Below, one piece after another: positions 1 through 64,000 of a stretch of DNA of 64,000 bases. Where the stretch lies: positions 9,734,001 through 9,798,000 of the forward strand of contig OX597826.1 of the NCBI GenBank assembly GCA_951406725.2, given 5' to 3'. The notes beneath the pieces are model-generated. The model searched no databases. It was given only the letters and a program-made list of their open reading frames with translations, and had not been told where the DNA came from. The position numbers and the translations under genes are program-made. How positions within the stretch are numbered: the first letter of the stretch is position 1; each line of letters begins with the position of its first letter. The DNA comes from Octopus vulgaris. Lineage: Eukaryota.

Positions 1-899
1 ATATATATATACATATATACGACAGGCTTCTTTCAGTTTCCGTCTACCAAATCCATTCACAAGGCTTTGGTCAGCCTGAGGCTATAGTAGAAGACACTTA
101 CCCAAGGTGCCACGCAATGGGAGTGAACCCAGAACCATGTGGTTCGTAAGTAAGCTGCTTACCACACAGCCACTATACACACACACAACAGGCTTCCTCA
201 TAGTTATCATACATCATATTCATTCAGAATGCTTTGCTTGGCCCAGGGCTATAGTAGAAGACACTTGCCCAAGGTATTGTGCAGTGTGACTAAACCTGGA
301 AATATGCAGTTGCAAATGAGTTACTTCACCACACAGCTATGCTTGTGCCACACACACAGATAAATAGATCCATACATTTATCCATACATGCTCACATCAT
401 GAGGGTAATATTACATAAATTTGGCACTAGCCCATCATTTCACCACATGTAACAGTTTCACTTTGGCAGTGTTTCTGTTTTTTCCCCCAGATCACCTTTG
501 CTTCAGCTTGTCAATCATATAAAACGCTCCATGTGACTTTCACTTTTTATGTTGCTTTTTATGCTCACCTGCAACAGGTCGCCCAGCATTTCTAAGACTT
601 TGCCAAATAAATGCTGAAATAATTTGAATGGAGTTGCATAACTTTCCCTCATTCCTGAAGTAACATCTTAATGTATATTACGTCAAAAAAATAGTGAAAT
701 AACTTTTTAAAAAGTGGTTTTTTATGGTAAGAAGCATGCTTCCCATCCATTTGGTTCCAGGTTCAATCCCACTGTGCGCATGGAACTTTGGGCAAGTGTT
801 TTTTTACTATAGTCTCAAGGCTGATCAAAGTCTTGTGAGTGGATTTGGTAGATGGAAACTGAATGAAGACCATCATGCATGTATGTATGTATCTACATA

Positions 900-1230
900 A
901 AGCTGGACTCAAGAGTCATCTTCGTAGTCATAAAGTGAGACAGATGAGTGACAACCTGGCCACTGGTGGTGGTGTAACACACCATACTAATCATATCTGT
1001 CGAGCATGTGGAAGAGAGAGTAATTGGGCAGGAGGACTTAAACGACATGCAAAGGTACATGAAGCCCAGTTACAACTACAGCCGGCTATTACCAGAAAAG
1101 GTTTTAGCTGCCAATTCTGTACAAGACATTGTAGATCTTTAGCTGGGTTAAAAAGTCACATTCGATCACAGCACCAGTAACAGTTAAGCTTTGTGCAATG
1201 GCCATACTCGATAACGAGGGGGCAGCCATC
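900..1230 (+). mobile_element. 5'-truncated RTE-clade LINE 3' end with C2H2 zinc-finger-like C-terminus, inserted in a SINE
   Basis: It encodes CRACGR...HAKVH and CQFCTRHCRSLAGLKSHIRSQH, resembling the CxxCxRxCxSxxGLxSH tail of RTE-like ORFs. It is flanked by a 9-bp direct repeat atctacata (891-899 and 1231-1239), and the two halves of a SINE lie on either side. Confidence 0.7.
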
Positions 1231-3801
1231 ATCTACATATATGTATATATGTGTGTGTGTCTTTGTGTCTGTGTTTGTGCTCCCACCACCACTTGACAAA
1301 TGGTGCTGGTATGTTTACATCTCCATAACTTAGTGGTTCAGTAAAAGAGCCCAATAGAATAAGTACCAGGCTTTAAGAAACAAAAATAAGTACAGGGATC
1401 AATACATTTGACTAAAAGTTCTAGGTGTTGCCCCAGCATGGCCGCAGTCTAATGACTGAAGCAAGTAAAAGATAAAAGATTTAAAATTATAAAGAAAGAG
1501 AAATTATTTTAACAAACCATATTCCCTGCTAATTGATATTGGTTTGCATAGCTGTGTAGTTAAGAAGCTCCCCTTGCAGCCATTTGATTTGGGTTCAATC
1601 TCACTGCCCAGTACCTTGTATTACAGCCCCAGATCAACCAGTACCTTCTTAGTAATTTTGATAGATGGAAACTGTGTGGAAGCCTATTATATGCATCTAT
1701 ATATATATATGTATGTATGCATGTGTGTGCATGTCCCCCACCACCACTTGACAACCAGTGTTGCTTTGTTTACATTCCTGTAACTTAGAGTTTGTCAAAA
1801 GAACTGATAGAATGAGTACCAGAGTCAATTTGATCAACTAAACCCTTCAAGGTGCTGCCACAGCATGGCCACAGTCCAGTGGTTGAAACAAGATAAAAGA
1901 ATAGTTGAAAAGGAGCAGCTAATTGATGAGCTAGAAGTAGCAGTTAAATTTCCAATCCCCTTCTTTTGCCTTTATTCTTAAACATTTATGAATAAGACAG
2001 AAACTAATAAATTAGAGACACGATGGCAATCTAGGTGTATAATGCTCTCCATTTCATTTCACCAATGAAACGATGTCAATTGTATTATTGTTCCAGCAAT
2101 AAGACTTTGAGTGAAGAAGACACATGATCTAATAGTTAGGATGTTGAACTCACGATTTTAAGATTGTGGTTTCGATTCCTTGACCAGGCAGTGTATTGTG
2201 TTCTTGAGCAAAACACTTCATTTGACTTTGCTCTTGTTCATTCAGCTGTAAATGAATTCCAGCAATAGCTGGGGAGTTAATCCTCTAATGGACTGGTGTC
2301 CTATCCAGGAGGTGGCGGGGGTTATAATTTCAGTCACTTATAATGCCATGGAGAGAGGGTTAAGCTCTGGCCTTATGAGCCCCAGGGCTCATGATAGACT
2401 TAATAATACTTTGAAACAAATGAAAACAGTATTCTATGGCAATTAAACTTTTAAAGAAATAAAGGAAATATTGCTCACATTTTTAAGAGCAAACACTTAC
2501 ATACAGAGGGCGCTGCTGTACTTCATCTCCGAATGCAGCAGTTGATGTCTGATCAGGCAGTGAAACAGCTCTGCAAGTGTTTGGGCCCTTTCCACTGTAA
2601 CACTTGAGCTGCCCACCAATCTTGGTAACAAAACTCCCACTCAATAGCATGAGGTTTGTTGAATCAGATGGTGTGATTCTGGGCCAAATAATTTTCCGCC
2701 ATCTTCAATGCTTGTTCTTCCATCCCTGCCCATTCCATCTATACATGCAATTTACAACAAATCAAAGTACTTATATATTATGGAATAGTAAATATATGTG
2801 TAAACCACTTTTACAAAGCAAAAACAATTATATTACATTCCAAGGTCACCAAAAAGTGCAAAGAATCTATAAAAAAACATCCTTAAAACGGATAAATAAT
2901 TCACACAAAATACATTTCCCATTTATATGATATTTTTAAAAGCCAACTGAATGAGTAAAAACAATTTTTTTTTAAAAATTACATGATGTAAAATTCCAAA
3001 CAGCTTCTAGAATTTTCCATTTGTAGTGATTCTCACTAAAAAAACAGACTTCAGTTTTTGGAGGTTTTTCATATTTTGGTTAAAAGATTTTCACCTGTGG
3101 GTGTGTGCATGTGTGTGTGCGGGTGAGGTGGGGGTGTATGTATTATATTATCATTGACATCTCTGAGTATCAAAAATTTTATTCCATTGAATTTATCTTT
3201 GTGTTCTGAGATATCTGTATAAGCATATTTTTAACTTCAAAGAATTCTGACAATTAGGATATGAGAATTGGCACATGGTTGGGTCAAAAGGTCCTTGTTG
3301 TCTGTCTGCTTCTTCCTGTGAAGTCTCTGTTTTTTTCTCTGGTTACTTTCAATCATATCCAACCAATGTTTTTTACTTTCAAAACAAACAATCAATATTT
3401 CATCATCATCATCTTCATCATCATAACATCCACTTTTCTATGCTTGTCTGGGTTGGTCAGAGTTTATTCAGCCAGATTTTCTACAGTGAAATGCTCTTCC
3501 TGTTGCAGTCTCTTGCCTCTTTCCAAGCAAGTTCATGTTTCACCATGGCCTGATATGTTTTTGCAAAATATTGGTTTCAAATTTTTGGCACAAGGCCAAC
3601 AGTTTTGGGGGATGGGATAAGTCGATTACATTGACCCCAGTGCTCAACTGGTACTTATTTTATCAACCCAGAAAGGATGGTAGTCAAAGTCAACCTCACC
3701 GATATTTGAACACAAAATGTTAAAATGGATGAAATGCCTCTAAGAATTTTATCCAATTCATTTACAATTTCATATCAAGACAAGGCAACACACACACACA
3801 C

Positions 3802-3833
<32 letters not shown>

Positions 3834-4899
3834 GACAAACTTTTTTCAGTTTCTGTCTCCCAAATCCATTCACAAGGATTCAGTCGTACATAAAATTGTT
3901 GTGGTATGTGGTTTCTGGTTCAATCCCACTTGCCCAAGGTTCTGCTCAGTGGGACTAAATTGAAAACTAAGCTTTTCAGCAACACAACCATATCTCTATG
4001 TCATCATTTAATATCCACATTTCATGCTGACGTGGGCTGGATGATTCAACAGGAGTTGGCAAGTCCAGAAGACTGCATCAAGCTCTGCTGTCTGCTTTGG
4101 CATGGTTTTTAACATGCCTTCCTAATACCAACCACTTTACAATGTGGATTGGGTGTCTGTGCCTATATATATATATATATATATACAAAAATTCTATAAT
4201 TATGAGCATAATTATAATTAGGGTTCAGCAGAATTTGCTTCACCACGTACCGAAATTTAGAAATAGCAGTTGAAATACTATTCTACTACCGTAAGATATC
4301 TCCCAGACAGCAATACTCAACAACTCATGCAGGTAAAGTGAAAAAAATAACGAATCCACCCGGCTTTGATTAGCTATATATGCATCTCGGGGTTAAAGAG
4401 ATGTAAAAAGATGTAAAATCATATTTCTACTCATTTATGCTCATAATTATAGGATTTTTGTATAAGGTTACCAATAATTGTTCTTTTAATATACCGAACT
4501 ACTTGGTAAAATTATTAATGTTTAATTGATTAATTAATTTTACCCTTTATTATTATTGATATATATATATATATATATATGACAGCATGGTTAACAAATT
4601 TGTTTCATAAGTATGTGGTTTCTAGTTCAATCCCACCATGTGAGATCTTCAGCAAGTGTTTTGTATTGTAACCTCAGGGTGGCCAATGTCTTGTGAGTGA
4701 AGCTACTATACAGAAGGGGCAGAAACCTATTGTTGTGTGTGTGTGTGTTTTATTAATATTTAGCAGAAGCAGTAGAGTGACTCAAGAGCCAAGTGTTCTG
4801 TGCAACTCTCAGCCCTTGAGTCACTCTTGCTTCTGCTAAATATTAATTTTTTAAAAATATATATTTATTCTTACTTATTTTTCATCCACTTTTTTAAAC

Positions 4900-5490
4900 T
4901 CCATGGTTGTGAGACATGGGCTTTGAATGCAGAAGACGTGCGTAGACTGGAGAGAAATGAAGGTAGTGTGCTCCATTGGATGTGCAACATCAGTGCACAT
5001 GTACGACAAAGTGCAAACGTATTGAGAGAAAAGTTGGGCATAAGAGGAATCAAATGTAGCATGCAAGAGAGAAGACAATGTTGGTTCGGACATATGATGT
5101 GTATGAATGAGGACAGCTGTATAAAGAAGTGCTGATCTCTGAAATTGGATGATATCTGTGGAAGAGGGAGTCCCAGGAAAATGTGGGATGAAGTGGTAAG
5201 GACCAGTCTCAGACTGTTGAACCTCAGGGGGAAATGGCAATGGACCAAGATGTCTGGCAGTATGAAGTTCTAGAGAAGACCTACCTGTGTTTGTGCCACA
5301 TAAAAAGCACTAGGTCCACTCAGTTGAGTATCACTCAACTGAGTGGTCTTAGTGGTGTTAAGAAGGGCATCCAGCTGTAAAAATCCTGCCAAAACAGCCA
5401 CAGAAGTCTGGTGCAGGCTTCTGCCTGGCTGGCTCTTGTGAAACTGTCCCACCCATGGAAGGCAGATGTTAAACAACGATGATGATGGTT
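4900..5490 (+). mobile_element. RTE-clade LINE 3' fragment (decayed ORF end plus 3' UTR)
   Basis: HGCETWALNAEDVRRLERNE...WFGHMM..., typical of the RTE region downstream of the RT. It is followed by ggaagggcatccagctgta and a (GAT)n tail. Confidence 0.85.
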
Positions 5491-6284
5491 TCCATGCTGG
5501 CATGGGTTAGGAAGGTTATCATGTCCTTGATCACAGTAAAGGGACCTCTCAATGTTGTGTTATCTTCACTCAATTGTCAACCACTTCACCAGATGCATTT
5601 TTATCATGATCCTGTCACTGCTCTAGGTTGCTTTATTTTCCATATAACTTGAGTCCTCACTATGCTGAAGTGTATCTGTTCATTCAAGTTATCGTGTCCT
5701 AGAAGGTGGTTAGAGGAGAGAGAGACACAGAGATAGAGAGAGAGAGAGAGAGAGAGCAATGATGGAAGAAAACCCAGAATGAGTGAGTGAAGGCTGCAAG
5801 AGTATGATGTCAGAAACAGTGATTGGGGTGATGAGAGTGGGTGGTGGTGGAGAAGAAATTTTAATGGCTATTAATAGGGATTGATAGTACTAAGAGAGAA
5901 TTGTGGGTGTCTGTAATGTGTCCTTAAGCCAGACACTTCATTTCCTGTTGCTACAGTTTGCCCAGCTAGCAAAAATGAGCTGCACCTAGAATTCAAAGTG
6001 CCAGTTTTGTCACATTCTGTGTCTGTGGAATACTCAACCACTTGCATTTTAATTTCATGAGCAGGCAGTTCCATTGATCACACCAACTGGAACACTCATT
6101 GTCGTAACAGACAGAGTACCATTCTTTTTAATATTGGGGTAGGGGCCCAAATAGAGATGATGATCTATTACTTCCCAGCCACCATCACTGCTCCCATTTT
6201 ATTGTTCGTTTTCACCCATGCTTGCACGGGGGGCTGGGTCTTCTCCCTCACTATGTATTGCCAGTCATTATAGTCCAATGTAAG

Positions 6285-6795
6285 TGGAGGCACATGGCTT
6301 AGTGGTTAGGGTGTCAGCATCATGATCGTAAGATTGTGGTTTCGATTCCTGGACCGGGTGACGCGTTGTGTTCTTGAGCAAAACACTTCATTTCACGTTG
6401 CTCCAGTCCACTCAGCTGGCAAAAATGAGTAACGCTGCGATGGACTGGCGTCCTGTCCAGCTGGCGGGAACACATACGCCATAGAAACCAGGAAACCGGG
6501 CCCATGAGCCTGGCCAGGCTTTCAAGGGCACATTTGTGGTGGCACGTGGCTTGGTGGTTAGGATGTCAGCATCACGATCGTAAGATTGTGGTTTCGATTC
6601 CTGGACCGGGCGACACATTGTGTTCTTGAGCAAAACACTTCATTTCACGTTGCTCCAGTCCACTCAGCTGGCAAAAATGAGTAAAGCTGCAATGGACTGG
6701 TGTCCTGTCCAGCTGGGGAACACATACGCCATAGAAACCGGGAAACCGGGCCCATGAGCCTGGCTAGGCTTTAAAAGGTGCATTTATTTTTTTTA
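6285..6795 (+). mobile_element. Tandem dimer of a tRNA-derived SINE with Meta-like core
   Basis: Two about 250-bp near-identical units: tggcttagtggttagg (A box), ggtttcgattcc (B box), gtgttcttgagcaaaacactt core and gatggactggcgtcctgtccag. A diverged copy lies at about 2120-2400. Confidence 0.85.
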
Positions 6796-7354
6796 TAGTC
6801 CATGGTGATCTCCATGAGGTTCAGTATCTTTAAATCAGTCCCATGTCTTTCTGAGTCTCCCTCTTCTATAGGGTCCAACCATTTTAAGTACCCTGCACCT
6901 CTCTGTACAGCTGTCATATACCCTACATCTGATTCCTCTTATATCCAGCTTTTTTTCTTTTGTTCTTTGTTTTCTCTCAACTCATTTGTACTCCATTGTT
7001 AATCTACATTAACATTTACACATTCAGCAGAGCATGCTAACTTAGTCTCTTTATTTCTTTTTACTCTTTACATTCAAGGCCTACCCATGCATGTGTGTGT
7101 GTGTGTGTGTGTGTATTAATATAATACCTTGCAATTGTACACATGTTCCAATATAATTGTATCCTTTGACGCAAGTCAAAGGATATTGACACAAGTACTA
7201 ATTTCAGTCTCATACTTACTTAACCAACCTCTGTTAGTCAAATTACCTTTTGACGTATACAGACGCTACTTGATGCACTGCTTTTCTTTCAGTATCCAGC
7301 AAATACATATATTCAATCTTATCAAAAATTTCATGTAAAGTCTAATATTATCAG

Positions 7355-7403
<49 letters not shown>

Positions 7404-7761
7404 GTTATTATTATTATGCCATTGTATGCAGTTAGTTATTCTTATCCAAGGGGTTCTTTTTCTTTGATGATAAGGTGGTCGTTTGAAGATTCGGTTACTA
7501 TATTTAACAAGGTGAGCAACTGCACCAAATATTTTTCATTGGCTCATTGGTGATGTTGTTGTTGTTGGTGGTGGTGAGCTGGCAGAATTGTTAGCACACT
7601 GGACAAAATACTTAATATTCTGAGTTCAAATTCTACCAAGGTCAACTTTGCCTTTCAACCTTTCAGGGTCAATGAAATATGTATCAGTTGAGCACTGGGG
7701 TCACTGTAATCAACTAGCTTCCTCCCCAGAAATATCAGGCCTTGTGCCTATAGTAGAAAGG

Positions 7762-7818
<57 letters not shown>

Positions 7819-7847
7819 GCTGCTGCTGCTGCTATTTTTATTATTAT

Positions 7848-8293
7848 TTTTTTTATGTTTGACTTTTGCTTTACATTTGTACAAGTTGGAAGTTCATGTT
7901 GGTGTTATGCCTAGGGTGTCATATATGTGGTTTTGTACATAGTGTTGTTCTAGAGAATGTTTAAGAAACCGTAAGAAAATTGTTTGTTTTAAAACTTGAG
8001 ATTACATACAAAATATTTTGCTTAGGATAAGGGCAGTTCCCATGAGCACTATCTTTTGAAATTCTGCCATTTTGAGGTTTCTTGGTATCTGAGTTAGGTA
8101 GCAATCAGCCCCTTTTGCTATCATTCCCAGGGCACCTATGACAACAGGTATTGTTTTAGTCTTCAAGTTCCACATTTTGCTAATTTCTATTTCAAGATCT
8201 TTATATTTGCTCAGTTTTTGGTAGGTCTTGACAGTTACGTTTATATCGATTGGGACAGTCATATCAATGAGGAGGCATGATTTTTTGTCTGAA

Positions 8294-8295
<2 letters not shown>
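7848..8295 (-). mobile_element. Dong/R4-like non-LTR retrotransposon 3' end (restriction-like endonuclease)
   Basis: CLLIDMTVPIDINVTVKTYQKLSKYKDLEIEISKMWNLKTKTIPVVIGALG, matching the RLE motifs IDxxVP, KxxKYxDL and PVVIGALG. It is flanked by (TTA)n tracts. Confidence 0.85.
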
Positions 8296-8355
<60 letters not shown>

Positions 8356-8725
8356 GTGATGGCTTGGTAGAATCTTCAGTGTCAAATATAATGTCTCGTG
8401 TCAAACATGTCTTGGTTCTTTGCATTCTGAGTTCAAATCCTGCTGAGGTGAACTTTGTTGATAAAATAAACTATAATCATATACTAGGATCAGTGTACCT
8501 GACTAGCCCAACCTCCACCCCTGCCAAATTTTAAGCCTTGTATCTAAAAAATTTTTTTTTTGCACAAGGCCAGCAATTTTGATGGGTGGAGATGTTGATT
8601 ACACCGACCCCAGGGCACAACTGGTACTTATTTTACTGGCCCCAAAAGGATGAAAGATAAAGTTGACCTCAGTGAACTGCTGAGCATTTTGTCTATGATA
8701 GAAAGGGCTATTATTATTATTATTA

Positions 8726-8756
<31 letters not shown>

Positions 8757-10599
8757 AAAGAGTAGTGAACTTGCAGAAACAGTAGAGTACCTTCTGTTTG
8801 GTAACATCTTTACATTCTTTACTCTTTTACTTGTTTCAGTCATTTGACTGCGGCCATGCTGGAGCACTGCCCTTAGTTGAGCAAGTTGACCCCAGGATTT
8901 ATTCTTTAGAAGCCTTATTATTCTATCAGTCTCTTTTGCCAAACCGCTAAGTTACAGGGACATAAACACACCACCATCATATACACCCACATACATATAT
9001 ATATATACATATATATGGCAGGCTTCTTTCAGTTTCCGTCTACCAAATCCTGTCACAAGGCTTTGGTCACCCTGAGGCTATAGTAGAAGACACTTGCTCA
9101 AGGTGCCATGCAGTGGGAATGAACCTAGAACCATGTGGTTGGTAAGCAAGCTACTTATCACACAGCCACTCCTGTGCCTATATTCAAATTCTGCTGAGAG
9201 ATTAGCTTGGATTTCTCCCATTGGATGTTAATAATCATGGTAGTGGTGCTGTTGGCTGTTGTTTCTGAGTTAAGTACAAAGTGAGCAATTTTGTGGAGAG
9301 TGAGAGTTGTCAATACCATCAGCTCTAGTACTTGACAGGTACTTTATTTTATTGAACACAGGGAAGAATTAAAGGCAAAGTTGACTATCCCTTTGCTGCC
9401 TACCCACAGCCCACCCCCAGAACTGAACTCAGAATATACAAAAGTCAAAAAAAAATACTGCAGGTTATTTTTTCCTGATACTCAAAATCTCTGGAAGCTG
9501 TTAATAGTCTTATATCCGTCAACAGTTAGTCAATAGAAGAGTCTGGTCAGTCATACCATATATGTCAGTTTGGTGTCTGAAAACAGTTGATCAATATACA
9601 GATGATTGAAAACAATTTCTTCAATCAACAATTAATCGGATTATAGAAAATCGTAATATAAAAATGTGATTGTATGTTCCAATTTGCAGGACAGTTTTTC
9701 ACCAAGCAAACTGAAATTTGACATAATTACACATCTTTAAGATGAGGTATGAATTGGTACACTTGTTTGAGCATCAGATAGTTTTCACATTTATTCTGAC
9801 CTTCTGCACTTTGAGTTCAAGTCTTACCAGGGTCAGCTTTGTCTTTTGTCCCTTTGGGGGTCAGTAAAAATATTCCAATCCAAGGCGGTAGATTGGCAGA
9901 AGTGTAAGAATGTTGGACGCAATGCCTTACAGTATTTGTTCAGGATCTTTACATTCTGTGTTCAAATACAACCACAGCCTATTTGTGTGGTCAATTTAAC
10001 CCATTGTCCAGTTTAATACTGTCAGTTGGCACCTTGAGTACTTTTAGTATTACAGGCTTTCAGGCCTGGTTTCTGATTTGAGAATACCTCCCTCCTTTCC
10101 ACTAACCTCAGCTCTGAACATGTCATGGGCATTGCTTTCCTTCTTGACTAAAATATAAAAAAAGGCTATGTAACCTTTTCTGATATTTTCTATAAATCTA
10201 GGCAAGGCTAGGTACTACTGCTAATATTTGAAAAATGGAGAATGAGCTTTAGGAAAATGGTCACATATTCATATTTTCAAATAATTTTTTTATCAAAATT
10301 TTATATCCTGTGTGTGTGTGTTGTGTGTGTCAGAGAGAGAGAGAGAGAAAGTTTATTATAGTCTGAAAACTAGTGTAGCTTATGTTAATGTCCTTTTATA
10401 GCCTTTGCCATATCTTGTTCAAAATCTCTGATAATTGAATCAATATTTGTAAATGGTGCTAATGTTTTTACTGTAGGAAGAAATTAGCATTTCAACAAAG
10501 TTATAAAAAAAGAAAAAGAAATTATTATCTCACATTATAGGCAAACTGCACCTAAATTAATGTACTCTTGCAATGATTCAATGATTTTTATTCTTTTTA

Positions 10600-11065
10600 A
10601 GATGCATTGCTGAATCCCTGTATTTTTCGCACTTGTTTCGCACTCCATTCCACTGAATAATTTTTCCATCTCATTCAGAGATTATTCTCTCTTCAATGGC
10701 TCTATAATAAATTTCCAAATTGTTGGGAGAATTTGCTGAAATCCGGTTGAAGAAAGAACGAAAACAAATAATTCTGTTGAAGTGCCTTCAATAGAATAGA
10801 ATTATTTGTTTTTGGTAAAATCCTGTTGCACTCTATCAAAACAGGACTGCTGCACATGTATGGCTGCCACAGCCAAGTGGCCTCAAAGTCGTCAACTAAT
10901 GGAAGAACTTTTTTCTGGAGGCTGTAATGCTTCATCTGTTTGTGCTTCAAATACATCATTTACTTGCACTTTTGGAACAAAAGCTAAAGCCGAAAGCAAG
11001 TTAATACTTAATGAAAAGTATGCATCTGTGTCATAATGCACTTTTAGACCAAAGGATTCACTCCT
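10600..11065 (-). mobile_element. Decayed MULE (Mutator-like) transposase fragment
   Basis: The minus strand, with frameshifts, reads GLKVHYDTDAYFSLSINLLSALAFVP...VLPLVDDFEATW...LPKTNNSI...PTIWKFII. This matches the animal MULE motifs ALAFVP, DYFExTW, RTNN and HPTIWKFI. Confidence 0.75.
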
Positions 11066-11615
11066 CTCTGTATGAGCACTATTCTAAAACAACCGGTTAT
11101 TACAATAGGCCGTCCTGACAACCTTAATAAAACCTGGTTCAAATTCTAGTAACTGAATCAATATTTGAAAACGATATTAATGCTTTTACTGTAATAAAAA
11201 CTAAATATGCTTCTTCTTTCCTTATAAGGTAACAATTGAAATGCCAAAAGTAAGCAAAACCCATTTTTAAGTCCATGAATGGTATAGAGAACCTGCTCGC
11301 ACACCCCCATCTCATACTTCAACTCTTCATCTCCAAGCATAGTGCTTCTCACCCCACCACCCACCCAAGCCTTGGGTTTCATAGTCTTGCAAGCTAAATG
11401 GGGACCTCAATTGTGCCAGTGACATAAAAAAAATACACCCAGAACACACTGTAGAGCGGTTGGTGTTGACAAGGGCATCCAGCCATAGCAAGGCATTTGA
11501 GCACAGCACGGTCCTTGCACCCAGCAGATGCTGTCAAACTGTTCAAACCATATCAGCATGGAACATGGACATCAAATAATATGAAGAAGAAGAAGATGAT
11601 GATGATGATGAGGGT

Positions 11616-11646
<31 letters not shown>

Positions 11647-12321
11647 ATGATGACGACGATGATGATGAGGAGGAGGAGGAGGTCGTCGTCGCCGCCGTCA
11701 CAATTTCTCTTCTCTGGAGTCATTCTTAACTTTTTTCGTAAATCAATGCACTTCAACATTAACTAGACGACTAGTAAAATTAAGCTCACAAGAAACTGAA
11801 ATAAACTTATCATTAATGGTTTTGATGTGACATTTACTGTATTTTACATAATTCTAGCACTTTCAAAAATATTTTATTTCTTACTTGAGTATCTTTAATG
11901 AATAATTATCAATTCACTGATAACGTTGGTTTCTTTTTTTTCTCCTCTTTAACTTTGTACAAATTTAGCCAATTGAGGGTAGAATCAATCTCTACATTAA
12001 AAGACACACAACATACACCAGTTTATAGAAGATGAACATCACACATGCACGCGCACACGCGCATGCGCACACACACACACCACATGTATGAGCTATAACA
12101 GCTTCTACATTTTAATTTTAAAAATTCACATTAAAAAAAATTAGTTTCATAAAACATGACACTATAATATTTTTAAAGAGAAATTACTACGATATTTCCA
12201 ATAATTCGATTGGTTGTTGATTTTGAGCAACTGATACTTTGACTGATTGATTTTTGCTGTCACGTATTTTTAATAAATTGCGGACAGACGTATTCTAAGG
12301 TATATAAAATACCTTAATACC

Positions 12322-12393
12322 TTATATGCTGAGGTGCATGAAACACCTTGTCACCTTATAAGGTGAGGTGTTTTTTTGCGCCTCAGCATATAA
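12322..12393. repeat. 72-bp imperfect palindrome
   Basis: ttatatgctgagg...tcacctta|taaggtga...cctcagcatataa. Confidence 0.85.
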
Positions 12394-12580
12394 AAGATGT
12401 CAGTATTTACCGAAGATCAAGCTTAGTCAACATTGACCTCTACTGACCTCTACTGACAACTTACCATACATCACAGAAGTTGAGGCTTACATTTTATATC
12501 TGGCATATGAGTCACTACCACCACTCCACCTAAGTTGGAGGAAAGCTTCAAGGTTTTGCCAATATAATAATAATAATAAT

Positions 12581-12891
12581 GAAATTATTGTATACAGTGC
12601 TCAGGTGCACCACAACTTGTCAGAAAGTGCGTATAGAGTATATGCAGTAATGTACAAATGTCTGGAAAGCGAACAATGCATGAGTCAGATACATGCTTGC
12701 GTGTGTTTGGAGGGGGGAGAAAATCAGGTGTAGTGTTGGTGAATCTCAGGAAGCATGGAAGTTTTGAAGGATGCAGTGCTCCGACAACTAACAACTGATG
12801 CCAGCAGTTTCTTCCATGCTTCAGCAACTCTCAGCATGAAAAAATGTTTCCTAAAGTCATGGGAGCTGTGCTGTTTTCTGACTTTGTAAAT
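12581..12891 (-). mobile_element. CR1-clade LINE 3' end
   Basis: FRKHFFMLRVAEAWKKL...SFK, matching the CR1 FFxxRVxxxWNxL motif, followed by a 3' UTR and an (ATT)n tail at 12561-12580. Confidence 0.75.
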
Positions 12892-14599
12892 ATATAAGGG
12901 GGTACCCAAAAGAAGTCGGAGTTTTGCAATATTATTTTCTTCACTTAGTTTTCTGTGTTTACCCCTTTATTGCCTACAAAGTCTTCTCCATTTGAAGCAA
13001 TGCATTGGTCCAGACACGTTTTCCACTGTCGGATGATTCCAGGCAGAGGTATGAGGTATAGTAAGTAAGAGTGGAGGATGAGGCAGTGCAGCAAGGAACA
13101 AGAGAATAGGAAGGGATTTTAGAGTTGAAAAGGTGATAGGATGGGTTTTGTAAGGGGGTGGGTGAGTTATAGAGCTATCCAGCATTACAAGGAGCAAGTA
13201 TGGATAGAAGGTGTGATGGAAAGGGACAGTATCTTGATAAAAAAGCTTAGGTTGGTGAGATTTCCTGTTGTAGAATGTTGTTTGGCACCAAATCAGTCCC
13301 ACTCAAGGAGATTTGCTCTAATTATGTTGTTTTATTAAGACAGTATATCTTAAACTATATTGTCCGATATTTCCTCCCAGTTTGTCCTTCTTTAACTATT
13401 TCATTACCATCCTTCTAATGAAAGTCACTGACTAAGCATTTCAATTACTTATGAAAAATAATAAAGAAATTGGAGAGATTTAGAAAAGTAACTTTTATTA
13501 ATAAAGTGTCTGGAGCACAATTGAATAAAAACTTTTTATTTAAGTATTGACACTTTGAAATGAGACATTTTGTATTAGATTCAAAAGTGTTCTTGAGTAA
13601 GTTGGTGTAAAAAGGATAAAAGCAGTATGGTGTGATTTGAGGGACATTTGACTGCTATTTCTTACAGGTTGGATAACCACATAGAAACCCCTCTCACTGA
13701 TTCATGTCTTTGTTCAAGGAAGATATCCATGTATAGCTGGAGGTGTTAAGGTTGTGTGGATGAGATCTGTGCAAAGAATGTGAGGCAAGAGTGATAAGAT
13801 GATGTCGTGTATTTGTAAATTGTTAGAGATGATATGAGAAAGCAGCTGAAGGGTATAAAAGAGATAATTGAGAGAACATCCAGGTTTAGGGAGTTTGCCT
13901 TAAAACCCTTAAGCATTCAGAATACTCTGTCAGATGTCATGCTTATTCATTCACATTTTTTAAAAGTGAAACTTGCATAATCTTGTAGCTTCAAGATTTC
14001 GATGATGTGATTGTTTATTTTTAGAATGACATTGAAGGATAGGTGTGAGAGGCTGGATCTGGCTGGTTTGAACATAGAACAGGTAGACTATTTGGGCCTG
14101 ATATGACTGGTTTAAATGCTAAAGGTTAAACACCTTGTTAATATATTCTATAATGAACCAATCTAACAGGAATTGTTTATTCCAGATGAGCCCAGTGACA
14201 ATTTTTCTTTTTGCAAAATTTCTGAAAAAATTCTACAAGTATGATGTATGAGTGAAGATCTCCAAACAATCTTTAATTTAAATTACAGTTTGTTTGTTGA
14301 TTTTTGTTATTCTTTTTTTTTTTTAATTAAATTTTTGTTTGTTGCTTACCAAAATTAATTGCCAGGTATTGTGTTTACTATTTTGTGCTTATGAAAATAA
14401 AAAGTTATCATCATCATCATATTTTACATCCAGCTTTCAATGCAAGTATGGGGTGGACAGGATTCTATGGCCAGATTGATGGTCATCCTGATGCCACCTG
14501 TTTTAATTGCCCCTTTCAACAGAGAGAGAGAGAGTGAGAGTGTAACTCTTCTAAACACCAAGATACACACACAGAATCAATAAAATGTTTTGGCATTAG

Positions 14600-15385
14600 C
14601 TTAAGAAGTACATGCAAGCATAGAAGCTGCATGGTTTAGCTTGATGGGACCCAACTAATAAGGACCCTAGACAACATGGCCACATACAACAGTGGAACAT
14701 CACTTGGTTGTATCAGCTGCCCCAGAGCCTTAACTAGTGACTGCTACAGCTGCTAATATGATCAGTTACTTAAGGTACTTGTGGAGGTTATAACAACAGT
14801 CATTAAACCCAGCAGGTACTGCCCAAGGTGGGAGGTCTTCAAAGTTGAAAAGAAGCCCAATTCACTGAAACACTAACTATGTCTGCTTACTTTCCATGGC
14901 CCCAGGCTGGCAGCTGAAAGTGGATCTTGTTCAACAGTTAGATTTCCCAGAGCTCTATGAACCAATTTCATTCTACCGAGATATAGTTATCTTCTCAAAT
15001 TTTTCCAAACAAGTTACCATATGGGAACTGACTGTGCCCTGGGAAGAACACATGGAGGAGGCTTGTGAGTGAAAGTTTGCCAATTATTAGAAGAGCTGTG
15101 CAAAAACCAGTACTTGCAAGTGTCTTGCAAGGTAGGCTGCCAGGGTTTTGTGCAAGGCTTTGGCAGATGCAGCAAAGAGAAGGGGTATAAATTCCATCAC
15201 CAAAGCTACAGAGAAGGTCGATTAGGTGGCTTTGGATAAAGAAGTCAAACTAGTGGGATGCAAGCAGAGATCTGATTAACCCTGGCTAGGGTCAAGTGGA
15301 CAAGGAGTTCTGGTGTAGAAAGACACAGAACCCCTTAAGACCCCCTGGAAAAGTATCAGTGATGATGCATCCCAAAGCATCTGTG
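14600..15385 (+). mobile_element. Decayed Hero-type (R2-group RLE) non-LTR retrotransposon 3' portion
   Basis: WQLKVDLVQQLRFP...DIVIFSNFSKQVTIWELTVPWEEHMEEACE*KFANY*...VGCQGF. ELTVPWE and VEVGCRGF are typical of Hero RLE domains. Confidence 0.75.
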
Positions 15386-15472
15386 AAATACATCTTGGAA
15401 CAAACTGTGAAGTGTTAGATTTTACATCAAGTCTGTTGGAGTTAATTTTGTACTTTATCTATCCTGTATCAG

Positions 15473-15554
15473 TAAAATCATCAGTGGTTTTGTTTCTGCT
15501 GACTATATTTAATCTCCTCCTCCTTCGCCATGAAAATACACTTACCTTTACCAG
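15473..15554 (+). CDS. Candidate upstream (signal-peptide/start) exon of the cytokine receptor, apparently interrupted
   Basis: The cag|gtaaat donor at 15554/15555 is phase 1 for the frame ...LYLISSSFAMKIHLPLP and joins the Ig exon over a 94-nt intron. gccATG lies at 15530 and an in-frame TGA at 15500. Possible acceptors are at 15472 and 15484. Confidence 0.5.
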
Positions 15555-15648
15555 GTAAATAATTAGAAATTATTACTGCTTTTGTTATTGTTATTATTGT
15601 ATACATTATTTATTGAATTTCCTCTTTTTCTCTTTTATGTATTTTCAG

Positions 15649-15942
15649 TTACTCCAGAAAACCCATATGTGCTTATTGGAAATACTCTGGAGCTAAATTG
15701 TACCATTTCTGGCCTGGGTCTGGGCAAAGTGTCACAGATGTATTTCACTCACAACACCACCACAGTGGTCCCCAAAGAATTCACTCGTGCCCTTGATATC
15801 AGCACACTTCAGCTAAACATGACCATTTCTTCACCCAGAGATGCTGGCAAATACACATGTCTTATGTCAGCCAAGCCACCAATTTTCACAACTCATATAT
15901 CACCTCCTCATGTCATTGGATCACAATTTGTGGAAGTGGAGT
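15649..15942 (+). CDS. Class I cytokine receptor (gp130/Domeless-like), exon encoding the Ig-like domain
   Basis: A polypyrimidine tract and ttttcag acceptor precede the exon, and a gtaagt donor follows it. It is 294 nt, phase 1-1. Translation: (V)TPENPYVLIGNTLELNCTISG...SPRDAGKYTCLMSAK...GSQFVEVE, with the Ig motifs LxLxC and DxGxYxC and N-glycosylation sequons NCT, NTT and NMT. Confidence 0.9.
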
Positions 15943-17234
15943 GTAAGTTTTTACTTCAACTCATCTAATTCTTTACCTTCTTTTCTACCTACACACCTGC
16001 ATATCTCCTTACCTACGTACATAATTATCTGCCCTTCTTACCCAACCACTTTATAACATATGCCAACATATGCTTACCTACATCTACCATCTCTTTGTAA
16101 TCACTTCACGCCTACACCAACACATGATCAATTACACCTACTGTAAGCCCCACCTTCATGTGGCCTACATGAATAACGTATCTTTTATGTTTTACTTATG
16201 TTACAGTCAATGGGCTGCAGCCATGCTGGGGCTCCACCTTGAATTAACCCCAGCACTTATTATATTTTTGTAAAGCCTGGTACTTATTTTATTAGCCTCT
16301 TTTGCTGAACCACTAAGCTATGGGGACATAAACACACCAACACCAGTTGTCATGTGGTGATGAGAGCACAAAGACATACACATAGATACATATATACATA
16401 TACATATGGATATGTATGTCTCTCTCTATACACACTCGCAAACACACACACGATGGTCTTCTTTCAGTTTCTGCCTACCAAATTCACTTACAAGGCTTTG
16501 GTCGGCCTGAGGCTATAGTAGAAGACACTTACCCAAGGTGCCATGGCAGTGGGACTGAACCCAGAACCATGTGGTTGGGAAACAAACTTCTTACCACACC
16601 ACCACACCTGTGTCCCACCTTCATGAGGCTTACATTAATAATGTTCTATGTCTATTTCTACCCATCATCTGTCCCTGATAACATGTAATCCTACCACAAC
16701 ACATGACCTACCGTCTCCTTTGCAGCCACATCCAGTTCACACCAATACATTGACAGTCTACTCTTACCCTCTCTCGCATGTAGCCACACATCCACACGGA
16801 CATTTGGCTATCTGCATCTACCATCCCAACCTCCATAGTCCACACCAGCTGCACATCATGATTGTCGACTCCTACCATGCCACTCCACTCCAAATACAAA
16901 TACACAATAGTTAATGCTCTTTCAGAAGTTATTGCTCATTTCATTTATTATCCAAATTAGGGTCTTGCAAATGTTTGTTGTTGATGTTTAGACCTGAGTC
17001 AACTCTGATCACAAATACATTCCAATTGTGACCATCACATATATTTACAATGCACAATGTGCTCAGAAACACATTATGCAGCATGTTACTCTTTTTGAAG
17101 ATTGTAGAAGAGAGACAGATGAGAAAAGCATTTTAATGTAGATTTGACAGTTATTTCTAGCAGGCTAAGTGACCATGTAGAAGCTCCCTTCTTCACTCAG
17201 TTTTAGTAATTGTTTTCCCTTAGTTCATGTTAAG

Positions 17235-17299
<65 letters not shown>

Positions 17300-17714
17300 A
17301 GTCAGGAAGGGAATCTGTTCTTTACAGGATCTCTAAGACTGATGAGAGAAAGGAAGAAAGTGGTCCTAAACCAAAGACCTAGCCCAAACGATGTTTGCAG
17401 CAGAGTGGACCCCACTAAAGGTACACAAGACCCAGATATTGGGGTTTTAACCAAGCATATATATCCACGTGTGAGTCATCTAAGGGTCCATAAATCAGGA
17501 AACAGAAGCACTTGTATATCAGTAGAGTGGGTTTATTATCCAAAATGCATAGTATTAAATATCCATTATGACTGATCTTGTCTATCGGTTTCACACTAAG
17601 AATACAATGGATTGTCAGGTAACAGTCCAATTATATAACCTTACGCTTATCAGAGTTAGCTGATATGGAAGGAAATATGGCAACTGCTCTCTCTCTCTCT
17701 TCTCTCTCTCTTTT

Positions 17715-17781
<67 letters not shown>

Positions 17782-17834
17782 CGATTCGATTGGATTTGTT
17801 CCGTTTCATTTTGTTTCTTCTTCTTCTCCCAGTA

Positions 17835-17879
<45 letters not shown>

Positions 17880-20709
17880 CATACACATACACACAAACAC
17901 ACACAGATCAGGACTGTGTGTGTTTATGAGCGAAACACCTAAGCTCCACGCAACTCCAGCAGAAGGTAATGACGAATTTCTGCTGACTCTTGCTCCACAG
18001 TTTTCTCTCACTCTTTCCTCCTGCATCTTGCAGCTCACCTGTGACGGACCAGCGTCCTGTCCAGGTGGGGATCCTATACGCCAAGGAAACTGGGCAACCG
18101 GCCCTATGTGCCAGGCATGGCTCGGAGGAATGAGAGAAGCAATAGCACGCCAGGCAAAACACTTTGCAGCATGTAGTTGCATACCTTTGTGGTGCCTGTT
18201 GTCCAAATCTTATTTTGGCCAACTTTACCAATCACCTGTCAAAGAATCAGTAATATAATATCTCAATCAAATGCTGGGGGTTGATACAATCAACTACACA
18301 CCCCCTTCTACAAAATTCCTGGCCTTGTTCTTGTGTTACAAATCAATATCTGGTCTTGGAGATCTTGCAGATTAAATAACACAAAATTACAACATATGCA
18401 GAGAGGCTGTTACTGCAAACCCAGCCAACCCATGCCTACGTGGAAAAATTAAATAAATACAAATGTTAGAATCTTGATGATGATTGCCTTGTGATTAGTA
18501 CAGCACACAAGCTTTTTTCTTTTTTTTTAATCACCCAACATGCTCTATCAATATTGGGCATTAGCATCTGCTATAGATTTTAATCAAGAATAAATATAGC
18601 CATTATTTTCCAATTACAACTGCAAAATTAATCAATAATGTACTTTATACTTGTCTATGCTGAAAGAAGAAAGCACTGGAATTAAATAAAACAAGAAGAA
18701 TTTATTTAATAAGAATTTAAACAATCAAAAACTAACTTTTAATTTCAAATTTGTAGTTTTAACTGTTTTTCTCATATATTCTACTCCATCCTTGCCTACA
18801 TAGAAAAACAAATGTCAAATGGTGGATAAGGATAATGATGGTGGTGGTGGTGGTGGCGGCGGCTGCTGCTGCTGCTGCTGCTGCTGCTACTTCTAGCTTG
18901 TCTATTTTGTTCTTCAAAATTACAAAATAAAATGCGGATGTGTCACTAGTTATTGTACTGTTTAACTTATCTAATTCACTGCACTAAGCTTCAAGTAGGT
19001 ACCACAAAAAAGGGATTGAGCTATAGAAAGCAGAAGGAGGGTAGTCGAGTGTCATCTTTCTAAGAATAATTCAGTTTCATTTGCAGGAATTTTAGTGTTG
19101 GCTTCGATCTGATAGTATGTAGTCTGCATGCATTTCCATGTGGTGAAAAAGTTCAGTTCATTGCCACATGGTTCTGGGTTTAATCCCACTGCACGGTACC
19201 TTGGGTGAGTGTCTTCCATTGTAACCTTGGGTTAGCCAGTGTCCCCTGGATGGAATTTGGTAAATGAAAACTATGTGGAACCCCATTTGTGTGTGTGGTG
19301 TGTGTCTGTGTTGTCATCAGTTTAAAGTCCACTTTTCCATGCTTGCATAGGTTGGATGGAGTTTATTAAGGCAAAGTTTTTATGGTTAGATGCCCTTCTT
19401 GTCAATCCTTTGTTTAAAAACTTATTTCATAGATACTTTTTTTCAAAATTCCTATTTTGTTATTCCCGCATTCACTTGTGTAGGTTGCACTATGTGAAAC
19501 GGTAGTGAAAGAAACCTAGCTGCTTCTTGCAATACGTACAATTAAATCAGAACTTTTCATGGACCCTTAAAATATTACTGTGGATCCCCAGTTTACTATA
19601 TTATTAGCTTGAACCCCACAAAATCTGATATAGACCCCAGTTGAGAACCACTGTTGTAGATAAACTGTGTCTGAAAACTAAAGCAGAAAGAGAAGATGAA
19701 ATGCAATGTCTAATCGTAGATCTGTTTTGATCAGAACTGACCAAGTGTTCTCGTCATTGTTATTTAGCCTTAAGCCAGTTCTTGAGAAATTACAGTCGTG
19801 ACCAGCACATCTTTTTATATACCCAAGGTTTCAATGCCTACTGTGTCCTTAATTTCTTTAAAAATGGTAAGTTAGGGTTTAAGGGAGATTTAGCTACTGT
19901 CACTTGCAAACTGAGCAATTACATGAAGGTTCCTTTGTTGGCTCATTGTTGCAACTGTAAAAACCACACTTTTACACTTTTACTGGATTTTGTAATTCAG
20001 CTATGGTCATGCCGATACACAGATGTAGATGTGTAGTTATGCATACTAGAGTTACAGATGGCTGCTATTTCTAGCAGATTAAACAACCATATACCAATCC
20101 TCCCATTGGTTCATTCTCTTGTTGGTAGTACATCTTAGGAGCTGACATACCTTAGATACAAAGTATTCAACAATGCATATGCAACTTAACTCACAATAAA
20201 TATATACATCCATGCATGTGAGTGTGAAGAATGAAAAAGTGTTTAGTGAGTAAAATATTAATATACTAGGCACAGGAGTGGCTGTGTGGCAAGTAGCTTG
20301 CTTAACAACCACATGGTTCTAGGTTCACTCCTACATTGTGGCACCCTGGCTAAGTGTCTTCTGCTGTAGCCTCTGGCCAACCAAAGCTTTGTGTGTGGAT
20401 TTGGTAGATGGAAACTGAAAGAAGCCCATCATATGTGTGTGTGTGTGTACCTTTGTGTCTGTGTTTGTTCCCCACCATCACTTGACAACCAGTGTTGGTG
20501 TGTTTATGTCCCTATTTAGCAGTTTGGTAAAAGAGACCAATAGAGTAAGTACCAGGCTTTACATAAACATAAGTAGTGAGGTCAATAAGTGTGGTTACAA
20601 TTCTTCAAGGTGGTGCTCCAACATGGCCACAGTCTAATGACTGAAACAAGTAAAAGATAAAAAATATATGCAGGTGTGACTGTGTGGTAAGAAGCTATAT
20701 ATATATATA

Positions 20710-21094
20710 TCTCTCTCTATATAAACGGCAGTTTGTCTGTGCGTGTTTCTGTGTGTCTGTTTTCTCGTACCCTCACCCTGACCACGGCTTTCAACCGATT
20801 CTGATGAAACTTAACACACACATAGCCCAATGTCATAATTCAAAACTAACGCAGCGAAAATTTTGAAAAGTTCCTCCAGTTCTGAAAAAAATCGATAAAT
20901 TCGACATGGGGTCAAGAATCAGAAACCCAAACCACAGACCGTCTAGGGGACGCAACTCCACCTTTTTTAACTCTCAAAAAAAATTTACCATCATTTTTTT
21001 TCCATTTTTTTGCTATTTTTTGGCTATAACTCTCTAAAAATGCTTTATAGTTATTTCCCTTACAAACCTGAGCAACGCCGGGCGATACTGCTAG
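20710..21094 (+). mobile_element. Non-autonomous Helitron
   Basis: A|TC 5' end, subterminal hairpin cctgagcaacgccggg and CTAG|T 3' end. No TSD. The 3' end is shared with 40877-41273. Confidence 0.75.
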
Positions 21095-21135
<41 letters not shown>

Positions 21136-21344
21136 GTGGAGTATAACGATATATATATGTTTGTGTTAGTTTGTTTACATCCCCCCGTCAGTAAGTGGTT
21201 TGGCAAAAGACTCCATTAGAAGAGTTATAAGACTTAAAAGGGATCAATATGTTTGACTAAAACACTTCAAGGCATTGCCCCCGCATGACCGGAGTCCAGT
21301 GACTGAAACAATATCCACTACAGGTGTTTCATTCTATCTCCAGT

Positions 21345-21918
21345 TTTGAAACGCTGAAATGACTAGAGACCGAGTCCTTTGGAAGTGTGCTGTGCGCGAG
21401 AAGACCCGGCAGGACAAGTGAGTCCATAACCCATGGCCTTCTACATGGGATGGAGCCAGCCTACGTATGCATACCTTCCCTTCTTGGGACACAAATCTAT
21501 ACTTGTGAAGACCTGTTGAGGCAAGTGAGGATCAGAATCGAAATCGATCAATGGAAATTGCAGATGTGTTACCAGTGCCGGTGGCATGTAAGAGAACCTT
21601 CCGTTTCGCGACCGTTGCCAGCGCCGCCCCGTTTCGTGTCCGTTGCCAGCCTCGCCTGGCCCTCGTGCCGGTGGCACATAAAAAGCACCATCCGTTCGTG
21701 GCCGTTTGCCAGCTCTGTCTGGCACCTGTGCGGGTGGCACGTAAAAAGCACCCACTACACTCTCGGAGTGGTTGGCGTTAGGAAGGGCATCCAGCCGTAG
21801 AAACACTGCCAGATTTGACTGGGCCTGATGAAGCCTTCCGGCTTCACAGACCCCAGTAGAACCGTCCAACCCATGCTAGCATGGAAAACGGACGCTAAAC
21901 GATGATGATGATGATATA

Positions 21919-21953
<35 letters not shown>

Positions 21954-22572
21954 CCTCCCTCCCTCCCTCTCTCTCTCTCTTTCTCTCTCTCTCTCACACA
22001 CACACACACAATATTCATATTGCATATACCGAAATCAAAATCAAAGTGAAATTCAATGACGGGCACGAGCACCATACGAGCGTAATTGTTGATAGAGAGG
22101 CTAACTGACTTCCGTGCCAGTGGCACAAAAAAGGCACCATTCGAGTGTGATCGTTACCAGCTTCGCCTTTCTGGCACTTGTGCCCCGTGCTAGTAGGGTG
22201 CTAAGAGCACCATCTGAGCGTGATCGTTGCCAGAGCGGCTAACTGGCTTCTGTACCGGTGGCATGTAGGAGGCACCATTCAAGCGGGATCGTTACCAGCA
22301 TCGCCTTACTGGCACCTGTGCCGTTATTATGTGTAAAAAGATTCGAGCGAGGTCGTTGCCAATACTGCCTGACTGGCCCCCGTGCCGGTGGCACGTACAA
22401 GCACCCACTACACTCTCAGAGTGGTTTGCGTTAGGACGGGCATCCAGCTGTAGAAACTCTGCCAGATCAAGACTGGAGCCTGGTGCAGCCATCTGGTTCG
22501 CCAGCCCACAGTCAAACCGTCCAACACATGCTAGCATGGAAAGTGGAAGTTAAACGATGATGATGATGATGA
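21345..22572 (+). mobile_element. Two RTE 3' UTR copies with internal tandem units (about 21345-21915 and 22030-22572)
   Basis: Repeated gtgccggtggcacgtaaaaagcacc units are followed by cactacactctcggagtggttggcgttaggaagggcatccag...ccatgctagcatggaaa...(GAT)n. Related copies lie at about 29820-30110 (-), 44140-44500 (+) and 24000-24110 (-). Confidence 0.75.
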
Positions 22573-25429
22573 TACTGGTCCGGGTATAGCTGTGCAATTA
22601 CATGAGCTTGAAATGTGAAATGACATACCTCTGGGTTTGATCTTACTGCAAAAGCACCTTGGCAAATATTTTTTTTCTGTAGCCTCAAGTTGACCAATTG
22701 TCTTGTGAATGAAATTTAGTTAACAGGAACAGTGTGGAAGTCCATCATTCATACACACACACGCACACACACTCGCACACACACACATTTTATGCCTTCA
22801 AATAAACTTAATATTTGCACCATCAGCAACACCACCACCGCCACCACCATCATTCCAGTAAAATCTCAAATAGCATGTGTTTTGAGATGATAATTATATT
22901 AAACACCTCTTGCTTTTCCATGGTAACCAACCAGCGCCATCTTTAAAATGTTTTGCAAAAGCAGGCAGTGGAAATCAGGCTTATTTCAAAAAATTTTAAA
23001 TGGAAAACTAATCTAGAAAATATAATTTGATTTAATGCTAATGAAGAATTTTGCTTTGCAAAATAAAAATAATTACCTTTTTAAGAAAAAAAAAAAATTA
23101 TCTATTTATTTTGTGCAAAAAGCAAAATTCTAATTTTTAGAAATGCTATATACCTTTTCTAAAGCGCCCGCCCACTCATACACACATACCTCTGTACCCC
23201 AATCTTATTTATGATTGCAGGTCTCTGTGTGGAGTTCTCAGTGATTATTTTGAAGGGTTAACAAAGTTGTTGGCACCTAGCAGTAGCAATGTACAGGTGT
23301 AAATAAAGTATTGGAATGCTGGCAAAATAAATGTTACATATGTGTGAGGTGACAAAGGTTTTAGTTAGACAGGTGCTATACGAAAAGAGCGCCAGTTATT
23401 TAATTAATCACTAAATTTGTTAGTTAGCTGAACCAGTTGTCATGTTTCTATTTATTTGGAAGTGTAGTCTTTGAGGTAAAGTTTTAGCCATTGTTCTTCT
23501 TGTTGTTTAACCCCATTCTACTGATCTATGATCGAAAACGTCCCACCCATGACCATCCAAGCATTTAATCCTTTAGGATTAAAACTGGCCATGTCCAGTC
23601 CAAATATTCAAACTGGCCAGATCCACCCTCTCACGCCTACCCTACAATGTCATTCTAAGGATAGACTGTCACATTATCACAACCTCGTCTCTATAAGATG
23701 ATGAACAAATAAACTTTACATTTAACAGAGTCATTGACTGCTAAATGGTTAGGGTATTCTTTTACTCTTTTACGTATTTCAGTCATTTGACTGCAGCCAT
23801 GCTGGAGCACTGCCTTAAAGTACTTTTGCCGAACAATTCGACCCCCTGAACTTATTTTTAAGCCTAGTACTTATTCTATCTGTCTCTTTGCTGAACTGCT
23901 ATGTTACAGGGATGTAAACGCACCAAAACTGGTTGTCAAGTGATGATGGGGGAGACAAACGCAGACACAAAGACACATAGACACATACATACATTATCAT
24001 CATCATCATCATCGTTTAACGTCCGCTTTCCATGTTAGCATGGGTTGGACGGTTCAACTGGGGTCTGGGAAGCCAGAAGGCTGCACCAGGCCCAGTTTGA
24101 TCTGGCAATGTTTCTATATATATATATATATATATATATACGATGGGCTTCTTTCAGTTTCCATTTGCTAAATCCACTCACAAGGCTTTGGTCAGTCCAT
24201 GGCTATAGTAGAAGACACTTACCCAATGTGCCATGCACTGGGACTGAACCCAGAACCATGTGGTTGGGAAGCAAGCTTCTTACCACACAGCCATGCCTGT
24301 GCCTATATGTCACACCTGTGCTAAGTTATATGTAGGATTATATTATATAATGTATCCTGTCCTCTATAAGATGACAGAGTGTGATTTTTCAAGAGATTTA
24401 GCTGCGTTTTCTAGCATGTCAGGTGACCAAGTAGAGCTTTCTTGTGTTTTCCTGATGAATTGGCTCAAATGAATCCAAATGAGTCTTCAGTGACTGTCAT
24501 TGATAATAATAGTTTCTAGCAGTGGCACAAGACAGTATATTTTGAGGGAGAGTATATTCAATTAATCTGAGGCTCAGTACTTTTAAGCGGCACTTCATTC
24601 AGTCACCACCATGCACATGCCTCACTCTCCCACAGGACGAAAAGCAAGCAAAGATTTTGTTGAACCTCGACTGGATTTGAAACCAGAATATAAAGAACTC
24701 AGACTAAAGCTTGCAACAAATTTTATACATCACTGCACTGATTCTGCCAATTATTAATTAGTTTATGCCTAACGTTTTCATTTTTCATTTTAAATTGAAG
24801 AAAATTTATTCACATTTATTTTATTTGTTAGTCTGAGAAGATGAACTTCCTAAAGCATAAATGGTTGGATTATTTGGTAGTTAATATTTAGTTTGAATTG
24901 ATTGGAATCATTGATTCAGAGTTGGAGATGGGCAGGAAGAATGTTCTCAGGCAGTGGTTCGTTTTTCTTTTCTTTTCTTTTTTTTTCCTATACATTTCCC
25001 TTACTGGTTCTCCATTCCAATTTCACCCTTGTATGATTAGAAAAAGTAGTCTTATTTGCAACACAATTTGTTACATGACATTAACAACCTTATACAGGGT
25101 TAACATTAGCATCCTTAAAATCAACATTAAGGAAAATAAATCTAGCAGAAAGTATGAATAATAGTTTAAAAAATCCTTCAACCTAAAAACAGTTACACCG
25201 CTGGAAACTCCAAATTACCTGCACTCCTTAAGTAATGTCATTGTGGTTTGGGGAAAAAAGATCAGTCACGGTGAAATTTGTATTATGGTATTTGGGGAGT
25301 AAGAGAGAAAGTGATGTGAAGATGTAATGAAGGGGATGCATTGCAAGTATGACTATGATGAAGAAGCTTATTATATTTCGTTTTTGGATTTGGTTTGCAA
25401 GATTCTTTATATGAGTTTGTGTGTTGAAG

Positions 25430-25719
25430 CATATTCTGTTGTGTCTGGGGAGAGTCATTTTCTTTTTGTGCCTTTAAATTTAACACGCACACCAGTAAAA
25501 CTTCCACTTTTTTCTTATTTTTATTTTCCTAAAATTTTCGTTGCGTCTTGCAACCTTTTCAATAGTTTTGACTATTTTCAAAACCATTGAAAAGGTTGCA
25601 AGACGCAACGAAAATTTTAGGAAAATAAAAATAAGAAAAAAGTGGAAATTTTACCGGTGAGTGTGTTACATTATAAGGCACAAAAAGAAAATGACTCTCC
25701 CCAGACACAATAGAATATG
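25430..25719. repeat. Long inverted repeat (about 140-bp arms, about 6-nt loop)
   Basis: catattctgttgtgtctggggagagtcattttc...gttttga ctattt tcaaaac...gaaaatgactctccccagacacaatagaatatg. Confidence 0.95.
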
Positions 25720-25899
25720 ATGAAGAAGTTTGCTTTGCAACTGCATGGTTGCAGGTTCAATCCCATTATAACACCTTAGGCATTGTAACATCTGTTATTG
25801 CCATGGGTGACCAATACCATATAAGTGGAATTGGATAGACAGAAACTATACACAAGCTTGTTGGCCTAAGACCACTTCAAAAGAGGTCTTAGGTTAACA

Positions 25900-25974
25900 G
25901 GTTTTGGGGGTCTGACAATACGCCATAAAGCTAAACCCTTTATGGACAGGAAACCCAGGGCAATCCCAAAAACC
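25900..25974 (+). ncRNA. Hammerhead ribozyme-like fold (type I), copy 1, core mutated
   Basis: Stem I ggttttgggggt/atcccaaaaacc; CTGACAA; stem II ccataaag/ctttatgg; GAAA; stem III ccc-a-ggg; GCA at the cleavage triplet. Confidence 0.6.
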
Positions 25975-28086
25975 AGACTTCCCTATTAATACACACACAC
26001 ACAGATGGATAGATAGATAGATAGATAGATAGATAGGTAGATAGATAGATAGATAGATAGAGACAGACAGACAGATTTTTATGATTGATTCTATGTGTTC
26101 ATTACTCTTGACTTTCTGCATGTAACATTCAGACAACAAACATTTTGGGTGTGTGTGTGTGTATTCATGTTTTCTGTTCACATTTACACACACACATCTA
26201 CAAACCAGTGTTGTTCACAGGGGCATCTTTTACACCTTGTAACTCACCAGTTCAGCATACAGAGAATGATAAAAATAATTGCCATGCTGAAATATATCTG
26301 GGTGGTCAATATACGATCTACTAAGAATGGTGGGGGGGGGGCTCCCAACACGAGCATACGTCCCAGTAAATGAAACCAATAAAAGGACCATATATAAACC
26401 CTAGATGAATGCATATTGAACTGGTCAAGGCCATCGTGTTTACTGGTGACCTTGGTTGTTTCTTAGTGCTTCAGAAATAGAAATCCTGAAATACTCACTC
26501 GAATGGTGAACCCTCTTCCTTTCCACTGGTTAACTGTTAACATAGCTTTTTATAAACTGTCTTTCCCCCCCCACACCTCAGCTTTGTACTTTCTTAATGT
26601 ACTTCTCTGTTTTATTGTATGATCGCCTCCTCTGTCCTTTCTTCTCTTCTCCTTCTCCTTCCAGCACCACTACCTATATTTACACCAGTAGCTATTAACG
26701 ACTAATGTCCCTTTATTTCCACCCCACCCCGCTACAGACCCTATCTCTCTCTCTCTCCCTCCCTCCCCCCTCCTCTTTCTCTCTCTTTGTCGTTACTATA
26801 GTTACTTTAATAAAGAATTTTAGTATATTTATAGCCCTGCAAATTATTTTGACAAAAACACCTTCATTCATTCACACATTTTTTTTCTTTTCTTTTTCTT
26901 TTTTTTTTTATTCAAGACCATTAAAACTTTCAACAAACAACCAATATATTTAGGTTTCCTAACAACTAAGTTTATAAAAACTAATAATAATAATAATAAT
27001 AAATAAATAAATAAAAATAAATAACACTGCCTTTCCACCACTGCAATCACCACCACCACCACCACCACCACCTCCTCCTCTCCCCTCAATTCTCATTATT
27101 GAAACAGATTATAGAAAGACTCATCATTTGAGATAATGGAAAGAATCATCAATTATGTAGCGTACCAAAATAACTCCTCTGTTACAAATGCACACCTGTT
27201 AATGATTCAAATGAGACCTGTAATTTAAAAAGACAAAACAAAACACAAACAAAAAAAAAGAATAAATGCAAGATTAATGATTCCATATATGTTGGTCTCC
27301 TCTCAGATCTCTTCTGCGATATCATATGCTGCTTTCTCTACTAATTCAGGATAAAGTATTTATTTGGATTAGATCAGGCTTGCCAGATTGGGTTACAAGT
27401 AGAAGATTATGCTACTTTTCAAGAATGCATGCCCACCATTTTTTTTTTTTTTCATAGAATATTTGCATCTTGAAAATTCTATGTTTTAAATGTAAAAATC
27501 CTTTGGATATCATTAACCCTTTCGTTACTATATTTCTGACCAAAATACACCCCTCATGAGTTTCAATTAAATTCTAAAATAATCATGAATTTAGGCTTGT
27601 TTCATTAAATAACTGTAACTTTTACTTATCAACATTTTAATGTGATATTTGGAACATAATTACAATGTCTGGTACAGAATTGGCAGCTAAAACCTTTACC
27701 GGTAATAGCCAGCTGTAGTTGGAACTGGGTTTCATGTACCTTATATACATATATACACACATATCTACACACATACGTACATACATGCATATATACATAT
27801 TGGGTCATCCCATAAATAATACTATCTTGGCTGAAAATGTGTGTTTTATATTCCCTGTCTAACTGAATGAAACATTTGAGTGTGACTGTTTGGATGCTGT
27901 TGATGTGGCACAGCTGAGTGGAACATAGAACCTGTTTTGGCAACAGTACGTTTTGGCACTGGAGGCAACACGTACATGTGTGCACAGAGTATAACACATA
28001 CTGAGAGAGAGGGGTAGCAAGAGAGAGAGAGAGGCAGTGCAATCTATTAATTGAGCATAATTGACATTAACAGTTTCCCTCTCCTC

Positions 28087-28259
28087 ATACACATAGAGAG
28101 TAATCTACTCACTAACAGAGATAAAGAGAAAACGAGAGAATCATCAACCCTTTAGCATTTAAACATGCCATACACATAGAGAGTAATCTACTCACAAACA
28201 GAGATAGAGAAAGAGAAAACAGGAAAATCATCAACCCTTTAGCATTTAAACATGCCATA
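28087..28259 (+). repeat. Local tandem duplication (about 85 bp x2)
   Basis: atacacatagagagtaatctactcac...catcaaccctttagcatttaaacatgccata occurs twice in succession. Confidence 0.85.
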
Positions 28260-28878
28260 TCTGGCCCAAATATTCTGGTTTATGATCAAACTGGCCAGAT
28301 CCAGCCCCTCACACCAACCCTACAATGTCACTCCAAAAATATGCAATCATCAAAATTTTGATATTGCTCTTTTACTCCTTTACTTGTTTCAGTCATTTGA
28401 CTGCGGCCATGCTAGAGCACCGCCTTTAGTCGAGCAAATCGACCCCAGGACTTATTCTTTGTAAGCCTAGTACTTATTCTATTGGTCGCTTTTACCAAAC
28501 CACTAAGTTACGGGGATGCTAACACACCAGCATCAGTTGTCAAGCGATGTTGGGGGACAAACAGAGACACACAAACACACACACACATATATATACATAT
28601 ATATGACGGGCTTCTTTCAGTTTCCATCTACCAAATCCACTCCAGGCTTTGGTCGGCCCGAGGCTATAGTAGAAGACACTTACCCAAGGTACCACGCAGT
28701 GGGACTGAACCCGGAACCATGTGGTTGGTAAGCAAGCTACTTACCACACAGCCACTCCTGCGCCTATTAATGCATGATTAATTAAAAACAATGTGAATAA
28801 ATAAGCATGACATTTGACAGGGTAATCTGAATGCTAAAGAGTTAATAAATGGTTCCAACAACTCACGGTCAACTGGGT

Positions 28879-28925
28879 CTCCTTGGTCCGTGTTTCAAGA
28901 TGGGTCAGGTAGGTTGCCAATGCTC
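28879..28925 (-). pseudogene. 28S rRNA fragment
   Basis: The minus strand reads acctgacccatcttgaaacacggaccaaggag, versus the conserved LSU motif ACCCGACCCGTCTTGAAACACGGACCAAGGAG. The two differences are CpG-type. Confidence 0.75.
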
Positions 28926-31066
28926 GTGACTGACTGCTCTGTGCATGCTAAGGGCAAGGTAAGTTAGACTTTTTCGCCCAGCTAAATATCTACAATGTCT
29001 GGTACAGAATTGGCAGTCAAGAGAAGCGTGGGGATCCCACCACCAACTGGCCAAAGCCAGCAGTGGTGGGACGCTGCCATATGACCTATGGACACCGCGT
29101 GCCTAAAACATCTAATCTATAAATAACATGGAGTCAAATCAATAACACCAAACAGCACTAATACAACTGTGCCAGAACATTTCATATCCACTAACAAATA
29201 CTTAATATTCCTAAGACATAGCACAAAACCCCTATTTTTCTTTTGGATTTAAAATTATATCATAAGCAGCCATCTAGTTCACCTGTCCTCAGTCAAATCA
29301 TCCAACCCATGCTTGCATGGAAAGCGGATATTAAATGTTGATGATGATGATGATGAAGCACCAACCTGAGGACAGAAAAAATAAACAAAAAAATAATGGA
29401 ATTGGCCAAACAACAGAATTCTGACTATATTACCTATTGCTTGCTGAATACAGACTACCTGCTTGTTTCATCTTCTCAAATTTGATACTATAATTTGTTC
29501 CTGTTATTTTTAAATGTACTATTTTATGACCCCTGGAAAAATTGGCTATTTTGCTAGTCTGAAGGAAAAAAACTATGCAATTAAAATTGCAGTAACAGTT
29601 ATTGTATCTACGTAGAGAAGAAGAATGGCAGTAGCTCCACTCCTATAAGTAAACCTATGGTGTTTGTAACTGGCAATGTTCTTGTGCCTTTTGTTGTTGC
29701 TGTCTCAGTGGCCTTGTAAGGAAAGGTGCTGTCAGGCAGCCATGTACATAGGGGTTGGAGGTTCTAATCATTAGAATGCCAGGCAAAATGCTTGGCAGCA
29801 TTTCGTCCATCTTTACATTCATCATCATCATCATCATCGTTTAACATCCGTTTTCCATGCTAGCATGGGTTGGACGTTTCGACCGGGGTCTGGGAAGCCA
29901 GGAGGCTGCACCAGGCTCCAGTCTGATCTGGCAGTGTTTTTACAGCTGGATGCCCTTCCTAACGCCAACCACTCCGTGAGTGTAGTGGGTGCTTTTTACG
30001 TGCCACCAGCACAGGGGCCATAGAAGGCTGGCAACGGCCACGATCGGTTGGTGGTTTTTACGTGCCACCGGCATAGAAGCCAGTCAAGGCAGCGCTGGCA
30101 TCGGCCACGTAATTCTGTTGAGGTCAACTTTGCTTTTCATCCTTTCAGGGTCAATAAAATAAGTACTAGTTAACACTGTACCAAGACATTTCATACCCCC
30201 AATTGAACACTAGGGTTCATGTAATTGACTTATCCTCTCCTTTGAAATTACTAATCTTTCATTCTTATTCTTTTTATACTCTTTTACTTGTTTCAGTCAT
30301 TTGACTGCGGCCATGCTGGAGCACCGCCTTTAGTCGAGCAAATCGACCCCAGGACTTATTCTTTGTAAGCCTAGTACTTATTCTATCGGGCCCTTTAGCC
30401 GAACTGCTAAGTTACAGGGATGTAAACACACCAGCATCGGTTGTCAAGCAATGTTGGGGCGGGGGAGAACAAAGACAGACACAAACATATACACACACAT
30501 ACATACATGTATACATATATACGACCGGCTTCTTTCAGTTTTCGTCTACTAAGGCTTTGGTCGGCCCAAGGCTATAGTAGAAGACACTTGCCCAAGGTGC
30601 CACGCTGTGGGACTGAACCCAGAACCATGTGGTTGGTAAGTAAGCTACTTACCACACAGCCACTCCTATGCCGATGTAACTATATCAGATGAAATCAGGA
30701 CAAAGCGAGAGATTATGGAATAGCAGTAACTTAATGGTATTTGATGGTATATCTTTTACTTGTTTCAGTTATTGCACTGTGGCCTTGCTGGAGCACTGCC
30801 CTGAAGGCTTTTAGTCAAACAAATCACCTCCAGTACTTATGTGTTTTAAAGTCTGGTACTTATTCTATTGGTCTCTTTTATTAAAATGTTAACTTATGGG
30901 ATGTAAACAAGCACCAGTTGTCACATGACATTGAATGGCAAGCATAGAACTAAAGACACCCATACTGAGACATAGACATATGTGTGTGTGTGTGTGCATG
31001 TGTATATATTTGTGTGTGTGTGTGTGTGTGTGTGTCCCCCTATTTAAGCATTGAATAAACCCTAAA

Positions 31067-31303
31067 TTACCAGTGGTAGGGTTTATATTTACCTACTTTG
31101 AGATCTAGGTTAATATCTAAGAAGTTGATGGAGTTGTACTCTTTTTCAATTGCAATAGATAGTCCTACATTCCTAAAGAATTTAAGGAATCTTTTCTTAT
31201 AAATATCCATTTGTCTATTAGAGGGACCATCCTGGGTGAAAAGTCCATCATCCCTGTATAGAGCACCCTCTAGTTCTGGAAATTCTTTACTTAAGGTAAA
31301 CAG
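31067..31303 (-). mobile_element. Penelope-like element reverse transcriptase fragment
   Basis: Open frame LSKEFPELEGALYRDDGLFTQDGPSNRQMDIYKKRFLKFFRNVGLSIAIEKEYNSINFLDINLDLKVGKYKPYHW, with the LYRDDGL and NFLDxxLDL...YKPY motifs of PLE RTs. Confidence 0.85.
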
Positions 31304-31629
31304 TATATATATCTATATGTATGGAGGTGCAATGGCCCAGTGGTTAGGGCAGCGGACTTGCGGTCGTAGGATCGCAGTTTCGATTCCCAGACTTGGCGTT
31401 GAGTGTTTATTGAGCAAAAACACCTGAAGCTCCATGAGGCTCTGGCAGGGGGGTGAGTGGCGATCTCTGCTGTACTCTTTCGCCACAACTTTCTCTCACT
31501 TTTTCTTCTGTTGGCCTGCTCGCTTAGCCAGTGGGGTGGCATCATTTGAAGGCTAAAACAATGCGAAGCGCATAGTGACCAGCTATGTGTTTCAACATCT
31601 GATAGCCTGGTCGGTCACGGTGATCACGA

Positions 31630-31666
<37 letters not shown>

Positions 31667-32205
31667 CAGCAAATCTGTAACTTGTGCTGAGTCTGTAATG
31701 TCAAAACTATTGTTTGTATTCTTCTATACCCAGTATTTCTTATCAAATTGTATGATTGATTTCCTAGCTGCTAGTATCCTATTTATTTCGTCATTACTTG
31801 GTTCTGAGCTATTTTTAGAATGATACCACCATGCAGTTGAACAAACAAATTAATTTTTTTTTTTTTTTTTTTTTGGTTGGAATTATTTCCCATTTCAAAG
31901 AAATCAAATTAATGGTCAAAATACCCTGATGGATTGTAGTATTGTAATGCACTAGAAGATGTGGAAGATGCACCTTGATAGCAGCAGAAACATTACATAG
32001 GTGAAAAAAAAACATAAAGGACTGCATAATAAAAACTTGGATATTCTCTATTCTCTGTTTTCCTTCAACTGATTCATTATATACATATATATATATATAT
32101 ATCATTTGCAAAAAATATAAATCCTGAGAAGTACACTCTAAGATGTGGAGCAGTATTATATTTCAACGGGGAAGGCCGGATTTTTGAAGAGATCTTAGGC
32201 CAACA

Positions 32206-32279
32206 GGTTTTGGGGTCTGATGATATACCATAAAGTTAAGCCCTTTATGGATGGGAGACCCAGGGTAATCCTAGAAACC
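32206..32279 (+). ncRNA. Hammerhead ribozyme-like fold (type I), copy 2, core mutated
   Basis: Stem I ggttttggggt/atcctagaaacc; CTGATGA; stem II ccataaag/ctttatgg; GAGA; accc-a-gggt; GTA triplet. Confidence 0.6.
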
Positions 32280-32291
32280 AGCCTTCCCCAA

Positions 32292-32330
<39 letters not shown>

Positions 32331-32949
32331 GGCTTCCACAGAGTTTCCATCTATTATATTCACACACGAAGCATTGGTTAGCAGGGATCCTATAGTTAAA
32401 ACCATTTGCCCACAGTGCTGCACAGTGAGACGGAACCTGAATCCACATGATTGCAAATCAAGCTTCTTAACCACACGGCCATGCCAAGGAAGTGAAAAAA
32501 CAAAACCAGAGAATTTGAAGAATCCTCATGACAAAGAAATTCATTCAACCCTTCCAACATCTCAGGAATAGTCATGTTATCATTAACTTAGTTAATGCAG
32601 TGAGCGTTAAATAGCTAATTAGCAATAATTAGGCAGTGAGAGAAAAAAAGACAATACTCGTCAATGACTAATATTATCTTAATTACTGTAATGAGTGGAA
32701 ATAACTCTGGACATGTTTTGGCCTTATCTTTTATCTGTTTCAGTCATCAGTCCGCGGCCATGCTGGGGCATCCACCGCCTTGAAGAACCTTTAATCAAAT
32801 ATATCAACTCCTGTATTTTTTTAAACCTGGTACTTTATTCTATTGGCTTCTTTTGCTGAAATTCTAAGTTCCGGGGATATAAACAAAGCAACACTGGTTG
32901 TCAAGTGGTGTCAGGGGACAGAGACACAAAGAGACACATAAATATACAT

Positions 32950-33037
<88 letters not shown>

Positions 33038-33232
33038 GCAAAAATTTTTGTAATTATGAGTATAATTATAATTAGGGTTCAGCAAAAATTTTGCTTCACC
33101 ACATACCGAAATTTAGAAATAGCAGTTAAAACTAGTTTTTTCTTTACCATAAGAAACTGTCCCAGACAACAATACTCGACTACCCAAGCAGGCAAAGAGA
33201 AAAAAATAACGAATCCACCTGGCTTTGATTAA

Positions 33233-33315
33233 CAGTAGCTGCGTTTCGGAGTTAGATAGGTGTGAATAATGTAAAAACTACATTTCCACTCTATCATTCT
33301 CACTCTTCAGTACAG
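33233..33315 (-). ncRNA. Hammerhead ribozyme-like fold with extended stem II
   Basis: The minus strand reads ctgta-CTGAAGA-g...gag/ctc, gatag/ctatc, gtgga/ttcac, aatgta/tacatt...c-GAAAC-gcagc-tactg. The cleavage triplet is altered. Confidence 0.55.
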
Positions 33316-33350
33316 TAATTCAAGATTTAATTAATTAATTAATTTTACCC

Positions 33351-33419
<69 letters not shown>

Positions 33420-33421
<2 letters not shown>

Positions 33422-33828
33422 TGCAGGAGTGGCTGTGTGGTAAGTAGCTTGCTAACCAACCACATGGTTCCGGGCTCAGTCCCACTGCGTGGCATCTTGG
33501 GCAAGTGTCTTCTGCTATAGCCCCAGGCCGACCAATGCCTTGTGAGCGGATTTGGTAGACGGAAACTGAAAGAAGCACGTCGTATATATGTATATATATG
33601 TATGTGTGTGTGTGTGTGTATATGTTTGTGTGTGAGTGTTTGTCCCCTTAGCATTGCTTGACAACTGATGCTGGTGTGTTTACGTCCCCGTCACTTAGCG
33701 GTTCGGCAAAAGAGACCGATAGAATAAGTACTGGGCTTACAAAGAATAAGTCCCGGATTCGATTTGCTTGACTAAAGGCGGTGCTCCAGCATGGCCACAG
33801 TCAAATGACTGAAACAAGTAAAAGAGTA
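33420..33828 (+). mobile_element. Dominant tRNA-derived SINE (about 400 bp, internal TA/TG microsatellite); representative copy
   Basis: Head gtggctgtgtggtaag...ggttccgggctcagtcccactg (A/B-box-like) and tail ccagcatggccacagtcaaatgactgaaacaagtaaaagag. More than a dozen further copies are visible, e.g. about 720-1480, 1545-1900, 8815-9180(-), 16190-16610(-), 20270-20660, 28370-28765(-), 30278-30670(-), 35365-35710, 45975-46370, 49085-49745(-) and 53975-54345(-). Confidence 0.9.
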
Positions 33829-34398
33829 TATAAATATATATATATATATACACACACATTCACGCTCCCACACACACGGTGGAGCTTCTTTCAGTCTCCA
33901 TCTACCAGATCCACTCCCAAGGCTTTGGTAAACCTGAGGCTATAATAAGTTCTTACCCAAGTTGCCACACAGTGGGACTGAACCTGAAACTATGTGGTTG
34001 GGAAGCAAGCTTCTTACCACACAACCACACCTGTACCTATTAAACCTATTCATTTCTGGAAATTCCAGAAACCCAGGAATGATGTACACTACTATGCAAT
34101 ATGCTGTACCCTGTATTAAGTGTACAGACCTGGTTTTTAATGTTGGTTAATTTGCTTTGGTGTGTTAAAAATAGTTTTCTTCTTTACGTTTTTTTTTAAA
34201 TAGACTGATTAAGACTAAACATACTCTGCTTTGGAAGCTTGTCAATTTGTTCCTACATCTGTTGAATAAAATCATGTTCTTTATTTTCCTTTGTTTAATT
34301 TTCATTTTATAAACATTATACTGTATACATGGTATGATATATTTTAAGAATTTTAAGTGGATTAATAGATATCAAATAGACCCTGCTTTAGAAATATA

Positions 34399-34751
34399 CT
34401 AGCACTATGACCCGGTGTTGCTGAGTCATAGTGCTAGTGCATGCGCACATACACGCGAGTACTGTCCAAATCTCCGACCAATCACATACAGCTAGCTGGC
34501 ATTCAATTGACGTATCAAGTTTCTGGCATTTTGATTGAGTTTTGGATAGAAAATTCACAAAAAAAGTCACTTCTATTGATTTTTGAATGGCTTTGCGGGA
34601 TGACTGGGGAAATGTAAAGATGTGCACGACCACCCTTGGACAGTTTTAAATGACCATAGAAAGTGCAAGCCCTCTAACTGAAAAATTGTGGATTTGTATA
34701 AAGGATACACACACAGACAGACAGACATTTTGCCGTTTATATATAGAGAGA
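34399..34751 (-). mobile_element. Non-autonomous Helitron (same family as 48579-48947)
   Basis: Near-identical reverse complement of 48579-48947, including the TC and CTAG termini. Confidence 0.75.
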
Positions 34752-36182
34752 TTAATTTGAATCTGTTAAATACAATTTAGTCCTTTACTTTTCATAGTTT
34801 AATTTATATTTTAAATATATATTTAGTCTGCCTCCAGAAACTCCAGACAGTGGCCATGCTGCAGTACCCCCAAGCTTGCTGAAAATTAAATCTATACTGT
34901 ATCAACAGTTTCCGTAAGTGAAGTTTAACTTCACTTCCCCTCCCTTGGTTTCGCTATTTGAGTGTTAATAAGAGGTTGCGAGTCCGTGTCTTATGAGATG
35001 TATATGTTGTAAACATACTTAACTCTATATACATACCACGAGTGATATAACCCCCTCTCAGTAGGCAACAGTTGTTTTGAGTTCAGATCTTCCAGTAAGG
35101 TACTTGTGTCTAACCTGACTAAACACTTCGCAGGCCTAATTTCAATTTGAAACTAAATATATATGAATGTGAATCCAAATATATTATTCATAACCAACCT
35201 GTACTGGAATTCTAGTTATTAAATTAGATACTACATGGCAAAATGGTAAATTTTGGAACTCTAGTAGTTAAATGTTACATGATACTGTGACAAACTTTGG
35301 CACTCCCATAATTAGATACTAAATGATACAGTGGCAAATTTTGGTACTCTAGTAAGCAGGTAGGTTTGTATGGTTAAGAAACTTGCTTCTCAACCATGTG
35401 GTCTTGAGTTCAGTCCTACTGTGTGGCACCTTGGGCAAGTGTCTTCTACTATAGTCTCAGGCTGATCAAAGACTGCAAGAAGCCCGTCCTATATATATGT
35501 ATGTATGTCCTATGTATGTATGTGTTTGTCCCCTACCTCAACACTTGACAACCAGTATCAGTGTGTTTACATCCCCATAACTTAGCAGTTTAGCAAAAGA
35601 GACTGACAGAACAAGTACCAGGTGTAAGAAATAAGTCCTGGGGTTGATCTGTTCGACTAAAGACCCTACAAGGTGGTACTCCAGCATGGCCACAGTCTGA
35701 AACAAGTAAGAAAAAAAAATGAAAGAATATAAATCTGTGATGGGCTAACAGGCATGATTTGTTTACATACATGCTTTCTTTATTCTGCATACTACGGCCA
35801 TATTCGGCTGTTTTTTTACTTTGCATACATATGCTGTCTTTTTATTTCAATTCAGCAAGGCCATCTTAAGATATGCACACAAACACACACACAGTTTTTA
35901 TCCAACACAGCAAGGCCAGAGAATGCCTCCAGCTATATGCATACATATGCCATCTTTACCCAGCTTAGAGGGGCCATATTAGAATCTGCTTTCTTTCTTT
36001 CTTATTTGTTTTATCTTGATGCTTTGTCAGGAGAGAAGGGCAACATCCTTGACATTTTATAAGGCCTCCAAGACTATCGGGAGGAAGGGAGGAATATATC
36101 TTCAAACCAGGGACACGGCCCAATTGCATGCAACTGGCTTATACGCATACAGTACACATAGTGTCTTGAGAAGGTCTTTAAC

Positions 36183-36214
<32 letters not shown>

Positions 36215-36984
36215 CACACATACTCACACATTGTCTTTATCATATTAGGATGTCATTAACTGTGCATGCTCACATACAAGCACACACTCACTCACACTCA
36301 CATACACATGCTGTCTCTATCCGTTACAGCAGGACCATATTAGAACGTCTCTAGATATGCTCACATAAACCTATTAGGTGATAAATGATGCTGAAAATTG
36401 ATAAAAGGCCAGAAGCATAATCATAATTGTACTTGGAATATGCTTAGAATATGGTATTGATTCCCACATGGCTTTCTTTCATTATTTTCTGTTTCTTTAT
36501 TCCTGCCGGTTTTGCATAAATTCTGAAGCACACACACACACGCTCGCATGCACACACACTCGCATGCACGCATGCATGCACACACTATAAAGTCAGTCCG
36601 TTGAGCTTGACCTTTTGTATCCTTCAACAAGTGATTATGTCCTATTGACTTTAAGACGAGATAGAGTTGTAACATTCATACCTTTTGCCCAATGCGTAAG
36701 CAAAATGAGGAAAAAAAAATATCAGCTTAAACTGAGAATTGACCTATAGTTTTAATTCATTGGGCTACTACCATTTACACCAACACACACACACACACAT
36801 CCTCTGCATAGTCATTAGGCCAGCTACAAATAGCAGTCAAATATCCTTCAAATCACACTCTACTATCTTATCGCATTAACTACCATGTCCTGTTACTGAA
36901 ACTTACTGATGTTGCCTCATATTTCGCAGTCACACTGTATACTGTTTAATTACAAAGAAATATAATTTGTTTGCATTCTTACAA

Positions 36985-37642
36985 TCTATATATATAAAAC
37001 AAAGGGTGTCTGTGTGTGTGTGTGTGTCTGAGTGTGTAATATATATGCATTTCTACAGTTTTCAACTGATTTTCACCAAACTTTACACACACATTACTTA
37101 TGTGTCAAGGATGGTCATGCACTGTAATTTTTTGCCCAAAGCTCCTATGTAAAGTGTGAAATCGAGGGGGGCGGGGTGTTTTACACAGGTTTTTCTCTAA
37201 AAACTGCAATTTTCAACCTATTCTCTCCATTTTCTCATTCTCTGTTTCTCCTGCTTCTCTTTCACCCTCTGTAATAGTTCCTCTCTTTTAGTCTATGCCT
37301 TCTTCCTTTCTCTTTATTTCCTTCCTTCTTTTCTGCTGTCTTTCGTTCTTTCTTTCTCCCTCCCTCTTTCTTTCCTTCTTTCTTTCATTCTTTCTTTTCC
37401 ATCCATCCCTCTTTCTTTCTTTCTCATTCCCTCCTGCCCTCCCTCCTTCTTTCATTCTTTCCCTCTTTCTTTCACCCTCTTTCTTTCGTTCTTTCCTTTC
37501 TTTCTCCCTCTTTCCTTCTTTCCTTATGTTCAACTAAAAGTGGTGCTCCAGCATGGCCACAGTCAAATGACTGAAACAAGTAAAAGAATTTTAAAAAAGC
37601 CATGCCATTTTAATCCTGACCAATGCCAGGCATCTCTGCTAG
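36985..37642 (+). mobile_element. Non-autonomous Helitron carrying a CT-rich tract and a SINE tail
   Basis: A|TCtatatatataaaac start; cctgaccaatgccagg hairpin followed by CTAG|T at 37639-37643. Confidence 0.6.
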
Positions 37643-38483
37643 TACTTCATAATTAAGCTTTGATATTTAGCACTCATGTCATTTAAATATCCTCTAAACT
37701 ACGTCAAAGATACAGACTAGAATGTTTTCCCAAATTATCAAAATGTGCCACCAATGGTGCATGTGGAAGTTGTGTGAAGTTTACGATGAACCACAGGTGG
37801 GACATGTTGTGGTTAATGTGTTAAAAAAAAAAAGATATTTTGAATACTGTAGTCCTAGATACAGTGCCATCTTAAGGCATGGGCACTTTGGGCAGTTACC
37901 CTGGCACCCTGTTCTGATCTATGTATGTTATGTCAATAAGTAAATACATCAAGACCCAGTGCATTGATTTGCCCTGGAGCCTATAATGTTACTAAGACAG
38001 CTGTGCCTAGATGCTCTACTCCTGAAAACAACTAGACAAGATGGGGTGTTAAGACTGGAACACTTTTTGATCATAGGTTTGCTCAGTTAAGGTTGACCAA
38101 GGGCTAAGCAACAACAGCAAAATCATAATTTCAATCTAGTTTTCATAGTCGTTTTGTCAGTTGTTATTATTTTGAGAGGGAGAAGGCAGCGAGCTTGCAG
38201 AACCATTTGTACATTGGGTAAAATGCTTAGTGGTATTTCTTCCAATTGATCATGTTCTGAGTTCAAATCCTGCCAAAGTCAACTTTGCCTTTCATCCTTT
38301 CTGGGTCAATAAAATAAGTGCCTGTTGAGCACTGTGGTTGATGTACTTGACTACCCTTTCCCCCTAAAATATTGCTAGCCTTGTGCCAAAATTTGAAACC
38401 ATTATTTTGAGAGGGAAAGGTTAGTCTTAGTTTGTTGGGTTATTTTTGTTCAATATGTAATATTTTCTGTTATTGAATTTCAG

Positions 38484-38613
38484 ATAAGGTTCAAAGTGTG
38501 AGAGACATTGACTGTCGAGTTTACAATTGGGAGAAAATGACCTGTACTTGGGACCTTGGAACCAGATATTTGCACATGGACAGCATGAATGTCACATTAG
38601 GCTGGACAATAAG
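38484..38613 (+). CDS. Class I cytokine receptor, first exon of the cytokine-binding module (C-x9-CxW)
   Basis: tttcag acceptor and ag|gtaaat donor; 130 nt, phase 1-2. It joins the previous exon as T+AT=Tyr: YKVQSVRDIDCRVYNWEKMTCTWDLGTRYLHMDSMNVTLGWTI. C-x9-C-x-W is the signature of class I cytokine receptors. This frame is absent from the ORF track. Confidence 0.9.
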
Positions 38614-40876
38614 GTAAATTTGTTTACTTTTTATAACTCTTTAACATTTTGGGAACATGTATACCCAAGGGTGATGACATATTGCAGTGTGTGGAACCAA
38701 ATTTGGTTATTGAAACTATGTAATGAAATTCGGAAAATTTGATTGTGTTTTTAAGCTTGTGGATGGAGAGAGAATGCAAATATTAATATATTGGCCAAAT
38801 CTCATTTTTTGAGAAGAGTTGGCCAATATTTCAAGGAAATTCCTCAGCAGAAAACGGTTGGGAACCACTGGTCTGGAACAAGGGTGGTCGTTTTTGTACC
38901 TCAAGCAAAAAACAAATGCAGCAGAACTTCATCTATCATCATCATCATCATCATCATCGTTTATCTATGAAAAAAGATAATGTATCTTTAATATTCTGGT
39001 TTCTCTAGCAGACTCACAAGAGGATTTTGAACTTCAGCTTCCCCCCATTTAATGAAACAAGTAAACAATTAATTATGCAACGCCTTTGCTACAAATGGCA
39101 ATAAGTTATATTTACTGCTAGGTGGACCTAGCCAACAAGAGTTAAATGTCTTAACTATAGAAATAGAACAGCGCCAATGTTGAGATATTACCAAAAAAAA
39201 AAAAAACCTTGACCTTTCAGTAGGTGGGGTGATCTTTCAGTAGATGCGCCATCACTCTATCAGATTGATCAACTTGTGACACACCCTGCCCACAAAAACC
39301 TTAACAAAAAAATACACCTAATATTTAGAGTAATTTACCTAAATTTTAGAATCATCCACCAGAGACAAGATATTTACATAAACAACTCTTTTTTTCTTTA
39401 TATTTATATATAGTTTTTCTTCTTGTTTATTTCTTTTTTTTATGTGCCCTAGCACTTAACTTTGTTTTTGCCACCACTATGCTTTTTTTTTCTTTTCCTT
39501 TCTTTTTTTTTTTTTTTGTTGTCTGTCACCAGCAGGTTCTATTCTTTATTGTGAAATGGTTAGGAGTATAGCAGACAAGAAGCTGTGTGCTAATTTACTG
39601 ATTTGCAAAAATTATCCCACTGAAACTAGCTTTTCGCAAAAAAAAAAATAGGTGTAAGATAGTATTTTTTTTTTCTGTTTTATCTTTCACTTGTTTCAGT
39701 CATTAGACTGCAGCCATGCTGGAGCACCACCTTGAATTTTTAGTTAAACAAATCAACTCCAGTACTTATTCCATTATTTCAAGCCTGGTACTCATTCTAT
39801 CAGTATCTTTTGCCAAACTGCTGAGTTACGGGGACATAAACATACCAACACTGGTTGTCAAGTGGTGGTGAAGGTGACAAAGACACACACATATATAAAA
39901 GAATTGTTCTTGTTTGCCCCCTCACCCCCACCCATCTAAGTCAGCCCTAATCAAGCTGTCATCTTTTATTTAGATTTAGACACAGTGGACCAAGGACTAC
40001 ATTACTCAATGTGTCCTTTTTTTAAAAAAAAAACAAGACTAGCTGGATATGATTTGAGGGAGATTTGGCTGCTATATGTAGAGAGATGAGCAACTGCATA
40101 CAGAATTTTTCATTAACTCATGGAAGTTACTATTGACCATTTGGAAGCATTTAAGTTTGGAAACAAGAAGGAAATGTTTTTATCATCATCATTCCTTTTC
40201 CTCTACATTCTTTCCTTTTATTCTCCTCTTTCTATTTCCTTCACTCTCCTTAAGCCCAACTTACTCTTCTTTCCTAGTCTCTCTCTCTCTCCATTCTCTT
40301 CCACCATATATATATATATATATATTCATCAATTTAGGGCCACTTTTTTTTTCCATGCTGACATGAGTTAGATGGGTCCTGACAATATCTTGACACTCAC
40401 CACCATCCTTTTCAATCTTGCACACATCTTTTATCTCTTACTTGTTTCAGTCACTGGACTGTGGCCATGCTGGGGCACTACTGTAAAGGGTTTAGCCAAA
40501 CAAGTCAACTTTGGTGCTTGTTTTTATGACTGGTACTTTTTGTCTTGGTCTTTACCAAACTGCTAGGTTACAAGGATGTAAACGAACTAACATATATATA
40601 TATATATATATATCATATTTGAAACATAATGAAAATGTTAAATGAGCAAACAGAAAAAATAGAGTGTACCGTTAAAGTTGAGGGTTGAACAGACAGAACA
40701 CAACAAAGAGAAAAAGTTAGATGAAAGCAGAGCAAACGGGGAAACTAGATGGAAATTTAACAGACCAGGAATATAGACAAAGATATGATACACGGAATAT
40801 TCACAGCTGAGTTTTCCTCGTCAGTAAATGAACCTAAATATCATCATGGTTTCTTTGCACCATTATCATTGATATA

Positions 40877-41273
40877 TCTTTATATATAAAAGTGAGGTTG
40901 TGTGCTGTCTGTCTTCTACGATTTAGATTCCTAACTACTCCCACATTTTGCGGTGCAGTTTAACCAAAACCGGGTATCTTATAGTCGTGATTCATATCGA
41001 GCCCTTCTGGGTATTAGCACGCGTCTACGATGAGTCTACGATTTAAAATAAAATTTACCATCATTTTTTCCCATTTTTAATGCATTTTTTGCTATTATAT
41101 AAGGGAAGTAACTCTCTAAAAATGTATTATTAAATCTCAGAACGTAAAAAGCTACAGTAACACCCCCCTTTGTGGTTAACCATATTGAGATGGCTATTAT
41201 ACTTTATATCTCTAAAAATGCTTCTATAGTTATTTCCCTTACAAACCCGAGCAACGCCGGGCGATACTGCTAG
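40877..41273 (+). mobile_element. Non-autonomous Helitron
   Basis: A|TC...cccgagcaacgccgggcgatactgCTAG|T. The same 5' end recurs at 63923-64000. Confidence 0.75.
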
Positions 41274-41379
41274 TATATATATATATAATTCTAATAATTC
41301 TATTTATATCTATGTCACACTGTCTTTCTCTTATCTGTGCTTCATTCTTGATTTCTCTCTCCATCATGTGTGTGTATAA

Positions 41380-41410
<31 letters not shown>

Positions 41411-41511
41411 CTATACAAACACACATACTTGTGTATGTATTCTTTTCTCTTTATTTCTCTCCCCCCCCCCCCATCTACCTTTCATTCCCTTTGCCCATAA
41501 TTTTACTTCTA

Positions 41512-41740
41512 AGGCGGCGAGCTGGCAGAAACATTAGCACACCGGGCTGCTTTGCGGAATTTCCTCTAACATTATGTTCTGAGTTCAAATTCCGCTGCGG
41601 TCGACTTTGCCTTTCATCCTTTCGGGGTCGATAAAATAAGTACCAGTTGTGCACTGGGGTCGATGTAATCGACTCAATTCCTTCGTCTGTCCTTGTTTGT
41701 CCCCTCTATTTTTAGCCCCTTGTGGGCAGTAAAGAATAAA
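41512..41740 (+). mobile_element. Second tRNA-derived SINE family; representative copy
   Basis: ggcggcgagctggcagaa...gttcaaattcc (B box)...gcctttcatcctttcggggtcgataaa. Copies lie at about 45009-45245, 55191-55589(-), 60090-60325(-), 7570-7765 and 38185-38405. Confidence 0.85.
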
Positions 41741-42339
41741 ATTTTACTTCGAAAATCACATTCCATCTCCTGCTCTCAGTTTTGTCCGCCTCCCTCTGTC
41801 TCTTAAACCCCTTCATCTCTCTCTCTCTCTCTCTCTCTCTCTTTCACACACACGCACACACACACAAGCGTGCGCTCATGGGTCAGTTCAAATTCATAGC
41901 TGTTAAATAAACTATATAAATAAAATATCCCTTGTTCTTTCTAGCAAGGGTTTTCAACTTGCGGCAGGCTTCTGCCCATAATCTAAATAAGCTTGCATTG
42001 CACAAGACATGCATCTGTACTAGTGGCCTACATGCTCTAGTATTATTGTACATAAATATCCCAAAATGTGACAAATCAAAAACATACTAAAAAGGAAGAA
42101 AATGAGCATGAAAAATAAACAACAAAAAAAAAGTGGGGGGGGAAACTGAAAAATATAAGTCAGTGTTATATAAAATCGATAGTCCATGGTTTTTCTGAAG
42201 AAAATCATCTTAAGATGAGGAAGCCATATTTTAAAATGTGAGGGTGCGGATGATGTGAACGCATACACATACAGGCTGATGCATCGGCATATGTGCATAG
42301 ATGTGCACACGTACTGTCGCATTCAAATACATAGGACAC

Positions 42340-42517
42340 ACATGTACAGACAACACATGCATATGTGTGTATATATATGTTTTTATATATAAATATATAT
42401 ACATATATATGTATGTATATATGTATATATATGTATGCATATGTGTATATATATATGCTTTTATATATATATATATATATATATACATATGCATGCATGC
42501 ATACATACATATATATA

Positions 42518-42560
<43 letters not shown>

Positions 42561-42792
42561 ATATATGTGTATATATATATGTGTGTGTATGTATAAATAC
42601 ATATGTGTGTGTATGTATATATAATATATATATATATATATATACACATACATACATATACATACATACATACATACATACAGACAGACAGACAGACAGA
42701 CAGACAGAGAAAAGAGAGAGAGAGAGCGGGATGAATAACATACATGGATAAACAGTATGCATATATACAAACATACACACACATGTGTATGC

Positions 42793-42846
<54 letters not shown>

Positions 42847-42900
42847 ATGCATATACATATATATGAATGTGCACACATGAAGGTGCATATGCACACACAA
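42340..42900. repeat. Compound microsatellite block (TA, TG, CATA, CAGA, GA)
   Basis: Read directly from the sequence; it accounts for the long low-complexity ORFs here. Confidence 0.95.
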
Positions 42901-44835
42901 CTCAAACACGCATACACAGTGACAAATTTATTGAGTGCAATGAAAGGCACTTCAGACTGATAGAAGCTGTTCTTTTTCTTTTTGTTTTGTTTTCTTCTTC
43001 TTCTTTTTTTCTTTTTTTCTTCTTCTTTTTTTCTTCTCATTTTTACAAGAAGAAAAAAATAGCAAAAGTCATCTTCTAACAACCTACATTACTGTTTTGA
43101 ATTTTTGAATTTCAATAAGTATAAATGGAGTTTACAAGAGTAAAGTGATTGAGATGGTGGAAGGATGGGAAGAGAGCAAAAAAATATGCGTGTGTGTGTG
43201 TACATGCACACACACACACATATATGCATACGTATACAATTATCTGTATACATACACACTTATTTATAAATATATATGTTATGTATGTATAGTTTTTTTT
43301 TTATTCATTTATTCAGATAAATGAATAAACTGTACTACACAAACTAAGTTCTTTTTTCTGCCATCTATAAATTTCAAATGCTTCTCTGGCTGTGCATGTG
43401 TGTGTGTGTGTGTGTGTGTGCATGTGTGTGTGTGTGTGTTTTCATTTATTCAAATAAATACATAAACTCTACTGCATATATTAAGCATTTTTTCTTGGCC
43501 ATTTGTAAAATTCAAACTCTTGTGTGTGTGTGTGTGTGTGTGTTGTGTGTGTGTGTGTGTTTGTGTGTGTTTGTGTGTGTGTGTGTGTTTTACCCTGAGC
43601 ATAGAATTCTGTGTCAAGCAGCTACATGTGCGCACAAATATATACCCATACAATGCCTTCATCAGCAGGAGAACAAAGAGAAAATCTGTTTGAAAATGAC
43701 AGTGTATATAGCAAAAGTTATGGTAGACCACTGCAATGTCATGATTTTCAAATAGATTCTCTTTGATTCGAGAACTTCAGAGTGAAGAGTGCTTGACCAT
43801 TCAAATTTAACATCATAATCAAAATATAAACAAGGGCTATCAGCTTGTGGGTGTGTGGGGGGGGTATGTGTTTATGATGCTCGAAACACTTCAGAAATGA
43901 ATCAAGGGCCTTCAGTTCTTTGTATATCACTTGTCAAATGAGTTATATGTATTCTACATGTATTTTGAGGTCCTTTTTCCCACTGGTTGAAAAAATTATA
44001 CTTTTATGTAGTTTGTGGCTGTGTGTTTAAGGAGTTTACCTCCCAACCACTACGTTTCAGGTTCAGTCCCACTTTGCAAGTGTCTACTATTATAGCACCA
44101 GGTCATCCGACAGGCTTCTCTTATCCTTTTACTTGTTTCAGTGCTCGTAGGGTGCTAATCCGAGCGTGATCGTTGCCAGAGCAACCAACTGGCTTCCGTA
44201 CCCGTAAAAGGGCACCGTTCGAGCGTGATCGTTACTAATGTCGCTTCACTGGCACCTGTGCCGGTGGCACGTGTAAAAAGATTCAAGCGAGGTCGTTGCC
44301 AGTACCGCCTGACTGGCCCCATGCGCGTAAAAATCACCCATTACACTCTCGGAGTGGTTGGTATTAGGAAGGGCATCCAGCTGTAGAAACTCTGCCAGAT
44401 CAAGATTGGAGCCTGGTGCGGCCATCTGGTTCGCCAGCCCTCAGTCAAAATCGTCCAACCCATGCTAGCATGGAAAGTGGACGTTAAACGATGATGATGA
44501 TGAGGATTGAACTGGAACCATACAGGGTCACTGTCTTCAACAAATCGATCCCAGTACTTATTTGTTGAACAAATTGATCTCTGGTACTTTTTCTTTTTTT
44601 TTTCTTTTTTACTTGTTTCAGTCATTTGATTGTGGCCATGCTGGAGTAGCACCTTATAGGGTTTTAGTCACAGAAATCAACCCCAGGACTTATTCTTTGT
44701 AAGCCTAGTACTTAATTCTATCGGTTTCTTTTGCCAAACTGCTAAGTTACAGGGTCATAAACACGCCAACTGTAGTTGTCGGACGATGGTGGTGGGAGGC
44801 AAACACAGACACAAAGACGCACAGATAAATATATA

Positions 44836-44905
<70 letters not shown>

Positions 44906-46394
44906 GCTTCTTTCAGACTCCATCTACCAAATCCACTCACAAGGCTTTGGTTGACTCGATTGGTGTCTTTTGCAAAATTGATAAGTTTATAGAAACATAA
45001 ACAAAATAAAGGTAGCGAGTTGGCAGGAACGTTAATGTGACGGGCGAAATGCTTAGCGGCATTTCGTCTGCCGTTACGTTCTGAGTTCAAATTCCACCGA
45101 GGTCGACTTTGCCTTTCATCCTTTTGGGGTTGATAAATTAATTACCAGTTATGCACTGGGAACGATGTAATCGACTTAATCCCTTTTGTCTGTCCTTGTT
45201 TGTCCCTTCTATGTATAGCCCCTTTTGGGCAGTAAAGAAATAAGAAACATAAACAAACCAACACTAGTTGTCAAGCTGTTGGCAGAGACAAACAGAGGCA
45301 TGAATACTCATACACACACACACACACGTCTACTAAATCTGCCTTGTAAACAGATTTGATAGATAGAATCTGAAAGAAGTTCATCATGTGTGTGTGTTCT
45401 TGACATGACATTACATGTGAGTTGTAAATGAGTGTCACTGTCGTACAAGCAGTGTTGTTCACTTCAAAGATTTTGCAAAAAACATGTCCATCTGTGGGGA
45501 AATTTTTATCTTGTCCAGAAACAGGTGAGGGTTAACAACAAGAAGGGCATAAACTCCACTCAGCCTATACAATCATGGTTGCCAAGCAATTGGTAGACAC
45601 ACACATGCACAATGAGCTTCCATACAGCTCCTGTCTACAAAATTCACTCAAATTGTTTTGAGCGGCCTGAGGCCCTGGTTGAAAATCGTAACTCAAGGTG
45701 GCCATGCTGTAGGACTGAACCCAAAACCATGTTGGCTGCAGAGCGATATTCGTAACCACACAACCATGCCTGCTCCTGACCATGACATGTAGTTTCTGTC
45801 TATACAGTTTCCATTTATAAGGTGCAGATCAACCCAAGTCTCTGACAGTAAACATAGATGCTGCCAAGAGCAACCAAACCTAGAATCATGTTTTTTGCAA
45901 ATTACTTTGCTACGCAGCCAGTTTCTCACATACGTGAATGTGTGTGTGCACGCACTCGTAATTGTATATATGTAGGTGCAGGAGTGGCTGTGTGGTAAGT
46001 AGCTTGTTTACCGACCACATGGTTCTGGGTTCAGTCCCACTGTGTGGCACCTTGGGCAAGTGTCTTCTACTATAGCCTCAGGCCGACCAAAGCCTTGTGA
46101 GTGGATTTGGTAGACAGAAACTGAAAGAAGCCTGTCGTGTATATGTATATATATATGTATGTATGTGTTTGTGTGTCTGTGTTTGTCTCCCTAGCATTGC
46201 TTGACAACCGATGCTGGTGTATTTATGTCCCCGTTACTTAGCGGTTTGGCAAAAGAGACCGATAGAATAAGTACTGGGCTTATAAAAGAATAAGTCCCGG
46301 GGTCGAGTTGCTCGATTAAAGGCGGTGCTCCAGCATGGCCGCAGTCAAATGACTGAAACAAGTAAAAGAGTATATGTGTGTGTATATATATAAA

Positions 46395-46785
46395 GTGGAG
46401 GGGAGTTGTGGAAATGGGAGGCCCTGGAAGACATGGGATGAAGTATTGAAGGCCAGTCTCAAAATGCTGGTCCTTATGAAAGAGATGACTGAGTCCTGAG
46501 ATATGTGGAGCATTGCTGTCCTCAAGAAGACACATCCACCACAACAGAATTGAATTCCTTAAACCAAGGTGTCACGTAAAAAATGCATTAGTGTGGGTGC
46601 TGGTGCCATGTCAAAAAAAGCAGCCAGTGCACCCTGTACAGTGGTTGGTGCTAGGAAGGGCATCCGGCTGTAGAAACCGAGCTAAAACAGAATAGGGAAC
46701 CTGGTATGGTCCTTGATCTTACCAATTCTTGTCAAGTCATCCAGCATGGGAAACCAATATTAAATGATGATGATGATGATGATGT
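46395..46785 (+). mobile_element. RTE-clade LINE 3' end
   Basis: GRPWKTWDEV ORF remnant, followed by ggaagggcatccggctgtagaaac and a (GAT)n tail. Confidence 0.75.
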
Positions 46786-48052
46786 ATATATATATATATA
46801 AACCATATACACATATAAACCATACACAGTCAGCAGGTTTGAGAGATGAACCTTCATCATCATCATCTAACATCCGTTGTTCATGCTGGCATGGGTTGGA
46901 TGGTTCAAACAGGGCTGGTAAACTGAGGGGGTTGCACCAGACTCCAGTCTGATTTGGCACAGTTTCTATGGCTGGATGAATAAATATATTTAACCACTCG
47001 ACATCCTTAGGATTGCAGATGTACAATTTATATGTAGGATTTATATGTACATATATATATATATAGTATGTATGTGTGTGTGTGTGTATATGTATGTATA
47101 TATACTCACATGTATGTATGTATGTGTGTGTTTAAACAGTTTGGTGTGGACAGGAAGGAGAAAAGACAGAACACATTTTTTATTATATTATCTGTTATTG
47201 TGTTTTATTGAAGACAGAAGCTTCATTTGTCAAGTTTTGGGTTCCACGAGAGAGAGAGGGTGAGACGAGGGTGGAGAGAGGGTGAGATGAGGGTGAGACG
47301 GAGCAAATTGGTGATTGTTTTTGTTTTGTTTTTTTTGTTCTTTTGTGATGAAGAGGAAATTGCATAGTTTTATTTTTGTCATGTCATATTTCAGACTGTT
47401 TATAGACAAATAGGTACGGCTTCTAAGTTTGTTTTTTTGTTTTGTTTCGTTTTTTTATCATTTTATCTCTGGCCTTATCAACTTTTGTATGTCTGTATGT
47501 ATATCTGGGGGGGGGGGGGGGTATGAGAGGGAGAGAGAGACTGTGTGTGTGTGTGTGCAGCACAGCACAAGTAAGAACATCTATTAAATTTATTTCATAT
47601 TCCAGTCTTATGTACATGGTAGACTTGTAAGAGAGACTTTTTGTGTCTGAGTCTATTCATCCACATCTGTGTATACTTGCATATATTTCTGTATGTATTT
47701 ATGTACGTACAATTGTGTGTGTGTATTCATATTTAGATGTGTGTGGTGTGTGTAAGAATGGAAAAATGTAAGACTGCCTACAGGAATTGAAACTCATCTG
47801 CTATAAACATGACCCTGCTGACCATATGTGTGTGTGCTTAATTCTAGACGAAAGAGAACTCCGTGTGTAGAGATTATTGAACATACAATTACTCTGAGTA
47901 GCTGACTAGTTTCACTCCAGTAGGGATGAGTACATACGTACATAAATATATACATATCAAAAATAAGGGTGAAAAATAGGATATTAATTTAATGATACCA
48001 TCAATTTAACACCAAGTGGCTTAGCGCATAAAAACCAGGGATACAATAAAAT

Positions 48053-48208
48053 TTTATACACAAATATAAGAGAGTGACCACTATATGGTCGACTCTTGCG
48101 TTAAAAATAGATCCACTATGGTATTAGCCACTAATACCACTGGTATTAGTCACTATTTAGCGCAAGAGTCGACCATACAGTGGTCACTCTCTTATATTTG
48201 TGTATAAA
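48053..48208. repeat. Inverted repeat (about 50-bp arms)
   Basis: tttatacacaaatataagagagtgaccact...cttgcg and cgcaagagtcgacc...agtggtcactctcttatatttgtgtataaa. Confidence 0.9.
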
Positions 48209-48578
48209 TATATACATAGATATATACATGCCTACACGCACACATACATACATATGTACTATGTACTACATACATACATTGCATGTGTGCATAAGAAGTT
48301 CATCTCCCAATCCTGAAGCTACAAGTTCAATCCCACTACATGGCATCAAGGGCACGTATCTTTTACTACATCTCCAAGTCAATCCAAACTTTGTGAATGA
48401 ATTTGAGTAGAGGGGAAACTGTGTAAGCCTTTCTTGGAGTGTCAAGCTTTGTCGCATATCATCATGCCAATTCAGGATCGGTTAATTGAATAACCAAAAT
48501 GCTTATTGTTGGAACTGATGGAGGTTCCTTCATCACTCACACACTCACATATATCATTACTTTTATCTCCGTGTATAA

Positions 48579-48947
48579 TCTCTCTATATATAAACGGCAA
48601 AATGTCTGTCTGTGTGTGTGTGTCCTTTATACAAATCCACAATTTTTCAGTTAGAGGGCTCGCACTTTCTATGGTCATTCAAAACCGTCCAAGGGTGGTC
48701 GTGCACATCTTTACATTTCCCCAGTCACCCTGCAAAGCTATTAAAAAATCAATAGAAGTGACTTTTTTGCGAATTTTCTATCCAAATCGCAATCAAAATG
48801 CCGAAACTTGATACGCCAATTGAATGCCAGCTAGCTGTATGTGATTGGTCGGAGGTTTGAACAGTACTCGCGTGTATGTGCTCACGCACGCAATTGTATA
48901 AGCATGCACTAGCACTATGACCCGGTGTTGCCGGGTCATAGTGCTAG
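48579..48947 (+). mobile_element. Non-autonomous Helitron with long terminal palindrome
   Basis: A|TC start; ends actagcactatgacccgg-tgttg-ccgggtcatagtgctag|t. Other copies lie at 34399-34751 (-) and about 57320-57660 (+, 3'-truncated). Confidence 0.75.
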
Positions 48948-49314
48948 TCTCTAATACTTGTTTTTATTATCTCTCAACCTGCATATTGGTTTTATCTAGT
49001 CCTCAACAGGGACACAGACATTGATTGTCATATGTTTAGCCCTATTGATGGATACTAACTTGCCCAAGACTACCCCTAGTTCTATTACTCTTTTTTACTT
49101 GTTTCAATCATTTGACTGTGGCCATGCTGGAGCACCGCCTTTAGTCGAGCAAATTGACCCCAGGACTTATTCTTTGTAAACCTAGTACTTATTCTATTGG
49201 TCTCTTTTGCCGAGCTGCTAAGTTAAGGGGACGTAAACACACCAACATCGGTTGTCAAGCGATGTTGGGGTGACAAACACAGACACACAAACATACACAT
49301 ACATACATACATAC

Positions 49315-49347
<33 letters not shown>

Positions 49348-49755
49348 TAAAAATATTTAAAATTTAATAAGGGTAGAAATTGATATTAATCAATTAAAAC
49401 CAGTGGCCTAGCATATTTAAAAAGATCCAGAGATTCAAATATTTTTACATACAAAATTTAAAGGACTGACCACTAAAAATAGCGATTTTGGCGTCTATAT
49501 CTAGCATGTTGACCGTCCACTTTTAGTGATCAGTCCTTTAAATTTTGTATATATATATATATATAAATATATACATATATACGACAGGCTTCTTTCAGTT
49601 TCTGTCTACCAAATCCTCTCACAAGTCTTTGGTCAGCCCGAGACTATAATAGAAGACACTTGCCCAAGGTGCTATACAGTGGGAATGAACCTGGAACCAT
49701 GTGGTTGGTAAGCAAGCTACTTACCACACAGCCACTCCTGCGCCTATAATGTGTG

Positions 49756-49830
49756 ATGCTTACAGCACCCAGGTTTCCCAAGCGGTCACCCATCTAAGTA
49801 CTAACTAGGCTCAACGTTATATAAGCTTCA
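49756..49830 (-). pseudogene. 5S rRNA pseudogene fragment (3' part)
   Basis: The minus strand reads gaagctt...gagcctagttagtacttagatgggtgaccgcttgggaaacctgggtgctgtaagc, matching the conserved metazoan 5S box C and 3' region. The 5' part is missing. Confidence 0.85.
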
Positions 49831-50696
49831 TGTTTTAAAGTGGACCAAATTAAAACCCTCCTTCCAAATATCCTGTTAATTTATGTTGCAAAAACCAGCT
49901 TAATAAATGCAAAGTCATTTTAACTAAACTTTTCATTATTTTCAATATTAATTGAAACAAAAGCATTACATTTCAAAAGAAATTTGGTAACAAAAACCTT
50001 TTATAATCATGTGTTTCCTTATTCAAATTTACTGCATGACAACTTGAGCAAATATCTTGTGCAGTTTATTCCAGGCTTTGTAGACACCACTTATGCAGAT
50101 GCTCATTAAATGGGTTGTATTTATTCTTGTATGGCAGAATTAAACTGTTGACTAGTATAGCATACTATCTGGCACTTAGTGGATTCCACTTTTTGCAAAC
50201 ATTCAGAACAGATATTCAGTCTAAGGTTAAATTATGAAGTATAGTATCATAGTTCTTTTACTCTACCAGGACTTGAAGCTCTGCACAAGGGCTTGTTGTA
50301 TTTCATCTCTGACTAAATTTTTTTTTTTTTTTTTTGGTAAACTAATAAACTACATGTTTTCTCTCCCACCCTTCTTGTCTCTACCCTCTTCCATTTCTTA
50401 CATCTAGCTGCTCAGCAACTACCCCCGTTATCACTGCTAATTTCTTTCCTCTCACCATCATTACTACTGCCATTAATCTCCATTTTGCTGTCAGTACCCT
50501 CACCACTAAGCTTTCCTCTCTTCTAGTGACATAACTGTGTGGTTAAAAAGCTTGCTTTGCAACTACATGGGTTTGTGTTCAATCCCATTGTGTGGCATCT
50601 TAGGCAAGTGCCTTTTACTATTGCCTCATGCTGACCAATGCCTTGTGTGGGAATACGATAGATAGAATATATGAGGGAAACCATTATGTACTTCTG

Positions 50697-50755
<59 letters not shown>

Positions 50756-50862
50756 ATCACGTGGCCGACCAGATCATCAGATGTTGTTACACATCGCTGG
50801 TAACAATGCATTCGCATTGTTTTAGCCTTCAAATGACGCCACCCCACTGGCTAAGCGAACAG

Positions 50863-50894
<32 letters not shown>

Positions 50895-50897
<3 letters not shown>

Positions 50898-52445
50898 TCG
50901 TCATCATCATTTAGCATCCATTATCCATGCTGGAATGGGTTGGACAGTTTGACCAGGGCTGACAAGCTGATGGGCTACACCAAACCCTAGTCTGATTTGG
51001 CATGGTATCTACGACTGGGTGCCCTTCCTAACACCAACCACTCTGAGAGTGTAATGGATGCTTTTATATGTCACCAGTGTGGGTGTCAGTTTGCATGACA
51101 CCAATATCTGCCACAACTATGATTTCACTTCTTGGCTTGATCGGTCTTCTTCTCAAGCACATCATTTGCCATTGCCTCCATGAGGCCCAGCTCTCACAAG
51201 ATGCTTTTTACATACCAGTACAGGTGCTAGATATGCAACACCAGCATCGGCCACATTGCCTGTGCGAGGCCAAATGCTCAAAAGATGCTTTTAACATGCC
51301 AGATAACGACCACAGTTATGATTTCACCTGGCTTGACGGGTCTTCTCATGCACAGCATATTGCCAAAGGTCTCGGTCACTGGTCATTGCCTGCGTGAGAC
51401 CCAACATTTGAAGATCAGGCTTCACCACCTCATCTCGTGTCTTCCTGTGTCTCCCTCTTCCACAGCTTCCTTCCACTTGTAGAAATCAACACTTCTTCAC
51501 ACAACTGTCCACATCAATACACATCACATGACCATACCAATGCAGTCGTCTCTCTCTCTTAATGCCTCTTATGCCCAGCTTTTCTCTCAAGACACTCCCA
51601 CTTTGTCATACACTGACATTACACATCCAGTGAAGCATACTAACTTCAATTCTTTCAATCCTATGCATGTTCTCAGCAGTCACAGCCCATGTTTCAATGC
51701 CATGTAACATGGCTGTTCGCACACAAGCATCATACAATCTGCCTTTTACTCTGAGGGAGAGGCTCTTCATAACCAACAGAGGTAAGAGCTCTCTGAACTT
51801 TGCCCACCCTCTTCTTAATCTAGCAGCTATGCTCTCAGAGCATCCACCCCAACTGCTGACTTGGTCACCTAGGTAACAGAAGCTATCAACTACTTCTAGT
51901 TTTCCTCCCTGGCAGTTGATGAAATCTACTTTCTGAACATTTATAGTGTTTATTGTACCTGTGCACCTTCCACACACAAAAACTATTTTCCCTGTTAACC
52001 TTCCCCTGATATTGCTGCAACCTCTTATGTAGGTACATCTTAAGAATTTCTAAATATGCCTTTCCTACAAGCACAGCCATCTACCTGAGGGAATTTATGA
52101 TTTATCTGCTTTCCTACTTACTAAGACTTTGGATTTTTGCTAGGTTAACTCTAAGGCCCTTCAATTCTAGACCCTTGCTTTCAGACCTGAAATTTCTTTA
52201 GTTCTGGCAGTGATTCAGCTATAAGAACAAGGTCATCAGCATAGAGGAACTCCCAGGGGCAGCCTGTCTTGAATTCCTCTGGTATTGCCTGGAGGATTAT
52301 GATGAATGAGTGGGCTGAGGACTGATCCCTGGTGAACCCCTACTTCTACCCTGAATTCTCCACTCTACTCATTGCCAACCCTCACCTAACTGACAGCATC
52401 CCTGTACATGGCTTGTACAGCTCTCACCAACCAATCATCTATCCC
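50895..52445 (-). mobile_element. RTE-clade LINE, 5'-truncated, with decayed RT
   Basis: The minus strand encodes PWEFLYADDLVL (about 52222-52258, YADD motif) and LEVVDSFCYLGD...KGRLYDACVRTAMLHGIETW. The 3' UTR ends in (GAT)n near 50895. Confidence 0.9.
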
Positions 52446-52633
52446 TATATATATGTGTGTGTGTGTGTGTATATATTATATATATAGAGAGAGACAGACA
52501 GACAGACAGAGAGAAGGGAGGGAGAGATTTGCATCTGTGTTGTGATGTCTTTGTGTTTGTCACCCACCACTGCTTGACAACCAATATTTGGTTTGTTTAT
52601 ATCCCGTAACTTAGCAAAGATCAATAGAATAAG

Positions 52634-52763
52634 TACAGTAGGGCCTCATTTTACGAGACCCCGGATTTACAAGTTTTTACAAGTTTTATTTTCTGTTTAT
52701 GGGTTTTTGCTTTACAATCTTTCTCCAGGAATGAATTAACTCATACATCGAGGCATTACTCTA
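52634..52763. mobile_element. Possible Tigger-like MITE
   Basis: tacagtagggcctc...gaggcattactcta: imperfect TA|CAGT-type TIRs. Confidence 0.4.
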
Positions 52764-53560
52764 CGCCCTTCCCTTGGATAACAATGGTGGCATGGAAAAG
52801 GGAGGTCGGTGTGCGTGGGCGACTGCTGGTCCTCCATAAAACAACCTTGCCCAGACTTGTGCCTGGGAGGGTAACTCTCTAGGTTCAATCCCCATGGTCA
52901 GTCATGACCGAAGGGGGTTACAGCAACTCTACCTTCAAGTGGTGCCCCAGCTTGGCCACAATCCAATAACTAAGACCAAGTAAAAGATAAAAGATTTTAC
53001 TGCCACCACTATAGTCTCCCTTATCAATGCCATGATTACAACCACTGTTTCTATCCACCAACACCTTTAAGGTCCCCTTAGTCTGCTGCTGCTAATGATG
53101 ATGATGCTACCATGGAGGCCAGTCTCCAAAAGTTTAGAACTCAGAACTTACATTCATGTAGCAAATCCCAAGAAACTAGTGATGGTCTTTTGCATCAGCA
53201 ATCAGTGATTATCCCATCTTATGTTCTCTCCCTCTACAGCCCTCTCTCTCTCTCTCTCCCTCTTCTCTCTCTCTTTCTCCCCTTCTCTCTCTCTCCCTCT
53301 TCTCTCTCTCTCTCCATTCTCTTTTCTCATCATTCTGTCCCTTTCTGTTTCTATTATCATTGCTCTATTTTACTCATGTCTAGGTTTTACTGTGCTCCTC
53401 CTCTCTCACTGTCACTCTCTCATTCTTTCCCTCTCCCTCTCTTCTTCTTCTCCTCATGGACCACCATTCTTCTTTGTAATTCTTCAATTGTCTTCTCTTC
53501 CACCACCATTTCACAACAATCCCTCCAGCCATCATCACTCTTTCGCTTTCTCTGTTTCAG

Positions 53561-53736
53561 CAAGCGTCAGTACAACTGTCTCCACCAGACACCAACCTCA
53601 TGTACATGGTACCTTAATGATGGTGCCTATTCTTTCCAACCAGACGAGAGTTATCGAATGCAGATTACTGTCCGCAACAGGAGAAAAAAACTCATCGCAA
53701 AGTCTAAGATCTTCTATATTTATTCTGCATTAATTG
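53561..53736 (+). CDS. Class I cytokine receptor, second exon of the cytokine-binding module (second Cys pair)
   Basis: Long pyrimidine tract with tttcag acceptor, and g|gtaagc donor; 176 nt, phase 2-1. AG+C=Ser: SKRQYNCLHQTPTSCTWYLNDGAYSFQPDESYRMQITVRNRRKKLIAKSKIFYIYSALI, containing a C-x7-C pair and an FN3 YxxxVxVxN-type strand. Confidence 0.88.
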
Positions 53737-54424
53737 GTAAGCAAAGCTTTGTGCTTGCAACTGTTTTTTCTATTCTCTCCTACTTTTATTTAGAAAAATT
53801 TTATATAAATTTTTTTGTGAAAAATATTGTTATGAATTAGTTTTTCAGCAGCCTATGCTCTGCTTTACTGCATTTACAGTAGTGAGGAGGAGAGAAAGCC
53901 AGGCAGAACAAATATTACTAAAGACTTTGTTTAAAAGTACCAGTTTTTTTTTTTTTGGGGTTTTACCAAGTTACTCTCTTTTACTCTTTTTCTTGTTTCA
54001 GTCATTTGACTGCGGCCATGCTGGAGCACTTATTCTTTGTAAGCCCAGTACTTATTCTATCAGTCTCTTTTGCCGAACCGCTAAGTGACGGGGACGTAAA
54101 CACACCAGCATCGGTTGTCAAGCAATGCTAGGGGGACAAACACAGACACACAAACACACACATATATATATATATACATATATACGAGAGGCTTCTTTCA
54201 GTTTCCGTCTACCAAATCCACTCACAAGGCATTGGTCGGCCCGAGGCCATAGTAGAAGACACTTGCCCAAGATGCCACGCAGTGGGACTGAACCCGGAAC
54301 CATGTGGTTGGTAAGCAAGCTACTTACCACACAGCCACTCCTACACCTATTTGTTCATATACCTTTTACAATATCACAGTATCAACCAGACAATTAGATG
54401 CTGTTATATGCTGCTGGTCACAAT

Positions 54425-54573
54425 CACTGGCGTAACTAGAGTGTGTGCCGCCCGGGGTGGCCCTTCCGTTTGCCACCCACTAACCCCACAAAAAACATGT
54501 ATTGCCTGCAGCAGACCCAAAAGTGCCACCTGAGGCGGACGGCCCTTGCTGCCCCCACATAGCTACCCTGGTG
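54425..54573. mobile_element. hAT-type MITE
   Basis: 8-bp TSD gtcacaat (54417-54424 and 54574-54581), with imperfect TIRs cactggcgtaacta and tagctaccctggtg. Confidence 0.7.
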
Positions 54574-55626
54574 GTCACAATGTGCTTCCAGTTTGTTGCC
54601 CGAGAAATGACAGCTACATCACCACTCGTAGCTCAGTGATTTTCAGAGAAGCACAAATGTAAACAATGTGTGTGTTGTTCATGCATGTGTCACATGCACA
54701 TACAACGCACAGATGCATGCACGTGCACACACACACACACACACCTGAATGGCATTCATGACTTGACTGCACCATTCTTTTCCATCTTGACCCAAATTGC
54801 TTAACTAAATCACCTTCCCGTTGTCGTGGAGGCCTTGCAAGTGGCCTTTTCTGATCTCTACATCCTGTCATAAAGGGCCATTGCTTCAGAATGAAATAAT
54901 CGGGTGTGGCTGTTTGGATACTGATCATTTGGTACTGCTGACTGCACTTTCAACTTATTTTGGCCACTGGAGGCAAAAACCACATGCACACATGTGCAAA
55001 AAGATACATATACAGATTGCTACCAAATCCACTCACAAGGCTTCGGTCAGCCCAAGGCTATAGTAGAAGACACTTACCCAAGGTGCTGTGCAGTAGGACC
55101 GAATCCAGAACCATGTGGTTGGGTAGTAAGCTTCTTACCACACAGTCAAGTCTGAAATTCTTATTTGCGATTGGCTTCTGTATAGTTTCCTATTTCTTTA
55201 CTACCCACAAGAGGCTAAATATAGAGGGCACAAACAAGGACAGACAAAGGGATTAAGTCGATTACAGTGCGTAACTGGTACTTAATTTATCGACCCCCGA
55301 AAGGAGGAAAGGCAAAGTCGACCTCGACGGAATTTGAACTCAAAACGTAAAGACAGACAAAATACCTATTTCTTTACTAACCACAAGGGGCTAAACACAG
55401 GGAGGACAGACAAAGGGATTAAGTCGATTACATCGACTCCAGTGCGTAACTGGTACTTATTTAATCAACCCCGAAGGGATGAAAGGCAAAGTCGACTTCG
55501 GCGGAATTTGAACTCAGAACGTAACGACAGATGAAATACCGCTTAGCATTTTGCCTGGCACGCTAACGTTTCTGCCAGCTCGCCACCTTTGTATAGTTTC
55601 CATCTACTACATTCTACTCACAAGGA

Positions 55627-56004
55627 TGGATGGAAGCACTCCGTCGGTTACGACGAGGGTTCCGGTTGATCCGATCAACGGAACAGCCTGCTCGTGAAAT
55701 TAACGTGTAAGTGGCTGAGCACTCCACAGACACGTGTACCCTTAATGTAGTTCTCGGGGATATTCAGCGTGACACAGAGAGTGACAAGGCCGGCCCTTTG
55801 AAATATAGAAACAGGAAGAAAGAGTGAGAGAAAGTTGTGTTGAAAGAGTACAGCAGGGATCACCACCATCCCCTGCCGGAACCTCGTGGAGCTTTAGGTG
55901 TTTTCGCTCAATAAACACTCACAACGCCCGGTCCGGAAATCGAAACCGCGATCCTACGACCGCGAGTCCGCTGCCCTAACCACTGGGCCATTGCGCCTCC
56001 ACCC
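55627..56004 (-). mobile_element. Full-length tRNA-derived SINE with 11-bp TSD
   Basis: TSD actcacaagga (55616-55626 and 56005-56015). The head ggaggcgcaatggcccagtggttagggc is shared with 31323-31630 (+). Confidence 0.85.
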
Positions 56005-58239
56005 ACTCACAAGGACATACTAGAAGACACTTGTCCAAGATGCTGTTCAGTGGCCGTGAATCCCAGAACTGTATCATCTTAAAATGAGAGCTTCCTAACC
56101 ACACAGCCATGCCTGCTGTTTCATTCCTCATTATATTGGATTGTCATGGTTGGTCAGAATACCTACAGTTCTCACTACCATCTTATACAGTAACATTATT
56201 ACAAATTTCCCCCTTTGCACACAAAGAGCTTTTGTGTTACATTATTCTTTTAATCTTAATCAACCTACTTCAATAAATAAAGAGGTTACAACTTTTACTT
56301 TATGGTCGAATAGATTACAAAAGAAAGGGGACAAACAGCAAATCCTTTCTGTATGAGAACACATTTTATTTTTGTCTTTATTTTCCCATACTTGAGTGAG
56401 TGGAAAGCTCTCTGGTTTTGTTTGTTTTTTTTTTTGTTTATTTTGGTTTTTTTGGGGAAGTGAGGTGTTATTTTTCTTTGTTGTTTTTTTTTATACTGGA
56501 CACCCTTCCTACTCACCTCTTAATCACTGACCTGTGAAGTTATGGTTGTCAGAGTAATACCTGCTACCAACAAGCTAGCAAGCCAAGCAGTCAGTCACAC
56601 AGAATGAACACAGAATTACCTGTTTTGTTCAGGTGTCAAATATATAGATTTGAATCATGACTCTTGTGATTAGCATATTAAATTCTTTTACTCTTTTACT
56701 GGTCTCAGTCATTTGGCTTTGCGGCCATGCTGGGGCACTTACCTTCAAGAGTTTAGTTGATATATCAACCTCAGTACTCATTTTAGTCTGGTACATTATT
56801 TTATTAATTTCCATTTGCTGAACCACTAAGTTACAGGATAAAGGGGTACAATGTGATGAGACTATTATAGTCTAATGTTGACATTAACACAAATTTAGAC
56901 TTTGGCTTCATGCACACACACACTCAGAGAACATATAAGTTTGTTTATTTCTGTTCATTTTACATCCGTTTTCCCCATGTTAGCACATGTTACATGGCTA
57001 TATTATTAAGATGTTGTTTACAGCTTGATATTCTTCCTGTTTCTCAAATGTGTGCCATCAGGCAGTTTGTTGCCCAAGAAATGACAGCCCCATCACCACG
57101 TGTAGCTCAGTAATTTTCAGAGAAGCACAAATGTAAACAATGTGTGGGTGTATGTGTGTTGTTCATGCATATGTCACATGCACATACGACGCACAGATGC
57201 GTGCATGTGCACATGCACACACCTAAGTGACACTCATTTGCAGCCATCATGCAATGTCCAGGCAAGGAGATACAAACATACACACAAACATACATTTCTG
57301 AACTGATCAACTTTATCATTTCTCTATATATAAACGGCAAAATGTATGTCTGTGTGTGTGTCCTTTATACAAATCCACAATTTTTCAGTTAGAGTGCTCG
57401 CACTTTCTATGGTCATTCAAAACCGTCCCAGGGTGGTCGTGCACATCTTTACATTTCCCCAGTCACCCCGCAAAGCCATTGAAAAATCAATAGAAGTGAC
57501 TTTTTTGCGAATTTTCTATCCAAAACCCAATCAAAATACCAGAAACTTGATACGCCAGTTGAATGCCAGCTAGCTGTATGTGATTGGTCGGAGATTTGGA
57601 CAGCACTCGCGTGTATGTGCGCACGCACGCATAGCTGTATATGCATGCACTAGCACTATGAGGGGAAACATATTTTAACATTCATGCCTTTTATCAATTC
57701 TAATCTTCTTTTACTTAAGCAGAGAATGAAACTGTAAAATCCTCGCATCTTTTTTTGTGGTCTTTAAGATTACATCTGTCTTTGATGATGTCATAAGAAT
57801 TCATAAACTTTGAGAGTATGTGAAAATATGAAATAATTCTTTTTTGGGGAATAATGGATCTTGATGCAGATAAAGCGATTATTTATAGTTTTGAGTTAAA
57901 TAAGAATAAATGAAGACATACTAAAAGTCTTATTAGTAGGACAAATGGTAAATTGCACATGTAGCTTTGTTTGTTACTGATTCAGTCATCATTGATCCAC
58001 AATAACATGATGCATTCAGTTGCAAGTCGCATTTCCTTCATCATTGATTGATCTGTGTTGACACAGGTCCAAGCAATCGAAGATTCTGCTTGTACTGCAA
58101 AAATGCTCTTCAGTGACCACCCACTGTACCCAGTTGCCCAGAATGCACTGATTATTGCTTGTGTTCACATGACTGTGCTGTGAGCCTGCATATTTTAAAT
58201 TTTTTATAAGGCATTACAAACTTGTACCCATCAACATGG

Positions 58240-58410
58240 GACCGGTGAACAGAAAAAGTGTGAAGGTACTTGACCCTAACAAACAATGCAGATGAGTGTG
58301 TTCTTTATAGGGAAAGGTAGAGATGGTCAAGAAAATATATGAGGGTGGAAGCCTTACTGCGGCAAGCCATGAGATTGGTGTCAATGAATCTACCTTTCAT
58401 TCCATTTACG
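58240..58410 (+). mobile_element. pogo/Tigger transposase N-terminal HTH relic
   Basis: KVEMVKKIYEGGSLTAASHEIGVNESTFHSI resembles the psq-type HTH (GVNESTIRxI) of Tigger/pogo transposases. Confidence 0.6.
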
Positions 58411-58640
58411 TGTGGGGAGATGATTCTTTTATCACTGATTTTATTTTTTTTAGAACTAAAACCCCTCTGATAAATAAGGATTTTCCTGAGTGTTTAACAC
58501 AAGCTTAATTAAATTACCACCAACCTATAACAGTGATATGACAATAATTAAAAGAAAGTTGTTATTATTGTTATTGTTGCTCTCTCCTCTTCTTTATTTT
58601 TCTCTCCTTTCAAATTTTCTTCGTTATATTCTAATTAAAG

Positions 58641-58777
58641 TGAAACCAGCTAAACTGCGCGGCATCAAATGCCAACCATATAACAGCAGTTGTACCAACT
58701 TATCATGGAACCATACTCATCCACTGAAATGCAGAGTTCGTTACCACTCACAGTGGGATCCTTCCAATATTTGGGAG
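58641..58777 (+). CDS. Class I cytokine receptor, first half of the second FN3 domain
   Basis: Pyrimidine tract with aag acceptor, and gag|gtaagt donor; 137 nt, phase 1-0. G+TG=Val: VKPAKLRGIKCQPYNSSCTNLSWNHTHPLKCRVRYHSQWDPSNIWE. It has the VKP hinge, LSW and CxVRY motifs typical of the domain preceding WSxWS. Confidence 0.88.
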
Positions 58778-60699
58778 GTAAGTTGGCCCTTTTCTTTAAA
58801 CTTTTTTATCTTTTTTCCTTGTACTTGTTTCAGTCTGTGACCATACTCGAACACAACCTTGTGGGGTTTAGTCAAACAAATCAGACCCAGTACTCATTCT
58901 ATCAATATCTTTCTGCTGAACCCCCAAGTTAACAGGGCCATAAACAAAGCAACACCGGTTGCCAACCAGTCTTGAAGACAAATATATACATGACAGGCTT
59001 CTTTCAGTTTCTATCTACCAAATCCGTTCACAAAGCTTTGGTCAGCCGAGGCCTTTGGTAGAAGACACATGCTCAAAATGCTGCACACTAGGACTGAACT
59101 TGTAACCATGAGGTTGTGAATCCAACTTCTTATTACATACGAAATAAATGAACCACATTGGTAATGCTGCTGCTGGTGCTGGTGGAGGCGGAGTAGTGGT
59201 AATGATGATGAGGTAAAGTAATTATCATTAACTACTGTAACTACTACATTTTAACAAGACAGTATGTACATGGTCTCTCCACTTGCAGGAAATAGCAACC
59301 AAATCTCTCAACTCAAGCCCCACCATCTTGAATATGAAAAAAAGTATACATTGGACAATGCAGTCCAAGACATAATTCTACTAAAAACTGGATGGTCACA
59401 ATTGGAATGCCTTTGATCATAAGGTCTGCTGGATCAGGGTTGACTTGATAATAAACAGCAATTCTAATTTTTATCACTAGTTAAGCATCTGTGAGAGATA
59501 ATTGGTATAAAGTTGTATTATTTACTGAAAAAATTATTATACATGAGATAATTAACAAATCTAAGACTATATTAAAAATAATTACCAGATATTTTTTTAG
59601 CTCTCAGTCAGATCCTCTTTCATTAAACAGACATGGTGTGATGTATCTAAGACTACATTGTATGTGGTAATATGAGACAAATTTAGCTGCTGTTTCTAGC
59701 AGCTCAAGCAAGCATGCAGAAGCTGCCTTCATTTGCTTGATTCATGGCTGCCATTCCAAGATACTTTGTAGAGATTCCTCTCTGATTTTCTCAGTGTGTC
59801 TTTTTTATTTAAAATAGCAGGGTATAGTTGAAGGGAAATTTAACTGCTATTTCTAACATTTTGGGTGACCACATAGCAATTCCAGCATTTCATGATGTGT
59901 CTTTATCCTTGTGGGTTTTAGTTGAACAAATCAACCCCAAGTCCAGTACTTATTCTATCAATCTCCTTTGCCAAACAGCTAAGTGGCAAGGGAAATAAAC
60001 AAACCAGCACCAGTTGGCAAGCAGTAGCAGGGTCACAGAAGACACACACACACACATACATGCATTATATGTGTGTGTTGGGGTGCATATATATTTCTTT
60101 ACTGCCCGCAAGGGGCTAAACATAGAGGGGACAAACAAGGACAGACAAAGGGATTAAGTCGAGTACATCGACCCCAGTGCGAAACTGGTACTTTATTTAT
60201 CAACCCTGAAAGGATGAAAGGCAAAGTCGACCTCGGCGGAGTTTGAACTCAGAACGTAACGACCGACGAAATACCTCTAAGCATTTTGCCCAGCACTCTA
60301 ACGTTTCTGCCAGCTCGCCACCTTAATGTGTATATACACACACACATACACAACACACTTTTACACAGCTTCTGTTTATCAAAGAAATTGATCTGCCATA
60401 AGCTATAGAAGACACATGACCATGGTGCCATGCAGTGGGACTGAACTCAAAACCACACGATTACAAAGAGTGAGCTTCTTAACCACTCAGCCATGCTTGC
60501 TGTTTTTTGTTTGTTTGTTTTGTTTTTTTGAGATGGTAGGGTGTGTGTGTGTGTGTGTGTGTGTGTGGATTGTAATTATCAGAAGACCATGAGCAGCATC
60601 AGCCGTGAGGTAAGTTGCAGAAGTCAGCTAAGATGGAAGTGACATTTAGCTGAGGAAGCAAGCAATCAGACTTCGGTATGCTTCAGTGGACGGACTTAA

Positions 60700-60780
60700 T
60701 GAGACTGGGACGGTGGGAGGGAAGAACTGAGACTGGGATGGTGGGAGGGAAGAACTGAGACTGGGACGGAGGGAGGGGAG
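60700..60780 (+). repeat. 28-bp G-rich tandem repeat, about 3 copies
   Basis: Unit tgagactgggacggtgggagggaagaac. Confidence 0.9.
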
Positions 60781-62185
60781 GACGTCAACAAGAATCTTGA
60801 GAAACAGAACCAACTGCTGTTAACTGATCCAAAGATAATTTCTTTGCTACGTCTGAAGTAAACGGTCCGACATCTCTGTAGAGGGGAAGGGGCAGGGTCT
60901 TGGTTTTTTTGTTTCCTCCTTATAGGTTGTTCTTGTTGTTTAGCCCTGGGTCATCTCTGATCCGGCAGACTTCTATGATCAAAGGCATTCCAGACATAAT
61001 CATAACACTTTTTTTTTTTTCGTTTTCAGACATAATATATCTAAAACTATACAATCAAATGTATTCTTGTTTAAGATTGTAGGGTGTGGTTTGAGGGAGA
61101 TTTGGCTGCTATTTCTAGCTGGTTGAGTAACCATGTAAAGGGCCCTTCTTATAGGTTTTTATAGGTGAGAGTGTGTGGGTGTGTATGAATATGTGTTTGT
61201 GCGCGATTATGCGAATGTGTATGTAAATATGTGTGCACTAACGTACTTGTGCATTTGTGTATATTTTATTGTAAGAAGAGAACGGTTGCATATAAAAGTA
61301 TGTATTTTTTTATTGGAATAGTTTGGTAGGAGAGACTGTGTGCCCATGGCCTTCAGTCTGTGTGTGTGTGTGTGTGTGTGTGCACATTGGTGCATATACA
61401 TGCATCTGGGCACGTGTGGATGCCATTTACACTTTACAAATGTTAAAATATTTTTGTCTTTCAAGCACAGTCACCCTCACATTTTACTGCCCTAAAAGCA
61501 GGGAACTCTCTGGTTGCATTTCAAGTGGCCTGTTTTTATTATTAAATTCCCTTTTTCCTTCCGTCCCCTTCAGTCTTCCCCTTCCATTCCCAGCTTCCCT
61601 CATTATCTCCACATTACTGCTCCACATTTTACTCAGAGCTATGAATGGAACGTTTGAAGTTCTTCGTTTTTGGATGCTGGGAATGTCGAGAGCTTGATGC
61701 AGGCAGGAGTTGGACAAGATATTGCATAGAACGGGCAAGAAAGCGATAGATCTGTATGGAAGCATGGAAGCAGGTGTGTAAGGAGCCTTCTCTGCGGCAG
61801 TTAGTCATGAAATCAAAACCTGACAGTTATACTTAATTATAAATAGTAAAGGTGTAACAAAATAAGTGTAAGAACAGGAAAATATTTACTTTTTGGCAGA
61901 AAATTTAAACAACTTATAATAATGATAATAATAATAATGAGGGAGAGGAGGAGGAGAAGAAGGAAGAGCTAAGCTGCAACTGACTTGGTTTGGGGGAATG
62001 ATGGGAAGTTTATGAAAATATAGATGTGTGGTTTAGCATTATAAAATAACATTCCTTGATGATGAGCTTTCAGTTCCATTTATATGCATAATGTATCTAT
62101 GTAATAGTGTGTGTGTATGTGTGTGTAAATATATATTTATATGCATGTATATGCACACACACACACACACACACACACATGCATG

Positions 62186-62245
<60 letters not shown>

Positions 62246-62369
62246 TTCATATGAATATGGTGCTTAACTTAAAGGCATCAGAATTTGGTATGGTATTATC
62301 CATATAAATCAAATGGGGTGATTTAAGTATAAAAATGTACATTGTCCATTTAATTAAAAAATTCTATAA

Positions 62370-62455
62370 GTGGCTGAAGATTGCTCGACATTTTAAAACT
62401 GATGTAATACTTACAGTGTTTAATAAAATGAAGTAGCATGAAACGATTGTACTAC
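62370..62455 (+). ncRNA. Hammerhead ribozyme-like fold (minimal stem III, long stem II)
   Basis: gtgg-CTGAAGA-t-tgct...catttta...taaaatg...agca-t-GAAAC-gatt-GTA-ctac. Confidence 0.55.
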
Positions 62456-62580
62456 ACTACCTTGGATATCCTTGTTGCTTATTATGATTATATATATATA
62501 ATTAATCCACTAAAAGCAACAACGCAAGGACATGGTACATGCAAAGTATTAACAGACGCTCAGGGAAGGAAACAAAGGTA

Positions 62581-62615
62581 GTTTTACATTTTGAGTAAAG
62601 ATCCTCTTCAGAAAC
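62581..62615 (-). ncRNA. Decayed minimal hammerhead in a Penelope-type repeat
   Basis: The minus strand reads gttt-CTGAAGA-ggatctttactc-AAAAT-GTA-aaac. Reverting two CpG decays gives ctcGAAACGTA. Confidence 0.5.
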
Positions 62616-62683
62616 AGGAGACAGAGGAAAGTCCAAGAGAAAAGGGAGACGGAGTAAAAAATCGCCAATGATCCACATGTAGT

Positions 62684-62780
<97 letters not shown>

Positions 62781-63050
62781 TATATATACATACATACATA
62801 CAGGGCATAGCTGTGTGGCTAGGAACCTTGTTTCTCACCGGCATAATCTCAGGTTCAGTCCCACTGCATGACACTTTGGGCAAGTGACTATTGTAGCCTT
62901 GGGCTGACTGAAGCCTTATGATTGAATTTGGTAGGCAGAAATTTCTGCTGTGTATACATGTGTGTGAGAGTACATGTGCCTCCTTTAATAGATAAGAGGG
63001 GAAAAACATACATATATGAACATAATATCTGTGTGTGTGTGCATGTTTAA

Positions 63051-63270
63051 CCCTTTAGTGTCCTGATTATTCTATCAAACATATTGCTAATTGATTCCCA
63101 TTGATTTGAATTAATCAAGCATTATCTCATATCTTCAAGATCTTGATGGTGTAATTACTTAATGTAGAATAACGTTGTAGGGTAGGTGTGAGAGCCTGGA
63201 TCTGGTCAGTTTGAACATAAAACAGATTGAATATTTTGGCCGGATATGGCCGGTTTAAATACCAAAAGGG
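63051..63270. mobile_element. piggyBac-type MITE (second family)
   Basis: TTAA|cccttt...aaaggg|TTAA. Related copies lie at about 13905-14128, 23566-23752 and 28235-28845 (the last split by a SINE). Confidence 0.65.
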
Positions 63271-63567
63271 TTAAAGTGAAAAATGTAAATGCTCCCTAAG
63301 CCTTAATGTGCCACCATTCTTCGCTAGCCTGATGACCAAAACTTGGAAATCACATTTACAAATGTTAAGTGAGATGATCTGGAATGGTTCGGCTGAAAAT
63401 TGAACCTGCACTTCAGATTTAACTTGGAGCAAGCTTCCCACCATTCTCTGATGCTCTCTCTCTCTCTCTCTCACACACACCTTTACACACATACATACAC
63501 AGTTTTTAATGGACGATAGGATACAGATTTAGACACATGGAGAAGTGTTGTGTTTCAAGATCATTAA

Positions 63568-63788
63568 CCCTTTCGTTACTGTAATTATTTTGAGATATTC
63601 TGTGTTTCTTTCAATCATTTTTAAATATAGCAAAGAATTTAGTAAAATAACCAAGTTATCATTCAGCTAGTGTTAGGAACATGAATTGTGACTAAGGTTT
63701 GGTGGAAGATTTTAATTCAAAACTTGCGAAAACAAGACATTTGTACTCAGAGCCAGGGCCGGTTTTGGTTGGGTTGGTAACGAAAGGG
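63568..63788. mobile_element. piggyBac-type MITE
   Basis: TTAA on both sides, with TIRs ccctttcgttac and gtaacgaaaggg. A partial related copy lies near 27515-27660. Confidence 0.75.
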
Positions 63789-64000
63789 TTAAACTAACTT
63801 ACATCACTGAGGGATATTAAAAAAAAAAAAAGGTTTAGTAATGATGGAGCCCCTGTACAATTGTACAACCTGCTATAAATAGCTGTAATTCTCCTTCAAA
63901 CCAAATCATATTGTCTTAGAAATCTTTATATAGAAAAGTGAGGTTGTGTGCTGTCTGCCTCCTACGATTTAGATTCCTAACTACTCCCACATTTTGCAGT

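Follow-up and report, generated by a model that had tools for sequence, protein, structure and literature searches.

A 16-exon gp130/Domeless-like cytokine receptor gene of Octopus vulgaris and a second receptor gene linked to it

The window, the whole 64,000-nt stretch of Octopus vulgaris DNA analysed here, carries coding exons 2-5 of an octopus gene (gene A) that is real and spliced and spans 126 kb in 16 exons. Its product has a predicted gp130-like fold and probably acts as one of the chains through which a JAK/STAT cytokine receptor signals. All features within the window lie on the + strand. The start codon and a signal-peptide-like stretch are in coding exon 1, which lies upstream (G000:C13:9729048-9729132), and the window opens in the 3' part of intron 1 (1..15648; whole intron 20516 nt, phase 1). 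Coding exon 2 (15649..15942, phase 1 to 1) encodes the Ig-like domain D1 with Cys46 and Cys99 and matches the Pfam ig model over its cut-off (E 9e-5). Coding exons 3 (38484..38613, phase 1 to 2) and 4 (53561..53736, phase 2 to 1) encode the first half of D2 with C137-x9-C147-x-W149 and its second half with C176-x7-C184, respectively. Coding exon 5 (58641..58777, phase 1 to 0) provides the VKP hinge and the first half of D3 and is followed by the 5' part of intron 5 (58778..64000; whole intron 5789 nt, phase 0). Beyond the window, coding exons 6-16 (G000:C13:9798567-9855356) encode an incomplete WSxWS site, three FN3 domains, the membrane helix, a Box1-like exon and the tail; the intron that follows the WS exon has GC-AG borders.

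Splice-site checks showed that all four window exons are flanked by AG/GT at these coordinates, with introns of 22541, 14947 and 4904 nt between them, and that the joined exons encode 245 amino acids without a stop in one frame of three. The exons, intron sizes and open frame thus agree with the initial annotation, as do the C-x9-C-x-W, C-x7-C and VKP elements that it had read from the joined exons. The 245-residue join is identical at 245/245 positions to both public octopus proteins P0001 and P0004, and the 16 exons together rebuild P0004 letter for letter. Calling the gene hidden was therefore wrong, since public records already annotate the octopus protein as 'cytokine receptor domeless'. 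Junction 53736/58641, one of three proposed for verification, is exactly spliced in 4/4 transcript-like assemblies from four studies; these are four of the 18 runs listed, their RNA status is a guess and none is RNA on record. Junctions 15942/38484 and 38613/53561 are based on identity with public gene models and on transcript-derived relatives. The complete identity, the exact junction skipping and the exclusive matches of exon 3 to class I receptors argue that the window exons did not arise by chance. No A-to-G differences were listed in the two exons aligned to assemblies; as contigs lose rare variants, this carries no implication for editing.

Gene A encodes a signal peptide, an Ig domain, a cytokine-binding module, three FN3 domains, a membrane helix and a 550-residue tail, which is the order of Ig, module, FN3 repeats, single membrane helix and long tail of Domeless/gp130-like receptors (PMC1963337), and the six-domain ectodomain with three membrane-proximal FN3 domains is that of gp130. 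The Ig domain ahead of the module, presented in the initial annotation as the gp130/G-CSFR arrangement, is indeed there, but it is also the Domeless layout and not distinctive (PMC1963337). What does resemble gp130 is the overall number of ectodomain units, six, as opposed to the longer ectodomains of the insect and amphioxus relatives examined; the membrane helix lies at ~670 in octopus versus 886-890 in those relatives. In the module, the octopus sequence reads C137-x9-C147-x-W149-x26-C176-x7-C184, and the C/C/W/C/C columns are kept in 93, 92, 96, 100 and 99 of 109 aligned relatives. Between Cys3 and Cys4 there are only 7 residues, where the textbook spacing is 10-15 (PMC1963337). Searching downstream for the predicted remainder of the receptor recovered the phase 0-1, membrane and Box1-like exons; the WSxWS position, however, reads FWSDKT and is incomplete. 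An exact WSxWS occurs in 0/109 relatives, the serine of the site is present in 108/109 ectodomains, and an incomplete motif closing the second fold is a trait of invertebrate Domeless-type receptors (PMC10276838).

The window exons show phases 1 | 1-2-1-0, confirming the reported pattern. Because the 1-2-1-0-1 rule is common to class I and class II receptors (PMC8863823), phases by themselves do not say class I. Class I identity is indicated by exon 3 (42 aa), for which 29/29 PDB matches at E<=10 are class I cytokine receptor chains (best E 0.004).

Searching the PDB with the whole protein sequence ranked RPTP-sigma, fibronectin, RPTP-delta and contactin-6 ahead of gp130 in fifth place, and Pfam FN3_DSCAM scored just below cut-off, as would suit an Ig/FN3 adhesion or guidance protein of the RPTP, contactin or DSCAM kind that merely resembles cytokine receptors. 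These RPTP, fibronectin and contactin matches, however, span generic FN3 repeats only, the domain search found neither a phosphatase nor any other folded domain in the cytoplasmic part, and by fold the gp130 family comes first. For the O. bimaculoides orthologue P0006, modelled with AlphaFold2 (mean pLDDT 81), the 11 best Foldseek matches are IL-6, IL-11, OSM, gp130 or IL-12 receptor structure chains (E 2.6e-34 to 1.8e-25), followed by contactin 2 (E 3.2e-22), and 10/10 Atlas rows shown are cytokine-receptor clusters (0.95-0.97). Best matches outside the cytokine receptors, which the initial annotation had named as contrary evidence, are thus seen for the whole protein by sequence and not for exon 3 or the fold. 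An adhesion or guidance identity is extremely improbable and is refuted in practice by the exon 3 matches, the fold ranking and the Atlas clusters. The ectodomain of gene A is predicted to fold like gp130 in six domains; whole-ectodomain TM-scores of the P0006 model are only ~0.48, with rmsd near 9 A.

Ten near relatives that were looked up share 29-36% identity over the ectodomain, and all functional names given to these 10 are DOME, LIFR-, OSMR-, IL6ST-like or cytokine receptor. In trees of the proteins recovered, none of which was recognised as vertebrate, the octopus protein falls inside a 35-row clade of mollusc-like sequences (support 99, with long branches and unsettled deep forks), and the arthropod set forms its own clade (SH-aLRT 100). 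Together, these observations support the proposed cephalopod gp130/Domeless-like receptor, which would signal through JAK/STAT.

The cytoplasmic tail bears on how such a signal may be passed on. In 5/5 cephalopod sequences at 50-97% identity there is no change in NLPSLPDEPLYYDDE or in the last 13 residues, nor in LPSLPDEP, which is displaced and lacks the last proline in comparison with Box1. Its PSLPD core, ~23 residues from the membrane and without the final proline of the PxxPxP consensus, is also seen in IL-7R alpha, in the juxtamembrane part of its tail (PMC7444064); the Box1-like exon gave 0 PDB matches by sequence. On the analogy of gp130 and Domeless, signalling would begin when a secreted helical cytokine attaches to the elbow between D2 and D3 and to the Ig domain, pairing two chains and drawing their membrane helices together. 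A JAK held at LPSLPDE and the following acidic patch would then phosphorylate conserved tail tyrosines, the phosphorylated tail would recruit a STAT5-like factor rather than STAT3, and the C-terminal TTDL of gene A may tie the receptor to a PDZ scaffold.

A cytokine-binding chain without JAK use, acting as decoy, modulator or scaffold-coupled receptor with its output running via the PDZ-type terminus or further motifs of the tail, appears unlikely. In its favour are the cephalopod loss of the membrane-near proline, which is present in 11/11 non-cephalopod group members aligned and missing from 4/4 cephalopod sequences, the displaced, incomplete Box1, the absence of YxxQ from 4/4 cephalopod tails scanned and the few Domeless-type tyrosine motifs. 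Across molluscs, the best-kept part of the tail is its C-terminal end and not a tyrosine. Yet decoys usually keep nothing like a 550-residue tail with an invariant proline-rich/acidic stretch, in which about half of 20 tyrosines are, by eye, invariant in five cephalopod sequences, and the YLDG at 810 agrees with a loosely defined STAT5 pattern (PMC7444064). Counted against the preferred JAK/STAT signalling chain are the lack of an exact WSxWS, the spacing of 7, the lack of YxxQ, the missing membrane-near proline and the displaced PSLPD, along with the plain PDB sequence ranking and the low whole-ectodomain TM-scores.

A C-terminal, PDZ-type T-[ED]-L was found in 15/70 full-length relatives, from cephalopods, bivalves and gastropods, and is a new observation for molluscan cytokine receptors. 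Support for the group of receptors carrying it was unstable (0.956 with FastTree, 36 with IQ-TREE fast, 95 with IQ-TREE quick).

Analysis of downstream components revealed a JAK FERM exon in the octopus genome (E 2.8e-7) that is 100% identical to the JAK1-like P0202 and gave 0 PDB matches by sequence, and weak STAT5-like exons (E 0.004 in PDB). Genome Pfam searches for FERM_F2, STAT_bind, IL6, GCSF and LIF_OSM returned nothing credible; the controls were silent too, and absence is not implied. In a 2026 survey, molluscs are described with receptor, JAK and STAT and without a recognised IL-6 ligand (PMC13203501); its one supplement contains two Octopus species and lacks the two accessions searched.

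A second, related receptor gene (gene B), a new observation, lies on the same chromosome 0.78 Mb from gene A and has identical intron phases at 12/12 introns. A and B are the only receptor genes found in 1.246 Mb around the window and in two genome-wide exon searches, numbers that are lower bounds. A genome match on C18, considered as a further receptor gene, was rejected, having a stop and no exon signals, and a genome search with P0006 is uninformative on paralogues, its matches being dominated by a repeat-like insert at P0006 residues 586-615. A tree uniting genes A and B was not rejected (p-AU 0.49).

As gp130 pairs with LIFR or OSMR, A might pair with B, with A supplying a PDZ anchor and the Box1-like site and B repeated tyrosine docking sites, a tentative proposal that is compatible with a JAK/STAT signalling chain and differs in chain pairing. 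Apart from the searches recovering A and B only, it draws on the co-occurrence of both types in octopods and in transcript-derived relatives and on their tails, which differ in [GSPDN]-Y-[VI] counts (A-type 1, 1, 0, 0, n=4; B-type 5, 3, n=2; arthropod-clade 1-7, n=11). Old tandem duplication alone would explain the linkage, however, the exon search found no recognisable Box1 exon in B, and fly and sea-squirt receptors are thought to be homodimers (PMC1963337). Similarly doubtful is the wider proposal that A and B make up the complete class I receptor set of the octopus and receive a putative IL-6-like family, as the first matched molluscan cytokine-receptor pair, with gene A in a mollusc-wide PDZ-anchored T-[ED]-L subfamily kept since the molluscan classes split.

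Gene A itself is ordinary: its receptor family is known, and an annotation pipeline had already given the gene its name. Vertebrate-like 1-2-1-0-1 module splicing in a protostome is a new observation: a single-exon fly module has been contrasted with the spliced module of sea squirt and vertebrates (PMC1963337), and two octopus genes with this splicing suggest that the pattern arose before protostomes and deuterostomes diverged, with a later loss in flies. The two defined chains are targets for testing candidate ligands, and the conserved PDZ-type end is a lead on the localisation of molluscan cytokine receptors.

Among known systems, molluscan DOME/IL6ST-like/LIFR-like receptors (Mytilus CAG2241080 'DOME', Mizuhopecten OWF38147, Haliotis XP_067678203, Gigantopelta XP_041359439) share the octopus cysteines, hinge and incomplete WS site, and many also the T-[ED]-L end; molluscan IL6R-like receptors are treated as a group in PMC13203501. 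What sets the cephalopod members apart is that the membrane-near proline and the bivalve [SG]-I-Y-x-x-I motif are missing, that the end is TDL instead of TEL, and that the tail exceeds most others in length. Human gp130 (IL6ST) and the group 2 'tall' receptors (G-CSFR, IL-12R beta2, LIFR, OSMR) have the same Ig-module-3xFN3-membrane layout and are the best structural matches of the P0006 model, at 18-19% identity. The octopus tail is longer than theirs, and strict gp130 features, namely an exact WSXWS, C-x(10-15)-C spacing (octopus 7) and YxxQ STAT3 sites, are missing. Two of three IL6ST phases readable in PMC10746620 match octopus (c.1552 and c.1699, both phase 1), whereas the intron inside D5 is phase 0 in octopus and, as an exon-12 deletion implies for c.1450, phase 1 in IL6ST. 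RPTP, contactin and DSCAM proteins, with several Ig domains or a cytoplasmic phosphatase domain and without a cytokine module, differ from the octopus protein, which has one Ig domain, a cytokine module and no folded cytoplasmic domain found.

Arthropod Domeless (insect, myriapod, shrimp) shares with octopus the four cysteines and incomplete WSXWS (PMC10276838) and, with a Box1-like exon on the octopus side, the Ig-CHD-FBN-TM-Box1 topology (PMC1963337), but forms a separate, fully supported clade in trees, has its membrane helix at ~840-910 and presumably about two extra FN3 units; the fly Dome module lies in one exon (PMC1963337) and the octopus module in four. C-terminal PDZ-binding ends are known from IL-5R alpha with syntenin and from class I isoforms with PDZ-type ends (PMC7444064), to which the putative octopus end may be compared. 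Whereas those ends are receptor- or isoform-specific, the molluscan T-[ED]-L end is common to three classes and is accompanied upstream by an [LV]-P-x-x-[FY]-[FY] element.

The four exons at 15649-15942, 38484-38613, 53561-53736 and 58641-58777 are bounded by AG and GT, are separated by introns of the three stated lengths and join into an open 245-aa frame, all as described in the initial annotation, whose four-exon observation is real and was correctly read. The window corresponds to G000:C13:9734001-9798000. They are coding exons 2-5 of a sixteen-exon receptor gene (gene A), translation of which exactly reproduces the 1240-aa public O. vulgaris record CAI9731568 (P0004). Because this record already carries the name 'cytokine receptor domeless', the gene is not hidden, as had been proposed; it is an annotated but unstudied member of a known family. 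Searches of the open-access literature found no publication on an octopus domeless-type cytokine receptor, and for cephalopod JAK/STAT cytokine receptors gave mussel work only. The Ig exon has a single match in the genome, and a search with it returned two full-length proteins among 78 candidates; P0004 clusters with O. sinensis XP_029644049 ('uncharacterized') and O. bimaculoides XP_052828310. An older O. bimaculoides annotation (P0005, P0006) divides the gene in two, and residues 586-615 of P0006 are a repeat-like insert.

In window numbering extended past both window ends, the gene opens with the signal exon (-4952 to -4868), followed by the four window exons and the WS-site exon (64567-64714). 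Six exons (66045-66136, 66941-67160, 70134-70306, 72349-72562, 74240-74395 and 82711-82866) encode a three-FN3 region, followed by the membrane-helix exon (83830-83914), an 82-nt Box1-like exon (113134-113215), the first tail exon (116466-116627) and the last tail exon with the stop (119944-121356). The membrane and Box1-like exons predicted downstream were thus both located, as was the predicted WSxWS exon, although its motif is incomplete. Intron phases run 1-1-2-1-0-1-0-1-0-1-1-1-2-0-0, and the forecast series 1-2-1-0-1 is complete once the downstream exon is added. Fourteen introns start with GT, and the one that follows the WS exon (G000:C13:9798714, on the contig of the window) starts with GC.

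Junction 53736/58641, one of those suggested for transcript support, was joined by one 2.0-3.8 kb contig in each of the four assemblies examined, with a GT-AG gap of 4904 nt. Of 24 runs listed, 18 contain the Ig exon; these 18 come from six studies, and their type was either guessed to be RNA or unknown. Two unnamed 1241-aa relatives (54% identity) derive from contigs that, at 4.3 and 4.6 kb, leave no room for introns of gene A size. When the window was compared at DNA level with a 200-kb stretch from another part of the chromosome, 23,114 of its 64,000 bases matched and none of the four exons did, so that repeats abound in the window introns but not in the exons; much of 53950-57800 consists of high-copy repeats. 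A 105-aa frame inside intron 1 (863-1180, +), with C2H2 zinc-finger-like Pfam matches below cut-off, is likely a retroelement remnant, and a related short stretch is found close to where the 27629-28066 (-) frame ends. Frames at 4776-5135 (+), 8002-8400 (-) and 51606-52049 (-), for which a Pfam search gave no matching family, resemble what we take to be decayed LINE-type retroelement pieces.

The gene A protein comprises a signal-peptide-like start, an Ig domain (D1; Pfam ig, over cut-off), a cytokine-binding module (D2-D3), three further FN3 domains (D4-D6), one membrane helix near residues 666-688 and a cytoplasmic part of about 550 residues. Its module reads C137-x9-C147-x-W149-x26-C176-x7-C184, with FWSDKT at the WS site. 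Compared with the classical signature, CX(9-10)CXWX(26-32)CX(10-15)C plus WSXWS (accessible text of PMC1963337), the first two spacings agree, whereas the last spacing and WSXWS do not. According to the available part of PMC10276838, invertebrate receptors usually have an incomplete WSXWS, and this was seen in all 109 relatives with at least 70% ectodomain cover, from 153 examined. A plain sequence search with the whole protein placed RPTP, fibronectin and contactin on top and gp130 fifth, but the former matches are confined to generic FN3 repeats. Exon 3 alone gave 29 PDB matches, individually weak and every one a class I receptor chain. The fold of O. bimaculoides P0006 (93% identical to P0001, a public octopus protein identical to the 245-aa join), predicted from an alignment with 35 relatives, is nearly all beta (mean pLDDT 81). 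Foldseek placed chains of IL-6, IL-11, OSM, gp130 and IL-12 receptor structures at ranks 1-11 and contactin 2 at rank 12, consistent with a predicted gp130-like ectodomain fold. The module, the layout (compared with vertebrate receptors as laid out in the accessible part of PMC12284397) and the Foldseek ranking bear out the proposed gp130/Domeless-like class I receptor; the incomplete WSXWS and the short last Cys spacing do not. We assign the product to the invertebrate Domeless/gp130-like receptors, not as a gp130 orthologue.

Two points are worth following, a linked paralogue and a conserved PDZ-type end. Searching the genome with exon 3 yielded at least one other credible exon, and the reverse search returned gene A alone, likewise a lower bound. 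This paralogue, gene B (G000:C13:10639386-10681230), lies on the minus strand, opposite to gene A and 0.78 Mb beyond its end; twelve exons, Ig through membrane helix, give a continuous reading frame when joined. Intron phases equal those of gene A at 12/12 introns, and for seven of ten internal introns the profile column is also identical, with offsets of 1-4 columns in the rest. Gene B matches O. bimaculoides XP_052828325 and Argonauta GAB1601828, and B-type relatives share only 20-26% identity with gene A. Its WS site is IYSEP, and its tail exons were located in part (a 202-aa frame near G000:C13:10626416). Both receptor genes contain a single GC-AG intron, but its position differs: after the WS exon in gene A and after the Ig exon in gene B (G000:C13:10680985). 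No third receptor gene emerged when 1.246 Mb was scanned with a profile; a 268-aa frame between the two (near G000:C13:10550007, +) resembles, we presume, the start of HMBOX1/HNF1-type homeobox proteins. Three Haliotis asinina receptors (P0018, P0021, P0068) are assigned to contigs of identical length, as are two from Gigantopelta (P0012, P0026), suggesting that in gastropods, too, these receptors cluster on a single chromosome.

In the cytoplasmic tail, NLPSLPDEPLYYDDE, the last 13 residues and, by eye, about half of the 20 tyrosines are invariant in five cephalopod sequences. The accessible text of PMC7444064 places PSLPD near the membrane in IL-7R alpha as well, and gives a class 1 PDZ pattern that accommodates TDL. 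A membrane helix together with a tail of at least 200 residues was present in 70 sequences. T-[ED]-L forms the end of 15 of these, among them the octopus protein and three of its cephalopod relatives, against an expectation of about 0.0006 per tail; since the 15 are related, they do not count as separate events. The genera named for this set are Octopus, Argonauta, Pecten, Mytilus, Solemya, Sinanodonta, Pinctada, Haliotis and Lymnaea. All 15 carry [LV]-P-x-x-[FY]-[FYL] shortly upstream of the end, and ectodomain-only trees unite them in one group (support 0.956, 36 and 95 in FastTree, IQ-TREE fast and IQ-TREE quick runs), several members of which have no T-[ED]-L end. In bivalve and gastropod relatives (P0013-P0019, P0022, P0027, P0028, P0037), R-P-[VLI]-S stands upstream of [LV]-P-x-x-[FY] and a T-E-L end; cephalopod C-termini are without this R-P-x-S element. 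A literature search on a PDZ-binding motif of domeless found nothing relevant.

Coding sequence for putative downstream components is present in the genome. A JAK FERM exon (G000:C3:167718346-167718558) is identical to O. sinensis 'JAK1-like' P0202, which holds FERM, SH2-like and two kinase stretches; the octopus JAK FERM-SH2 region gives weak scores with Pfam JAK models and looks divergent. Two neighbouring STAT-like exons were matched at G000:C17:64042956-64044709, one of them to STAT5A/B only. In the available part of PMC13081863, lamprey STAT5 acts downstream of IL-6, which agrees with the octopus tail, as no YxxQ occurs in the four cephalopod tails scanned. Molluscan receptors of this kind are described as a group without a recognised ligand (PMC13203501), and those of mussel as still unidentified in 2012 (PMC3308963), in the accessible portions of both sources. 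We infer that a ligand would bind at D2-D3 and D1, that receptor chains would form a dimer with JAK at the Box1-like site, and that a STAT5-like factor would be recruited while the C-terminal end would anchor the receptor via PDZ. JAK binding is the weakest proposed step, because the membrane-near proline present in the other 11 T-[ED]-L receptors is absent from cephalopods.

The Box1 exon of IL6ST is presumably also 82 nt long, and we assume that, beyond the three introns that could be placed, its intron phases agree with gene A. These lie at c.1552, c.1699 and c.1450 (all phase 1; accessible part of PMC10746620); the first two have the same phase as the octopus introns at D5/D6 and within D6, whereas the third does not, the octopus intron within D5 being phase 0. 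The 1-2-1-0-1 series, which the initial annotation took as a class I mark, is present in full, but it also occurs in class II receptors (available text of PMC8863823) and is therefore not diagnostic of class I. As far as the accessible text of PMC1963337 describes, the module of fly Dome is a single exon and a sea-squirt chain is spliced like GP130. Unlike that of fly Dome, the octopus module is spliced over several exons, and genes A and B place this spliced form in a protostome.
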